In this document: positions 1 to 64,000 of the stretch, piece after piece
Position numbering within the stretch: position 1 is the first letter of the stretch
Layout of the letters: every line of letters starts with the position of its first letter
Assembly (NCBI RefSeq): GCF_006345805.1
Contig: NC_043003.1
Location: 30,132,001 to 30,196,000 of the forward strand
Source of the DNA: Octopus sinensis
Taxonomy: Eukaryota
Reading direction: 5' to 3'
DNA length: 64,000 bases
Made by a program: the position numbers and the translations under genes
The notes under the pieces: generated by a model
Seen by the model: the letters and a program-made list of their open reading frames with translations, nothing else
The model's database searches: none
Told to the model about the DNA's origin: nothing

Positions 1-184
1 GGTCTCATTCCTAAGGTATTTTTCAATGTTATTATTATTATTCAGGTCACAGCTCTGAATCAAAATCTTAGGGTTAATAGCCCGTGCTCTTAGCTACTAT
101 GCTATATGCTTGTGGGCAATTATAGAGGGAATTTTAGGGCTTATAAATCTAATATTCTCCTATCCTTCCTTAATACCAGTTCCC

Positions 185-720
185 ATATGCTATTCATATC
201 TGCATTTGGTCTGCCTGTCCTAGCATATGTGCTGCTTCTTTTAGTTTTCATATTTTCCACTGGTGTTCTCTGTTTATTATTTTAACTTCACTCCACAGTG
301 GAAGGTGGTCTCCATTTCTCCATACATGATCAGCTATACCCGATTAATCAATATCTCCTCATGTCACAGCTTTGCAATGTTCCTCTACACTTTTTTTGCG
401 GGGGCAGCATGTTTCGCCTTTGTATAACCTACCACAGCTGCATGGGATGGAGTACAAATTTTTGGTCATATTCTCTTCTATTGGTGATTTTACTTGAAGG
501 AGATATTTGCGAAGTGTTCTATTACTCTTGAATACTGTCCTGATGTCATATGGGCCACATATCTTTCGTATCTTTTTGGAGAGGCCTTTCACATAGGGTA
601 GACAGACTGTGGACAGTTTATTGATTTCGTCCTCTCTTTTCTTCATAATTGGAATGGATAGTATATTTTTGGGGGTAGTTGTTGCTTGATAGATTGTTAC
701 TGAGCTGTGGCATTTCATTA
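185..720 (-). mobile_element. Penelope-like retroelement fragment (GIY-YIG endonuclease region), degraded
   Basis: ORF 359..718 reads LPYVKGLSKKIRKIC...LYSIPCSCGRLYKGET, matching the Penelope RT C-terminus and GIY-YIG motif (VYxIPCxCGxxYIGET). Manual translation past the ORF end gives GIADHVWRNGDHLPLW..EVKIINREHQWKI.KLKEAAHML, the usual endonuclease tail. Confidence 0.8.
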
Positions 721-2036
721 CACAATCATACTCTGTAGAATGATTTACTTGGCCCTAAAACATATTTCTATGAAACCTAGCATTACTAGGGCCAATCAGG
801 AAACTTTTATATGGTCACATAATCTACAAGAAATTGCAACCAATCTTCCTCAAATTCTACCTTACCTTCATAAAATCAAATATATCCAATGTAAAAAAAA
901 ATCCTGAAATTTCACAATACCATCATTCTTTGTACAAGAGTTACTTGGCTGTAAAATTTATTCCTTACAGCTGCCATTTCCTTAAACTTAGTATTGCAAC
1001 TATTTCTCTAACTCACAAAAATTAAACCTCATTTTAAACTACATATCCTTTTTCGTGAGTTCTACTAATAAAATAATGAGGTAGTCATAGTGACCATAAT
1101 GGGTTATAATTACAAAGCTCAGCTTTTTATCCAACTTTCTGGGCTGACATCTCGCTACTACTCTGATGAAGGCATTAGAACTACTCCATTCCTCTCCGAT
1201 GAATCTACCTCATTTCTTTTGTTAACCATTTTCCTCCTGTATTATGATTTAGTTCTTCAATGTTTTGATATATATGCAATACTTGAACACACCACCAGTG
1301 TCACTGGGTATTCTGGATCTTAAAACATACATCCTCATCCAGGCAATCCAACCTTAATTGATCAAGCCTAAGGTAAACAGCATTCTACTGACACCATTAA
1401 CCATCTCTTTTCAACTAGAACCATCTAGACACTTTCTCAACAGCTATATTGTTCTTGATGATTCTTTTGCTTGTTCCTGTAATACCCAGATTTTCATAGG
1501 CCTGACTTATAGTATGAACTGTAAACCCTCAGCTGCCAAGCTCCATTGGCAAAAACCTTGTTTTTCACCCACTCTTACAGCAATCCTCCACCAACTTCTG
1601 GTAATTGGCTCTCTTCTACTCATGTGCCTCCTGCATCCTCTCTTTCTAGGGCATAATTAATTCCAATAGGACTAGCAATCTCTCAGTCAGTTTTCTCAAG
1701 TGTCACACATCAAATTTGTCATCCCTTTCTTCTAAATTTTCTGTTTCTACAGTCAACAATTCGTAAAATCAGTTAACTAATTACTTAACACAAAAGTAAA
1801 CTAAAACCAGTGAATGTGTTATTATTGGCAGAACGGTGCTCCCAAAATACATCAACACATCAGAAATCTTGTAAAGCAGATACAAAAGTGACGTATTTTT
1901 GTCTCTGTGTAACCAGCCTGGATATTAATGTTAACCCAGAATATATCAGTAGAGAATATCACACATCTATATAAAGTTTAATAATAAATTATAACAACAC
2001 TTCAACTGTTACTTATTCTAATTTCTACAAATTACC

Positions 2037-2190
2037 TTCATCATCATCATCATCATCATTTAATGTCCATTGTTCATGTTGGCATGGGTTAGACGGTTTG
2101 ACCAGGGCTGGCAAGTTTGAAGGCTGCACCAGACTCCAGTTGGATTTGACATTGTTTCTATGGTTGGATGCCCTTCCTAACACCACCTTG
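2037..2190 (-). mobile_element. (GAT)n-tailed SINE / LINE 3'-end fragment, family A
   Basis: (CAT)n run followed by ttaatgtcc...ggcatgggtt...ggatgcccttcctaa, the reverse complement of the copies at 10.0 and 34.0 kb. Confidence 0.75.
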
Positions 2191-3039
2191 TCACATGTAA
2201 ATCTATATTCAATTTCATTACTATGTTTCTGAATATTCTAGAAAAAAGTTAAAAGAAATTTCAAGCTTATGCTTGAGAAAGGAAGATGATAAAACTATAT
2301 AAAAACATTGCAAATAGGTGAAATTTAAAAAAAATTAAACTGTGAATAATTTATTGAAGAATTTCTCAACTATGGAGAATATCTGGCTGGTGTGGTATGA
2401 TGAAATAGATTGTTTTAAAAAAGTTACGCATACAGGGTATCCAAAAGTTATCTTTATAACTATTACATTAAAGTTGAGCTCCATCAATCAACTTATTTGC
2501 ATGTTAAATAAATATCAGTGAAATTTTAATTTATGTACTTTGTTTTAATATTTAAATTAATTTCCTTTGTCTTTAAAGATGCTTATTATATACTATTTTT
2601 CATTTCTTACTGAATCTTTCAAATTGTAATGGTAATTTATAAACGACCTGTATTAAATATTAAAACAGTTATTTATAATTTTCCATATAATCAATTATTA
2701 TACTCTGATATATTCACATTAGCATCCTCATCTTGGTTGTTATTGTCACAATGTTTTGGATGATGTAACCTCCAACCTATTTCAAGTGTCTGTCATATTC
2801 AGTTACATATAATAGATTATTCTTATGCTGTTGTTCAAAGACATTCTCCTACATCTGATACTGCAAGATCAGTCTTCATAAACCAGAGATTAGCTGGAGT
2901 TTAGCTGAATTCAGCTAAACTACGAAAGAGAAAAAGAAAGTTTATACTTCCTAATTTCCACTAACTATTTGTCCAATGGGATAACACAATAATGAATATA
3001 ATCATTAAGTGCTAACTGTAATAGTTTTGCGGGTGATTT

Positions 3040-3370
3040 ATCATCATCATCATCGTTTAATGTCCGCTTTCCATGCTAGCATGGGTTGTATGATTTGACT
3101 GAGGTCTGGCAAGCCAGATGGCTACACCAGACTCCAATCTGATCTGGCAGAGTTTCTACAGCTGGATGCCCCTCCTAATGCCAACCACTCTGAGAGTGTA
3201 GTGGGTGCTTTTACATGCCACCAGCACAAGGGCCAGTCAGGCAGTACTGGCAACGGCCCGGCTCAAATGGTGCTTTTTATGTGCCATCTGCACAGGAGCC
3301 AGTCCAGTGGCACTGGCAACAACCTTGCTTAAATGTTTTTTCACGTACCACCAGCATGAGTGCCAGTTAG
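3040..3370 (-). mobile_element. (GAT)n-tailed SINE / LINE 3'-end fragment, family A, with internal ~55-bp tandem units
   Basis: catcatcatcgtttaatgtccgctttccatgctagcatgggttg... followed by about three tttta(c/t)(a/g)tgccacc units. Confidence 0.85.
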
Positions 3371-4179
3371 CTTAAGTTAGTAGATTTATAAGAGGGTTTA
3401 GTTGAAACTCTGAGTATGTTACTGAATATAGCAGGAACCTAATAGTTGGAGGTTAAAATGGTTGAAACCTTGACTACAACAACCACAATGAAAGTACTTA
3501 TCTGAATATCCCTATTTAATAATATCCTACATAAATGTTGAATGATTATTTGATTCCTCTAGTCATTTACATCATATAGAAAAAGGTGAAGAGAGTAAAT
3601 GAGATACAAGAGATTTAACATCAGTAGCATAGGGTGAATGTAAATACTAGGTTTATTGGCAGGAGTAAGAAAGGGAATAAATGACAAAATACTTATGGGA
3701 GAAGTTATCCAAATCAGAAATTTGCTTCATTTCATTGTATTTCAAGGAAATATTTTTCTTTTGAAAATTAATACTCATTTTATCATTCTGTACAAGCATT
3801 TAGGATTTTGATAAAAATTAAATTATAATTATTATATGCCATTCATGGTGGCGGTGGGTAATATTCTAGTATCAGTGTATAATAATAATTCCTTAACTCA
3901 GAACTCATGACAAAATTTTAATTAAAGTAACATAACAAAATTAAATGGACCCAACTTTCATTCATTTCTGTAATAAAAATATTACATTGACTGTCACATA
4001 AAAATTCCAATATTTCATTGTAATGTCTCACAAAAATTTCCTTCTCGTGAAGCAATAATAATTTGCCCAATTAATTCCAAGTAATTCTATGTTTAATGGT
4101 TTATCTTGCATTTAACGTCATTAGTGGTTAGTCAAGCTACCATTTTTAACAGCTGTTCTTCAACTGAAACCATGAGGAG

Positions 4180-5352
4180 TCACTCACCATTGTGAATACG
4201 TCTGTGACGGTTTAAATTCTGATTATCAGCATATGATTTACCACAAATATCACAGCTGTATGGTCTTTCACCTGTGTGACCACGTATATGAAGTGTTAAA
4301 TGACCTTTTTGAGAGAAGGATTTACCACAACTATCACAGTGAAATGGATTCTCACCTGTGTGAATACGTACATGTTGAGTTAGATGACCATTTTGAGAGA
4401 ATGTTTTACCACAAATATCACAGTGGTATGGTTTCTCACCTGTATGCATACGTATGTGTATAGTTAAACTATTACTCACAGCAAATCTTTTCCCACAGAT
4501 ATCACAGTGGTATGGGTTGTCACCTGTATGCATGCGTTTGTGTCTATTTAATGTGCTATTACCAGAGAATGTTTTTCCACAAATATCACAGTAAAATGGC
4601 TTCTCTCCTGTGTGAACTTGTTTGTGACGAGTCAACTTATTAGATTCAGAAAACGTTTTCCCACAGATATCACAATGGTATGGTTGCTCACCAGTGTGAA
4701 TGTGTTTGTGCTTAGTCATACTACCTCTTTCAGAGAATGTTTTCCCACAGACATCACAGTAATATGGCTTTTCATTTGTGTGAATGTATTTGTGTCTATT
4801 CAAATCATAACCCCGGGAAAATGTTTTAGCACAAATTCCACATTGATATGGTTTCTCTCCTGTGTGGACACGTTTATGAACAGTTAACACACTATTTTGT
4901 GAAAATGTTTTACCACAAATATCACAGTGATACGGTTTCTCACCTGAATGAGTATATTTGTGCGCAGACAAATGACCTTTCTGAGAGAATGTTCTACTAC
5001 AAATATCACAGTGATATGGCTTTTCACCAGTATGAATACGTTTGTGCTTGGTCAAATTACTACTGTCAGTGAAAATTTTGCCACAGATTATACATTGGTA
5101 AACTTTCTCCTCTTTCTGAACATTTTTATGCAAAGACAATGAACCATTTTTGGTAATGTTAAAATATTTAAGCTTTGAGTTTGTCTGGTGTAAGTTTTGC
5201 TTAAATAACAAGTTACATTTAGTAAATGTCTTATTGTTGATGTTTAAGTGATATGCTGTTTTCTGTGCATCTACACATGTATGAAGAGATGTGTCACTGA
5301 AGTTGAGCTGTGTTTGAGCATACAATTGACTTTTGTAAAGTTTATCCGCCAT
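4180..5352 (-). CDS. C2H2 zinc-finger protein, paralogue 1 (390 aa, 11 fingers)
   Basis: Intact ATG-to-stop ORF with 11 CxxC-x12-HxxxH fingers and TGEKP-type linkers. Helices: DSSNLTK, QKGHLSA, QNSVLTV, RGYDLNR, ERGSMTK, ESNKLTR, GNSTLNR, VSNSLTI, QNGHLTQ, QKGHLTL, DNQNLNR. Confidence 0.95.
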   Translation of the reverse strand: MADKLYKSQLYAQTQLNFSDTSLHTCVDAQKTAYHLNINNKTFTKCNLLFKQNLHQTNSKLKYFNITKNGSLSLHKNVQKEEKVYQCIICGKIFTDSSNLTKHKRIHTGEKPYHCDICSRTFSQKGHLSAHKYTHSGEKPYHCDICGKTFSQNSVLTVHKRVHTGEKPYQCGICAKTFSRGYDLNRHKYIHTNEKPYYCDVCGKTFSERGSMTKHKHIHTGEQPYHCDICGKTFSESNKLTRHKQVHTGEKPFYCDICGKTFSGNSTLNRHKRMHTGDNPYHCDICGKRFAVSNSLTIHIRMHTGEKPYHCDICGKTFSQNGHLTQHVRIHTGENPFHCDSCGKSFSQKGHLTLHIRGHTGERPYSCDICGKSYADNQNLNRHRRIHNGE

Positions 5353-6459
5353 AGCTTTCTTATAAATCTAGAAAAAGATTATTTTCAAATGTCGAATAAT
5401 AAATAAAGATGCTCTGACACTTTTCCAGATTTACTGCAACTATTCCAGTTTTATCATGTGCATCTCTGTAGCAGGATGGTCACACTGTGTCTCTGCATGT
5501 TGTAAAAGGTATATAAAAAAGTTGACAGCAAGAAGGGGATCTGGCTGTAAAATGCTGCCTCAGAAAACACATGACCCATGCCAGCATGGAAAAGCAGATA
5601 TGAAACTGATGATGATTCTCAACAATTTCTTAAGTCGTAATGCATTTTTTTCTTATAAAAAGTGATATTTGACATCTGTAGATGAGTCAATCATAAAGAA
5701 ACAGTTATAAATCTTTTATTAGTTTTTTTTCTTTCTTGGAGTTAAAGTGGAATTAGAAACTAGCAAATGAACTGACTCCAGTTCTCAGGAAGACAAACAA
5801 ATATGGAAGTCATTACGCCAAGACAGTCCCTATGATATCATGTTTATACTGTAATCTGTTTATAAACTTAATTTAAATTTCACAGAAACTTAATTAAGGT
5901 TATAAAGAACAGTTTTTTTCTTTTGATAATGCCTGTCTTCTGTTTTCAAAATTTGATATATTTCTGGATATATCTTGAATCAGTAATTACCATTTGAATG
6001 TTCCCACAAACTCTGAAATAAAGAATATAAGGTAGAAAGGACAATGAAAATGAACATGTAAGTTATTACAGAAGGACCTTAAACAGACATGAAATAGAAA
6101 GGTAAAAAAAAATACATAGAGGAAAGACACAATTATATGGATAATGTGATAAAAGGATGAGGACTTAAGAAAGGAGATAGAATGGGATACATAAATCTAT
6201 TCTATAATAGTTTAATGAATGTAACTTTTACAAGAAAGCAATTATTAAAATGTACACTACCTAGAAAAGTTTTATAAATTCCAATTTTAATGTATTTCTT
6301 TTTAGCAAAATGTGATTTTCAAGATTTTTTTTATTATTGAAGAGTTCAGCTTCATGATTCAATAACAAAACAAATCTTTATTTACTGTGACATAGTTATT
6401 TAACTCTGCAAGATAGTGATTTTTAATGTTTCTGTCCCTACCTGGCATACCTACAGAAT

Positions 6460-7240
6460 TGTACCCCATCCAACTTTGTTTCCTCATAACTTTCTGAAAA
6501 ACAGATATTTTTAATAAAATTTTTTTAAAAATATGTTTCAGATGGTTTAGATTACAATCATATCAGAATTTGTTAAAATCTTTTTCAGATGTGGTGGGGA
6601 GAAGAGCTTCAGATAATTCTTTTGCTTCAACTTTGTTTCTTCATAACTTTCTGAAAAATTAGTCCTTTTTAATGCAATTGTCTACAAATACCTATCAGAT
6701 TGTGCAAATTATAATTACAACTGAATTTAATGGAATAGGAGTGGGTGGATATATCATACATCTCAATTTTGTTTCCTCATACATTTTGATGATATTGATT
6801 ACAAATTACATAGAAAAAAATATTACTTTGAGAACAATTCTACCGTTTCCTGAAAATTCTCCGAAAGAAATCTTTGTAGAAAGGAGAGTACATTGCTAAC
6901 ACTAATTATTGGTTACATGTTTCTTTCATTAATTTACGGCAGCTTTAATCTCTATCTTTTAAACAAACTCAAATGTAGCCCATACTCTACATGGTTGTTT
7001 AGTATGTTAGAAATAGCAGGGATCATGTGGGCTTCAAAAGTAACCTGTTTTTTAAACATAATTGTAATTTGCATCATCAAAATATATGAGAAAACTAAGT
7101 GGAGATGTGTAAAATATCTCCCACATCCATTCTTTCCCCATATTAAATTCTGATATAATCACAATATACACCATCTGAAAGGTATTTGAAAATTGCATTA
7201 AAAAATACCCCTTTTCAGAAAGTTATGAAGAAAGTCAGAC
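6460..7240. repeat. Degenerate foldback-type repeat (direct units plus one inverted unit)
   Basis: Direct units containing tttgtttc(c/t)tcataactttctgaaaaa at ~6475 and ~6632, and an inverted unit (ttttcagaaagttatgaagaaag) at ~7212. Resembles the 18.9-20.0 kb repeat units. Confidence 0.55.
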
Positions 7241-7594
7241 AGTAAACACTTATGCAGTTCTGCCCTAAATTTACTTACTAATCAAGTTCTATGAGACATA
7301 AATGATAAGAAAATTTAGATATATCAGAAAAATTACACAAATTGAGAATCAAGTGTGTAAATATCATTTAGCAACTTGTAAGTCTTTCTGCTAATAAAAC
7401 AATACATAATCATTTGTATTGGAGCTATGTACAAACAGATAATCCAGGATCAATATCTGCATAAAAAAAAACAATAGTTTCTTTTTTTAATAGATTGTTA
7501 AGGAAAGAATGGTCAATTCTTGTAGCTGTTGTAGGCCCACTGATTGATGTTGTTAGTGTTTCTCTTGAACAGTTGCAGTTTGATTGTTGCAATA

Positions 7595-7985
7595 GGCGCA
7601 GGAGTAGCTGTGTGGTAAGTAGCTTGTTTACCAACCACATGGTTCCAGGTTCAGTCCCACTGCGTGGCATCTTGGGCAAGTGTCTTGTACTATAGCCTCA
7701 GGCTGACCAAAGCCTTGTGAGTGGATTTGGTAGACGGAAACTGAAAGAAGCCTGTCGTATATATATATGCATGTGTGTGTTTGTGTGTCTGTTTGTCCCC
7801 CTATGCTTGACAACCGATGCTGGTGTGTTTATGTCCCCGTTACTTAGCGGTTCGGCAAAAGAGACCGATAGAATAAGTACTGGGCTTACAAAAGAATAAG
7901 TCCCGGGGTCGAGTTGCTCGACTAAAGGCGGTGCTCCAGCATGGCCTCAGTCAAATGACTGAAACACGTAAAAGAGTAAAGAGAG
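7595..7985 (+). mobile_element. tRNA-derived SINE, family B (near full length)
   Basis: Head ggcgcaggagtagctgtgtggtaag...ggttcagtccc with Pol III A/B-box-like motifs, central (TA)(TG) microsatellite and tail aaatgactgaaac..gtaaaagagtaa. A near-identical copy lies at 22.2 kb. Confidence 0.85.
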
Positions 7986-9566
7986 AAGAAATTCTAGAAG
8001 ATCAACAAACTAACAAGGAAGAATTGATAAAAGTACTTGGTGTGGGACGTAGTGGTGTAGACACAAGCCCCCACCCCACACAGAAAGATGAGCTACAAGA
8101 GAATCATAAGTGCGTGAGTTAGGTGACAGGAGACTGGTCAATGATGGAATGACAGAAGAGATACCATGATTGTGGGTCAGAAGTTGGAATGTACTGGTGA
8201 GTGACTAAAGGCCAATTAGTCGGGTGCCCTTTCTCTGGATGTGGTCCAAGATGTCTGTGTGTATCCGCTTAATGGGCTTCTGCACAATTTCCGTCAACTC
8301 AATTTCACTCACAAGATCGAACTGAAACTATTTGCCCAAGATGTGTCGGAGAGAGAGAGAGACAGACAGACAGACAGATGGTAAGCTATCGTAAAGACAA
8401 AGCCTAGAGTAGCTGATAGGATTGGAATGCTCTTTTACTTGAACTAGTTAATGAAAACTATTTTGATATAAATTACACTGATGTTAAGTAACGTATTGTT
8501 TTTTGTTGAACTATTATTATGTCTAAATTCACGCCTTGACACACCGATGAAAAACATGTAGATACATTGTCACAGAAAATAAACAATGAATATGTTTTCA
8601 TTTAGTAATTGTCTATAAGCATGTTATTTAGCACGTGTCTGATTAGAGAATGTCTGACGAGAAACTATAAACAACGATAAGAAGGCAAGCAGAATAAGAA
8701 ATTTAATAACAATTTTATCACGACTGATTATTGTTTAACATCTCCATTCATTTTGATGTTTTTAGATTTTGTTAAAGTAAATATAATTAAGCGCACTGAA
8801 TACAATATAAACATATGTATATTTATTGTCAAAACAAATTCTCGATAGAATTCAGTAGGCTCCGTTGAACCTTGGGGGTGTGCAACCAATTAAAACACTT
8901 GGTGCTGCATTGATGCCCTTCCCCCACTTCTCCTTTTTCTTTTCTCTCCCTTTTTTTTTTCTTTTCGTTGTCTTCCTTTTGTAAAAAACTTATATTATGA
9001 AAGAATCACAACTATTGCTACATTAATAAAAATTTAGAATTTGAAGACACAAAAACCGAGACAGAAAGTCAACGTGACAAACTATAAATTAGGAATTCTA
9101 GATGTCCAAAATATATTAAAACTGTATAAACTGATTTGATTGAAATTCAGTTGATAAAGATGTATGACAATGGGAAACATTATAATAATCCGTCACAGTT
9201 AATAGCAAATACTTCAAGATCATGCATATTGACGATAAATAGTTTCAAAAACTGAACACCAGAATGATTTTTCCATGAATGTAAATAACAACTTGCCAGC
9301 TTAGTCCACGTAGATGTTACTACACATAAACATATTCAACAATTAGCTGCAGAAAAACAGATCAACTTACTGTTTCCTTTCTGTTTTTCACGCTGCTTGG
9401 TGAAATATTGAAAGTCGAACTGCTTTGTGGATATCTACGAACATACTGTAGTAAACGGCAGTGTTTACGCGAAATGTAGTAAACATACATTTGACGAAGT
9501 TCATTGACAACATACGACACAAGCCTGTCATAATACCGTTATGCAGACCTAATTAATCCATAGAAT

Positions 9567-9587
9567 CATCGGCCGCGCTTTCGTAAA
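9567..9587 (-). promoter_or_regulatory. Conserved upstream motif of paralogue 1 (TTTACGAAAGCGCGGCCGATG)
   Basis: Lies ~200 bp upstream of the first-exon donor. Near-identical motifs occupy the equivalent position in paralogues 3, 4 and 5. Confidence 0.7.
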
Positions 9588-10044
9588 AGGACCTTTCTCT
9601 CACTCATCATTTTGTTTGATTAAATATACACAAGACGTAGAATGTAAAACCTCCTTTAAATAATACAAATTATGAAGACTGTAAGCAATTCCATTAATGT
9701 TGATATGACTAAAAGGTTTAGAAAGAAACATTTGTAGTGGTAGGTATGCCTGTGTGCGAAGAAATTTGATGTCCAACATGCGGTTACAAGTTCAATTTCA
9801 CTGCATGGCACCTTGGCGATTGTCTTTTACAATTGCTCCAGGCTGACTAAAGCTTTATAAGTGGATTTGATAGACAGAAACTTTAAAAAAGCTTGTTACA
9901 TAATGTGTGTGCGAGTGTTAAAGCCGTCTAAGGATCCATAAATCTGGAAAAAATGCACTTGTATATGTCAGTAGAATGGGTATATTAATTGAAGGTGTAC
10001 AGTATTATATATCCATCACAGCCGATTTTACCAATTGGTTTTGC

Positions 10045-10336
10045 ACGTGGCCGATGCCAGCGCCGCCTCGACTGGCTTCCATGCCGGTGGCACGTAAAAA
10101 GTACCAATCCGACCGTGGCCGTTGCCAGCCTCGCCTGGCACCTGTGCGGGTGGCATGTAAAAAGCACCCACTACACTCACGGAGTGGTTGGCGTTAGGAA
10201 GGGCATCCAGCTGTAGAAACATTGCCAGATAAGACTGGAGCCTGGTGCAGCCTTCTGGCTTCCCAGATCCCCAGTCGAACCGTCCAACCCATGCTAGCAT
10301 GGAGAACGGACGTTAAACGATGATGATGATGATGAT
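10045..10336 (+). mobile_element. (GAT)n-tailed SINE / LINE 3'-end fragment, family A
   Basis: Two gtggccg(a/t)tgccagc...ggtggca(c/t)gtaaaaag units, conserved body, and 3' end cggacgttaaacgatgatgatgatgatgat. Confidence 0.85.
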
Positions 10337-10511
10337 TCAACAGTGTTAAATAAGTTTGATTATTTAACCCTGCACTCTTCAGAGGTAGCCATTATGGAAT
10401 GAAATATGGTGACTCTTCTCTTCTCAATCATATATAATAATAATAATGAAATTATTGTATACAGTGCTCAGGTGCACTCATCTCCTGCAGTAGCCTTGTG
10501 TACAAATGAGT

Positions 10512-10515
<4 letters not shown>

Positions 10516-10575
<60 letters not shown>
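10516..10575. repeat. (AT)n microsatellite, ~30 units
   Basis: Directly visible. Confidence 0.95.
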
Positions 10576-10578
<3 letters not shown>

Positions 10579-12039
10579 TGTAAATTTGGAGGGCTATATC
10601 TGGGCAAATACCATGCTGGCTCTTAGTTATGTTCTCGGTTACAGGTAACCACATCAGTTACTATTTAACATCTATGATGTAACAACCATAAAAATATGCC
10701 GTATGAATTTATAAAATAAAAGGAAATAAACTCCTACTTCATTATAATTATTGCTTGTGTGTGTGTGGTTGTCACCTACTACTGCTTGACAATCTGTGTT
10801 GGTGGGTTTACATCCTTGCAACTTAGTAATTCACCAAAAAGAAACTGATAAAATAAGTACCAGGCTTAAAATAAGTACTGGGGACAATTAGACAAAATCC
10901 CTTAAGGCAGTGCCCAAGCATGGCTGCAGTCCAATGACTGAAACAAATAAAAGTAAAAGAAAAAAGGAAAAATAGGAAATACTTAAGTTCATTTATAGAA
11001 ATGGAATCTAATGTTTTGGGGCTGTTCTTTCATCTAAGATGTGTTCACATGTCACTGTGATAAATATATAAATAAACTGGAAAAGAAAAACATTAAGCAA
11101 TGGCTAAAATATTTCCATTGTCTCAGCAAATAAGAAAGACAATTCCAGACTTGTTTAGAGTTTATTCTAAGCTCAACATTTAAAAATTATCAGTTTATAT
11201 GGCTTCTAATTGAAACAATATCTTTCAAAACATCCTTCATGTACACTGTACTTTACTAAATAATAATTAAGTCTATAAATACAGTTGTAAGATTTCAAAT
11301 ATTCTATGTTCAAGGAAGACTAAAAAAAAAAATGGTTTTGCAATGTAAGGTTCCAACCAAGTTCTGGTATCAATGAAAACATAGTATAAAACAATACTTT
11401 GGAGAAATTCATAACTCTCAGTTATCTAAAGTGAGTGAAAGTAGAAAATTACCAATTGATTATTTTTACTTTTTATTGATTTTACACAATTTATAAATAT
11501 TTTAGAGACATAACTCCTGACTGCCAGCTGTAGAGTATAAAAAGAGCATAGAAATAGAGAAACGGATTACTAAAATGAAAAATGTAATCAGAATAAAATT
11601 ATTGGGGAATGAGGATACTGAAGACAAGGCAGTTTTGCTAGAGAGAGAGAGAGAAAGGAGAAAGATTAAAAGAATTATTTGGTGAACAAATTGTAATAAC
11701 AGAGTTGCTGGTTCGAAGCGACGAACTACCACCAGTAGTACATAGTAAATTGAAAGTAAGTGAAATTTGTAAAACTTAAAATAATGTTTAAAAAATGATT
11801 AGCTATGATGTATCAACCCAGATACTGCTTCTACAAACCACTCTGATACCATCAAGCTGAATGATGGCTAGCTTGATAATTACAACATGACAGCTAGTGG
11901 AAGCCATCATAATTCAAACCAAGAACATGTCCACTCAGCACTCTTACAAACCTATTACCTTACACAACAGCAAGTTTACAGAGCAGAACTTTGCAAAAGC
12001 CTATTTTATTTCTTACAAACCTACACATATCCTTGGCAG

Positions 12040-13490
12040 TCACAACCCATGTTTCACTGCTATGTAGCATAGCTGTTCACTCACAGGCATCATACAGACT
12101 GCCTTTCACTGAGGGAGAGGCCCTTTGTTGCCAACAGAGGTAGGAGCTTCTGTTTTTCCTAGCTTATTCTTATTCTTGCAGCTATGCTCTTGGAGCAGCC
12201 ACCTCTGCTACTGACTGGGTCACCTAGATAGCGGAAGCTATCAACTACCTCTAGCTTACCTACCTGGCATTTGATAGAGTCTATTTTCTGTACATTTTTA
12301 GTGTTTATTGTACCAGTCCACCTTCCACACACAAAACCGATTTTCCCAGTTAACCTTCCTCTGATATTGCTGCACCTCTTGTGTCTGTAGCTTGCACTTG
12401 GTACATCTTATGGAATTTCTGTCTACACCTTTCCTACAGATGAGCAGGGCCATCTACCTGAAGGGATTTGTGATTTGTCTGCTTTCCTACTTACTAAGAC
12501 TTTGGTTTTTGCTGGGTTAACTCTAAGGCCCTTTGATTCTAGACCTTACTTCCACATCTGAAACTTCTCTAGTTCTGGTAGTGATTCAGCAATCAGAACA
12601 ATGTCATCAGCAGAGAGAAGATCCCAGGGGCAGCCCATCTTAAATTCCTCTATTATTGCCTGGAGGACTATGATGAGCAAGAGAGGGCTCGGGAGTGATC
12701 CTTGGTGAATCCCTACTTGTACTATGAATTAATTACTATATTCGTTGCCAACCCTCACCTTACTGACAGTATCCCTGTACATGGCTTGTACAGCTCTCAC
12801 CAACCACTCATCTATCCCTAGTTTCTGCATTGACCATCAGATATGAGATCGGGGGACCCTGTCAAAGGCTTTCTCCATGTCAACAAAAGCCAAGTACAGA
12901 GGTTTGTCTTTGGCTAGGTACTTCTCCTACAGCTGCCTTACAAGAAATATAGCATCAGTGATGCTTCTCCTTGGCACAAAACCAACTCCTAATTAGTTGG
13001 ACTATGACACTCTCCATGACTTTCATCACCTGATCCAACAATTTGATACTGCTGTAATTATTTCTAAGGCATCACCTTTACCTTTGTAGCAGTTGACTAT
13101 GATGCTGCTACACCATAATCAACTGGGCATGACTTCTTTGTGTACCACCTGATTAACTATATGGGTGACTAAACTATAATCCACACTGCCAGATATTTTA
13201 AACATCTTAGCAGTTATTCCTGATGGGCCAGAGACTTTCCCCATCTTCATATCCTTCATGGCTTTGTCCACAACACTACTGTCTATTTGGATTTCTGGTC
13301 CCTCTGTTGGAACAACATTACACAGACTCTCCTTCTTCCATGAGTTCTCTAAATTTAGTAGCCTTTCATAGTGGCACTTCCAAACCTTTTTCTTTGCAGA
13401 GTCACTAACTGCAAGTGAACTATTATCCATGTGAACACACCTCTTATGGACTAATTTATTAAATTCAAAACAATGTGAATGAATAAGCAT
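12040..13490 (-). mobile_element. RTE-clade (BovB-like) LINE reverse-transcriptase fragment, multiple stops and frameshifts
   Basis: Translations include KVSGPSGITA, LYLAFVDMEKAFDRVP, EWLVRAVQAMY, HQGS..SPLL, SADDIVL and FRYLGD. Confidence 0.85.
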
Positions 13491-14219
13491 TACTTTGGAC
13501 AGAATGTGAATGCTAAATGACTAATTATCATAGTAAAGTAATAGAGTAGACAGGAGGTGAAAGACCCTTGAATGATAGATGAAAAGTGGAGAGTAAGGAT
13601 TGCAAAAGTGTGGGAGAGAGTAAAAAATGGATAGAAACAGAGATGGAGGTGATCTGAGTAGTGAGATGCAGTAGTGAAAGGTGATGATGGTAAGAACAAG
13701 GAATTGACATCAAAAGGAAATTAGTAAGTGGAGAGAGAAGGATGACTGGCAGTATTAAAGGGGTGATGAAATACACAAACTTATACAGCAGAAAGAAATG
13801 ATGGAATGATTTTTCCAGATTATTGCAATTTTAATTAAAAAACACAGGAGTAATTCAGTCAGAAGATAGAGTCATCAACTTTTCATATCAGAATAGTAGC
13901 AAATGTCTGAGTAAACAGAGAAGATATTAAATATAATCCACTGAAAAGTCCACATGTTTATATAAAATATTACATCTTATCACTTACCCTAAATTTCTAT
14001 AAGATAAATGGTTAGAGAACATGTAAATTTACATTGTTCCATTATTATGGTGTAGAACATTCTGCAAGAATTTTCAATTTATGTTTATCAGAGACAAAAT
14101 AAGACAATGAAAAACATAGTTTCTGAATTGCTCCAACCATCTACTTTTTCTAATCTGAGTCACAAGAATCCTATGTAGCTTCATGAAAATAACAGTTCTT
14201 ATAAATTCTTTATAATGTT

Positions 14220-15278
14220 TTATTCTTTTATTGTTTGTTTTGCATGTGCTTTTTCTTTATGATTAGACAAACTCCTATTCTCATTGTAAGTTTTACTACA
14301 CATATCACATTGATATGGTTTTACACCTGTGTGAACAGGTTTGTGACGATTTAAATTCTGATTATCAGCATATGATTTACCACAAATGTCACAGCTATAT
14401 GGTCTCACACCTGTGTGACCACGTATATGAAGCGTTAAATGACCTTTCCGTGAAAACATTTTACCACAGATATCACAATGGTATGGCTTTTCACCTGTGT
14501 GAATACGTACATGTTGAGTTAAATGACCATTCTGTGAGAATGTTTTACCACAGATATCACAGTGGTATGGTTTCTCACCTGTGTGCAAGCGTATGTGTTT
14601 AGTTAATCCACTTTTGTCAAAGAACCTTTTTTCACAGATATCACAAGGGTATGGTTTCTCACCTGTGTGAATACGTACGTGTTGAGTTAAATGACCATTC
14701 ACCGAGAATGTTTTACCACAGATTTCACAACGGTATGGATTATCACCTGTGTGCATGCGTATGTGTCTAATTAATGTACTGTTGTCAGTAAATGTTTTGC
14801 CACAGATATCACAGCGGTATGGTTTGTCACCAGTATGAGTGCGTGTGTGTCTAGTTAATCTACTATTACTAGAGAATGTCTTTCCACACATATCACAGTG
14901 GAATGGCTTGTCTCCTGAGTGAACATGTTTGTGATTAGTTAAGTTATTACATACAGAGAAGGTTTTCCCACAGATATCACAGTGGTATGGTTTTTCACCA
15001 GTGTGAGTACGAATATGAAGTGTTAAATGACCCCTTTGGGAAAAAGTTTTACCACAGATATCACAGTGAAATGGATTGTCACCTGTGTGAATACGTACAT
15101 GTTGAGTTAAATGACCATTTACAGAAAATGTTTTGCCACAAATGTCACAGTGGTATGGTTTCTCACCTGTGTGCAAGCGTATGTGTTTAGTTAGTATGGT
15201 TTTGCCAGAGAATGCTTTTCCACAGATATCACAGTGATATGGTTTCTCACCAGTGTGAGCATGTTTGTGATTAGTCAT
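14220..15278 (-). CDS. C2H2 zinc-finger protein, paralogue 2 (12 intact fingers; ORF starts at an internal Met)
   Basis: 352-aa ORF. Helices: GKTILTK, VNGHLTQ, QRGHLTL, VCNNLTN, SNSRLTR, DNSTLIR, VNGHLTQ, DKSGLTK, QNGHLTQ, RKGHLTL, DNQNLNR, ENRSLSN. The start Met is the helix Met of a broken finger. Confidence 0.8.
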   Translation of the reverse strand: MTNHKHAHTGEKPYHCDICGKAFSGKTILTKHIRLHTGEKPYHCDICGKTFSVNGHLTQHVRIHTGDNPFHCDICGKTFSQRGHLTLHIRTHTGEKPYHCDICGKTFSVCNNLTNHKHVHSGDKPFHCDMCGKTFSSNSRLTRHTRTHTGDKPYRCDICGKTFTDNSTLIRHIRMHTGDNPYRCEICGKTFSVNGHLTQHVRIHTGEKPYPCDICEKRFFDKSGLTKHIRLHTGEKPYHCDICGKTFSQNGHLTQHVRIHTGEKPYHCDICGKMFSRKGHLTLHIRGHTGVRPYSCDICGKSYADNQNLNRHKPVHTGVKPYQCDMCSKTYNENRSLSNHKEKAHAKQTIKE

Positions 15279-15760
15279 ATTACCTTTTTCAGAGAAAGTT
15301 TTGCCACAGACACCACTGTAATATAGCTGTTTACTTGCGTGAATGGATATGAGTCTGCACAGAAAAGGACTTCTGGAGAATGTTATAGCACAAATACAAT
15401 ATGTTTTGTCTCCTTTATGAGTAAATTTGTGAAGAATTTATTTATCAATTTAGAAGATGTTCTCCTCCAGATATCAAAGTTATATCGACTCTCACCTGAA
15501 TGAATACATTGGTGTGTAGTCAAATGACCTTGCTCAGAGAATGGTCTATTACAAGTATAACAGTGTTATACCAGTATGACACTGGTGCTTAGTCAAATTA
15601 TTGTTACAGAAGAAACATTTGCCACAGATAATGTATTGCTAAATTCTTTCATCTGAGCAATTGTTTAAATAAGGTATTAGATTGAATAAATGTTTATTTG
15701 ATATGATTTCTTATGTGTATCTACCTACACATGTCTGATAATATATTTTCCACATCTCAA
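15279..15760 (-). pseudogene. Decayed 5' coding region of paralogue 2 (leader plus ~5 broken fingers)
   Basis: Manual translation gives IICGKCFFCNNNLTKHQ, CNRPFSEQGHLTTHQCIHSGE and YCICAITFSRSPFLCRLISIH, with lost Cys/His ligands, frameshifts and an in-frame TAA at 15438-15440. The leader aligns with that of paralogue 3. Confidence 0.8.
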
Positions 15761-15910
15761 TTACACTGTTTATAACCTTGATTTTAATTTTACAGCAATG
15801 TGGAGTTATGGAGAACAATTACTTGTGAACTTGATAATATCATTCTTCTGTTTCCATAAACTGAAAAATTTCTTGAATCAGCAATTTGCATTTCAATGTC
15901 ACCACAAACT

Positions 15911-18337
15911 CTGAAATAAAGAATATATGGTAGAAAGAACAATGAAAATTTAACATGGAAGTTATTGAATGCTAAAATAACAAAGAAAGATCAGAAAATA
16001 CCTACAGAGGAAAGACAACAATATGGCTATGTAGTGAAAATGAATGATCCTATGTGTGGCTAGAAAAATTTAGGAAGAAGATAATATTGGGATACACAGA
16101 TACATAGCAAAAGATACAAGAATGTTTTTAGTCAGACTTGTAGGAACAGATATCTCAGGGACATCATTTGCATTGAAAACTATTGTTTAGTTACTATTAA
16201 TATTTTTAATACAATTAGTATTAAAAAGCTAGGAAATAATGACATGGACAGTAAAACAATAATAGTCAGTGAAAAATATAATTATTTTTGAAAACTCTCA
16301 TCTGTTTCCAAGAAAGATAATATTTACCCTTGACTAGCCATATTTTCTTTGTAGAATACAAGCAAAGGACACTACTTGTATGACAGTGACGCTCATTTAC
16401 AATTATCATGCAAAGGTAAGACAAGGGGAGACTAACATATACACACACACATATATATATATGTAAATATGTGTGTATATCCTTGAATATATATATATAT
16501 ATATATATATGAGTGCAGGACAAAAGCCCCACGGTTATATTTTGCTTTTTTCACCTTTTACTTGTTTTAGCCATTAGATTGTGGCCATGCAGAGGAATCA
16601 CCTTTTTTATTTTTACTTGTTGCAGTCATTAGACTGTGGCCATGCTGGGGCACCACCTTGAAGAATTTTTAGTCGAATGTATTGACGCCAAAATTTTAAA
16701 AAATTTTATTTGTTGCTGTTATTAGACTGTGGCCATACTAGGGCACTGCCTTGAAGAAATTTTAGTTGCAGAAAAATCAGCATTTTAAAATTTTAATTTA
16801 AAGTCTTTTGTTTTCTTCTCTCAGCACTTATAGATTAATGAGAATGGGCTGACCTTTTGAACTTTCTCTGGCCATAGAAGGTCTAACAGAATTATGGCGC
16901 TGAAGGCTCGTCCATTTGAACATACTTCTTATCGCTTTTATATTTCTGCACATTTTTTGAAGTAAATGCTTTCTCTTTTGTTATAATTCAGGCAATACGT
17001 ACATTGAATAGTAAAGTCTTGTGTTCTGTTATTCTATTCTACTTATTTATTTTCGATTGAATATATTTTGTTTACTTACTGGAATTTTGGAAAATAAAAG
17101 TTTTTTAATAATTTTAATAGTCAGAACAGTTGTTAAAGGAGATCTCCTTTGTGTTTCAAGCACATTCAGAGACCTGGCTTTTCTATGGAGATCAAACTTT
17201 GTTTTCAAAGGTAGGAGTTCAACAAGATGATCCTCTAAGTTCCTTCCTGCCTTCTCTCATCTTTATGGATACCATTAAGAAATGTGTGCTCTAAATTTAT
17301 GGTGTTTGGATGACAACACACTTCAGTAAAATAAGTACAGTTTTGCCAGGTTTCTCCCACAGACACACACAAACCTTGGGTAAAAATTAAAATTGTCAAA
17401 GTGTGAATTAATTTTCATGAATTCAGATTCTAGTCAGAGATAGCCAATTTTGAAAGGTTTCAAGCTGCAACCCATGGTATCAAGCTCACTTACATATAAA
17501 AGTTAATCCTTTTAAGAAGTCCATTCTGCTGGAAGCAAAACTTTAAAAGGTATGGTAGAAAAAGATCCCAGGCAAGATAAACACAAACAGTACCCTGTTG
17601 ATTGTACCCAGCATTTTTATAATTAGGCAGGTGAATGCTAAAGGCAGATATGAAAAAAACAGGAACCGGCAAGATTTTATGTATATCTCATATTCATAGG
17701 TTTTATTAAAGAACTCGTTAAATATAAACACATTCAGCATAAAAATGAGATATTAGTTGAAATATGCTAACAGTAAAAAATACATTTTCATTCAGTTATT
17801 TTTTACTGACATATTTACTTAATACGTCTGGCATAAACTAGAGGCGAGATGTTGCAAACAATAGAAAACAAAAAATGTTTGAGATTACTTTTACAATAAT
17901 TTATTAATAATATCTATGATGTATTATCTTTCTACTATATTTTGATGTTTTGGAATTTCGTTCAAATGAATATCGATAAGCATGCTGAACATACAATCCC
18001 TCGACTCTCGTGGGTGTTACGTTCCAAAACCTGTATTTACATACATGTACTGAGTGGATACACTGACCGGGTGTCCAAAATAAGAGATATAACCGTGGAA
18101 CGTATTGCTTTGTCATAATTCATAACAAATTATTCAAGATTATTATGAATGGTAAACGTCACTGATGTTTATGTTACGAAGAAATCTATTTGCATTTCAT
18201 TTACATTTAAATAGAAATATCTGAATGTAAATAACATCTCACTATTAATACGCCATTCAGTGGGTTGTTACAACAGAGATGATCGCACTAGAAATACTGA
18301 AACATAGTAACAATGAGCTAACAACAGATCAACTTAC
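15911..18337 (-). other. 5'-UTR intron of paralogue 2
   Basis: Donor CA|GTAAGTTGATC at 18337 and acceptor ...TTCTTTATTTCAG| ending at 15911, homologous to paralogue 1. Confidence 0.65.
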
Positions 18338-18511
18338 TGTATTTTGTCCTTTCTTTTCTTTTTTACTATTTGATGTAATATTAATGCGTGGGGGGCGGAG
18401 CAGTGGATATTAAAAGACAGAAATTATCTAACATGCTCAATTAAGTGAACTAAAATGACAACACAAAACAAGCTGACAGATTTTGGTACAGACCTAATTA
18501 ATGTATTAAAT

Positions 18512-18531
18512 CTTCAACATTATTTTCGTAA
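18512..18531 (-). promoter_or_regulatory. Degenerate copy of the conserved upstream motif (TTACGAAAATAATGTTGAAG), paralogue 2
   Basis: Same distance from the donor and same flank (cagacctaattaat) as in paralogue 1, but the GC/CpG core has become AT-rich. Confidence 0.5.
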
Positions 18532-18712
18532 TATTATTTTCAAGTGGTAACGAATTTAGTGCAGTGCAGTGATCATTAAAAACGCTAACTAGAAACAACG
18601 ATTCACTCAAATAAATAAAATTCTTTTCTTCTCTAGGCACAAGGCCCGAAATTTTGGGGGATTGCGGGAGAGCAGTTGGTTAGATCGATCACAATATGTA
18701 ACGGTAAATTTT

Positions 18713-19353
18713 GACCCTTTCATTCGCACGATTTTCACTAAGAAAAAAAAAAAAAAAACTCGGATTTTTTGCGTGGAATCAAGTACCCTGACCTCCTAAT
18801 ATGCAGCAAATCCCTTATTTTTGTTCGAAAAAAAGGGGTGGGTGGGAAACGCCTCCCCCTATCCCGGAGTCATCGGAAATTTTTTTGGTTAATGTTTACT
18901 TCTTGACCCGGAAATGAAAATCGAAAAGAAAAACATACTGGAATGAGTGTAAAACAATGTGTAGGAAACGAATATGAAAAAAATGCGCGCAAATCAACGG
19001 GAGGGTGGGGAGAGGACTTCGGAAAATTCACAATGGGTTTTTTTTCAATGAAATTTTATATAAATACCTTTGAAACGGCATATATTATGACTATAAAGTA
19101 ATTTATGGGAAAAATCTTCAGGTGGGGAGAGGACTTTCGGAAAATTCCCAAGATCCGAATTTTTCCTCGTTATATTCCGAAATCACATTTAACTTTCTAC
19201 AGATACCCTAACGTAGTACTACTACACTACGTAGTGTTTGTTTCTCCCCACTTTCAATAAATTTTAATGTTTTGGCTTCAATTTTGTTTCATTTTCAATC
19301 ATCTTTACGCTTTTTTTAACCCTTCGTCGTTATTCTCATTCATTCGTTATTAC

Positions 19354-19419
<66 letters not shown>

Positions 19420-20345
19420 ATATTATATACATACATATATATATATATACATATACATACATATACACATATATATATACACACATACATGCACACACAC
19501 ATATATATATATATGTGTGTGTGTGTGAATTTTCTGAAGTCCTCTCCCCACAAATTACTTTATAATCGTAATGTATGCCGTTTAAAAGGTATTTCTATAA
19601 AATTTCATTGAAAAAACAAACATTTTCCTAAAAGTTATCAGGGGGAAAACTCGGATTTTGTGAATTTTCCGAACTCTTCTCCCCACACCTTGGAAAAGAT
19701 TTTCCCCAGAAAGTTCATTACAATCGCAATGTATGCCGTTTGAATGGTATTTCTATAAAATTTCATTGAAAAAAATCCCATTTTCCTAAAAGTTATGAGG
19801 GAAAAATTCGGATCTTGTGAATTTTCCAAAGTTCTCTCCCCACCCTACCGTTGCTTTGCACGCATTCTTTTTTCTTTTCACATATTCGTTTCCTCCACAT
19901 TGTTTTACACACATTCCAGTATTTTTTTTTATTATTTTCATTTCCGGGTCAAGATGTAAACATTAACCATTTTTTTTTCCAAGTTGAATGCATTCTGGTG
20001 ACCTCTTAATATGCTACAAAACCCTTTTTCGGATCCGGAAAACGGGGTGGGGTGAGGTAGAAGCCTCAGGAATGACACCTGCACGATTTTCACTAAGAAA
20101 AAACAAACAAAAAGAACTCGGATTTTTTTAATGAAATCAAGTACCCTGACCTCCTAATATGCTGCAAACCCCTTACTTTTGTGTAGAAACGAAAGTGGGG
20201 GAACAGAGACCCGAACCACCCCACCCCCATCCATATCCTGGAATCATTGGAAATTTTGTTTTCGTTAAATGAATTCCCATGATCTCCTAAAATGCTATAA
20301 AACCCAGAAAATGGGGTAAATCCCTCAGAAATTTCACCCCCACCC
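18713..20345. mobile_element. Composite foldback-like non-autonomous element (modular inverted arms around a microsatellite, flanked by direct repeats)
   Basis: Arms ~18878-19165 and ~19525-19980 are reverse complements built from ~140-bp subunits. Direct repeat gcacgattttcactaagaaaa...gtaccctgacctcctaatatgc at ~18727 and ~20082. No ORF. Confidence 0.65.
19365..19526. repeat. Compound (CT)n(AT)n(AC)n(GT)n microsatellite
   Basis: Directly visible. Confidence 0.9.
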
Positions 20346-20485
20346 CCATTTTCAAATATTTTTTGCTATTTCTTTCTTCACCCATAATTTTAAATAACAT
20401 TTTGCAGAAATACATTTTCGAGAGAGTGTGGATTATGTTAGATTGAAAATTCAAAGAAGTTTGAAATGAATAAGTGAAAATGCAG

Positions 20486-21145
20486 AGGTTATAGAAGTTA
20501 GTGGTAAGGAAGTGTGTGGAGAGATAATGAATGATAAATTCATCTAAAAAAAAACACGTCAGAGTTTTTTAATGTATGCGTGAAACAAAGTAAAAATATA
20601 TTAAAACAAAATATCTTTTTCCTATCTCTTAAAATTACTGGATATAAAATATATAATAATCCCAGATTGCAGAATAGATTTGAAAAACTAAAGCATTTTC
20701 TCTTTGCAATTTTTGGCACCGAGATGAGTTTTATTTTTGTGTGGGGAGAGAGAGAGGGAAAGAGAGAGTGAGTGAGAGAAAGAGAGAGTGAGTGACGTAG
20801 TTTACCTAAAATTTGAATGGAGTAACAATATATCATAATTATATATATCATTATATATCATCATCGTTTAACCTCTCTCTCTCTCTCTCTCTCTACCCAC
20901 ACAAAAATAAAACTCATATTGGTGCCAAAAATTGCAAAGAGTAAATGCTTTAGTTTTTCAAATCTATTCTGCAATCTGGGATTATTATATTATATCCAAT
21001 GATTTTAAGAGGTAGAAAAAAGATATTTTAATATATTTTTACTTAATTTCACACATACATGTAAAAACTCTAACGTGCTTTTTGTAGATGGATTTATCGT
21101 CCATTATCTCTCCACACACTTCATTACCACTAACTTTTATAACCT
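20486..21145. repeat. Long inverted repeat, ~270-bp arms with ~110-bp spacer (MITE/foldback-like)
   Basis: aggttatagaagttagtggtaaggaagtgtgtggagagataatg (from 20486) versus cattatctctccacacacttcattaccactaacttttataacct (to 21145). Similarity continues inward to the (GA)n/(CT)n runs. Confidence 0.8.
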
Positions 21146-22208
21146 ACATATCTTTAGCATTTTTAGAGCTGGAGCCCATATGAATGGAAGGTGAGATGTG
21201 TGTGGAAGGAAAAAAATGTATAAAGAATAACAATTTTTTTTTTTTGATGAGACTATATATTGGTTACCAAAGAACACCACCTGAATATAACAGTTGGTGT
21301 TAGGAAGGCCATCCAGCCATAGAAACCATGTCAAATCAGATTAGAGTCTGGTGCAGCTCCCCAACTTTCCAGCTCTGGTCAAACCATCCAACCCATACCA
21401 GCATGGACAATGGATGTTAAATAATGATGATGAGGGAAACATAATATATGACAACTATCATCATCTTCACGGTAGTCAGCCTCCCCTTTTACATCCTCGT
21501 CCTCCACTTCATTATCATCACCATTTTTACAGCTTCTTTTTTCCATACAAGGGTTGGATGAGAGTTATTTAGACAATATTCTACAAAACTCTTTTTTGGG
21601 TCCAGAAAATGGGGTGTGGTGGGATAGGATAAAACCCTCAGAAATTTCACCCCCATCCCCATCTTGCTCACTTTTGCTGTGGCCACCACCAGAATCTGCA
21701 TGTCAGCATGTAGGTAAACAGACTAGTCAATAGAATGTTCAAGTTGTCAGTGGTAAAAAATGCTCAGACTATCACATGTGATTCATCAAAGCATGTTTGA
21801 TTGTGCAACAACTTAGCATTACCACTAAATCCTACTCCCCAACTAGCAGGAATTTAGCCTTTTTTTTTTTTTGTCACCATATTTCTCATAAAATGCTGTC
21901 TTTGTTTAATTTAATTTCAAAAAGTTAAAATATCTTTCTCACAATTTAGCTGATGCTGGGACCAAAAATTGACGTGAAATTTCCTTATCTGCACGTGTAT
22001 GTTTGTGTTTCCTTGTTTTTACATCACATAATGATTGTAAACAAGCATTAATTATTTATTGCCAATCTGCCACGAAAAGATGACTGACAATGGAAAAATA
22101 TCATCTTGCTTGGAAACAGACGAGGGTTGGTGATATTGTTTTCATTTTCTATAACTGTATAAACTGCTTTCTCAACAATGCGGTAAAATTTTTTTTTTTC
22201 TCCAGAAT

Positions 22209-22617
22209 AGATGTAGGAGCGGCTGTGTGGTAAGTAGCTTGATTATGAACCACATGGTTCCGGGTTCAGTCCCACTGCGTGGCACCTTGGGCAAGTGTCT
22301 TCTACTATAGCCTCGGGCCGACCAAAGCCTTGTGAGTGGATTTGGTAGACGGAAACTGAAAGAAGCCCGTCATATATATGTATATATATATATATGTATG
22401 TGTAATATACATGTATGTGTATATGTTTGTCCCCCAACATCGCTTGACAACCGATGCTGGTGTGTTTATGTCTCATTAACTTAGCGGTTTGGCAAAATAG
22501 ACCGATAGAATAAGTACTAAGCTTACAAAGAATAAGTCCTGGGGTCGATTTGCTCGACTAAAAAGGTGGTGCTCCAGCATGGCCACAGTCAAATGACTGA
22601 AACAAGTAAAAGAGTAA
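22209..22617 (+). mobile_element. tRNA-derived SINE, family B
   Basis: Colinear with and highly similar to 7595-7985. Confidence 0.85.
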
Positions 22618-24029
22618 TTAATGTAGGACTTTGAAAACACGTCACAGATCACCTATCTTCTGATAATGTTGCAGCAATAGTTTCATCAGTAGCACCTGTC
22701 TCTATAATAAAAGGTAAAGTGTGGTCATTTACAGCAACCACAGCCTGTTTGATATAATTTATAATAGAGTTGATGCAATTTACAGTATTTTCAGACAGAA
22801 GGAAATTTGTACAATAATCAGTTTGTCTTTATCTTTTAGTCATGAGGGTTGGCAATACCCATGATTCTTTACAAGGACTCTAAAACAGGTAGGGGAAGGG
22901 AGATATCATTGAACTGGAGACCAAAAACAAGTCCTTGCAACTGAGTGAACTCTGCAAAAGACACCAATGATGCCAAGTGGTAGTGTTATAAGGGATTAAG
23001 GCTACCGCCCAAGCAGGAGTTGAACTCAGAATGGAGAGAGCCAGAAATTCTGCAAGACATCCAATCCAACATTTTGTTTCACCATCCATAGTCTTGTGAT
23101 GAGATTTTATTTTTGATAATCTGACCCCAAAAATGTTTGAATATATTCAAGACTAAAAGGTATCTCATACAAATGAAGATTATTTCTTCAACCTTTATAG
23201 TTTAAATACACAATCATGACCCAATACAAACTCTATTGAAATTCGTGTATACTTCTACCCAGGTTTTGATTTATGGAGGCACGAGTCTGGCATGTTTCAT
23301 GCGGTACTTTAACACAAGTTCTACCTGTTTTAAAAGTTATACTTATCTATGGTTTATATCTATTATTCTTGTTTGTGTGAGTTTGCAGTAGGATTTTATG
23401 ACTTGATGCTCTTCCTATTACCAACCTTTACTGTCTTTTCAAGTAAGGAAATCTTATTTTATTCCAGAAGTATTCAAAAGTACAGAGCAACCTGCTATAA
23501 CATCAATTGGTTATGTCAACATCAGTTTCACTCAAGCAGCAACAAGCATGGAATATCAACATTCACACACACATGATAGGCTTCTGTCAATTAAATTCAC
23601 ACACAAGGCATTGATTGGCTTGACACTTTCTCATAATACCAGAATGCCTGTGCATATAAAAAAAATGTGTATAATGTCTCGAAAATTACAGGCTAAACAG
23701 AAGAACACAAACTTCAGTTTGTTTTGATTAAGTCAGGTCTGATAATGATTAGGACATACTTGAATCCTCTATTTCCATAGCTTAAACTTTTTACACATTA
23801 AAAAGAATTTGAAGGTTTGTGAAATTTGTGTGATTTCACTACTCTGCCCATTACATGATAACATTTAAATTAATTAAATTGTTCTGATAAAATAGATTTC
23901 AAAGATAACTCCTAAGTAAAGGAAATATGTTTCCAGTAGCTCCTCTCGTAAATATTTCTTTGAAAAAAAAAATAACACAATATTATTAATATCAAACTGC
24001 TGTTACATGAAAAGCTATGAGGTCCCAAA

Positions 24030-24225
24030 ATTGGTTTCAAATTTTTGGCACAAGACCAGCAATTTTGGGGGAGGGAGTAAGTTAATTATATTGACCCCAG
24101 TACTCAACTGGTACTTATTTTATCAAAAAGATGAAAGCAAGATCAACCTTTGCAGAATTTGAACTCAGAAAGTAAAGATGGAGGAAATGCCACTAAGCAT
24201 TTTGCCCAGCACAGTAATAATATTA
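24030..24225 (-). mobile_element. SINE family C, degraded
   Basis: Reverse complement of the 62.4 kb copy (gaccccagtac...ggtacttatttt...gaatttgaactcagaa). Confidence 0.6.
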
Positions 24226-24309
24226 AGGTTATTCTATTAAGGTAACTAGGTACTGAAGTTATTCTAAATAAATCAGTGAAGGCTTCTGTCAATTAAATTC
24301 ACATATTTA

Positions 24310-24500
24310 TCATTATTTAATGTTCATTTTCCATGCTGGCATAGATTGGGCAGTTTGACAGAATCTGATGAATTGCATCAAACCTCCACTGTCAGCTTTA
24401 GCATGAATTCTATGGCTGAATGCCCTTTCTAATGCTAATAACCTGAAGAGTGTATTGGATGCTTTTTTCATGCCACCAGCACTAGTGAGGTCACCAAATA
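24310..24500 (-). mobile_element. Family A fragment, degraded
   Basis: tcattatttaatgttcattttccatgctggcataga...ttttcatgccaccagcac. Confidence 0.65.
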
Positions 24501-25194
24501 ACTTGCAAGACAAAAAATGAAGAGGAAGAAGGAAAAATCCTCCTTGATTAAAATAAGGTAGTATTTGAGAGGGAAAAAAGGAGTGGTGGTTTTATGCCAA
24601 ATGTTAAAGCTAAAGTGTGATGGAAGGATAAGCCCAGGTGTCTTGCTATATAGGAGATATAAGGCTACCTTTCATTATATAAGGGTGAGATTAATAAAAA
24701 GAAGATAGAGGTGGTAGTGGTGGGATGCTTGAGTATCTTAAGATACAAGAGAGGATACAGACAGTGGATCAAGGGCACGGAGTTTCATAAGAGTGTGATG
24801 GGAGAGTAATAGGTATAAAGTTTAATTGTAAATTATAACAACTCATTTCTAACACTAACTTTCTAGTAGATAAATGTAAATCTACATCCACTTCTATTAC
24901 TTGTAGAATGTTCTGGTAAAAGGTTAAAGTAAATCTGCAGTTTATATTTGTCTGAAAGGAAAGGAAGAAATATATTACAGTATGAAAACATTAGAAATCA
25001 GTGAGATTTCTGCGTTTGAATAATCTTACTGTGTGTAAATAATTTTATTGAACCCTTTCTCAATCATGTAGGTCAGCTGGCTGACTTACATAATGACAAA
25101 ATAGATTGTTTCATAATGTTAGAAATAGAAAATATTACAACAATGTGATATATAATTTTTGTTGAAATGTATAAATTATTTTCAAATATTTTGA

Positions 25195-25402
25195 CACTTT
25201 TGATACAAATCCATCTGAGACTGCCTCTGGTTCTATGACGAACACTTCTTTGTTTAAAGTGATCTAAATTAAAATCTCCACTAAAATTTCATATTAATTT
25301 ATGCTCCACAAATGAGCTTAATAATAAGTTATTTTACAAAATTCTTTATATGTTTCAAAATAAATTGAAACAAAGGCAGTGTATTATAACAGAAGAGTTA
25401 AA
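25195..25402. repeat. ~200-bp AT-rich MITE-like repeat (related copies at ~38.5, 46.0, 48.8, 49.6, 61.7 kb)
   Basis: Shared motifs aaaggcagt(g/a)ta and ends resembling ...aag(g/a)gttaa. TTAA-like termini suggest a piggyBac-type derivative (inference). Confidence 0.5.
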
Positions 25403-25515
25403 TAAAAACATTATATAAACACAACTTTCATCCATTTTCCATTCAACAAAATTTCATTGTATTGACTTATGAAAATACCCAGGTGGCTTCATGAAGCAAA
25501 TTCTCCCAAGCCATT

Positions 25516-26802
25516 CTATTGTTCTATGGGCAGGCTTTCATGTGATTTTTGTTTATGTTTAGTTAAACTTCTACTTTCAGAATAAGTTTTACCACAGATA
25601 TCACAATGATATGGTTTGACACCTGTATGAACAGGTTTGTGACGATTTAAATTCTGATTATCAGCATATGATTTACCGCAAATATCACAAGTGTATGGTC
25701 TCACACCTGTATGAACACGTACATGAAGTGTTAAATGACCTTTTTGAGAAAATGTTTTACCACAAATATCACAGTGAAATGGATTCTCGCCTGTGTGAAT
25801 ACGTACATGTTGGGTTAAATGACCGTTTTGAGAGAATGTTTTCCCACAGATATCACAATGATATGGCTTTTCACCAGTATGCATGCGTATGTGTATAGTT
25901 AAGCTATTACTCTCAGAGAATCTTTTCCCACAGATATCACAGTGGTATGGATTGTCACCAGTATGCATGCGTATGTGTCTAGTTAAAGCACTATTACCAG
26001 ATAATGTTTTCCCACAGACATAACAACAGAATGGCTTCTCTCCTGTGTGAACTTGTTTGTGACTAGTCAAATTATTACATACAGAGAATGTTTTTCCACA
26101 GATATCACAATGGTATGGTTTCTCACCAGTATGAGTACGCTTGTGTTTAACCATGCTTCCTCTTTGCGAGAATGTTTTCCCACAGACATCACAGTGATAT
26201 GGTTTTTCGCTTGAATGAATGTACTTGTGTCTATTTAAATCAGAACTTCGGGAAAATGTTTTAGAACAAATACCACACTGATATGGTTTCTCTCCTGTGT
26301 GAATACGTTTGTGAACAGTTAATTCACCATTTTGTGAAAATGTTTTTCCACAAATATCACAGTGATATGGTTTCTCACCTGAGTGAATATATTTGTGTTT
26401 AGTCAAATGAGCTTGCTGAGAGAATGCTCTCCCACAAATATCACAGTGATATGGTTTTTCACCAGTATGAATACGTTTATGCTTGGTCAAATTACCACTG
26501 TCAGAGAAAGTTTTACCACAAATTATGCATTGGTAAATTTTCTTTTCTTGCCGAACATTCTTATGCAAAGACAAAGAGTTGTTTTTAGTAATTGTTTTAC
26601 TATAAATTTTTAAATATTTAAGTTTTGAGCTTGTATGAAGTAATTTTTGCTTAAATAAAGCATTAGATTGTGTGAATGTCTTTTTAATGATGTTTGAATG
26701 ATATGGTTCCTTTTGTTTATTTATACATGTCTGTTTAGGTAGGTCACTAGATTCAGGATGTGTTTGCTCACAAACTTGACTCTCACACAGTTTATTCTCC
26801 AT
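25516..26802 (-). CDS. C2H2 zinc-finger protein, paralogue 3 (428 aa, 12 fingers)
   Basis: Intact ORF. Helices: DSGNLTK, QQAHLTK, QNGELTV, RSSDLNR, QRGSMVK, VCNNLTS, GNSALTR, ESNSLTI, QNGHLTQ, QKGHLTL, DNQNLNR, ESRSLTK. Confidence 0.95.
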   Translation of the reverse strand: MENKLCESQVCEQTHPESSDLPKQTCINKQKEPYHSNIIKKTFTQSNALFKQKLLHTSSKLKYLKIYSKTITKNNSLSLHKNVRQEKKIYQCIICGKTFSDSGNLTKHKRIHTGEKPYHCDICGRAFSQQAHLTKHKYIHSGEKPYHCDICGKTFSQNGELTVHKRIHTGEKPYQCGICSKTFSRSSDLNRHKYIHSSEKPYHCDVCGKTFSQRGSMVKHKRTHTGEKPYHCDICGKTFSVCNNLTSHKQVHTGEKPFCCYVCGKTLSGNSALTRHIRMHTGDNPYHCDICGKRFSESNSLTIHIRMHTGEKPYHCDICGKTFSQNGHLTQHVRIHTGENPFHCDICGKTFSQKGHLTLHVRVHTGVRPYTCDICGKSYADNQNLNRHKPVHTGVKPYHCDICGKTYSESRSLTKHKQKSHESLPIEQ

Positions 26803-27262
26803 AATTCTTCTATAAATATTGTAAAATATTATGTTATTTTCAAATGCTTAATGCAGAATAATAAACTTTTAAAACTTCTCAGCAAATACTGTCTTATAAT
26901 GTATTTTTTCATAGAGAGAAAAGTGATATTTGACGAAGTCTGAAAATGTTTCAGACATAAAGGAACAGTTTCAAGATATTTTATTACAAGTTTTCTTCCA
27001 AGATTTCAATCTTGGAACTAAAATTCAGCAAGTAAACTGACTTCAGTTCTCAAGATATACTGAGATATGCTTGACATTACACATAAATCAACTGAATCTT
27101 CATTCTCTATTACTGTTTATAACCTAATTTAAATTCCACAGCAACTCCAATAAAGCTGTTAAGAACATAATATCGATAAGGTCAGTCTTCCGTTGTCAAA
27201 ATGTGACATATTTCTTGATATATCTTGAGTTAGCAATTATCATCTCAGTGTCATCACAAATC

Positions 27263-28388
27263 CTGAAATAAAGAATATAAGGTAGAAAAGTCAATGAGAA
27301 AGTCAACATCAATGTTATCAGTGATAGGACTTGACTAGAAACACATTGAGTACCAAAGAAATCTATATATATATATAATCATATCTATATAGGAAAAACA
27401 AAATAATATGGATAATATGATGTAAGGATGGGAACTAGAAAGGAGATTATAATGGAATATGCAGCTACAGAAAGAGAACAGGAATCATTTTAGTGGGACT
27501 TCAGGGATGATTCTTACAAGGAAAACAATAGAACATGTAATAACGTCAAATTAACTTGAAAAAAAGTTACAACACTGCGTAAACATTTTTCTTACTCTTT
27601 ACATACAATGATGTTTACATTGATGAGTCAAGACGTAGATGTCTCTGAGCAACCACCAACAGCTACTGCAATTTAGGTAAGATAATGGTCTTTGATGCTG
27701 TGGAGGGACGGCCAGGGAAATATTGAATGAAGACTAAAGACAAAACATATTGGAACACTTTATCGAGAGTGCTAAATGACGTAAACTGATAGTTACATTT
27801 TTTTTTCTTTTTCAATAAAAAAAAAACTGAATATGATTAAACAGGCTGAATGCAAGATAGATTTTTATATTTATACATACACACTCTTAAAGACTCTGTA
27901 GGGGGGAAAAATGGATGTCCCAAATATAATTTCACTACAAAATGAATTGTTTGAAATGAGACTCAGCTGACAAAAGAAAGAAAAGAATTATGGAAAGCAT
28001 TGTAGCAATATGTCACCATTAATAATAGATAATTTAATGTCACCATAATTAGTAGCTGTAAATATTGTTTAAACTGAACATCGCTGACCCTTAATTTTAA
28101 AAAAGTAATACATATTGTGAGTTGTTACAGCAGAGACATTTTTACTGGTAACACTGGGGAGTCTCAACGTAGTCACCCGCTCTGCTAGAAATAACAGCCA
28201 CCTTCACTCGAATCACAACTACTGTCTTAAAGGAAATGACACATTAGACAATGTAATCCGAAACAAACATAAAAAAAGACGGGATGGTCAGAGTTGGAAT
28301 GCCTTACATCATAGGTTTGTTCAGTCGGGGCTAATTTGGGATGAAAACAACAATAACATCGTTAGCAACCAACAACAAATCAACTTAC
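27263..28388 (-). other. 5'-UTR intron of paralogue 3
   Basis: Donor AA|GTAAGTTGATT at 28388 and acceptor TTTTCTACCTTATATTCTTTATTTCAG| ending at 27263. Confidence 0.7.
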
Positions 28389-28529
28389 TTTGTTTTTATT
28401 TTTTTCACTCATGTAAACAATATTAGGTGAACGGAGCTGTGGATATTAATAAACACAACATACTTTTCACATGTTCGTTCAATGAACTTTTTTGATAACA
28501 AGCGAACAGATTTAATACACGCAAATCAA

Positions 28530-28740
28530 CAGCTGTACTTTCGTAAAATGACTTGAATTATATTGTTCAGTATATAGGTGATGGAATGGTAGAATCGTTA
28601 GAACGCCAGAGAAAATATCTTGAGGTATTTTTAAGGGGTTCTTTACGTCCTGAAATCAAATCTAGCCGTGATCAACTAAGTCTTTCGTCTTTATGTACTC
28701 TTAATGAATGTAACAAACCACCAGCCGTACTTTCGTAAAA
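28530..28740 (-). promoter_or_regulatory. Conserved upstream motif of paralogue 3, duplicated (28530-28548 and 28722-28740) around a SINE-like insert
   Basis: cagctgtactttcgtaaaa and cagccgtactttcgtaaaa flank a degraded family C SINE head (ggtgatggaatggtagaatcgttagaacgcc). Confidence 0.65.
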
Positions 28741-31180
28741 GTCTACCATTTTAAGTTAGTGGTAGATTGATCTCTATGTTTTAACAGTTCAATAGAATAG
28801 AATTTGCTGTGTAAGTTTCATAAGATAGAAACATGCACCAGTGAGTTTTAAAGACCAGATCCACTTCTATCTGTATCATTGTTTACCCAAAATTTTAAGA
28901 GTTGATCTTATTGGAATCTTTCTTTTATATTTGAATCACCATCATCTAGAGGGAGTTTCTGTCTATTAACTGCATATATAATGTCTATATGTGTTGTATT
29001 TGATTTTAGCATGCATAACGCTGTCTTCAGTGCCATTACCTTCATTCTACTTCTATATATATATATCAGTACTAACTGTTAAATATGTAAGATCCTACAA
29101 TATGTATTAAGTTTTAAATTAGACTACGACAGTAAAATGCAAAGTTGAGAAAGTCGTTTCTTGTGGTAGTTTTGTGCGTAGAATCAGAAAATGAACTCCG
29201 TTTTAATGAAAATTACTACTTTTGCTTTTTAGTAATCCTATCAATTTTAAAATTTTGTATGTAAAAGCTCTAAAGATTTTTTATTTTACAGGACTTTTCA
29301 GATAACTAAATATTCATTTAATAACTTTAATATGCCTAAAAGGGCTTACAAAAATTCTCCAGATAAGTTTTGTTACGTTTGTAGAAATTATGTGATTAAA
29401 GAACATCAGCGAAGTTTCACTACTCTTACCAAAAAACTTTACCGCCTAAAGGCCAAGTTGGAGACCAAGAGAAGAATTGGGTACCTCACATATGTAAAAA
29501 CTGTTCAAGCTCGCTGTGAAGATGGCTTAATGGAACACAAAAGCAGTTGCCATTTGGTGTTCCAATGGTTTGGAGGAAGCCTTAGGACCACACATCAGAC
29601 TCTTACTTCTGCTTAGTTGACATAAAAGGTCAACTTTCAAAATTTTTATTCATATTATATTATAATACTTATATTATTATAATTTGTATTGAATTTATTC
29701 TCTGTAATATTAAAATTTTTAATTCAACTTTTTTTTCAGGTCTCACCAAGAAAAGTGGAAAATCCATTGTATATAGTAAACTTCAGATTAGTTGTGTGTA
29801 GTGTGTCCCATTCTGCAGAGATACCACTTCTTGAACCGCCTTCAGAAATGCATCCACCATCCAATTCAGATGACACAGATGCAGGACTCATGAACTAGCA
29901 CAAGCATTATTAGAGCCAAAGTTTTTTAGGCAGCCAGAATTAAATGATTTAGTACGGGATCTAGGTTTAACAAAACAGCAAAGTGAATTATTTGCCTCTC
30001 GGTTTCAAGAGAAAAATTTACTAGAAAAGGATGTAAGGATTATGAAAGTTAGAGCTTGATATGATAATTTGCAGCATCATTTTTCAATGGAGAACAACTT
30101 GTGTTTTTGCAACAATATTCAGAGATTGTTTAATGACCTTAATATTGTCTATGGTCCAGAAGAATGGAGATTGTTTATCAATGTGTCTCTATACATTACT
30201 AAAGCTGTTCTCTTACTTAATGGCAATGCTTTCCCATCTATACTCATTGCACATTCTGTAATTTTAAAGGAAACCTATGAAACCTTGGCTTTTATATTAA
30301 ATAAAATCAACTACGATAAACACAAATTGCTCTGTGCTGATTTAAAAGTAGTTGCGCTGTTAAATGGACTGCAAACTGGCTATACAAAATACATGTGCTT
30401 CCTTTGATATGGGATAGTAGGTCAAAAGCAAAGCACTATATCTGTTCAGAATGGCCATCATGTGATGTTATTTGGGAATCTCTTGTCAAAAAAGAAAGAG
30501 TTCTGTTGCCTCCACTACACATTAAATTAAGTCTCATGAAGCAATTTGTTAAAGCTCTAAAACATGATCAGCCGGTATTTGAGTATCTGAAAGGTAAGTT
30601 TCCTAAGTTAAGTGATGCTTAAGTAAAGGAAGGCATCTTTGTTAGATTGCAAGTTTGTCAAATTTGCAAATTCGTTGGCAGTGATTTTGATTCAACTATG
30701 AGTGCATTAGAGTTAAATGCTTGACATAGTTTAAGACCGTTTGCAATGGTCTGCTTGGAAAATGTAAAGTTGAACACTGTAGAACCTTTGTGGACAAACT
30801 AATTCAATCATATTAAATGCTAGGTTGTAATTTGTCTTTAAACATCCATTTTTTACATCTGCATTTTGATTTTTTTCCTGGAGATGCTGCAGATGTTAGC
30901 AATGAGCATGGAGAAAGATTCCATCAAGATAAAGGAAAATGGAGTCCTGCAATGCTTGCAGATTTCTGCTGGAATCTCCAACATGATAAACCAGATGTTA
31001 AACATAAAAGGATGCGAATATATAGTCAACAATAAACTGAAACAAAGACTCTTATAAATGAATGTTCTTTTTTCCATTTTTGTATATATGACAATGTGTC
31101 TGCATGCAGCAAATATGTTTAATAATGAAAAATTTTACATAAAACTCATGAAATTAGCTAAGTATTTGAAATTTAAACTA

Positions 31181-34009
31181 TCTATCTAGGTCATCCCACA
31201 GGATACCCCAACACTATTTCCACACGTTTTCCCCATTCATCTCGATCTTCTATAATGGTCCTCAGCTCCTGTACCCCTTCCATACCAGTATCTTCCAGCA
31301 AGTTGTCAATATAGGTCGTCTTCCTCCTTCCTCTCCTGGTTCTTCCTTGTGTTGGTTGCCAGAGAACTAGCTTGTTAGAAATGCAGTGTCCAGCTAGCCT
31401 ACTCCTTCTATGCTGTATCTTCAGTGTTACTTTTGGTAGTCCCTGGTATAAGTCACCATTTGTTGTATGACTCTTCCAGGATCCATTGAGTGCCATTCTA
31501 AGCATCCTCATATAACAAACGTCCAACTGCTACTACAATGCTATAGTGAACGTCATGTTTCAGCCCCATATAGAAGAACAGACTGCTGTTGCCAAAACTT
31601 TCAATTTCCTTGCTAACTTTGAACTCCATACTTTTCTTGATTTGTGGCATGTGCTCCAGGCAGGAGCTCTCCTTGCTTCGATATCTTTTTCAGTACTTTG
31701 TGTCCACACACCAAGGTATTTGAAATTTTCAACTACCTTCAGCAACTGACTGTCTCTCACTGACATAGGCATTTTCATGGTTGAATACTTGCAGCTGTTT
31801 TCTTTGCATTATAGTATAACCCTACCTTCCTTGATTCCTGCTCCAATCTGTTCAGCACCTCCTGTTAGTAATGCCAAGTCATCAGAATAGTCTAGGTCAG
31901 TTACTGTTAATGTCTGATGCTGTCTACTTCTTTGCCTATGTAGTTTGAATCCCAGTTCTTTCTTGCCCTTGAACATTCTACGCATTACATAGTCCAGAAC
32001 GATGGTGAAGAGATAATCTGCTAGCATGTCACCTTGTAATACTCCGGCTTTGATTTCAAAGTATTCTGTCTCTCCATCAGGAGTGATCACTTTCACTCTG
32101 GTGTTCTCGTACAACTTACTTATTTCTCTCAAAATTCTTGGTGGAATATCGTATGCTTTAAGTATCTTCATCATCATTCCTCTATATACTGAATCAAAAA
32201 TCTATATAGATAATGATAGCCTTCCTGTTATGGCCCTTAACTCCCTCTATCAGTCTTGTAAGTGCAACAATGTGAGATGTTGACCGTCCTGATCTGAATC
32301 CATTTTGATTTGGTCGCAATTGTTTGTCTATCTTATGTTGTATTCGGTTAAGTATCATCTTGTTGACTATTTTTGCAACAATGGAAGACAGAATGATCCC
32401 TCTGTAGTTCCCAGTATCACTTAAGTCTCTAGTTTTGGGCAGCGGTAGCAAGTCTATCTCAGACCATTGTTCTGGCTTCAAAATTTCATTTAGTAGTTTG
32501 TTTGCAAATTCAAGGGTAATGTCTAAATCACATCTTTTTAGTACTTCTGGTGGAATGCTGTCAGGACCAGTTTGTTTTCCTTCTTTCAGGTTACTTGTAG
32601 CTCTTTCTATTTCGTTTTTTTGTGAAGTCTTCATCTTCAATTTACAAACTGTCAAGTATCTTTGCTAATTCTTCATTTTCTGTTTCACTGTCAACTTCTG
32701 GATCCTTCCCAAGTAAGTTGTAGAAATGAGTGTACCACTTCTTGATTCTCTCATCCTTTGATTTCCCTTTGATGATTCCCTGCTTTGTGACCAGTGATGG
32801 AGTTAATCAGCCTCCAGCTTTCTCCGTGCTTACTCTTTACATCTGCCTTTCCAACCTGAGAGATCATTTCACCCAGTTCCTCTTCTTGAATCTCTTGGTA
32901 CACCTGTTTTAGATCTCCTTTCTTTGTAAAGTTTGTTTAGTATCATTGTTGGCAGCTTTTTGATAGTTGCTGAATGCCTCTTGTACTTCACTGCATATTT
33001 TTTCTACCCTGGGATCATCAGCTAACTTTCTCCATTTCATCCTCTTCTTTATCGGTATCAGTTTTGCTGCCGCTTCTTCATTTGATTGCACAAACTTGCC
33101 ATATTGCTCTGTAACAGTATTCCTGTTGTTGGATCGTTCAGCAAATCTGTTATGCACTGTAACTGTTTAAAGCTGTTGAAGTTCTGTATTTCACAATGTA
33201 GACTAATTGTAGCATTCTTTTTTTGCTTGTATGTAGACTAATATGTAATCTAGCTGTCACTAAGTGATGGTCACCTACTAAGCTGCTGAAGTTGTTATAT
33301 GCTTCTACATTGTGCACAGATTCTTCCATTTCTTATTAACCAGTATGTAATCAATTTGGGACTGCTACCATTAACGTCAGCGATAAATGTCCATTGTTTT
33401 CCTTTCTTTTTCTTGAACAGAGTGCTAGCAATGCAAAGATTACATTCCACCACATGATCCAGGAGAAGCTGGTCATTCTTGTTAGTCTCCCTATGCATCC
33501 TTGACTAAATGAAGATTAAAATCACTGCATTCTTTGGTAACATGGTGTTTTGGTATTACATTGATGACATTTGTCAGTGTTTCGTCATGCTCCTCTGCAC
33601 ACTTGCCTCCCACTGTGGGTGCATAGTTAATAACTACTGTGGTAGATGGGTTTCTATTGAACATGGCTGTGACTATTCTGTCATTTACTGGTATTACTTT
33701 GGCCAAAGCTTTCTCTGCCAAACCGTTGATTACTAATCCTACCGCTCCTACTGCTTCACCATTAGTACTTCTCTATACACTTGTTGTTATTAGTGTGCAG
33801 CCCTCAAGTCATTCAATGAGAGTAGGGTCTTCTTCATGCACTATCTTGTGTTCAAGTACTCCAGAGTTGTTTAGTTTGCATTTGTTAAAGTCGTTAGCCA
33901 TCTCCAGACGTTTCTCTTTTTTCCTAGGTGTTCTTACATTGAGTGTTCCAATTTGCAGGTACTTTTTACTATTCATAAGTTTTTAAACTAAGATTTATTT
34001 TTAAACATA
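31181..34009 (-). mobile_element. Near full-length RTE-superfamily (RTEX-like) LINE, APE plus RT, degraded, with 12-bp TSD
   Basis: APE: LQIGTLNVRT, DRIVTAMF...NYAPT. RT: GNYRGIILSSIVAK, QNGFRSGRST, GVLQGD, YSDDLAL, FKYLGVW. C-terminus RRGRRKTTYID. (TAGA)n tail. AAATTTAAACTA is duplicated at 31169-31180 and 34010-34021. Confidence 0.9.
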
Positions 34010-34035
34010 AAATTTAAACTAATATACTAATATAA

Positions 34036-34460
34036 GCGAACCATACGTTCGTGGTCGTTGCCGGCGCCGCCCTGTCTAGCCTCCGTGTCGGTGGCACGTA
34101 AAAGCACTATCCGTTCGTGTCCGTTGCCAGCCTCGCCTGGCCCCCGTGCCGGTGACACGTAAAAGCACCATCCATTCGTGGCCATTTGCCAGCTCTGTCT
34201 GGCCCTCGTGCCGGTGACACGTAAAAGCACCATCCGTTCGTGGCCGTTTGCCAGCTCTGTCTGGCACCTGTGCGGGTGGCACGTAAAAAGCACCCACTAC
34301 ACTCACGGAGTGGTTGGCGTTAGGAAGGGCATCCAGCCATAGAAACACTGCCAGATCTGACTGGGCCTGATGAAGCCTTCCAGCTTCACAGACCCCAGTT
34401 GAACCGTCCAACCCATGCTATCATGGAAAACGGACGCTAAATGATGATGATGATGATGAT
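34036..34460 (+). mobile_element. Family A element with 4-5 internal ~55-bp tandem units
   Basis: Repeated ccgttcgtggccgttgccagc...gtg(g/a)cacgtaaaagcac units, conserved body and (TGA)n tail. Confidence 0.9.
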
Positions 34461-36639
34461 ACTAAAAATATAAACATCCTGATATATTAAAACTTTAAGA
34501 CCAGTCCCTACAAGGTTTATTTAATTAGAATGTATAAGCTGAAGTATTTAATTGCCATTTGCTAAAAATTGGTGGGTGATAGAGAAAATCTAACTGCAGA
34601 TTCATTTTTAGCACACCCAATTTCATAAGGCTGCAAAGATTTTAGTCTACATAATAAAAAAAAATTATTGTACAGTGCTATTAGTGTGTTAACAGTCATT
34701 AGTTTCATTGCTATAATGTACATGAGAACTTAACCAGTACTCTGTTATGATGATAGTAAACAAGCCTGTGTTTTATGTCAGTGGATAGAAGTAAGTAACA
34801 GCTGTATATGTGCTCTGATTCTCATAGGAATTGTCATCAGCAGTTGTATATACTAATTCTAAACCCGCTAATATGTTTTTTATCGTTATGACAATTTTTT
34901 TTACCAACAAAGATAATAATTACATATATAATACGTATGTATATGATACATATATAATATAAAACATATTTGATATTAAACTACAAATCCAAAACTGAAG
35001 AAAATACAAACATGAGCAAAGAAAGAAAAACAAGAGAAAGAGGAAGAAAAAAAAACATGAATTCAACTCTCTTTTGCACAAGGCCAACAATCTTAGGTTC
35101 AGGTAGTTAATTACATCAACCCCAGTGCTTGACTGATACTTATTTTATTAACCACAAAAGGATAAAAAGCAAAGTTAAACTCAGCAAAATTTGAATTCTG
35201 AATGTAAATTGCTGGAAGAAAGACCACTATGCACTTTGTCTGATGCACTATCAATTCTATCAGTTCACTGTCTTAAAAATGAATGAATTGTACATACACA
35301 TAGACACACACGCATGCACACACACACACACACATCTATATACACGTGTATGTGTAGTGTAGATTTATTAGGTAGGTGGTACAAGCATTCCAAACTGAAC
35401 TGACTTTGTTTTGTTGTTCTTTTAGTCATTTAGAAAAGAGCAAACAAAACAAGAATAATACTTTGATTAACTTGCTTAAATTCACATCCTATTGACAGTG
35501 TAAGAAAAAACAAAAACGAAAAATAAGGGAAGGATTCTATTTTATGTTTGAGTTACTCTAATTAGTACAAAGAAATGTTTGACACTTATATCATACACAT
35601 GCGTGTGTGTACTGGTTTACATTTGTGCTCTACAAAAGTCACATCCTAGAAATGGTGTTGTCAACAAATTGTCTGTATTTTGCCTTTTAAAACCCATGGA
35701 ATAAGAGATCCTTTACTTGAAGCACGGGTAGTGGTTAGTAACAGTAAGGGCATCCAGCTGGAAATCATTTCCTCAATAATAGATTCATCCAACCCATGCT
35801 ACCATAGAAAAATATGTAAAAAAAAAAAAAACCCACATATACCTAATGTTTTTGTTAGAGTGAATTTCGGCTTCCTTAGATCAGCCTTCACCACTTCTCA
35901 TGTTTCTTTCAGCCTACCTCATTGTTTTAGTACAGAGATTGCATGTTTATACTAACATAGTCTTTTCCTTTGCACATTACAGTTGATTCCTCTTATACCC
36001 ATTTTGCATCTTTCATTTCATCTATGCTTAGTCATTTCATATGTATATATACTAACATTACACATACAGCAGATATGATTGGTTCATTTTTTTCCAGCTT
36101 CTACACATCCTCATTTAATGTCTATGTTTTGTTCAATATTACACAAACACCAAACAATCTGCCTTTTGTCCCAGGAGAAAATCTCTTTGGTGTCCAAACC
36201 AATAGCTCCACTATGGCCACAGCCTCTGAATGGAGCATATAAAAGTAACATATATAACGGGCCTCTTACACTTTCTGTCTACAAATCCACTCACAAGGCT
36301 TTGATTAGCCTGAGGCTATAGCAGAAGACAGTGGCCCAAAGTGCAATATGGTGGGACTAAACTTGAAACTACATGGTTTGGGAGCAAACTTCTTAGCCAC
36401 ACAGTCATTTCTCTTCTTTTTATTCATATTGATCATAGCTACTTTGCAGAAAGGATTGAGTTCTGTATTCTTTCTTACTGAGATTTTTTTATCTTTGCAA
36501 TGATTACTTTCAGACTTTTTGATTTTAGGCATGATTCCATTTTTTGAATTTTTTTCTCTAAGTCTTTGATTAATCCAGCTATATGAACTATGTCTTTGGT
36601 ATATAAAAATTCTCATTGTTGACCAGTCTTTAGTTCTTT

Positions 36640-37030
36640 TGCTATTGCTTAGAGAATTGTAATTTACAGGAGTGAAACAAGAACCAAGTTCTGTTGGTCA
36701 ATTAAATTCTTTGCTAAACTTGTTGGTAACTTTCACCATTCTAGCATAGCTTGCAGTTCCCACAACTATTCTTCCACACTCAGTTTTTTTAGCAGCCACT
36801 AAACTATAAAGCATGGTACTTTGTTAAAGACCTTTTCAAAGTCAACAAATGCTAAATATAATGGTTTGGTCTTTGGAAAGATCTTCTGTAGTTGTCTAAA
36901 AAGAAGATATTAGTGATCCTTTATCTTAACAAAAACCTAAACAGCAATTAATCTACGTTAATTCTCTTGTTAATTCGCTGTGCTTTAATGCTTTCTATCA
37001 TTTTCATAACTTGGTTCATCAAGTCAATGC
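36640..37030 (-). mobile_element. Old LINE RT fragment
   Basis: Manual translation PLYLAFVDFEKVFNKVP. Confidence 0.6.
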
Positions 37031-39149
37031 CTCTAGTTGGTTCTTTCTAGACCTGTAATAGTTGAATATGTACTACTCTGCCAGTCATTGGAAATGACTA
37101 CATTTTATTTATACTCATTGCACTGTATAAACAGTATTGTGTTGTTACATATGAAATCAATTCCCAAGACGGTAGAATTGTTAGCATGTTGGAAGAATAT
37201 CTTCTGATATTTCTTCCAGCTCCTTACATTTTGAGTTGAAATATTGCTAGGGTTAACTTTGCCTTTCATCCATACTGGGCCCATAAAATAAAGTATTTGG
37301 TAAATAGTGTTGATGATACCACTTGAGTCACTTGCTTCAAAAGTGCTAGCTTTGTGTCTTAATTAGAAATATATTAATTCAATTCTAAAATATCAATTGA
37401 CTTGCATGCTCTCTGTTATATACTACTACATTAATCTTTATATCTTTATCATATTGACCTCCATACTTTTTAATTCTTGTCCCTCCTTTTTGATGGGTTT
37501 TAATCACTGCCACTCTAAGGCACTCAGTAGATACCTGATATATGTATGTTCTGTCTTGCTGCCAATAAATAAATTTTTTAATGATAACTACACCAGCTTA
37601 TAAAAATGCTTTCACCAGGAGTACAATTTCAGTGAAAAGGAGAGAGCTGAGGAGGGAACCATGGTTAACTCCTAGTTGTAAATTGACTTATGTACTGACT
37701 ATTTCCAGTTTCGATTTTGCTGATAATACTGTGCATAATTTGAAAGACTTTAATAATTAATTCCACGCCATTATCTGCTACTACAAAATAGCTTGTACTC
37801 CATTAATCTCCATACCACTGCTTCCTCAGTTTATCCAATATATCTACTCTTCCTATGCAATACCTCTCATCACCTAAACACTGGACATTAACTACATGTT
37901 CTTCACAGTTATTGGTACTATGACTTTTTCCATTACATATTTCACAAAACACATCTCCATCTCATCCTTACATTTCCCATCCATATAGAAAGTATTTGCA
38001 ATTGCTTATCAAATGCTCTATAGTAATCTAATCACAATTAGATAAACAATGTCATAAATATTGTTGATAATGTCATTCTTTTGTTGTTAGGGTACTTTTT
38101 TTATGAGTATCTTTAGTCATGTCACCAAGTAACCTAGAATAAAAAGACAGTATAAAAGATAAGGATTGATTAAATATCAACATAGTGAACTAACTTGATA
38201 AGAGACATTGCAAATGAATTACTACTGACAGTAATGTCGTTGTGTCTCTTACAAGGTTGAACTTGGTTTTGATTTTCTTCTATCACAATTTTAATTATTT
38301 TAGAATATTCCTTCTCTACTTCTCATTGTGTTCAACATTTTCTCATTAAGAGCCCTACCAGAGTAAGCTTATCCTGTGAATTCACCATATCATTGTATAA
38401 ATTACTTGAACAGTTTCTATATAACTTGTAGTACAATAATGTAATACTTAAATAGTTAAAGTTAAGGATGAATGTAAATTTAAAATGTTAAATGTAGGGT
38501 GAGAATGTAAGTTAAGCCATTTATTACCATTTTTCTTTTGAAAGACTGTTTTAATTTCTTTTGAAAATAATGAAGGATTTTATAAAATAACTTTGTTATT
38601 ATTAAGCTAGTAGTGTTTGACACATAAATTACCATGAGGTTTTCACTGGAGATTTTAATTTAGATCACTTTAAAACAGAAGGTTTGTATCACAGAACTAA
38701 GGTTGTCTCAAGCTGGTTGATATCTAAAGGTACATGCTATGATTATGTACTCAGTCAAGGCTGTAGGTATTAATAATGTAAATTGTTGACTAAAGACCTT
38801 GTAGCGGTAGCTGATATCCTCACTGAGAGACACAACAGGAATGATCTCGTTTGAGATTACAGCCATGTTTGGCTGGGTTGTTCCTGCTGTGTCCACTGAT
38901 CTGATTGGTTGACATGTGGCGCGGTTTGTCTCTACTTATTTCGCGCCACTGTCCAAAGCCAACTAACCACAGCTTTAGGATAAGGTCACATGACACAGTC
39001 TTTGGATTTTTTTCTGGAGCCTCTAGAATGCTTTAAAAGGCCTCAGAATTTACCATTCAAGGTCTTTGGTCTTCAGCCATTGACCACACCACCACAGAGC
39101 AGCCAGTTCCAGTACTTTTTTAAGTGGGCTGGTTATGCGACACTGGTGT

Positions 39150-40125
39150 AGGCTACAGTTGTGATCTCACTTTACTTGATGCATCTTCTCAGTTCAGAGG
39201 TCTCAGTTTTTCGTCATTACCTCTGTGAGGCCAAACGTTCGAAGGTCATGCTTCACCACCTCATCCCATGTCTTCCTGGGTCTCCCTCTACCACAGGTTC
39301 CTTTCACTGTTTGGGAGTGATACTTCTTCACACAGCTCTCCTCATCCAGTGCAGCCGTATCTCTTACATGCCACATCTAATGCTTCTAATGTCCAACATT
39401 TTCTCTCAGGGTGCTTACACTCTGTCATTTGTGCACACTGACATTACACATCCAGCGGATTATGCTAGCTTCAATTCATTCAAGCCTATGCATGCCTTCA
39501 GCAGTCACGGCCCATATTTCATTGCTGTGAAGCATGGCAGTTTGCTCACATGCATCGTACAATCTACCTTTCACTCTGAGTGAGAAACTCTTTGTCAGCA
39601 GTAGGGGAAGAAGCTTTCTAAACTTTGCCCAAGCTATTCTTATTCTAGTGGTAACACTCTCTGAGCATTTTCCACCACTACTAACTTGGTCACCAAGGTA
39701 GCGGAAGTTATCAACTACTTCTAGTTTCTCCCCCTGGACTGTAATGGAATCTGTTTTCCGAGCATCTGTGGTGTTTATTGCCCATGCATCAGCCGCACAC
39801 GAAAGCCAGCTTCCCAGTTAACCTTCCTTTGATGTTGCTGTACTTCTTATGCGTCCATAGCTTACACTGGGTACATCTTCTGGAGTTTCTACCTACACCT
39901 TTCCTACAAATTGAGCAGAGGTTTGTGATGTGTTCACCTTCCCAATTACTAGGACTTTGGTTTTTGCAACATTGGCTCTAAGGTCCTTCAATTCTAAATC
40001 TTGCTTCCACACCTGAAATTTCTTCTCTAGTTCTGGTAGTGAATCTGCTATGAGAGTCAGGTCATCAGCATAGAGGAGCTCCCAGGGGCAACCTGTCTTG
40101 AATTCCTCTGTTATTACCTGAGCTT
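39150..40125 (-). mobile_element. RTE-clade (BovB-like) LINE 3' fragment, same family as 12.0-13.5 kb
   Basis: Aligns with ~12120-12660. Translation includes DSFRYLGD and GRGRPRKTWDEVVKHDL. Confidence 0.85.
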
Positions 40126-40512
40126 AAGCACTCTGTCGCATACCCTGACAACCTCTGTGACCTTATCCACCCATTTCTCCACAGGGAGTATGCCTACACC
40201 CCCTACTACCAGTATAAAAATCTGCTAAATCATCCATAGATTTTTATGGTGAATATATATATATACTCTGATAGGTAAGGTAGCTTGGAATCAACTCAAT
40301 GAGCTAACCTTATTGAAGATGGCTACGGAAATAGCCAAAATTGGCCAACTGGCTGGTCAGTCTGAGGAATTCTTGGCTCTGTTTTCGGGGCAATTGCAGT
40401 CCCTGTCAGAGTATATGTTGTATGTTTTCTAGCAGCATTGAACCATTTTAGTTCCTGTTTCTAGCAATGTAGTTGTTATTTACACGCTTTGTCAAGTTTA
40501 GTTGACAACTAT

Positions 40513-40870
40513 ATCATCATCATCATCATCATCGTTTAACGTTCGTTTTCCATGATAGCATGGGTTGGACAGTTCAACTGGGGTCTGGGAAGCCAGCAGG
40601 CTGCGCCAGGCCCAGTTTGATCTGGCAGTGTTTCTACAGCTGGATGCCCTTCCTAACGCCAACCACTCCGTGAGTGTAGTGGGTGCTTTTTACATGCCAC
40701 CTGCACAGGTGCCAGGCGACGCTGGCAAACGGCCACGATCAGATGGTGCTTTTTACGTGCCACTGGTACGGAGGCCAGTCGGGGCGGCGCTGGTAACGGC
40801 CACGTTCGGATGGTTCTCTTATGTGCCACCGGCACTGGTATCACAGCTACAATTTCCATTGATGTTGATC
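40513..40870 (-). mobile_element. Family A element
   Basis: (CAT)n then cgtttaacgttcgttttccatg..., with 2-3 internal tandem units. Confidence 0.85.
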
Positions 40871-41443
40871 GATTTCGATTTTGGGTCCAAGGATCTAAGT
40901 GTAGGAAGTTAGTAAGTAAGCTTCAAGCAATCCATGGTAGGTATAAGAAAACAACATTCAAAACAATAACAATTTATTGGTGAGGGTTGTATGCTTTTCT
41001 CATATCAATGTTTGAGAAGCTAAAAAGAATTTCTTTTATTGCTTAGTTAGCAACTTGAGTCGCTATGAATGCAAATAAAAATCCAAATTAAGTGGGTGGA
41101 GCAGATAAAATTCAGGTTACATATGTTTCCAAGCTAGTGGATCCTCTGATGTAATGATTACTCAACAAGAGGCACTCAGCTAGCTACTCATAAGGCCAAA
41201 GATACTTTAATCATATGAAGGTTACATTGTCATTAAGGAATCTTAAGTAAATGGCCTGATGACTAGCTAATCCCAAGTCAACTTGCTGAAGATATAATTA
41301 TATTTTTGGCAAGTTAACTTGAGATTTCTTAACGGCAATGTAACCGTCATATGATTAAAATATTTTTGGCCTGGTGAGTAGCTCGCTGAGTGCCCCTCAT
41401 TGATAATTATTAGACCTGCTATATCTATCTTTATCTCTCTCTC

Positions 41444-41448
<5 letters not shown>

Positions 41449-41482
<34 letters not shown>
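41449..41482. repeat. (AT)n microsatellite
   Basis: Directly visible. Confidence 0.9.
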
Positions 41483-41485
<3 letters not shown>

Positions 41486-41896
41486 ATATGTAAAGTAACA
41501 GTTTTAGAGAAATACCATTGGTTTCATATGTAGCATGAACTAGACATATTTTCAGTTTCTCTTAACGAAAACTGTACTATGCAAAGAATGTTTTTTTTAA
41601 AACATATACACACATTTATACATATGATTTTAGTCCTTTTACCAATAGTGTTAAGTATTGTCCCTTAACTATCCCCTAATATTATCAGATAGAGATGGTG
41701 GGGAGGAGAATAGAGATGGAGGAAACAGGACATGGAGCTTATCAATTTGATTAATTTAATTATTTAAAAATTTTCAATAATTTATTTATTATTTGTTATT
41801 TCGTATTTTTAGATTCGTTCATTATTGATCACATTAAACATTATTTTTACTTTCTGTTTTCTGTACTGCCAACTTGCTCGATTATGCTTAAGTCAG

Positions 41897-41917
41897 TTTA
41901 CGAAAGCGCGGCTGATG
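41897..41917 (+). promoter_or_regulatory. Conserved upstream motif of paralogue 4 (TTTACGAAAGCGCGGCTGATG)
   Basis: 20/21 identical to the paralogue 1 motif, ~155 bp upstream of the donor. Confidence 0.7.
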
Positions 41918-42073
41918 CTAAATATATTAATTAATTTTGTATTAGTGTCATTTGGATTGTTCAGTGTGATCAAGAAGTTGAGAATAGAAGAAGCTTATAT
42001 CTTTTAATTGCTCACAAATCTGTTTTTCTCTCGATATTCATATACAAATAGTGAAGAAAATCAGAAAGAAAAA

Positions 42074-45000
42074 GTAAGTTGGTTTGTTGTCACTGACTAA
42101 TTATTTAATATGATTTTTAGTATTACTAATGCAAACGTCTCTTGTAGCAGTAACAACCCACAATATGTATTAATGGTGATGCGTTATTTTACGTTTATGT
42201 TTAATCTCTGTTTAAAAGTTAAACATCAGTGATATTTGATTTTAGCAGCTATTTACCACCACTAAGTATAGTAGCATTGAAGCTTTTGTTATTAATTATG
42301 TCATATTGCTACAGTGTTCTCCATTGTTAAATCTTTACTAGCTAAATCTTATTTTTATCAAATCATTTTGTAGTCCGTCATGAAATATTTTGGACGAAGT
42401 CTTTGTGCTTGTGTGTAAGCAGTAGTTTGTTTTATGTTTAGTGTACTTAATTCACTTTAACGTAGTTTGAATCTTACATGTTAACTGCAACGAAATATGA
42501 AATTATCAAACTGCATGTTGTTGTCTTGGACATTATATATGTGTGTGTAATTACATTATACAATGTAGAAACCCTCTTCAAGACGGAAATGTGAGGAAAA
42601 TTTGGCTGTAATTTATAATATTTTAGATGATCGTCGTATTAGGTGGTTCTTCATTATTATAACTGTAAACTCTAGAGAAAATCCAAATAAAAACATGTCA
42701 GAATAACAGTACAATACAAAGATGAACGTCATTAAATTTTGTAATAATAAAATAAAATATGGATATATAATTTTTTTAAAGTATAAATGATTTAACTGTA
42801 TAAAATAGTAATTTAACTATATAAGATATATTTAATAGTGAAATCATTACTAAATTTGATCAAACAAAACACTCCTTGTTCAATACAATTTTATATATAT
42901 TTGAGGCTTTTTTTTTTTTCTTTTGTCAAAAATTTAATGGCATTTGTTCTGCATTTTCTTATTCTGGCTTCGGTATTTTCAGTTTATGGCTATTATGGAA
43001 AATATTTCCGCGTATTTATTTTTTTACTAGATGAATATTAATAGTGGTAAAATATTTGGAAAAGGTAATTTTTAGAAACCTCCTTGCTTGTTAATAATCT
43101 AAGTAGACGGGTTAATTTCACTATTTCATGAATGGAAATTGCTAAGTTAGAAGACAAGCAAAATGCCGTTATACATAGATACTTACGCACGCGCTCACTG
43201 TCGCACACAAGTGGGCTTCGCGATTCAATAATTCAATACTTTAAAAATAGCGATAATAATAGAAAAGTTATTTATTGTTGTAACCATTGAAACTATCGGT
43301 CAAACTAGTACGTTGCTGAATATGTATATTTTCATCTTATTATCTCATAAATCTTGTTCATATAAAATGTAAATAATCTCCCATGTTTTCATCCTAACTT
43401 TTTAGCGCAACTGTAAATTAAACAAGCTGGCTGCCAGCTATGCGTTAGGTATGCAGATTGATCAGCTCTATGTACTGAAGCCCCAAGTAATAATTGTATT
43501 TAAAATTACAAAGAGTATATTCAGTTGCTGTTTAGATCCCGGCCCATGATTAAAACTAGTTTTGCTGATGCCACTTTTTACGTAGACAAAATACGTTGTT
43601 AGGTCATCTGTTTATTGCTTACAGTGTTGGTTGAAATCTTTAGATTTCTCCTTTGGCACACTTTCCTCTCCAATCTCCAGTTGTCACTTACTTTTACCTA
43701 CCTCTCCTACTTATCGCGTAACGCTAGTTTTTCATTATATCCATCCCCTCACCCATTTCTCATCGCTGATTCTCTTATGCACTCTTGCAACCTCGACCCA
43801 CTCACTTCTCACCTTGTACCTAGGTCCCCCCAGACTCCACATCACTACTATTTTCATCTCATCCTAGCTCTGCCTCAATCACACCACCCTCTCTTCTTAA
43901 ACATGAGTAGCCATGTAGCTTCTCTGCAGCAAGAAACCCGTTCTGCTCTGCCCTCCACACTTCTCTCAATCTTTAATCTCACCACCCACTTCATCTCCTA
44001 GCATAAAGCCACCCCTCTTGAGATTTGCAGTCCTGCAAATTGCATGGTGACCTTACTAGTGTTGGTAGTATGAAAAAGCATCTAGCCATAGAAGTCAAAC
44101 CAAAGCAGATATTGGGGCATGATGCAGTCCTTGGACCTGTCAGATCCTGCCAAACCATCCAGTCCATGCCAGCATGGAACACAGATGTTAATGATGATGA
44201 TATATATTACACATATGTCTCAATATATAAAGTTTATTGGGCTATATATATTAGGGGTTAGGATTAAAAATTGTTTGTATGAACAGGTAAATGTATTTAA
44301 CATTTAACACATATCAGTTGTCGTTAGTTTTATAAACATCATAAAGAATGAAATATGTGGCAGTTTCATGGGCAAAAAGAAAATTAAAAATTGAATTTGT
44401 GACAATTGCTTTTTTGCAAAATTGTTTCCTCCCATGATGAGTCATAAAAAAAATTTCAGAAGTCAAACATGAATATCTTTATTGCTACTTACATTCTCCA
44501 AAACTGATAGGGATGAAATGGAATTTTGGAGAAATTTTTATTGCTGAACTGTAATTTCTAATGTTTAAGGCACAGAAATCCAAAACAATATTTGAGAGCA
44601 AATAAATAAAAATGTTAGTATGAAACGTTTTTATTCTGAATATTTGTAAGCAAATCAATTAGCTCTTTTGCAAGTTCATAATAATATGTGTATGTAGTTT
44701 TGTTTCTTATGTATGCACTCGCTGTCAACAAATGAAATGTCAAAGAGATGTGTTTGATGTGAGGGTCACAGTTAAGATGATATCTGGTCTATATTAAGCA
44801 GATAAATATTTAGTAATTTAAATGCTGAATAATTTTGAGGGCAGATAGTGAATGACATGGAAGAGTTTAGCAGAAATTACACATTAGTATTAAATTTCTG
44901 TATAATTATACATCATAGTTAACAGAATAATCTTGTTCATTTGTATTTCTCTCAATATTGAGATAACAACTAAGTATAGTAGCATTGAAATATTTGTTAT

Positions 45001-45232
45001 TATGTCACATTGCTACAATGTTTTCCATTGTTAAATCTTTGTCAGCTAAATCTCATATTATCAAATCATTTTGTAGTCAGTCATGATATATTTTGGACGA
45101 AGTCTCTGTGTGTAAGCAATAGTTTGTTTTATGTTTAATGTACTTAATTCACTTTAGCAAAGTTTGAATCTTGTATGTTAACTGCAGCAAAATATAAAAT
45201 AATCAAACTGCATGTTGTTGTCCTGGACATTT

Positions 45233-45263
<31 letters not shown>

Positions 45264-46384
45264 AACTATATTATACAACGTATAAACCCTCTGAGGGAAA
45301 TTTGGCTGTAATTTATAGTATTTAAAATAATGTAGTCATAATCATCAGCATCAATTTATATCCCCTTTCCATGCTGAGTTTCACATGGTTATACACTGAT
45401 TGATGTAGAAAAGTAGAAATGCTCAGACAGTAAATAACACAGGAATATCAGCAGTATGTAAAATGTGTTTCAGTCTTCTTATGACTTAACTAATGAGGTC
45501 ATAATAAGGCTGGAACATATCCAATTATTTAATCATGTGGCAACTGAATTTCAACTAATTTAAGATGATATTAAGGAAACCAAGAAAATTATGTTAGGAA
45601 ACCAGTTCTTCTTACTATTGTAAATTGAACAGATACCAGTAACCAGTAAAACTCACAGTGTAGTACTCCTTTCCCATCTAAAACTCCTGTTTCTGCACAT
45701 TCAGATAACCGAGAATGTATCCAAATTTGAGTCACCTGATTGATGCAAAATCTCTCACAGATATTCTCCAGTCTCTAGCCCACAGGTAGGCTGTTGTATT
45801 TCTCTGCTTTTTGTATGAGTTCTGCAGTGACCTTTCCTTCTGGAACTGGCTGGTCACATGTCATTTCCACTCAGCTCCCAACTTATATCTCTCACCTCCC
45901 ATTGCCCATGTTTTGTACAAACTCCTCAGGCACTGCACTCATCATTATACTCAGATCTTCCCCCAGAAAGTTGTCCCTCCGATCCTGTCTTTTTCGCAGT
46001 CCATTGACTTGCAACACTAACTTTTTTTACTATATTTCTGTAGAAGTACACTGCCTTTGTTGGAATTTATTTAAAAAAACATTGAAGTATTTAGTTAAAT
46101 AGCTTTGCATTATTAATTTAGTGTTTGAAACATCAATTAGCATGAAATTTTGATTGAAGGTTTTAATTTAAGCCACTTTAAAACAGGGAATTTGTGTCAT
46201 ACAGCCAGGTTGATATCAAAAGGGTTAGGTAAAATGTTTACAGTATCAGTTTCCCCAGTTTTGAAAAGTTTGTAAAGGCCTTGAGTCCTGCTCCTCCTTC
46301 CAGACTTGAAAAGAAAATTAATTTATCTAATAATCTGTTAGTAAACTTTTCATTGACTTTTCTGTCTTATATACTTTATTTCAG
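42074..46384 (+). other. 5'-UTR intron of paralogue 4
   Basis: Donor AA|GTAAGTTGG at 42074 and acceptor TTTTCTGTCTTATATACTTTATTTCAG| ending at 46384. Confidence 0.7.
42261..45325 (+). repeat. ~365-bp direct duplication (42261-~42625 and 44969-~45325)
   Basis: Both copies begin actaagtatagtagcattgaa and end ggaaatttggctgtaatttata; roughly 85% similar by eye. Confidence 0.8.
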
Positions 46385-46815
46385 GGTTTATGCTGATTCG
46401 AAATATATCAAAAACATGTTTCTGTAAGATTTTGAAAACAGACTGACAACATCCAGTACACAGTTAACTGTTTTTTAAAACCCTGATTAAGTTGCTTTGA
46501 ATTTTAAATTAAGGCTGCAACAGAGATATGGAACATGAAGATTCCCTTGGTTTGTATGTACTGTCTTCCAGATCTGTGTGTATCTCGAGGAGGGAAGTAA
46601 TTTTAGTTGCTGATTTTAAATTTCAAGCTTGAACTACCCCAATGCAATATCTTGTTTCTTTACAATCAAGACATCTATAGACTTTGTCAAATGTTACATT
46701 TTATTCTGTATGAGAAAATAACATTGTAATTATTTATTGAAAAGTTCCAGAGAATTTCATTTTCTTCATTACACATTGAAATTTAAAATTTTTTTAGAAT
46801 ATTTGTAAGAACATC

Positions 46816-47988
46816 ATGGAAGACAAACTGGAGGAGAGTCAGGCCTGTGATAAAACACAGCCTGAATCTAGTGATGTATCTAATCAGGAGTGTGTAGATA
46901 CAGAGAAAAAAGCTTACCATTTTGACATTCATAAGAAGACATTCTCACAATATAACGTACTTCTTACAAGCATAAAGCTTAAATATTCTAAAATGTGTAA
47001 CAAAACAACTGCTAAGAGCCGTTCATTCTCCAAGGGTATTCAGTCAGATCAGACTGATTTTGAATGCTTAATCTGTGGTAAAATATTCTCTCGGAAATCT
47101 TATTTGACTAGACACAAACGAATACACAGAAGCAAGAAATCATACCGCTGTGATATCTGTGACAGAGCTTTCAATGACAGCAGTACTTTGACGAATCATA
47201 GACGTATTCATACTGATGAGAAGCCATATCACTGTGATATTTGTGGGAGAAGGTTCACTCAATTTGGTCATTTGAGTAGACACAAATATACTCATTCAGG
47301 AGAGAAACCGCACCGTTGTGATATTTGTGGGAAGGCATTCTCACAGGTTGATAGTTTAACTCGTCACATACGTATTCACACAGGAGAGAAACCATATCAA
47401 TGTGGTGTTTGTGGTAAAACATTTTCTCGAAGCTCTTATTTAAGTGTTCACAAATCTGTTCACACCAGAGAAAAGCCACACCGCTGTGACATCTGTGGGA
47501 AAACATTCTCTGGGAGAGGTAACATGACTAATCACAAACGTATTCACACTGGTGAAAAACCATACCATTGTAATATCTGCGGGAAGACCTTCTCTGGATG
47601 CAACAGTTTAACTAGTCACATACAAGTTCACACAGGAGATAAGCCATACCACTGTGATATTTGTGCAAAAACGTTCTCTACCAGTAGTAGATTAACTAGA
47701 CATATACGCACTCATACTGGTGAAAAACCATTCCATTGCAACACCTGTGGTAAAACATTCTCTCAAAATGGTCATTTAACTCAACATGTACGAGTTCACA
47801 CTGGTGAAAAACCATTTCACTGTGATATCTGTGGTAAAACATTCACTCAGAGAGGTCATTTAACACTTCACATACGTGGTCATACAGGTGAGAGACCATA
47901 CAGTTGTGATATTTGTGGTAAAGCTTATGCTGATAATCAGAGTTTAACTCGTCATAAACCTGTGCACACAAATAAGAAAAAATCATGA
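46816..47988 (+). CDS. C2H2 zinc-finger protein, paralogue 4 (390 aa, 11 fingers)
   Basis: Intact ORF. Helices: RKSYLTR, DSSTLTN, QFGHLSR, QVDSLTR, RSSYLSV, GRGNMTN, GCNSLTS, TSSRLTR, QNGHLTQ, QRGHLTL, DNQSLTR. Confidence 0.95.
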   Translation: MEDKLEESQACDKTQPESSDVSNQECVDTEKKAYHFDIHKKTFSQYNVLLTSIKLKYSKMCNKTTAKSRSFSKGIQSDQTDFECLICGKIFSRKSYLTRHKRIHRSKKSYRCDICDRAFNDSSTLTNHRRIHTDEKPYHCDICGRRFTQFGHLSRHKYTHSGEKPHRCDICGKAFSQVDSLTRHIRIHTGEKPYQCGVCGKTFSRSSYLSVHKSVHTREKPHRCDICGKTFSGRGNMTNHKRIHTGEKPYHCNICGKTFSGCNSLTSHIQVHTGDKPYHCDICAKTFSTSSRLTRHIRTHTGEKPFHCNTCGKTFSQNGHLTQHVRVHTGEKPFHCDICGKTFTQRGHLTLHIRGHTGERPYSCDICGKAYADNQSLTRHKPVHTNKKKS

Positions 47989-49404
47989 TATCTATCAAGA
48001 AATGCTGAGAATGGACAATAGTTTGATAATCACGAAGTCATGGTACACAAACCATTAAACATACTTTGCTGAAAAACAAAATGCCCAAATTACTACTTCA
48101 TGACACTATACAGGAATTCCTGTAAGATAGGTAATATAAAATGTCATGAAACTTCATGGAAAGTAGATAAAAGTCATATTTATATATATAAAACTTATGT
48201 AAATTGAGAATATTTTGCAATATGTCAAAGGAAATTATAAATCACCCTATTGTGCTACTGTTCTTGACTTTCTAAAACAATGTTTTATCATTTGCAATCA
48301 GATGTATTACATGGTTGAAAAGTTTTCAATAATAATATTCACACACAGGTTAACAAATATCACTAATTTGTAATATTTAAAAAAAAATAATCTTTTCAAT
48401 AAACATTTTTTTTTTTTTTTACCCAGAACATTCTTCAACATGGTATAATTCACTAATTTACTTTGTAATAATTTTCTTATTTAGTCTGGTTGCACAGACA
48501 TTTATCACTATTTTCATGTTATGAGAAATTGACAATTGTGTTTTGTGACTGAAATACTTTTGTGTTTTTCAATTAAACTACTATCTGAGAAAACATTTTT
48601 GTCAGTTTTTTTCTGCAATAGTTTGTGTATTTAGAAGAAGCATGGTTTGCTGTAAAAATTTGGTTTTAATGGAAAGAAAACATAAAACTGTAAAGTTGAG
48701 AATAGAGCCATTGCTTGGAAAAGGACAATGTAAGAACTGAAAAAGTGTTTTTTAATAGAACTAGAAACATTTAGCTAATAAATTACAACAGAGCATAGTG
48801 CATTGTTAACTCTTTTCTTACCATACACTGCTTTTATTTTAATTGATTCTGAAAATGATGAAGGATTTTCTAAAATATATTTATCCTTATTAAACTGATG
48901 TTTCAGATTTGATTTGACATGAAAATTTTATAGATTTTTATTGAGATCCCTGTAGAACAGGGAAGTTGTATCATACAACTAGGAGCAGTCTTAGGCAGGT
49001 TGGTCTCAACTAGGTTCACTTATAACATAGTGATAATCACATAATAGTGACGGATTTGCAGGTTTTATAGGATTAGATAGAAGAATATGTTGAGGCTAGG
49101 GTGGATGATAAATGTTAGGTGTCTTTTGCTAGTTGAAATTTAAAAGTTGTCCGCTTGCTAACAACTAAGTACTTAGTTTGCCAAGTCAGAAAAACGATAA
49201 CATTAAATGATGTAGAAGTGAAGGGGCTCCGTTCAAATCTGACAAATAAGGTACTTTGTTTCTAACAAGCAGATTATGAGCTAAATTAAATTCAATTCAT
49301 TGTGTTTTTAAATGTTTTTGCAAAGGTACCTGAGAGAAAAATGTTCATGACAAAAACATGGTAAATTTTTCCATTGTTTGTAGCACAAATATTTAACCAG
49401 TTCT

Positions 49405-50428
49405 CATTCTAAAAATTAAAAAAAAATTAACAGCTGTTTTGTATAAACCATTGTAAACTTATTTTGGTTCAGCCTTGCCTGCATTACATGATGGTAGAAT
49501 ATTAATAGGATTGAAATTACTTCATACTGAGGGGGAAATATTTCAAAGGGATTACTATGAAATTCATTCTTTTGATTCCAACCTCTCTGACACTACATGT
49601 GATGCTATGACAAACTTCTTATTTTAAAGTGATGTAATTGTTCCATCAAAATTACCTGTTATGTTCCAAACACCAGCTTTATAACAGCAAAGTTATTCTA
49701 TTAAATTATTTCGTTTTAAAATATATTGAAATAGAAAGGCAGTATATTTTCACAGAAATATAGGAACAGAAGGGTTTAGAAAATAATTGAAGATGTAGAA
49801 GAGTACTTGCCTTATTGCCTCTGGTTTACCCAGTTACCATGCTGTTACTAACGAAAGCCTCATGGTTACAGCTTAGTGGTAGTTGATAATGAGCTGTGAA
49901 TAATGGATGAAACATAATGATGGCATAAATACATGGCGTGCAGTTCAATAACATCATTCATAGCCCAATATCTATAAAGGGAATTTCTCACCAGTTTTTG
50001 CAGCAGAGGTCTTTTCATGTTTTAATGTGCACAAATCTGTTAAATATGATGATACACACCTATTATCCATATAAATTAGTTTTGTTAAGAGAACTGAATG
50101 AAATATGCATAATTATATCAAATTAACAATATTTCATTGTGAGAAACTTGGCAAAGGATAGCTATAGTTAAATATCTTTATTTTGAAGATCAAGTTGACT
50201 TAGTCTTTAAGTTTTACCTATTGGTATGTTCATCTACTCAATTTGATTGTTGCAAAAAGTTTAAGTCTACTTTCAATATAGTCACACTATTAGTAAATGT
50301 TCTGTTATTATTCTTAAGTGCTTTAAAATAAATGAGATTATTTTAACATTTAATTGTAAATTATATCAGTAGGCATTGAACATACAAAACATGAAGATTG
50401 AGAGAAGGAATACACTATACACATATCT
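49405..50428 (+). repeat. ~1-kb segment present as a split inverted copy at 59322-59875 and 61635-62108
   Basis: ORFs 49938..50126(+) and 59624..59812(-) translate almost identically, and the flanks align as reverse complements. Confidence 0.9.
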
Positions 50429-52999
50429 CCATCACTTGTAATTTATGATGAAGAAATTCTAAAGATGGCAGAATCATTAGAATATAAGTAAAAATGCTTT
50501 GTGATATTTTTCTAAATGTTCTAGTTCAAATCCTACCAAGGCCCACTTAGCCTTTCACCCTTCTGAGGTCAATAAAAAATATAGTGCAAGTCAAGTACTG
50601 TGGTTGATGGTACCAATAACCATTTTCTTTTAAAAATTGTTGACCTTATGCTTAAATTAGAAGCCATTATTAGTAAGTTCTAAATGGTGGATGCAATAAA
50701 TACTTCCATAACAAGCTACTGACAAAGTAGATTTATTTTACTACAGGATAAAACCTGCTTTGATATCTTGTGAATTTCAGTTTATTATATTACTTTTTTA
50801 ATGATTAGCTGAAGAAGCATGCTTTGTTTAATTGATTCTGTGAGTTTATATTTCAACATTGTACAACATTTTATATATTATTGTATTTTATTTCTCTCAC
50901 TCGATTTGAAAAATTATGAAATTGTAAGCAGTGATGTAGCATGGGTAAGGCCATAGAGGCAGTTATCTGGGTGCAAAATTTAAAAAGAAAAAAAAAGAAA
51001 AATTTTTTTAAAATAGCACTCTCCCCAACAGTACTTGTTTTGCCACTGGTACTAGCAACACATACTATACCACTATTTGTAAACTAGGACTTTTGTAACT
51101 TCTCTATTACTTTGATCACCTGCAAGTAAGGATAGTTTAAGAATAATCATAAATATATTTAAATTATAGTCTCAGGTTTCCAGCATATGGTTAAATAATT
51201 GCCATCAACTTCTGTTTCATTTTATGTGGGCACTTATATGAGAAATAGAAGCTAAATATCCCTCATAACACTCTTATCATGTTAAATAAAGATTTGAAAA
51301 AGATATTGTTTTGCTGCAGTTAAGATGGCATGTGTGGAACGTAAATATACAGCCAAATATTAAGTCCACTTTCGTTAATCAAGTGCTAACAAAGAGCATG
51401 GTCTGTTATGAAGACTTATCAACCTCTCTTTTGGTCATTGAAGAGTAGGTGTGTGAAGGTAGAATTTTTATCTTTAGCTGCCCCTATCACTTTTACTATA
51501 TCTTTCTCCCAAACAGTACGGTGATGAAACAAAACTACTATTTTTCTTATATTATGTCGTGACCCTTCTACAACCAGAGAAAAATCAAGAGGTCAACTTA
51601 TTCACATTAATTTCTGAGCACAGAAGCGAGAAAATAATAGATTTAAGATTTGCTTGACAATGTTGAGAAAAGTGGATTTGGTTATACTCCAATTAGCTAT
51701 AGCTAGAGTATACTGTAGCTGTTTTGCTATATCACTCATCTTCCCAGATAATTTGCTGGAGGCAAAGGATCATTACTAGGAAAACTTGCAGGAACGTTAA
51801 CTACGTGAAAATTGAAAAACGTTCAAAATTGTGAATGAAAAGTATTAAATTGCAGGTAGATGTGATGCAAAACCACGAAAAATAGTGGATATCAGGAGAG
51901 AGAATCTGAGGTGATGTATATGGAACTGGTCAATCCAAGGATATAAAAAATGGCATTTGCCCAAGATACCACCCAGTGAATGAAACCCAGGACTCCGTAG
52001 TGAGTCTGGATAGTTCAATGTTGCTTTATGTGTATTGGCAGCACTGAGTATGCACGTGATTCATTAATGAGCTGTGTATACATATGTGAGAACAGTGCAG
52101 CTGCAGACTTTCTGAGACAAGAAAGTGCATTCCCAATCCATGATATATTTTTTAAATTTTCAAGCAGAAGTGTGCTCACTGTGCCTTGAAAGAATTGCAG
52201 AGGCCAAGTGGGTCTGGCATTGTGGGCGTAGACTTTTGCAGTGCGAATGACATGCTGGGCGTTAAGAGCCAAATTTTCTCTATTTAACTGTGACCATCCA
52301 CGGGTGTTACAGAGGTAAGTTGTATCTGGAAACAAGGCGCTGAAAGCATGATGAGACATCCGATGTGCGTTGAGCCGGAAAAGGAGCTGAATAGGTACAG
52401 ACATGGAAAAACAAGTCAATGAAAACACGTGCATGTGTGTAACTGGGTGTAGGCATGCACACATGTATGTATGAACGTTGTAGTGGAAAGATTAAATAAC
52501 CCACGGAAAATTAAGTAAATCTGCGGAAGCAGCAAACATTCAAAAGAAAACATGCAACCCGTGTTGAGAAAAGTGGATCTGGTTTCGAATAGGCTTTTCT
52601 ATACTGTAGCTGTTCACTACAGTTATGTAGTTAAAAAGTTGCAGGTAGCCGAAATTAAAGCATAAATTAAATTGAAATATACATGCACTTTGTTCTAATT
52701 GCATCTAACAACACATTTACGATTCATAGCCTAAACATATCTAGAATTTTCGGCACAACTTAAACACAGAGATTCCGATATATTTATGTAACGATATGAA
52801 GAGAAGGTAATCTAGTTTTACCAAAACTACTGTTAAAGTGTTAGGGTTATGTGAAGTCAGAGTAGTTTTGGTAAAAGTATATTACCTCCCCGTTATATAG
52901 GTGCGTCGGCACTTCTGTAATTAAGTAGTAGCGAATTTTCTCCTGCAATATTTTTTTAGGGGGAAAAAACAATGTTAGTCATTGACTAATACATATCTT

Positions 53000-53385
53000 G
53001 GGTCTTTTCGGTTTGTACGGCAGTTTTTTTCTAGCGGTGTCATATGAAATTGTCACCCATAATTATGACCCTAGTATCGATGTATTGCATTTCAATCTGT
53101 TTTAGGGTTATGGTCAGGGGGGGGGGTATCTTTTTTTCTTCACAAATGTAAATAAACCCAATCTGTTTCTTAAACGAGGGACATGTTCATACGGCACAGA
53201 ATGTTTTTTTACTTCAATAGATGTATTTGATTGGTTGAAATTGAAGAAAAATAAAAAAAAATATCTTACAAGCTATAGAATTTTCTCAATAAAGCCAAGA
53301 GTACATTCTACCAGTATACGAAGTTTAAAATTTTTTAGTAACCTAGAAATTATGTTAAAAACTGCCGTTCAAACCGAAAAGATCC
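53000..53385. mobile_element. MITE, ~29-bp TIRs, 8-bp TSD CATATCTT
   Basis: Left end gggtcttttcggtttgtacggcagttttt; right end reverse complement ggatcttttcggtttgaacggcagttttt. CATATCTT lies at 52992-52999 and 53386-53393. Confidence 0.8.
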
Positions 53386-53488
53386 CATATCTTTTTTTTT
53401 TCCCCCCTTTACTGCCACAATTATTTTATAGTACACTTTCTAGTGTTCTCCACAGTAAAAATGTTGACGCTCACTTTTTTGTCGATAG

Positions 53489-53507
53489 TACGAAAGTACG
53501 GCTGATG
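53489..53507 (+). promoter_or_regulatory. Conserved upstream motif of paralogue 5 (TACGAAAGTACGGCTGATG)
   Basis: ~130 bp upstream of donor CA|GTAAGT at 53637, which is followed by the conserved intronic gtaacaactcacaatatgta block. Confidence 0.7.
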
Positions 53508-54376
53508 ATGTGATGCAGTGTATCAAATTTCGTCTTATAATTTTCTTTTCTGCGTTATTGAAATTTATCGGATGGCCACGAACAAGATATAATCTCTTCA
53601 TCTCCCAGTATTATGACACTAAATAATGAGAAAACAGTAAGTTATCTGACGTTGTAACAACTCACAATATGTACGCATTAATGGTGAGGTATTATTTACA
53701 TCCTAATTTAATTTCTATTCAAATGTAAACGTTAGTGATTTCCAATTTTGAAAACTATTTGCGGACACTTAAGTATTCTAACTTTGTTATTAGTTGCATA
53801 TTGTCGCAATATTTCCCAAACAAAGGCGTCAGTACTAACTGCTATCTAGACTATCGGATTATACTCACTGGATGATCTATAATGTTTAAAATTTTCGTTG
53901 TTCGTTAATTCACCTGTCAAGTCTTTGATCAGACTTGCGTTAAGTAACGTTGTAATTGAAAATAATTAAATGAAAATGTACATTTTGGTAATCATCATTA
54001 ATAAGTTGCTGAATACATTTCTTTCTCACTTGTTCTGTCAGAGAACTACTGAAATGTTAGTCAGGTGCTAATAAAGACACATTGGACCCATGTTTCCTTT
54101 GTATCTACTTATAGCACTTTTTTATGCACTCAATAGAAAGCACTTGTAGTAACACACACACACACACACATCGCAAGCATATATATCGTCATCGTTTAAA
54201 CATTCACTTTACCATGCTGCACGAGTCAGATGGATTTTTGTTGACGCAGATTTTCTACGACCAGAGGCCCATGTTTTCAAGCGTGGTAGTATTTCCCCAA
54301 GGCCAGGTATATTTTTACAGATGATTAGAAACAAACGATACCACTTTTATAAATACGCGCGCACACACACGTGTTA

Positions 54377-54408
<32 letters not shown>

Positions 54409-54888
54409 ATGTATATTTATATTTAATGTAGGATAAAATTTTTTCGAAAAATTTTTTTATCAATGGCCAGTATATTAAAAAAATACCTTTAAAGGTTAAA
54501 GTTATAAACAACTTATAAATAAGGGCAAACGAAAAAATTTCTAATGCCAAATATGCCGAAATTGGACATATTGTCTATAACCACATAATTTTTCACAATA
54601 CGCACGCTACTCGAAAAAAGGTCGACAGAAATTTCTAAAGAATTCCATTGTTACCATATCGGACCGATTTCAGGGTTAGTTCATAAAAACCCTCCCTTCG
54701 TCAGTGATAAATGTGGCAAAGAAATAAATGAGATACTTACTCATACCCATGGAAGAAACAAAATACTAAGTACCCCAAATACATCCAAAATAGAAATACT
54801 CCAGCCCATTCAAGACACGTGTGATTTGGAAGCATAAGAAAAATTTATCAAATTTTAAAAACTTTTCTTACAAAATATAAAGAAATAT

Positions 54889-54963
54889 ATGGAGGTGAAA
54901 CTTTATGTGAATCAGGTTTGTGATCAAGCACAGCCTGAAACTAATGACATCAAATATGTGTAG
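54889..54963 (+). other. Ancestral N-terminus of paralogue 5, now a 24-codon out-of-frame uORF
   Basis: [24 protein letters not shown] aligns with MEDKLEESQACDKTQPESSDV. A net 7-nt loss relative to paralogue 4 shifts the frame before CVDPQKKSY. Confidence 0.75.
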
Positions 54964-55040
54964 ATCCACAGAAGAAATCATATCTCTTGAACATTATTAA
55001 GAAAACATTCACACAATCAAATGCCATATTGAAACAAAAA

Positions 55041-56594
55041 ATGTTTCCGAAATGTTGGAAGAAGAAATATATTTACAGTAAAACAATTAATAAACTCTCT
55101 AAGAGTACTTTAACAAGTCAGAAAGTTTGTAAATGCTCAGTATGTGGTAAAATATTTTCTCAAAATTGCCACATGACTAAACACAAGTGTATACACAAAA
55201 GCAAGAAAAAACACTATTGTGATATCTGTGGCAGAACCTTCTCTGAGAGCAGTACTTTGACTAATCATAAACGTATTCATACTGGTGAAAAGCCATACCA
55301 CTGTGATATTTGCAGTAGAACATTCACTCAGTATGGTCATTTGAGTAGACATAAATATACTCACTCAGGTGAGAAACCATATAACTGTGATATATGTGGA
55401 AAATCATTCTCTCAGAGTGATAAATTAGCTATTCACAAACGTATTCACACAGGCGAAAAACCATATCAGTGTGGTATTTGTGCTAAAACATTTTCTCGAA
55501 GTTCTGATTTGAATAGACACAAGGACATTCACACAATTGAGAAGCCATACCACTGTGATGTCTGTGGGAAAACCTTCTCTAGAAGAAGTAATATGACTAA
55601 CCACCAACGTACTCACACAGGTGTGAAACCATACTACTGTGAAATCTGTGGAAAAACATTCTCTAGTAAATTATCTACACACAAACGAATCCACACAGGT
55701 GAGAAACCATACCACTGTGATATATGTGGAAAAAAATTCTCTCAGAATGGTCATTTAACTCAGCATTTACGTGTTCACACAGGTGAGAAACCATACCACT
55801 GTGATATTTGCAGTAGAACATTCACTCAGTATGGTCATTTGAGTAGACATAAATATACTCACTCAGGTGAGAAACCATATAACTGTGATATATGTGGAAA
55901 ATCATTCTCTCAGAGTGATAAATTAGCTATTCACAAACGTATTCACACAGGCGAAAAACCATATCAGTGTGGTATTTGTGCTAAAACATTTTCTCGAAGT
56001 TCTGATTTGAATAGACACAAGGACATTCACACAATTGAGAAGCCATACCACTGTGATGTCTGTGGGAAAACCTTCTCTAGAAGAAGTAATATGACTAACC
56101 ACCAACGTACTCACACAGGTGTGAAACCATACTACTGTGAAATCTGTGGAAAAACATTCTCTAGTAAATTATCTACACACAAACGAATCCACACAGGTGA
56201 GAAACCATACCACTGTGATATATGTGGAAAAAAATTCTCTCAGAATGGTCATTTAACTCAGCATTTACGTGTTCACACAGGTGAGAAACCATACCACTGT
56301 GATATTTGTGGTAAAACATTTTCTCAAAGTAGTCATTTAACACTTCATGTACGTGGTCACACAGGCGAGAAACCATATAGTTGTGATATTTGTGGTAAAA
56401 CATTTTATGATAATCAGAGTTTAACTCGTCACATACCTGTTCACACAGGTGAGAAACCATATCATTGTGATATCTGTGATAAAACTTTCTCTAAGAAAAA
56501 GATTTTGACTAATCATAAGCAAAAAGCACATAAAAAGCAAACCATAAAACAAGAGAATAAGTTGGAAGAATTTGTACAAATTATTACTTCATGA
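55041..56594 (+). CDS. C2H2 zinc-finger protein, paralogue 5 (17 fingers; first in-frame ATG 55041; possibly a pseudogene)
   Basis: The ORF track starts at a TTG (54987). Arrangement is 2 fingers + a 6-finger block twice + 3 fingers (QSSHLTL, DNQSLTR, KKKILTN). Confidence 0.8.
55293..56308 (+). repeat. Perfect 498-bp tandem duplication inside paralogue 5
   Basis: 55293-55810 matches 55791-56308 with no difference found by eye; 166 codons = six fingers. Confidence 0.95.
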
Positions 56595-57199
56595 AGTATA
56601 AAACATACAACAGAACTGTATTGAAAGTGGAGGAAGGTAGACAAGAGTCGTATGTTCATTCAACCATAACATTTTTCTTCCAGAACTTTCTTCAACACAG
56701 TACTGGAACTGAATGTAAATTTACATATGTTTACGTAACTAGCTTACAGAAGGTTTGTGTAAATAACAAAGTTATAATGTTTTATAATTAAACTTTATAT
56801 AAACCTCTTCATTGATTCAATTTGGTATAAAATTAATATCTGATCTGATCACACTGACGTCTGTCACTATTTTGATGTTAAACAGTTGATAATTGTGACA
56901 GTTACTTTTGCCTCTGTGGATTAAAATTCCAATAATCTTGAAAAGCCATTTCATCAGCTCTTTCAGCCAAATATAAGTTTGTGATTTTGGAAGAAGAGTG
57001 ATTAATTATAAAAGTCCAACATTAATTTAAATAGATTCTTTGTAGGTTATTGTGTTCAAATTGTCAAATATATTTGAAAAGACATAAATGAATGATATTT
57101 AGAATAGAGCAATGACTTGATGAAGATGACAGGGAAGGAGAAATCTGACTCAATGGAATTAGTAGCATCTGTTTAAACATAGTTATAGCATAGCCACTT

Positions 57200-57560
57200 A
57201 TTCACTCAGGCCCTTGGCTCTTCCTAGGGCACAGGCCATAATAATCTCTTTTCACTTACTCTTGTCCTAGGATATCCCCTCTAGTTTCCCCCCAGTTCCA
57301 TCTTGATCTTCTCACTCTTCTTCAGGATACATTGCAAGAAGTTCCTTGGGCTTCCTTTTATCCTTAGAGTTATACCTTAATAATTGCCTAGCAACATTGT
57401 ATTAAACCTCTTCGAAGAGTTACCCAATCCAGTGCCACTTTCTTTATAAAATAGGGGGTGTTGGTTTGCTTCCACAAGACTATGTTTCTGCAATGCTTCA
57501 TTCTCCCTTTGCAAGATCCATCTGATCCCCAAGTCTGTGAAACTTATCTAACACAGTAAG
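57200..57560 (-). mobile_element. Probable old RTE LINE 3' fragment
   Basis: Weak translation GSPRNFLQ...LCPRKSQG resembling the RTE C-terminal GRP...LCP tail. Confidence 0.4.
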
Positions 57561-59958
57561 GTGACAGTCCATGCGGGTGTATGGGATAGCATCTTGTTAA
57601 AAAATAACATGCTACAAACCAGTGATTAACTTTATACTCAGAGCAGGATCCAAACCAAGCAATTAGCACCGTAACTGAAATAGTTTTATGAAATGAGAAA
57701 CATGTTGAAAGGAGCAGAAAGATAAGGGTAACACAAGAGACTACCTAGAGATTAAACTGGATAAATGTCACACATACTATGCTAGGAGAATAAAAAATAA
57801 CTGTATTACATCAGTAGAATGTCATGGGTGAAGTGTAAAACAGTAATCCATGTGGACCACAATAAATGTTCTTGTGAGAAAATTGATTTGATTTTCTTTC
57901 AATTACCTAAATTTTATTTAAATATCTCATCATTAACTTAACTTACATTATTATGAAAATATGGCTGATGATTTGATACATGAATTAGTTTAGTTTTAAA
58001 AAATATCAATTCTTTCTTATTATGAAAGTTTTCCAAATGATAATGTTGGAGTTATGTCTTGTAATATCTACACCATCTGAGAGTGAATGTAGTTGTGATG
58101 CAATCAGTTGAGGGTCTAGCTGCAGTGAGCAATACAGAGATGGTTTGTAAGTCAGTTGACATAGCAGGAAAAGTTTACAGCTTCTTCAAAAATAGTTGAT
58201 ATGTTAAGATCATGAGGTTTGGGTTTGATGCGCTTCAGATAAATTGTGTGCTAAAAAGATCCTAATGAACTGGAATTACCCCTCAAAATTTGAGAATCTC
58301 AGGAGGAGGGAATAAAAGATTTAAATCAAGTTGTTGTTGTTTTTTTTTTGTTTTTTGCTTAGTCATACAAGATTGAGTTTGTAGAACACAAATTCGAAAA
58401 AAATCTAAAATAGTTACGACTGGTGGAGTAGTGTGCTTCTATCAGAACTCCACCGACAGAGAAAATAGTAAGTTAATTTATCATTGGTGTATTGTTAAGT
58501 ATGATGTTTCAGTATTTGTAGTGTACAGGACTGGCCCAGCACTACAACATTACATAAACAAGATCATTGAGGGTCCCAGAAAAAATATAACACTTTTGGG
58601 ATGATGTATTGATAGATCACATTTTTTCTAGCCAGAACCCCTAATATCCATATCTGTCAATGAATAATTGCCATAGTTGTATGAACTATGCTATAGCAGT
58701 GTCTGAAAATTGAATCATCATCAGCTAAACTAGAGATACAATAGCGTGTGCTATTTTTTATATTCTACGTTTTTTTTATGTATTCAATAAAGAACCATAA
58801 CTAGGAGAAGGAAATGCTCATTGAGGGACTAACATAACATGTTGTATACCCTGACATCAGTACGACTCAAATATACATTTCTGTTGTAGCAACTGTCATA
58901 TGGTAAGCAAACAGCTGAGGTGCAAAACCCTAATTAAGGCAGAGTATTTTACTACACATCCAGAAGTATTTATATAAAATCCACTAAGCTTCAATAGGAG
59001 GAAATTGCCAGATAAACCTTTATATTTACATACACACAGAAATACATCATCAGAATTAAAAACCTTGGATATTCAGAACAGTGCAGCAAAAAAGTAACCT
59101 CAGATTCATCACCCTTGATAATTGTTTCAACAGCCATTACATATTGGACACCAGTCACGGTGGTAACTAGAAAAAGAAAATAAATTGATAAAATATTAAC
59201 TTCATGAAGACATCATTACCACCTGCCTACTTTTATTAGCGCCACACCAAAAGCTGTGTATAATTTGGGAGGTTTTTCTGTCACAAACTGCATATCAGGT
59301 CACAGCATTTATAGTATACTAAGATATGTGTATAGTGTATTCCTTCTCTCAATCTTCATGTTTTGTATGTTCAATGCCTACTGATATAATTTACAATTAA
59401 ATGTTAAAATAATCTCATTTATTTTAAAGCACTTTTAAGATTAATAACAGAACATTTACTAATAGTGTGACTATATTGAAAGTAGACTTAAACTTTTTGC
59501 AACAATCAAGTTGAGTTGATGAACATACCAATAGGTAAAACTTAGACTCAGTCAACTTGATCTTCAAAATAAAGATATTTAACTATAGCTATCCTTTGCA
59601 AAGTTTCTCACAATGAAATATTGTTAATTTGATATAATTATGCATATTTCATTCAGTTCTCTTAACAAAACTAATTTATATGGATAATAGGTGTGTATCA
59701 TCATATTTAACACATTTGTGCACATTAAAACATGAAAAGACCTCTGCTGCAAAAACTGGTGAGAAATTCCCTTAATAGATATTGGGCTATGAATGATGTT
59801 ATTGAACTGCACGCCATGTGTTTATGCCATCATTATGCTTCATCCATTATTCACAGCTCATTATCAACTACCACTCTTACATTTAAACAGCATTTATAGT
59901 ATACTAAAGAATGGATAATCAGAAGTTATAGGATGGTAGTGGCTCTGGGTGCAACATA

Positions 59959-61030
59959 CACTACCGTCAGAAATTAATTAGCACCCTTGATTTGCTCTTC
60001 ATTCAAGGTATGTGCTGTCACCTAGTGGCCATATCTCGAACTATTGCCTTGTTGCGAGTTCACTGTTGCACAGAACGGTGACGGAACTTTGTTTGCAGAG
60101 CGGTTTGAGAGTCTACAGCCTAATGATGTTGACATAGCAGTGCAACAACAACTTGGAGTGCGGATGCAGACAAATCTTCCTTTGTTTAATAGATATAGGT
60201 AGCGCCTCGCAAGGACCGGAATCACACCATACTAAGTTTTCTCATCGCATAAGACGTTTTGAACAGCTCATAGGTTAATTGATTTGTGTATTTGCAAGAT
60301 TTTTTTTCCTCACAAATTCTCCTACACTCTGCTTCGTGACGTCACTTCCGGTTCACAAAACTTTCTGTTATACATCAAATAAGGTGAGAAATTCTGCTTT
60401 CTTTCTTTTTTGTTTAATGAATAATAACTCATAGCAGTTTTGTTATAGCATAACATTATTCAAATGAATAGTTTTAATGAAAATAACTGGTTTTTATTGT
60501 TCATTCCTAGATGGGCCCAAGACCTCGCATGACCTTGGAGAGACGGTACGAGGCTCTCTCGTGGCGTGGGAAGCTGTCGGAGGCTGCAATAGCCAGAAAA
60601 CTTGGTGTAGCCAGGCGCACAATTCAGTGCTTATTTAAGAAATACGAGGAAACCGGATCAGCAGCTGACAAAAAGGGTAGGGGGCGGAAGAGGCTGACGA
60701 CCCAGCGGGAGGACCGGATGCTGATCCGAAAGTCACTGAACAACCGAAGGGCAACTGGCGGAGGAGATGCAAAAGGTGACAGGGAAGCAGTTGTCTACAA
60801 CCACCGTCAAGACCAGATTACTGGAAGCTGGTCTAAAATCCTGTAGGGCCGCTCCTTACAGCCCAAAACTGGATATTGACTAAATTTCACGATTAATAAC
60901 AATTATGTGGTATGCTGGGATATGTTTTAATAAATTTTTGATTAAAAACGAGTTCGTTTCTGATAATAAGTTAATTAAATTAAGAAAATGTAGAAATTTG
61001 AGAAGTGCTAATTAATTTCTGACGCAAGTG
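59959..61030 (+). mobile_element. Tc1-like DNA transposon, internally deleted (non-autonomous), 1072 bp
   Basis: 26-bp TIRs (cactaccgtcagaaattaattagcac / gtgctaattaatttctgacgcaagtg, 2 mismatches) with TA on both sides. ORF 60511 encodes a paired-like HTH and GRGRKRLTT hook; a frameshifted LAEEMQKV...TVKTRLLEAGL second HTH follows. No DDE domain. Confidence 0.9.
60337..60351 (-). promoter_or_regulatory. Overlapping ETS-CRE motif (CCGGAAGTGACGTCA) in the Tc1 5' region
   Basis: Plus strand TGACGTCACTTCCGG, 33 bp upstream of an AG|GTGAGA donor whose predicted intron (60384-60510) ends at CCTAG directly before the ATG. Confidence 0.65.
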
Positions 61031-62417
61031 TACCAACCAAATGGTTAAGAAGTTCACTTTGCAACTACTGGGTCCTGGGTTTGATCCACTGGGTGGCATC
61101 TTGGGCAAATTCCATTTTTTATATCCTTGGATTGACCCATACTTTTTGAGTGAAATTGGGTAGACAGAAATTTATAAAAACCCACTGGGTGGATTGTACC
61201 TGTAATTTAGAATATACAGCTTTGTTAATACTGTCCCTTGCTGATTCTGACTGAGAATTACATCTAAGGTTCATATGTCTGTGGAATACTCAGCCATTTA
61301 CACATTAATTCAGTTAGTTACATAACCAAGTCGTTAACTTTGAATGGTGGCAATCCACTATCACCACAAAGTCAATTTCTCTGTGGCTGAGCGCATGGAT
61401 TCTCACTTCCTTACTCCCAAGCATTGAAGAGAAAGTGACTTATGTTGCTTTTGTACTTTATTTTTCATTGTTATCACAAATAATGTTTTGCAAGTATTCT
61501 GTTCAATTTCATAATATCAGATGTTCAAATGCAAATTCAAAGTTATATCAACATGTATTCAATTGTTGAAATAACCATGGAGGGAATATAAAACATTAAA
61601 GAATAATTATGAGAGTGCATGAACCATGACCTCTCACTAAGCTGCAACCATGAGGCTTTTGTTAGTAACAACATGGTAACTGGGTAAACCAGAGGCAATA
61701 AGGCAAGCACTCTTCTACATCTTCAATTATTTTCTAAACCCTTCTGTTCCTATATTTCTGTGAAAATATACTGCCTTTCTATTTCAATAAATTTTTAAAT
61801 GAAAGAATTTAATAGAATAACTTTGCTGTTATAAAGCTGGTGTTTGGAACATAACAGGTAATTTTGATGGAACAATTACATCACTTTAAAATAAGAAGTT
61901 TGTCATAGCATCACATGTAGTGTCAGAGAGGTTGGAATCAAAAGAATGAATTTCATAGTAATCCTTTTGAAATATTTCCCCCTCAGTATGAAGTAATTTC
62001 AGTCCTATTAATATTCCACTATTATGTAATGCGGGCAAGCCTGAACCAGAATAAATTTACACTGGTTCATACAAAATGGCTGTAATTTTTTTATTTATTT
62101 TTAGAATAAAATTTGTCACAAATCTAGATGTACATTAGACTAGAACTTATCCCTGTATCTATAGCTTTAAAATGACCAGGCGGATATAATACTCCTTACC
62201 CTGCCCTCAAAGGGCATCAGTCTGCTGCAGGATTAAACTCCAGATGCTGCTGGTACTTATTTTGAATTGAGTAGACTGAAGCAATGTGAAATGAAGTGTT
62301 TTGCTCAAGAACACTATGCCCTATCCAGTTTGGGAATTGAAACCACAAACTTACAATTGTGAGTTCAACACCTGCCTTCACTTAACATTAATGTGGTAGA
62401 TATTTGATGGTTTCAAA

Positions 62418-62625
62418 GTGGTGAGCTGGCAGAATCGTTACCCACTGGGCAAAATACTTAGTGGAATTTTGTCCATGTTACATTCTCAGTTCAAATTCCA
62501 CAGAGGTCGACTTTACTTTACATCCTTTCAGAGTTGATAAAACAAATACTAGTTGTGGACTGAGGTCGATGTAATCAACTTACCTGCTCCCCTAAAATTT
62601 CAGGCCTTGTGCCTATAGTAGAAAG
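62418..62625 (+). mobile_element. tRNA-derived SINE, family C
   Basis: Head gtggtgagctggcagaatcgtta and B-box-like gttcaaattcc. Related copies at ~24.0, 35.1 and 50.5 kb. Confidence 0.7.
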
Positions 62626-62970
62626 GATTTCTGGCTGTGTGATTAAAAAGCTTGCTTTGCAACCACATGGTTTTGGGTTCAGTCCCAAACATTAGAAAAT
62701 GTCTTCTATTATATCCCCAGCCAACCAATGCCTTGTGTGTGAATTTGATAGATGAAAACTGTGGAATACTGTCATATGTATGTATGTGTATGTCTTTGTA
62801 ACCTCCACTACACTTGACAACTGGTTTTGGTTTGTTATAACTTAGCAGTTATGCAAAAGAGACTGATAGAATAAGTACCAGACTTTAAAAATAAGTAATG
62901 TTGATTTGTTCAGGTAAACTTTTCAAGATGGTGCCCCAGCATAGCCACAATAAAATAACTGGGACAAGTA
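62626..62970 (+). mobile_element. SINE family B, degraded
   Basis: ggctgtgtgattaaaaagcttgc...gggttcagtccc...gatagaataagtacc...cagcatagcc. Confidence 0.65.
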
Positions 62971-64000
62971 AAAATAGATAAGCACATAACCAGAAATGTT
63001 TTGGGGTAGGACATAGTTGATTAAATCAACCCCAATATATTCAAATAAACAAAGAGTCTCTATAAGATTACTCAACCTGCTACAAATAACAATCAAGCGC
63101 CTCTCAAATCACATTCTGATATCTTATAAAAATGAGATACGTTGGATAATCTACTCCTAGACACATTGTGTCTGAAATAAAACTGGATGGTCATAGTTGG
63201 AATGCTTTAGACTATATGTCTCTTGATTGAAGTACCTGGGTTTAAATAGCATCAATAATCACCCAAGGATATTGCTTGCATTTATTTTACCAACCTCCAA
63301 TCTGTAAACTTCTACCTATGAGGACAAGACAAAATCAATTGCCATACTATAAAGTAAATATAGTCCTTTGCCATGTCGTGGTCGACATAACGCGCACTCA
63401 GTACATTGTGGATTTTTCTGGTTGATATATGTAAATATATATAGTGGACCCCTTAGTATATTGCAGGTTTCTGTGGCCGATAGGTATTTATATTTTTTAG
63501 CTTTTAATTATTTTTGTGGGAGGTTTTGGAATGTAACACCCATGATAATTGAGGGAAATACTATAGACCTAATTAAATCTGCTATTCTCTTTGCTTCCTA
63601 CAAACTTTTAATTTGGTAATAATAGGTGCAGGCATGGCTGTGTGGTTAAGAAGTTTGCTTCCCAACAAAATAGTTTTTGATTCAGTCCCACTATGTGGCA
63701 TCTTGAGCTGTGGTCCCAGACTGACCAATGGATTCAGATGACAGGAACTGAAAGAATCCTGTCTTATAAATATGTATGTTTGTCTCTGTCATGCAAGCTG
63801 TTTCAGTGATTTCTAATATTCAGTGGAAACATGTTAGGCCATGGGGAAATATTACATTCTTTGGAACCAGATGAGGGTTGGCAACAGGAAAGGTATCTGG
63901 CAATAGAAAATCCACCTCAATATACTCTACTTGACCTATACAAGTATTGAAAAGCAAATGTTAAAACATTGAAATGTCATTTTCATCCATTCTTTGATTT

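Follow-up and report, generated by a model that had tools for sequence, protein, structure and literature searches.

Our analysis indicates that the five zinc-finger genes in the window, a 64,000-nucleotide stretch of Octopus sinensis DNA, are new members of the known octopus C2H2 expansion and not a new system, and that, once more paralogues are added, statistics single out only F9 within their arrays as more constrained than the other recognition helices. When architecture, selection and the inferred DNA-binding picture are taken together, the cluster probably consists of lineage-specific Krueppel-type poly-zinc-finger genes. Albertin et al. 2015 are said to have found a lineage-specific expansion of C2H2 zinc-finger genes in octopus and other coleoids. 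The octopus expansion is among the largest known outside vertebrates; the present cluster offers a small, tractable case of how such proteins may act without KRAB-type domains, with three intact paralogues, a collinear finger map and one finger held by selection.

The window (about 30.132-30.196 Mb of O. sinensis CM016865.1 in assembly GCA_006345805.1, to which it is 100% identical) takes up the central part of a tandem cluster that counts at least nine poly-zinc-finger loci over about 165 kb, five inside it and four flanking it on both sides (g6 and g7 at locus L006, g8 and g9 at locus L009). The cluster is also present on OX597820.1 of O. vulgaris, for which GCA_951406725 served as the reference assembly. 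The surroundings of the genes contain transposon relics and SINE-like repeats, and an Rfam scan of the window gave no match. The features of the five genes are as follows.

4180-5352, minus strand: g1, intact single ORF of 390 aa (ORF call and Pfam)
5257-5352, minus strand: g1 leader, 32 aa
4192-5094, minus strand: g1 canonical array of 11 fingers, after two degenerate zinc-less fingers
4192-4422, minus strand: g1 F9-F11
14220-15278, minus strand: g2 ORF from its first ATG; frame open over 14220-15437
14331-14561, minus strand: g2 F9-F11
25516-26802, minus strand: g3, intact ORF of 428 aa (ORF call and Pfam)
26707-26802, minus strand: g3 leader
25543-26529, minus strand: g3 array of 12 fingers, after two degenerate fingers
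25627-25857, minus strand: g3 F9-F11
46816-47988, plus strand: g4, intact ORF of 390 aa (ORF call and Pfam)
46816-46911, plus strand: g4 leader
47065-47967, plus strand: g4 array of 11 fingers, after degenerate fingers
47737-47967, plus strand: g4 F9-F11
54889-56594, plus strand: g5 locus, with leader ATG at 54889, long ORF at 54987-56594 and internal ATG at 55041
56214-56444, plus strand: g5 F9-F11
55296-56291, plus strand: 498-bp tandem duplication inside g5 (copies 55296-55793 and 55794-56291)

Each gene has one coding exon. It opens with an acidic leader of 32 residues, which is followed by two zinc-less, decayed fingers and finally by 10-12 canonical C2H2 fingers; sequence comparison shows that the N-terminal region before the canonical array is itself made of decayed fingers. 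The ORFs hold 11-15 regular tandem C-X2-C-X12-H-X3-H units each, score far above the cut-offs for Pfam zf-C2H2 and zf-H2C2_2, and carry HTGEKPY/F linkers throughout the arrays, with the variants HTGENPF, HTGVRPY and HTGERPY within F9-F11. An AlphaFold2 model of g3, built on a 5-sequence alignment and of low overall confidence, has 12 beta-beta-alpha units from residue 90 (pLDDT mostly 55-79) and predicts residues 1-88 to be disordered.

The assemblies already have gene calls for three of the genes, g1, g3 and g4; for g1, the O. vulgaris assembly records a gene of 390 aa whose ORF is the same at every nucleotide (0 differences). Over the 3633 coding bases of these three, O. sinensis and O. vulgaris show 0 differences, where the flank rate would predict about 22 (P about 3e-10), and the intact genes are therefore constrained. 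This identity also means that the two species are too close for dN/dS to be drawn from their comparison. The other two copies are not intact. g2 is 5'-truncated and mosaic: it lacks the leader and F1-F3, retains relics of F4 and F5 that have lost their zinc ligands, and has a rearranged array with additional F8-F9-F10-like fingers upstream of F6, while finger relics in other frames extend to about 15629. No gene record was found for exactly the ATG-started ORF of g2; a 443-aa O. vulgaris gene model, which overlaps the stretch separating g2 from g1, may take in g2. In g5, a frameshift that is not seen in the paralogues but is common to both species brings the leader frame to a TAG after 24 codons, and one finger has a 2-residue deletion in its helix. 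Between the species g5 has 3 differences, 2 of them non-synonymous and 1 removing a zinc-binding His. Its 498-bp duplication is perfect (0 mismatches), repeats six fingers including F9, and is absent in O. vulgaris; the gene call there has 351 aa, compared with 517 aa. This copy of the gene is probably in decay or cut short at its N-terminus.

The C-terminal triplet on which the original prediction centered (QNGHLTQ, [QR]xxHLTL and DNQxLxR, in consecutive fingers near the C-terminus) is indeed present in all five ORFs, including the two damaged ones. Its second helix reads QKGHLTL, RKGHLTL, QRGHLTL or QSSHLTL among the five genes, and its third DNQNLNR or DNQSLTR. The four paralogues outside the window, on the same chromosome, have variant or broken versions of the block (QNVHLTQ/QNTHLKI/DNQHLTR; QNAHLTQ/QSSHLTL/DKQSLTR; HKNSLTL/QRGHLRV followed by a broken third helix). 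Even F9 is therefore not universal, since g8 has HKNSLTL at that position; in 8 of the 9 loci, positions -1, 1, 3, 4, 5 and 6 of the F9 helix do not vary. The upstream fingers, which had been described as hypervariable, proved to be orthologous finger by finger in collinear arrays, as in F1 (D/ESS(N/T)LT(K/N)), F4 (RSSDLNR, RGYDLNR or RSSYLSV) and F5 (xRG(S/N)M(T/V)(K/N)), and their divergence is moderate and concentrated in the recognition helices.

Selection was measured from pairwise Nei-Gojobori counts among 5-7 paralogues of this cluster. Strong purifying selection acts on the scaffold of the fingers, as shown by a framework omega of about 0.2 and a deficit of replacements (P < 1e-17). 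The recognition helices of F1-F7 have an omega of about 0.65 against 0.19 for the framework, and replacements are enriched in the upstream helices relative to the framework (odds ratio 2.0-3.4, P = 0.015 to 1e-6). F2 and F3 are the most variable, with a pooled omega of about 1.2-1.3. Positive selection in these two fingers was considered and rejected, as the non-synonymous excess over neutrality is not significant with independent pairs (P = 0.28-0.87). At the other extreme, the F9 helix is almost invariant (omega 0.05), with 0 non-synonymous versus 22 synonymous differences among the five genes and a dS of about 0.9. The helices of F10, F11 and F1 are intermediate in constraint, and the framework of F9-F11 (omega 0.14-0.2) is indistinguishable from the scaffold of the other fingers. 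The expected contrast between purified and changing helices was found for F9 and the upstream fingers, yet without a significant excess over neutrality; the frozen three-finger block shrinks to F9, as F10 and F11 cannot be told from the upstream helices and the block varies outside the window. Other arrays also combine fingers of different roles: CTCF has a fixed core, and Ikaros has dedicated C-terminal fingers that do not bind DNA, within one protein. The octopus genes resemble these in having fingers of one array under different constraints, and maybe with different jobs, but CTCF and Ikaros are single conserved genes, in contrast to the tandem paralogue family here.

We suggest that the intact g1, g3 and g4 would be sequence-specific DNA-binding factors. 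In their targets F9, assisted by F10-F11, would recognise a common short subsite, predicted by the canonical -1/3/6 recognition code to be roughly 5'-GAC nGA AGA-3'. The remainder of the target, read by the upstream fingers, would vary from gene to gene, and among these fingers F2 and F3 are clear candidates for changing specificity. The copies probably go back to tandem duplication long ago (dS about 0.35-0.7), after which unequal recombination reshaped the arrays and gave, for instance, the g2 mosaic and the 498-bp duplication in g5.

Both marks of the octopus lineage-specific C2H2 expansion, an octopus genome and a tandem cluster of paralogues, are found here, together with the lineage-specific duplicates with divergent fingers that are typical of octopus and coleoid expansions. 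The suggestion of an undescribed system is not upheld. Clustered octopus C2H2 expansions are described in the discussion and keyword passages of Holzinger et al. 2025 (PMC12513265), which deal with 16 expansion clades and treat the superfamily by phylogeny and expression; these passages contain no finger-by-finger constraint, nor this cluster or its N-terminal leader. Moreover, motif predictions have already led to the proposal that octopus zinc-finger proteins bind transposons independently of KRAB (PMC10547256). The cluster also resembles vertebrate KRAB-ZNF clusters (Emerson and Thomas 2009, PMC2604467) in its tandem arrangement, in a fixed scaffold with change at helix -1, 2, 3 and 6 among recent paralogues, and in the gain and loss of whole fingers by recombination. 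However, the octopus genes have no KRAB, SCAN or BTB, have a single coding exon, and do not allow positive selection to be demonstrated. A search with full-length g3 was dominated by long vertebrate zinc-finger proteins, whose many fingers sum to high scores, and no close relative was among the matches listed; the best octopus match (P0074) was 53% identical and lacked the triplet. With F9-F12 as the query, none of the matches listed, all of 202 aa or less (a length seemingly limited by the query), had the triplet.

The genes had been called effector-less. As far as known domains are concerned this holds: in Pfam, none of the five ORFs matches KRAB (PF01352) at E <= 1, and SCAN (PF02023), BTB and ZAD are likewise missing from output that contains only zinc-finger-type families. 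What the term overlooked is the conserved 32-residue leader common to other octopus zinc-finger genes. Its pattern (ME-x-K/E-L-C-E-N/S-Q ... TQ-x-ES ... K-x-x-S-Y-H) ends exactly where the first finger begins; 11 of 13 sequences have a leader of 32 residues, and over its first 20 positions the composition is net acidic. It is found in unrelated zinc-finger proteins encoded on other chromosomes in three species (P0128, P0129 and P0140 of O. sinensis; P0139, P0199 and P0270 of O. bimaculoides; P0272 of O. vulgaris) and in ORFs of loci L007 and L008; the loci in which it was seen had been picked via leader-bearing proteins. A profile of the N-terminal 53 columns gave 48 weak matches, which revealed the shared leader and a g5-like copy (P0241); a profile of the leader only recovered just two database proteins, both already in the query. 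At 13-22 nt before the ATG there is a YAG that could serve as a splice acceptor, and the frame is open from there to the ATG. An upstream coding exon is unlikely, however, as 13 sequences share the Met and both source-annotated proteins and the gene calls begin there.

No known effector domain can account for the output function, and the leader is the best candidate for it. The closest parallel is the FiNZ-ZNFs of cyprinid fish (Wells et al. 2023, PMC10547256), in which a short, acidic, lineage-restricted N-terminal sequence (28 aa, compared with 32 aa here) without similarity to known domains precedes a long array in many paralogues. FiNZ, however, is encoded by a separate exon ahead of the one for the array and is confined to cyprinids, unlike the octopus leader, which is contiguous with the array; the likeness is one of analogy. 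It is tempting, if rather speculative, to regard the leader as an undescribed, octopus-specific effector motif, the counterpart of KRAB, ZAD or FiNZ for much of the expansion, with F9 as a common DNA anchor and the other fingers paralogue-specific. The leader is directly testable as an effector. If it is general and functional, it would be a defining motif for octopus zinc-finger genes, as FiNZ is for those of cyprinids; if not, the locus is a well-behaved case of ordinary poly-zinc-finger paralogue evolution.

The model originally put forward, KRAB-independent transposon sensing by a constant C-terminal anchor and fast-diversifying upstream fingers that track transposons, appears unlikely. 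It would account for the fact that most replacement changes fall in the helix positions of F1-F7, with F2 and F3 above an omega of one, and it fits the repeats around the genes and the enrichment, for octopus zinc-finger genes as a class, of predicted motifs in transposon consensus sequences (PMC10547256). However, an arms race is not borne out by the non-significant excess in F2 and F3, and old copies that include three genes identical in two species are unlike an ongoing one. Cephalopod C2H2 duplicates are, furthermore, tied mainly to nervous-system expression in the passages cited above (PMC12513265).

Less likely again is that F9, possibly with F10-F11, forms a protein- or RNA-interaction surface, that is, the missing effector or oligomerisation domain. 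Such fingers exist, as in the C-terminal dimerisation fingers of Ikaros and Hunchback. This would suit a helix that stays invariant in nearly all loci as its neighbours change, the repeated copying of F9-like fingers inside arrays (three in g2, two in g5), and the lack of any other effector recognisable by Pfam. Against it, F9-F11 are canonical, joined by standard TGEKP-type linkers inside a continuous array, as is typical of DNA-reading fingers, and their scaffold is nothing special. DNA reading by F9 remains the reading that we prefer.

That the loci are non-functional relics of the expansion, conserved by inertia, is very improbable. The state of g2 and g5, the damage at g8 and g9, and an exact look-up in which none of the five proteins was present in a 15-billion protein collection would be in keeping with decay. 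Yet g1, g3 and g4 retain ORFs of 390-428 codons with all zinc ligands at a dS of 0.4-0.6, and both the purified framework and the lack of substitutions between species speak against inertia. Least credible of all is that gene conversion, or very recent common ancestry of the 3' ends, and not selection made F9-F11 alike: the low dS of the F11 helix (0.12-0.23) and finger pairs at 93-94% nucleotide identity (g2-g3 F11, g5-g7 F10, g5-g6 F11) hint at some old exchange, but no tract nears identity, no finger exceeds 94%, synonymous divergence is alike in all fingers (dS 0.3-0.7; block 0.36-0.44, upstream fingers 0.48-0.52), and the F9 helix combines a dS of 0.6-0.9 with almost no replacements, so that conversion is ruled out as the cause of the block. 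The original prediction had named homogeneous synonymous sites as the sign of conversion, and it passes this test; the constancy of F9 amid diverged synonymous sites is therefore due to purifying selection.

Outside the coding regions, the 5' flanks of g1 and g3 are homologous at 74% identity, and from their sequence this part of the duplication unit is a candidate for a common promoter or 5'-UTR segment.

5856-6189, minus strand: 5' flank of g1, homologous to the g3 flank (sequence similarity)
27113-27459, minus strand: 5' flank of g3, homologous to the g1 flank (sequence similarity)

The window holds five long open reading frames (ORFs) that consist of nearly nothing but C2H2 fingers, and a tblastn search with g3 as the query found no further copy within it:

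Poly-C2H2 zinc-finger ORFs in the window
g1, 4180-5352, minus strand, long ORF, nearly all C2H2 fingers
g2, 14220-15278, minus strand, long ORF, nearly all C2H2 fingers
g3, 25516-26802, minus strand, long ORF, nearly all C2H2 fingers
g4, 46816-47988, plus strand, long ORF, nearly all C2H2 fingers
g5, 54987-56594, plus strand, long ORF, nearly all C2H2 fingers

In all five ORFs, the recognition helices QNGHLTQ, [QR][KRS][GS]HLTL and DNQ[NS]L[NT]R lie in consecutive fingers near the C-terminus (F9, F10 and F11 of the orthologous finger positions F1-F11, together the block), and the Pfam matches in g1-g5 are to zinc-finger-type families only, with none to KRAB, SCAN, BTB or ZAD. The literal observation of the original prediction was therefore correct. 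A clustered lineage-specific C2H2 expansion in octopus was reportedly described by Albertin et al. in 2015. The further proposal that this is an undescribed system has precedents: lineage-specific, clustered C2H2 expansions of octopus are already established (PMC12513265), KRAB-independent transposon binding by octopus zinc-finger proteins (ZNFs) has been proposed from motif predictions (PMC10547256), and poly-ZF expansions are known to evolve with some fingers more constrained than others among paralogues (PMC2604467). The cluster therefore belongs to an already known class.

When set side by side, the arrays of g1-g5 are collinear and correspond finger for finger, contrary to the claim that the upstream fingers are hypervariable.

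Recognition helices by finger position: helix variants, and helix omega (dN/dS) among seven genes
F1: DSSNLTK, DSGNLTK, DSSTLTN, ESSTLTN; omega 0.26
F2: QKGHLSA, QQAHLTK, QFGHLSR, QYGHLSR; omega 1.32
F3: omega 1.21
F4-F7: omega 0.5-0.7; at F4 RGYDLNR, RSSDLNR, RSSYLSV; at F5 ERGSMTK, QRGSMVK, GRGNMTN, RRSNMTN
F9: omega 0.05
F10: omega 0.41
F11: omega 0.48

The first 90 residues do not form a domain of their own. A 32-residue leader is followed by two former fingers whose cysteines and histidines are gone; these are 23-36% identical to the finger arrays, with which they can still be aligned, as they can with the first finger of other octopus ZNFs, where it is intact. AlphaFold2 predicts residues 1-88 to be unstructured and to precede 12 beta-beta-alpha units (shallow alignment, low confidence). 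Across the leader and the two degenerate fingers (5077-5352, 26482-26802 and 46816-47082), dS is 0.9-1.0, about twice that of the arrays (~0.5), a difference that could stem from alignment noise, from constraint at synonymous sites or from the arrays having been homogenised long ago.

The cluster is one of old tandem duplicates, whose scaffold is under purifying selection and whose specificity residues are free to change, except in F9. Divergence was estimated for each orthologous finger from Nei-Gojobori counts; the selection statistics are based on few, non-independent paralogues, and significance was tested on phylogenetically independent pairs, chosen in three alternative ways. Among the five genes, omega of the finger framework, that is, of residues outside the recognition helices, is ~0.18-0.20 throughout, and that of the upstream helices is 0.55 (dN 0.29, dS 0.52). 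The excess of helix change that had been predicted was borne out in so far as replacements are enriched in helices relative to the framework (odds ratio 2.0-3.4, P = 0.015 to 1e-6), but the replacement excess in F2 and F3 is not significant (P = 0.28-0.87, independent pairs). It is unlikely that a transposon arms race drives the family, given that a signal of positive selection is missing and that the genes are identical in O. sinensis and O. vulgaris. The window matches contig CM016865.1 of GCA_006345805.1 at 100% identity (30,132,001-30,196,000). The orthologous stretch in the O. vulgaris reference assembly (GCA_951406725.2, OX597820.1) is 98.3-99.5% identical to the window, and g1, g3 and g4 together show no nucleotide difference between the species in 3633 coding bases, synonymous sites included; at the rate of their flanks, which differ by 0.3-1.0%, ~22 differences would be expected (P ~3e-10; synonymous sites alone, P ~0.007).

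Constraint on the helix of F9 is of another order. Among the five genes it has accumulated 0 non-synonymous and 22 synonymous differences, and in the independent pairs its deficit of replacements is significant (P = 0.0003-0.004; against the F1-F7 helices, Fisher P = 0.0014-0.09). The supposed frozen block of three fingers thus holds for F9 but not for F10 and F11, whose helices could not be distinguished from those of F1-F7 in the same pairs (P = 0.4-0.8). Nor is it frozen outside the window: the cluster extends past both window edges, as loci fetched via other proteins revealed, and the block is variant or broken in g6, g7 and g8.

Paralogues beyond the window
g6, locus L006, same contig, left of the window, 420 aa: QNVHLTQ, QNTHLKI, DNQHLTR
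g7, locus L006, same contig, left of the window, 383 aa: QNAHLTQ, QSSHLTL, DKQSLTR
g8, locus L009, O. vulgaris, right side, 394 aa: HKNSLTL at the F9 position, then QRGHLRV, followed by a truncated F11 relic and a second QSTQLTI/DKQGLSR pair
g9, locus L009, O. vulgaris: fragmented g5-like copy

The two left-hand genes lie ~49-72 kb from the window. The intact members are probably DNA-binding factors with a common subsite for F9 plus F10-F11, for which the canonical zinc-finger recognition code predicts ~GAC-nGA-AGA, and the rest of the target site would differ among them. That F9 is instead a protein-interaction finger seems to us a distinctly improbable account of its constancy.

The constancy of the F9 helix is kept by selection, not conversion. 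Synonymous divergence is 0.3-0.7 in every finger, the block included, and nucleotide identity does not exceed 94% for any finger pair; synonymous sites in the block are therefore not as homogeneous as non-synonymous ones, the outcome that would have refuted the original prediction, and gene conversion as the cause of the block is largely refuted.

The view that the loci are non-functional relics is refuted for g1, g3 and g4, which are intact, and the other two copies are damaged to different extents. The leader and F1-F3 are absent from g2, and its F4 and F5 lack zinc ligands. Its array (14220-15640) is a mosaic: an F8-F9-F10-like block lies upstream of F6, three fingers are F9-like and the second finger shares 92% DNA identity with F9 of g1, a pattern that points to unequal crossing-over between paralogues. 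In g5, a frameshift not seen in the paralogues breaks the leader frame (54889-54963), which runs into a TAG; O. vulgaris has the identical lesion, which must therefore be older than the separation of the two species. One finger of g5 has a two-residue deletion, and at 55296-56291 a 498-bp segment with six fingers is duplicated in tandem with 0 mismatches. This duplication is missing in the O. vulgaris orthologue and so must be an assembly artefact or of very recent origin. Taken as a whole, the arrays have been reshaped by unequal recombination. Between g1 and g2, O. vulgaris has an extra ~1.7 kb (L003:1845-3552; window ~11796), an insertion or deletion between the species.

The family had also been called effector-less, which is right as regards known effector domains but overlooks a non-random leader common to other octopus ZNFs. 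Its pattern is ME-x-[KE]-L-C-E-[NS]-Q ... T-Q-x-E-S ... K-x-x-S-Y-H, with the first finger directly after. A profile search with the N-terminus and inspection of its matches found the same start in otherwise distantly related ZNFs on other chromosomes, among them the database proteins P0128, P0129 and P0140 (O. sinensis), P0139, P0199 and P0270 (O. bimaculoides) and P0272 (O. vulgaris); a search with the leader by itself retrieved just two database proteins, both already in the query. The leader also heads long ZNF ORFs on other contigs, in L007 (13 and 35 fingers) and L008, among loci that were themselves picked through leader-bearing proteins.

Positions of the leader
In the window: g1 5257-5352; g3 26707-26802; g4 46816-46911; g5 54889-54960
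In other fetched loci: L006:2095-2190 and 18191-18286; L007:4130 and 9998; L008:10001; L009:8403

Of 13 leader sequences, 11 have a length of 32 residues; the first 20 positions are acidic on balance, and the omega of the leader within the family is 0.41. Its methionine is the start of gene calls and of source-annotated proteins, and a pyrimidine-rich YAG 13-22 nt 5' of the ATG suggests a non-coding 5' exon ahead of it. The leader is possibly a ZNF-associated motif specific to the lineage, and is the part of the family for which a targeted search of the literature, incomplete in coverage, found no description. With its acidic start it resembles FiNZ, an acidic motif of 28 residues (PMC10547256), and by this analogy it would be the best candidate for an output function. 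At L006:10001-10330, the modelled intron of P0129 (O. sinensis 'zinc finger protein 2 homolog') bypasses an in-frame TGA in the second finger, and the locus has the appearance of a ZNF pseudogene that bears the leader. Three histone-fold ORFs (Pfam Histone, CENP-T_C; L007:20326-25389, O. sinensis CM016888.1) adjoin the leader-bearing ZNF of 35 fingers.

The window contains several further elements. Between g3 and g4, broken reverse-transcriptase ORFs (31191-32655, minus strand; Pfam RVT_1, E = 2.5e-8 and 2e-3) mark a decayed retroelement, and an ORF with the helix-turn-helix domains HTH_23, HTH_28 and HTH_29 (60511-60846, plus strand) is possibly a transposase relic of a DNA transposon. An interspersed repeat of ~280 bp, SINE-like in size, occurs in four copies (3040-3318, 10045-10336, 34146-34460 and 40516-40835), 80-91% identical and in both orientations. 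Finally, g5 is flanked by an inverted duplication of ~1 kb with 95-98% identity (49406-50428 versus 59322-59875 plus 61635-62107), the distal copy of which is interrupted by ~1.8 kb.

What the first reader, a model, noticed from the sequence alone, without database searches (positions are those of the whole stretch)
9567..53507. Novel ~20-bp CpG-containing promoter motif shared by all paralogues
Seen: TTTACGAAAGCGCGGCCGATG (gene 1), TTTACGAAAGCGCGGCTGATG (gene 4), TACGAAAGTACGGCTGATG (gene 5) and TTTTACGAAAGTACGGCTGG (gene 3). Each lies 130-335 bp upstream of the first donor and survives although surrounding DNA has diverged and CpGs usually decay. I do not recognise it as a known factor motif. 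It may be a cluster-specific core promoter element that co-ordinates the family.
Basis: partly seen in the sequence, partly recalled or inferred. Interest (0 to 1): 0.7.

Follow-up and report, generated by a model that had tools for sequence, protein, structure and literature searches.

The report
Shared promoter motif of octopus zinc-finger genes
A 21-base sequence sits in front of the intact genes of one family of tandemly duplicated octopus zinc-finger genes and has been kept while the DNA around it diverged, so it is most likely a binding site for a still unknown regulator of these genes.

Summary
The four quoted strings are real and non-random: 4 exact matches to TACGAAAGYRCGGCYG against 0 expected. 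The window is Octopus sinensis chromosome CM016865.1, with five tandem C2H2 zinc-finger genes.

The element is bipartite: TTTACGAAAR, two free bases, CGGCTGATG. It always lies on the gene's strand, 150-217 bp upstream of the splice donor of a short non-coding first exon. It is the best-conserved 21-bp block of the promoter alignment (identity 0.84 against a background of about 0.3), and paralogue homology begins at it.

- It is not in all paralogues. Gene 2 and a sixth, relic promoter carry decayed copies.
- The gene-3 copy quoted is a distal duplicate.
- The middle CpG varies.
- CpG survival is a regional property of these promoters, not special to the motif.
- It is not cluster-specific. Two more family genes 50-70 kb away have it, and its 15-nt core precedes three genes of another subfamily on another chromosome, where nothing else aligns. 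Four other zinc-finger loci lack it.

The most likely reading is a promoter-proximal site for a sequence-specific, possibly methylation-sensitive, factor. The transcription start site, the factor and the activity are untested.

The parts
9567..9587 (-). Motif, gene 1: TTTACGAAAGCGCGGCCGATG. In O. vulgaris the spacer reads CA instead of CG.
18512..18532 (-). Decayed motif, gene 2: ATTACGAAAATAATGTTGAAG. It has 6 mismatches to the consensus. The gene's 5' coding part is broken by stop codons and frameshifts.
28527..28547 (-). Motif, gene 3, proximal copy and positional homologue: TTTACGAAAGTACAGCTGTTG.
28719..28739 (-).
41897..41917 (+). Motif, gene 4: TTTACGAAAGCGCGGCTGATG. This equals the consensus.
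53487..53507 (+). Motif, gene 5: AGTACGAAAGTACGGCTGATG.
57950..57970 (+). Relic sixth promoter: ATTATGAAAATATGGCTGATG, with both conserved CpGs changed to TpG. There is no CpG at all within +-200 bp and no zinc-finger exon within 8.6 kb downstream.
9356..9373 (-). Splice donor block of exon 1, gene 1 (ACA|GTAAGTTGATCTGTT). Homologous blocks lie at 18323-18340(-), 28374-28391(-), 42071-42088(+), 53633-53646(+) and 58464-58477(+).
9544..9557 (-). Second conserved promoter block, ATTAATTAGGTCTG, which contains TAATTA and lies about 9 bp downstream of the motif. It also occurs at 18489-18502(-) and 41926-41939(+), and is weaker in genes 3 and 6.
6013..6029 (-). Acceptor of non-coding exon 2 (TATATTCTTTATTTCAG). 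It is identical at 15911-15927(-) and 27263-27279(-), with 1 mismatch at 46368-46384(+).
4180..5352 (-). Gene 1 coding exon: 390 aa, 11 fingers, ATG within this exon.
14220..15278 (-). Gene 2 finger ORF of 352 aa. Finger similarity continues to 15629 but is interrupted.
25516..26802 (-). Gene 3 coding exon: 428 aa, 12 fingers.
46816..47988 (+). Gene 4 coding exon: 390 aa, 11 fingers.
55041..56594 (+). Gene 5 coding ORF: 517 aa, 15 fingers, with an internal five-finger duplication. The ancestral ATG leader at about 54889 is frameshifted.

Best explanation
The sequence is a promoter-proximal cis-regulatory DNA element of a subfamily of tandemly duplicated octopus C2H2 zinc-finger genes, kept by purifying selection.

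Shown:
- Its form is TTTACGAAAR, two free bases, CGGCTGATG.
- It always lies on the gene's strand.
- It marks the 5' edge of everything that is still alignable between paralogues.
- It lies 150-217 bp upstream of the donor of a short non-coding exon 1. The genes have three exons, with the ATG in the last one.
- It sits inside a patch that has kept its CpGs in an otherwise CpG-depleted region.

Inferred:
- It is the docking site of a sequence-specific DNA-binding protein, or of two adjacent ones. About 15-19 informative, non-palindromic bases fit a multi-finger protein.
- That protein switches on or licenses these promoters.
- The two invariant CpGs (ACG and CGG) would make binding sensitive to cytosine methylation.
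- Copies whose gene is broken or missing are no longer protected and lose the site, partly by CpG-to-TpG decay.
- The 15-nt core is older than this cluster, because another subfamily on another chromosome has it with a different 3' extension. The element therefore has a common core plus a family-specific flank.
For: - The motif is non-random: 4 exact matches against 0 expected, and 5 against 0 with up to 3 mismatches.
- It is the top-ranked 21-column window of an unbiased alignment from -250 to +420. Pairwise identity is 0.84 (four genes) or 0.78 (five genes). The donor block scores 0.64-0.70 and the background 0.26-0.35.
- There is no paralogue homology upstream of it in any pair.
- Conserved donor and acceptor blocks define a non-coding exon 1 and exon 2 downstream.
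- Prediction test: two further family genes 49-72 kb away (L007) carry it on their own strand with the same donor architecture.
- Three genes of another subfamily on O. vulgaris OX597834.1 carry the exact core about 1.6 kb upstream of their ATG, and nothing else aligns. Chance expectation is 0.0 exact cores in 113 kb.
- Orientation matches the gene in all 12 copies.
- The decayed copies go with a disrupted gene 2 and with a relic promoter that has no finger exon and no CpG within +-200 bp.
- Between O. sinensis and O. vulgaris the only change inside any copy falls in the free spacer.
Against: - There is no transcription start, chromatin, methylation, binding or expression data, so 'promoter' rests on gene anatomy.
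- O. sinensis and O. vulgaris are 98-99% identical, so the orthologue comparison has almost no power.
- The three copies on the other chromosome are recent tandem duplicates and count as one independent observation.
- Genes 2 and 6 share derived bases (A1, A10), so part of their divergence is one event. Those same bases occur in an intact copy in L007.
- Gene 5 keeps the motif although its N-terminal leader is frameshifted.
- No orthologous locus from O. bimaculoides was obtained.
- No motif library was available, so 'unknown factor' means only that I could not match it from memory.
Confidence: 0.6

Rival explanations
1. The motif is a core-promoter or leader element. Transcription would start at the initiator-like GTCA(G/T)T just upstream, so the motif occupies about +3 to +23. 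It would act as a downstream promoter element, or as the first bases of the 5' UTR.
For: - Paralogue homology begins about 8 bp upstream of the motif and nothing further upstream is conserved.
- AAGTCAGTT (gene 4) and AAGTCATTT (gene 3 proximal) resemble the arthropod and vertebrate initiator consensus. That consensus is from my own knowledge.
- CpG counts peak in the 0 to +200 bin.
Against: - The initiator-like bases are absent from gene 5, the gene 3 distal copy, both L007 copies and all L011 copies.
- TATA-like sequences upstream are inconsistent in position.
- The distance from the motif to the donor varies from 150 to 217 bp.
- There is no RNA structure.
Confidence: 0.2
2. The motif is an auto- or cross-regulatory site. 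The family's own proteins would bind the 3' half (GGC-NGA-TGA) through the three C-terminal fingers that all five paralogues share, so that the array regulates itself.
For: - All five proteins share consecutive fingers with helices QNGHLTQ, Q(K/R/S)(G/S)HLTL and DNQ(N/S)L(N/T)R, while their other fingers differ.
- A crude canonical recognition code, recalled from memory, predicts GAC/GNC-NGA-AGA, which matches GGCTGATGA at 6 of 7 specified bases. My rough estimate of the chance of such a match over all offsets is about 0.05.
Against: - The code is unreliable and was applied after seeing the motif.
- The part conserved across subfamilies is the 5' core, not this 3' half.
- The shared fingers may simply reflect common descent.
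Confidence: 0.07
3. The motif is a neutral leftover. The block would be unconstrained and survive by chance, by a local mutational cold spot or by short-tract gene conversion.
For: The promoter patches as a whole retain CpGs, so part of the CpG survival needs no selection on the motif.
Against: - Flanks are at random-level identity while 16-19 of 21 bases are kept in six gene-associated copies.
- The core recurs on another chromosome with no flanking similarity.
- Gene conversion would carry the flanks along with it.
Confidence: 0.04
4. The motif acts as an RNA element in the 5' UTR, through structure or protein binding on the transcript.
For: It may be transcribed if the start site lies at or upstream of it.
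Against: - Folds of four exon-1 regions are no more stable than shuffles (z-scores +0.09 to +1.37) and differ from each other.
- There is no Rfam family and no tRNA in the window.
Confidence: 0.03
5. The motif is part of a dispersed repeat or transposable element that happens to lie near these genes.
For: The region is rich in transposable elements.
Against: - Every copy is collinear with the same exon-1 and donor architecture and has the gene's orientation.
- Apart from gene 3's distal duplicate, which itself lies in that gene's promoter, no copy was found away from a promoter in 64 kb plus about 136 kb of other loci.
- Between subfamilies only 15 nt are shared.
Confidence: 0.03

Closest known systems
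Conserved sequence element (CSE) of clustered protocadherin promoters. It is a core of about 22 bp common to all 52 variable-exon promoters, next to a gene-specific element (SSE), and is bound by the 11-finger protein CTCF (PMC3333863).
   Same: - A block of about 20 bp containing CpG is kept in front of each member of a tandem paralogue array while the rest of the promoter diverges.
- Its orientation is fixed.
- There is a common core plus a group-specific flank: TACGAAARNNCGGCT followed by GATG here, and by TAGAG/ATGAG in the other subfamily.
- Its length suits a multi-finger protein.
   Different: - The sequence is unrelated and, from memory, does not fit the CTCF consensus.
- The genes are zinc-finger transcription factors, not adhesion molecules.
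- Binding, promoter choice, enhancer looping and methylation dependence are all untested here.
Shared promoter architecture of the zebrafish chromosome-4 zinc-finger (FiNZ) genes. These fall into TATA-box 'sharp peak' and TATA-less 'broad peak' groups, expressed in waves at genome activation (as summarised in PMC10547256).
   Same: - Large, lineage-specific tandem zinc-finger families whose members inherit a common promoter type through duplication.
- This suggests co-regulation.
   Different: - In zebrafish the shared feature is a generic TATA box and the start-site shape, defined by CAGE.
- Here it is a specific 21-bp motif defined only by sequence conservation.
Downstream core-promoter elements of arthropods (MTE, DPE, pause button). 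This comparison rests on my own knowledge.
   Same: A G/C- and CpG-containing short block lies close to a possible initiator in an AT-rich promoter.
   Different: - Its position relative to the start site is unknown.
- An initiator-like sequence is present in only two copies.
- The sequence does not match those consensus sequences.

Membership tests
Paralogue-array promoter element (protocadherin CSE type) | A block of about 20 bp conserved among the promoters of tandem paralogues while flanking promoter DNA diverges | tested here: met
   Identity is 0.84 for the block against about 0.3 for the background. The block is kept in two more family genes, and its core is kept in another subfamily.
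Paralogue-array promoter element (protocadherin CSE type) | Fixed orientation and position upstream of each first exon | tested here: met
   All 12 copies lie on the gene's strand. Positional copies are 150-217 bp from the exon-1 donor, and 162 bp in L007.
Paralogue-array promoter element (protocadherin CSE type) | Bound by CTCF or another defined architectural protein, and required for promoter activity | not testable with these tools
   No binding data, reporter data or motif library were available. From memory, the sequence does not resemble the CTCF consensus.
Core promoter elements (TATA, initiator, DPE/MTE) | Fixed distance to the transcription start site | not testable with these tools
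   No transcript 5' ends were available. The exact-protein look-ups returned only genome assemblies.
Core promoter elements (TATA, initiator, DPE/MTE) | A consensus initiator or TATA box at a consistent offset in all copies | tested here: not met
   GTCA(G/T)T occurs only in gene 3 (proximal copy) and gene 4. It is absent from the L007 and L011 copies. TATA-like runs lie at inconsistent offsets.
CpG-island promoter | High G+C with CpG near expectation over several hundred bp | tested here: not met
   G+C is 0.28-0.37 within +-200 bp. CpG is enriched only 2-3 fold over a depleted background, where the window's observed/expected CpG is 0.37.
Structured RNA or known RNA family | A match to an Rfam family, or a stable conserved fold | tested here: not met
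   There are no Rfam hits and no tRNA. Fold z-scores are +0.09 to +1.37.
E-box (CANNTG) site | CANNTG present in the conserved copies | tested here: not met
   Only the gene 3 proximal copy reads CAGCTG. The others read CGGCTG or CGGCCG.
Dispersed repeat or transposable element | Copies with repeat-type flanks that are independent of gene position | tested here: not met
   All copies are collinear with exon 1. Gene 3's distal duplicate lies in the same promoter, and no copy was found away from a promoter in the sequence held. A genome-wide check was not possible.

The most novel reading that the evidence does not exclude
Octopus zinc-finger arrays would use a protocadherin-like promoter system. 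A common 15-nt core plus a subfamily-specific flank in front of each paralogue would be read by a multi-finger protein, possibly by the conserved three-finger module of the family's own products. The methylation state of the two invariant CpGs would decide which paralogues are expressed. That would be a dedicated cis-code for regulating part of the very large cephalopod zinc-finger expansion.
Probability: 0.1. Interest if true: 0.7.

Novelty: new member of a known kind. Interest (0 to 1): 0.42.

Why it matters
Octopuses carry one of the largest lineage-specific expansions of C2H2 zinc-finger genes known. I found no paper describing a promoter motif for them.

A short motif with a defined sequence marks the promoters of at least two subfamilies on two chromosomes. 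That gives a concrete handle for several experiments:
- scanning genomes to delimit the co-regulated set of genes;
- fishing for the binding protein;
- testing whether CpG methylation switches paralogues off;
- dating gene death, because dead copies lose the site.

The practical value is modest until start-site, binding and expression data exist.

Tried and rejected
- **N-terminal profile search**: no hits. The search tool seems to cap hit length at about 1.75 times the query length, so proteins of 380-430 aa could not appear.
- **Full-length protein search**: swamped by generic vertebrate zinc-finger proteins. Its only octopus hit, P0074, is not on record in the contig index.
- **Walking off the right end of the window** with a transposase-like ORF: not on record.
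- **O. bimaculoides orthologue of the cluster**: not found. None of the short octopus hits carries the family's C-terminal finger signature.
- **Literature search for the motif strings**: only unrelated primer sequences.
- **A tenth-kilobase look-alike at 39787-39805** (CATCAGCCGCACACGAAAGCC): a chance 10-mer inside a transposable element, not a copy.
- **TTAATTA read as a TATA box**: its distance to the next conserved TCA varies from 23 to 51 bp, so I rejected it.
- **RNA structure, Rfam and tRNA**: nothing.
- **O. sinensis against O. vulgaris footprinting**: too little divergence to be informative.
- **L010 candidate** (TACGAAAATAAAGCTGTTG, 2.1 kb upstream of an O. bimaculoides zinc-finger ORF): two core mismatches, within the chance expectation of 2.2, so I did not count it.
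Full report
**What the window is.** The window is 100% identical to Octopus sinensis GCA_006345805.1, chromosome CM016865.1, over the 51 kb covered by three fetched loci. This places it at about 30,132,001-30,196,000. The O. vulgaris orthologue is 98.3-99.4% identical.

The window is AT-rich (34% G+C) and strongly CpG-depleted: observed/expected CpG is 0.37 and TpG+CpA is 1.27. It holds five C2H2 zinc-finger genes. Genes 1-3 are on the minus strand and genes 4-5 on the plus strand. Each has 11-15 fingers in one large exon that also contains the ATG. The rest is decayed transposable elements.

**Observation check.** The four quoted strings exist at the stated places. TACGAAAGYRCGGCYG occurs 4 times against 0 expected. 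The 21-mer with up to 3 mismatches occurs 5 times against 0 expected.
- The fifth match, at 28527-28547(-), is the positional homologue for gene 3.
- Gene 2 has only a decayed version at 18512-18532(-).
- A BLAST of the exon-1 modules against the window turned up a sixth, relic promoter. At 57950-57970(+) it reads ATTATGAAAATATGGCTGATG, and a donor-like AATA|GTAAGTTAAT follows 518 bp downstream.
- No finger exon follows that relic within 8.6 kb.

**Gene anatomy.** Downstream of the motif all copies share a splice-donor block, A(C/A)A|GTAAGTTGAT. Further on, four genes share an identical 17-nt polypyrimidine acceptor, TATATTCTTTATTTCAG. A second acceptor lies just before the conserved ATG. ATG codons in exon 1 are not conserved.

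The genes therefore have two short non-coding exons and one coding exon. The motif lies 150-217 bp upstream of the first donor, on the gene's strand. This is the basis for calling the region a promoter. No transcript 5' ends could be obtained, because the exact-protein look-ups returned only genome assemblies.

**Is it more conserved than its surroundings?** I aligned -250 to +420 of the five positional copies with MAFFT. The motif is the best 21-column window: mean pairwise identity is 0.84 without gene 2 and 0.78 with it. Next is the donor block at 0.64-0.70. The upstream region, the rest of exon 1 and the intron average 0.26-0.35.

Upstream of the motif, no pair of paralogues shares any detectable similarity apart from one young repeat. 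The motif is therefore the 5' limit of what has been kept.

The consensus is TTTACGAAAR, two free bases, CGGCTGATG. The two free bases read CG, CA or TA.

**The CpG argument.** The promoter patches as a whole keep CpGs: 5.4-6.8 per 200 bp next to the motifs against a window mean of 2.2, and 7-19 CpG within +-200 bp of intact copies. The middle CpG of the motif varies.

CpG survival as such is therefore a regional property, presumably reflecting germ-line hypomethylation of these promoters (an inference). What is specific is that the two outer CpGs (ACG and CGG) are invariant in every copy attached to an intact gene. The one exception is gene 3's proximal copy, which reads CAG while the distal copy of the same gene keeps CGG.

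**Decayed copies.**
- Gene 2's motif has six mismatches, and the 5' third of its coding exon is broken by stops and frameshifts.
- The relic promoter has lost both CpGs to TpG and has no CpG at all within +-200 bp.
- The two share derived bases (A at positions 1 and 10). An intact copy in L007 has the same A at position 10, so those bases are a subfamily variant and not damage.
- Gene 5 keeps the motif although its ancestral leader is frameshifted.

The link between an intact motif and an intact gene is suggestive. It rests on few and partly non-independent cases.

**Tests outside the window.** The third homologue search returned short octopus zinc-finger proteins, which gave access to six more loci.
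- **L007** lies 49-72 kb to the left on the same chromosome and contains two genes of the same subfamily, with the same leader and the same C-terminal fingers. Both have the motif upstream on their own strand: TTTACGAAAAGGCGGCTAATG and TTTACGAAAATACGGCTGATA. One has the same donor block 162 bp downstream, and both have the exon-2 acceptor. This is a successful prediction.
- **L011** is from a different chromosome of O. vulgaris (OX597834.1) and holds three tandem genes of another subfamily, with leader MMEDKLCENKV. Each carries GAGTACGAAAATGCGGCT about 1.6 kb upstream of its ATG, in a CpG-rich patch. When aligned with the window's promoters, only the 15-nt core TACGAAARNNCGGCT is shared.
- **Chance level.** Exact cores are expected 0.0 times in the 113 kb of non-family loci in 100 Markov simulations. 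The three L011 copies are recent duplicates and count as one event.
- **Loci without the core.** No core was found in L008 (O. bimaculoides), L009 or L012 (O. sinensis), which together hold about five or six evaluable zinc-finger genes, or next to the histone genes of L009.
- **L010** (O. bimaculoides) has a two-mismatch candidate, which is within chance.

The element is therefore linked to subfamilies. It is neither a general feature of octopus zinc-finger genes nor specific to this cluster.

**What it is not.**
- Not a known RNA or tRNA.
- Not a stable or shared RNA fold.
- Not an E-box.
- Not a dispersed repeat within the sequence held.
- Not a classical CpG island.
- An initiator-like GTCA(G/T)T precedes it in only two copies.

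**Most likely mechanism.** Shown: a strand-specific, bipartite block of 19 informative bases under purifying selection, at the 5' edge of the promoter and first-exon module. Its core outlives all other promoter sequence between subfamilies.

Inferred:
- It is a binding site for a sequence-specific factor. Its length and asymmetry suit a multi-finger protein or two adjacent factors.
- That factor activates or licenses these promoters.
- The two invariant CpGs could make binding methylation-sensitive.
- Silenced copies decay.

The main rival is a start-site-overlapping core or leader element, which I put at about 0.2. A speculative variant is binding by the family's own conserved three-finger module. 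It rests on a recognition code recalled from memory and is only a lead.

**Comparison with what is known.**
- The closest analogue in how it works is the protocadherin CSE: a core of about 22 bp in every promoter of a tandem array, next to a gene-specific element, read by the multi-finger protein CTCF (PMC3333863).
- The closest analogue in gene type is the shared promoter architecture of the zebrafish chromosome-4 zinc-finger genes (PMC10547256).
- The octopus sequence matches neither. A full-text search for the motif strings found no description of it.

I rate it a new member of a known kind, of moderate interest.

**Limits.**
- There are no start-site, chromatin, methylation, binding or expression data.
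- There was no genome-wide scan.
- No orthologue outside the O. vulgaris/O. sinensis pair was obtained.
- No transcription-factor motif library was available.

Noticed in passing
window 28527-28547 and 28719-28739 (-): Gene 3 carries two motif copies 192 bp apart, each followed by a weak ATTAA block. This looks like a short local duplication of the promoter module. The distal copy keeps CGG and the proximal copy reads CAG.
   Followed up: partly
window 57950-58480 (+): A relic sixth promoter, closest to gene 2's. It has no CpG within +-200 bp, a donor-like site 518 bp downstream after extra inserted sequence, and no finger exon up to window-equivalent position 66.6 kb (L006).
   Followed up: yes
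window 55041-56594 (+); L004 against L005: Gene 5 contains a tandem duplication of a five-finger block (QYGHLSR QSDKLAI RSSDLNR RRSNMTN QNGHLTQ, twice). The O. vulgaris allele is about 0.6 kb shorter there, with a gene call of 351 aa against 517 aa. The ancestral ATG leader is frameshifted.
   Followed up: partly
window 14220-15629 (-): Gene 2 keeps a 352-aa finger ORF, but its upstream fingers and leader are broken by stops and frameshifts. An annotated 443-aa model joins it to exon 2 of gene 1 (ending near 5980). A 477-aa model runs from gene 4's ATG past 66.6 kb. These look like read-through or merged models.
   Followed up: partly
all five proteins, C-terminal end: Three consecutive fingers with nearly identical recognition helices (QNGHLTQ, QxGHLTL, DNQxLxR) are shared by all five paralogues and by the two L007 genes, while the N-terminal fingers differ.
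   Followed up: partly
window 5092-5352, 26527-26802, 46816-47067: The roughly 90-aa N-terminal 'non-finger' region gives 28-35% tblastn matches to the finger arrays, so it looks like degenerate fingers. The leader ME(D/N)KLCE.Q recurs in octopus zinc-finger proteins from other chromosomes.
   Followed up: partly
window 10045-10336 (-) and 40516-40805 (+): A 293-bp repeat, 91% identical and in inverted orientation, lies upstream of genes 1 and 4 at different distances. It is CpG-rich and probably a young transposable element.
   Followed up: no
window 31191-32655 (-); 60511-60846 (+); L006 20325-20938: Decayed non-LTR reverse-transcriptase fragments (RVT_1) and a helix-turn-helix ORF (HTH_23/HTH_29, perhaps a transposase remnant) lie between and beyond the genes.
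   Followed up: partly
window 9212-9599 (gene 1 promoter): All six O. sinensis to O. vulgaris differences in the 700 bp around gene 1's motif are G to A on the gene strand, and only one is at a CpG. This is a strand-biased pattern that I cannot explain.
   Followed up: partly
L010 6509-6527 (+), O. bimaculoides CM046607.1: TACGAAAATAAAGCTGTTG lies in a CpG-containing patch 2.1 kb upstream of a zinc-finger ORF of another subfamily. It could be a diverged copy of the motif, but it is within chance expectation.
   Followed up: partly
tool behaviour: In all three homologue searches no listed hit exceeded about 1.75 times the query length (749/428 and 203/116). Short queries therefore cannot retrieve long family members, and the window's own proteins never appeared.
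   Followed up: no
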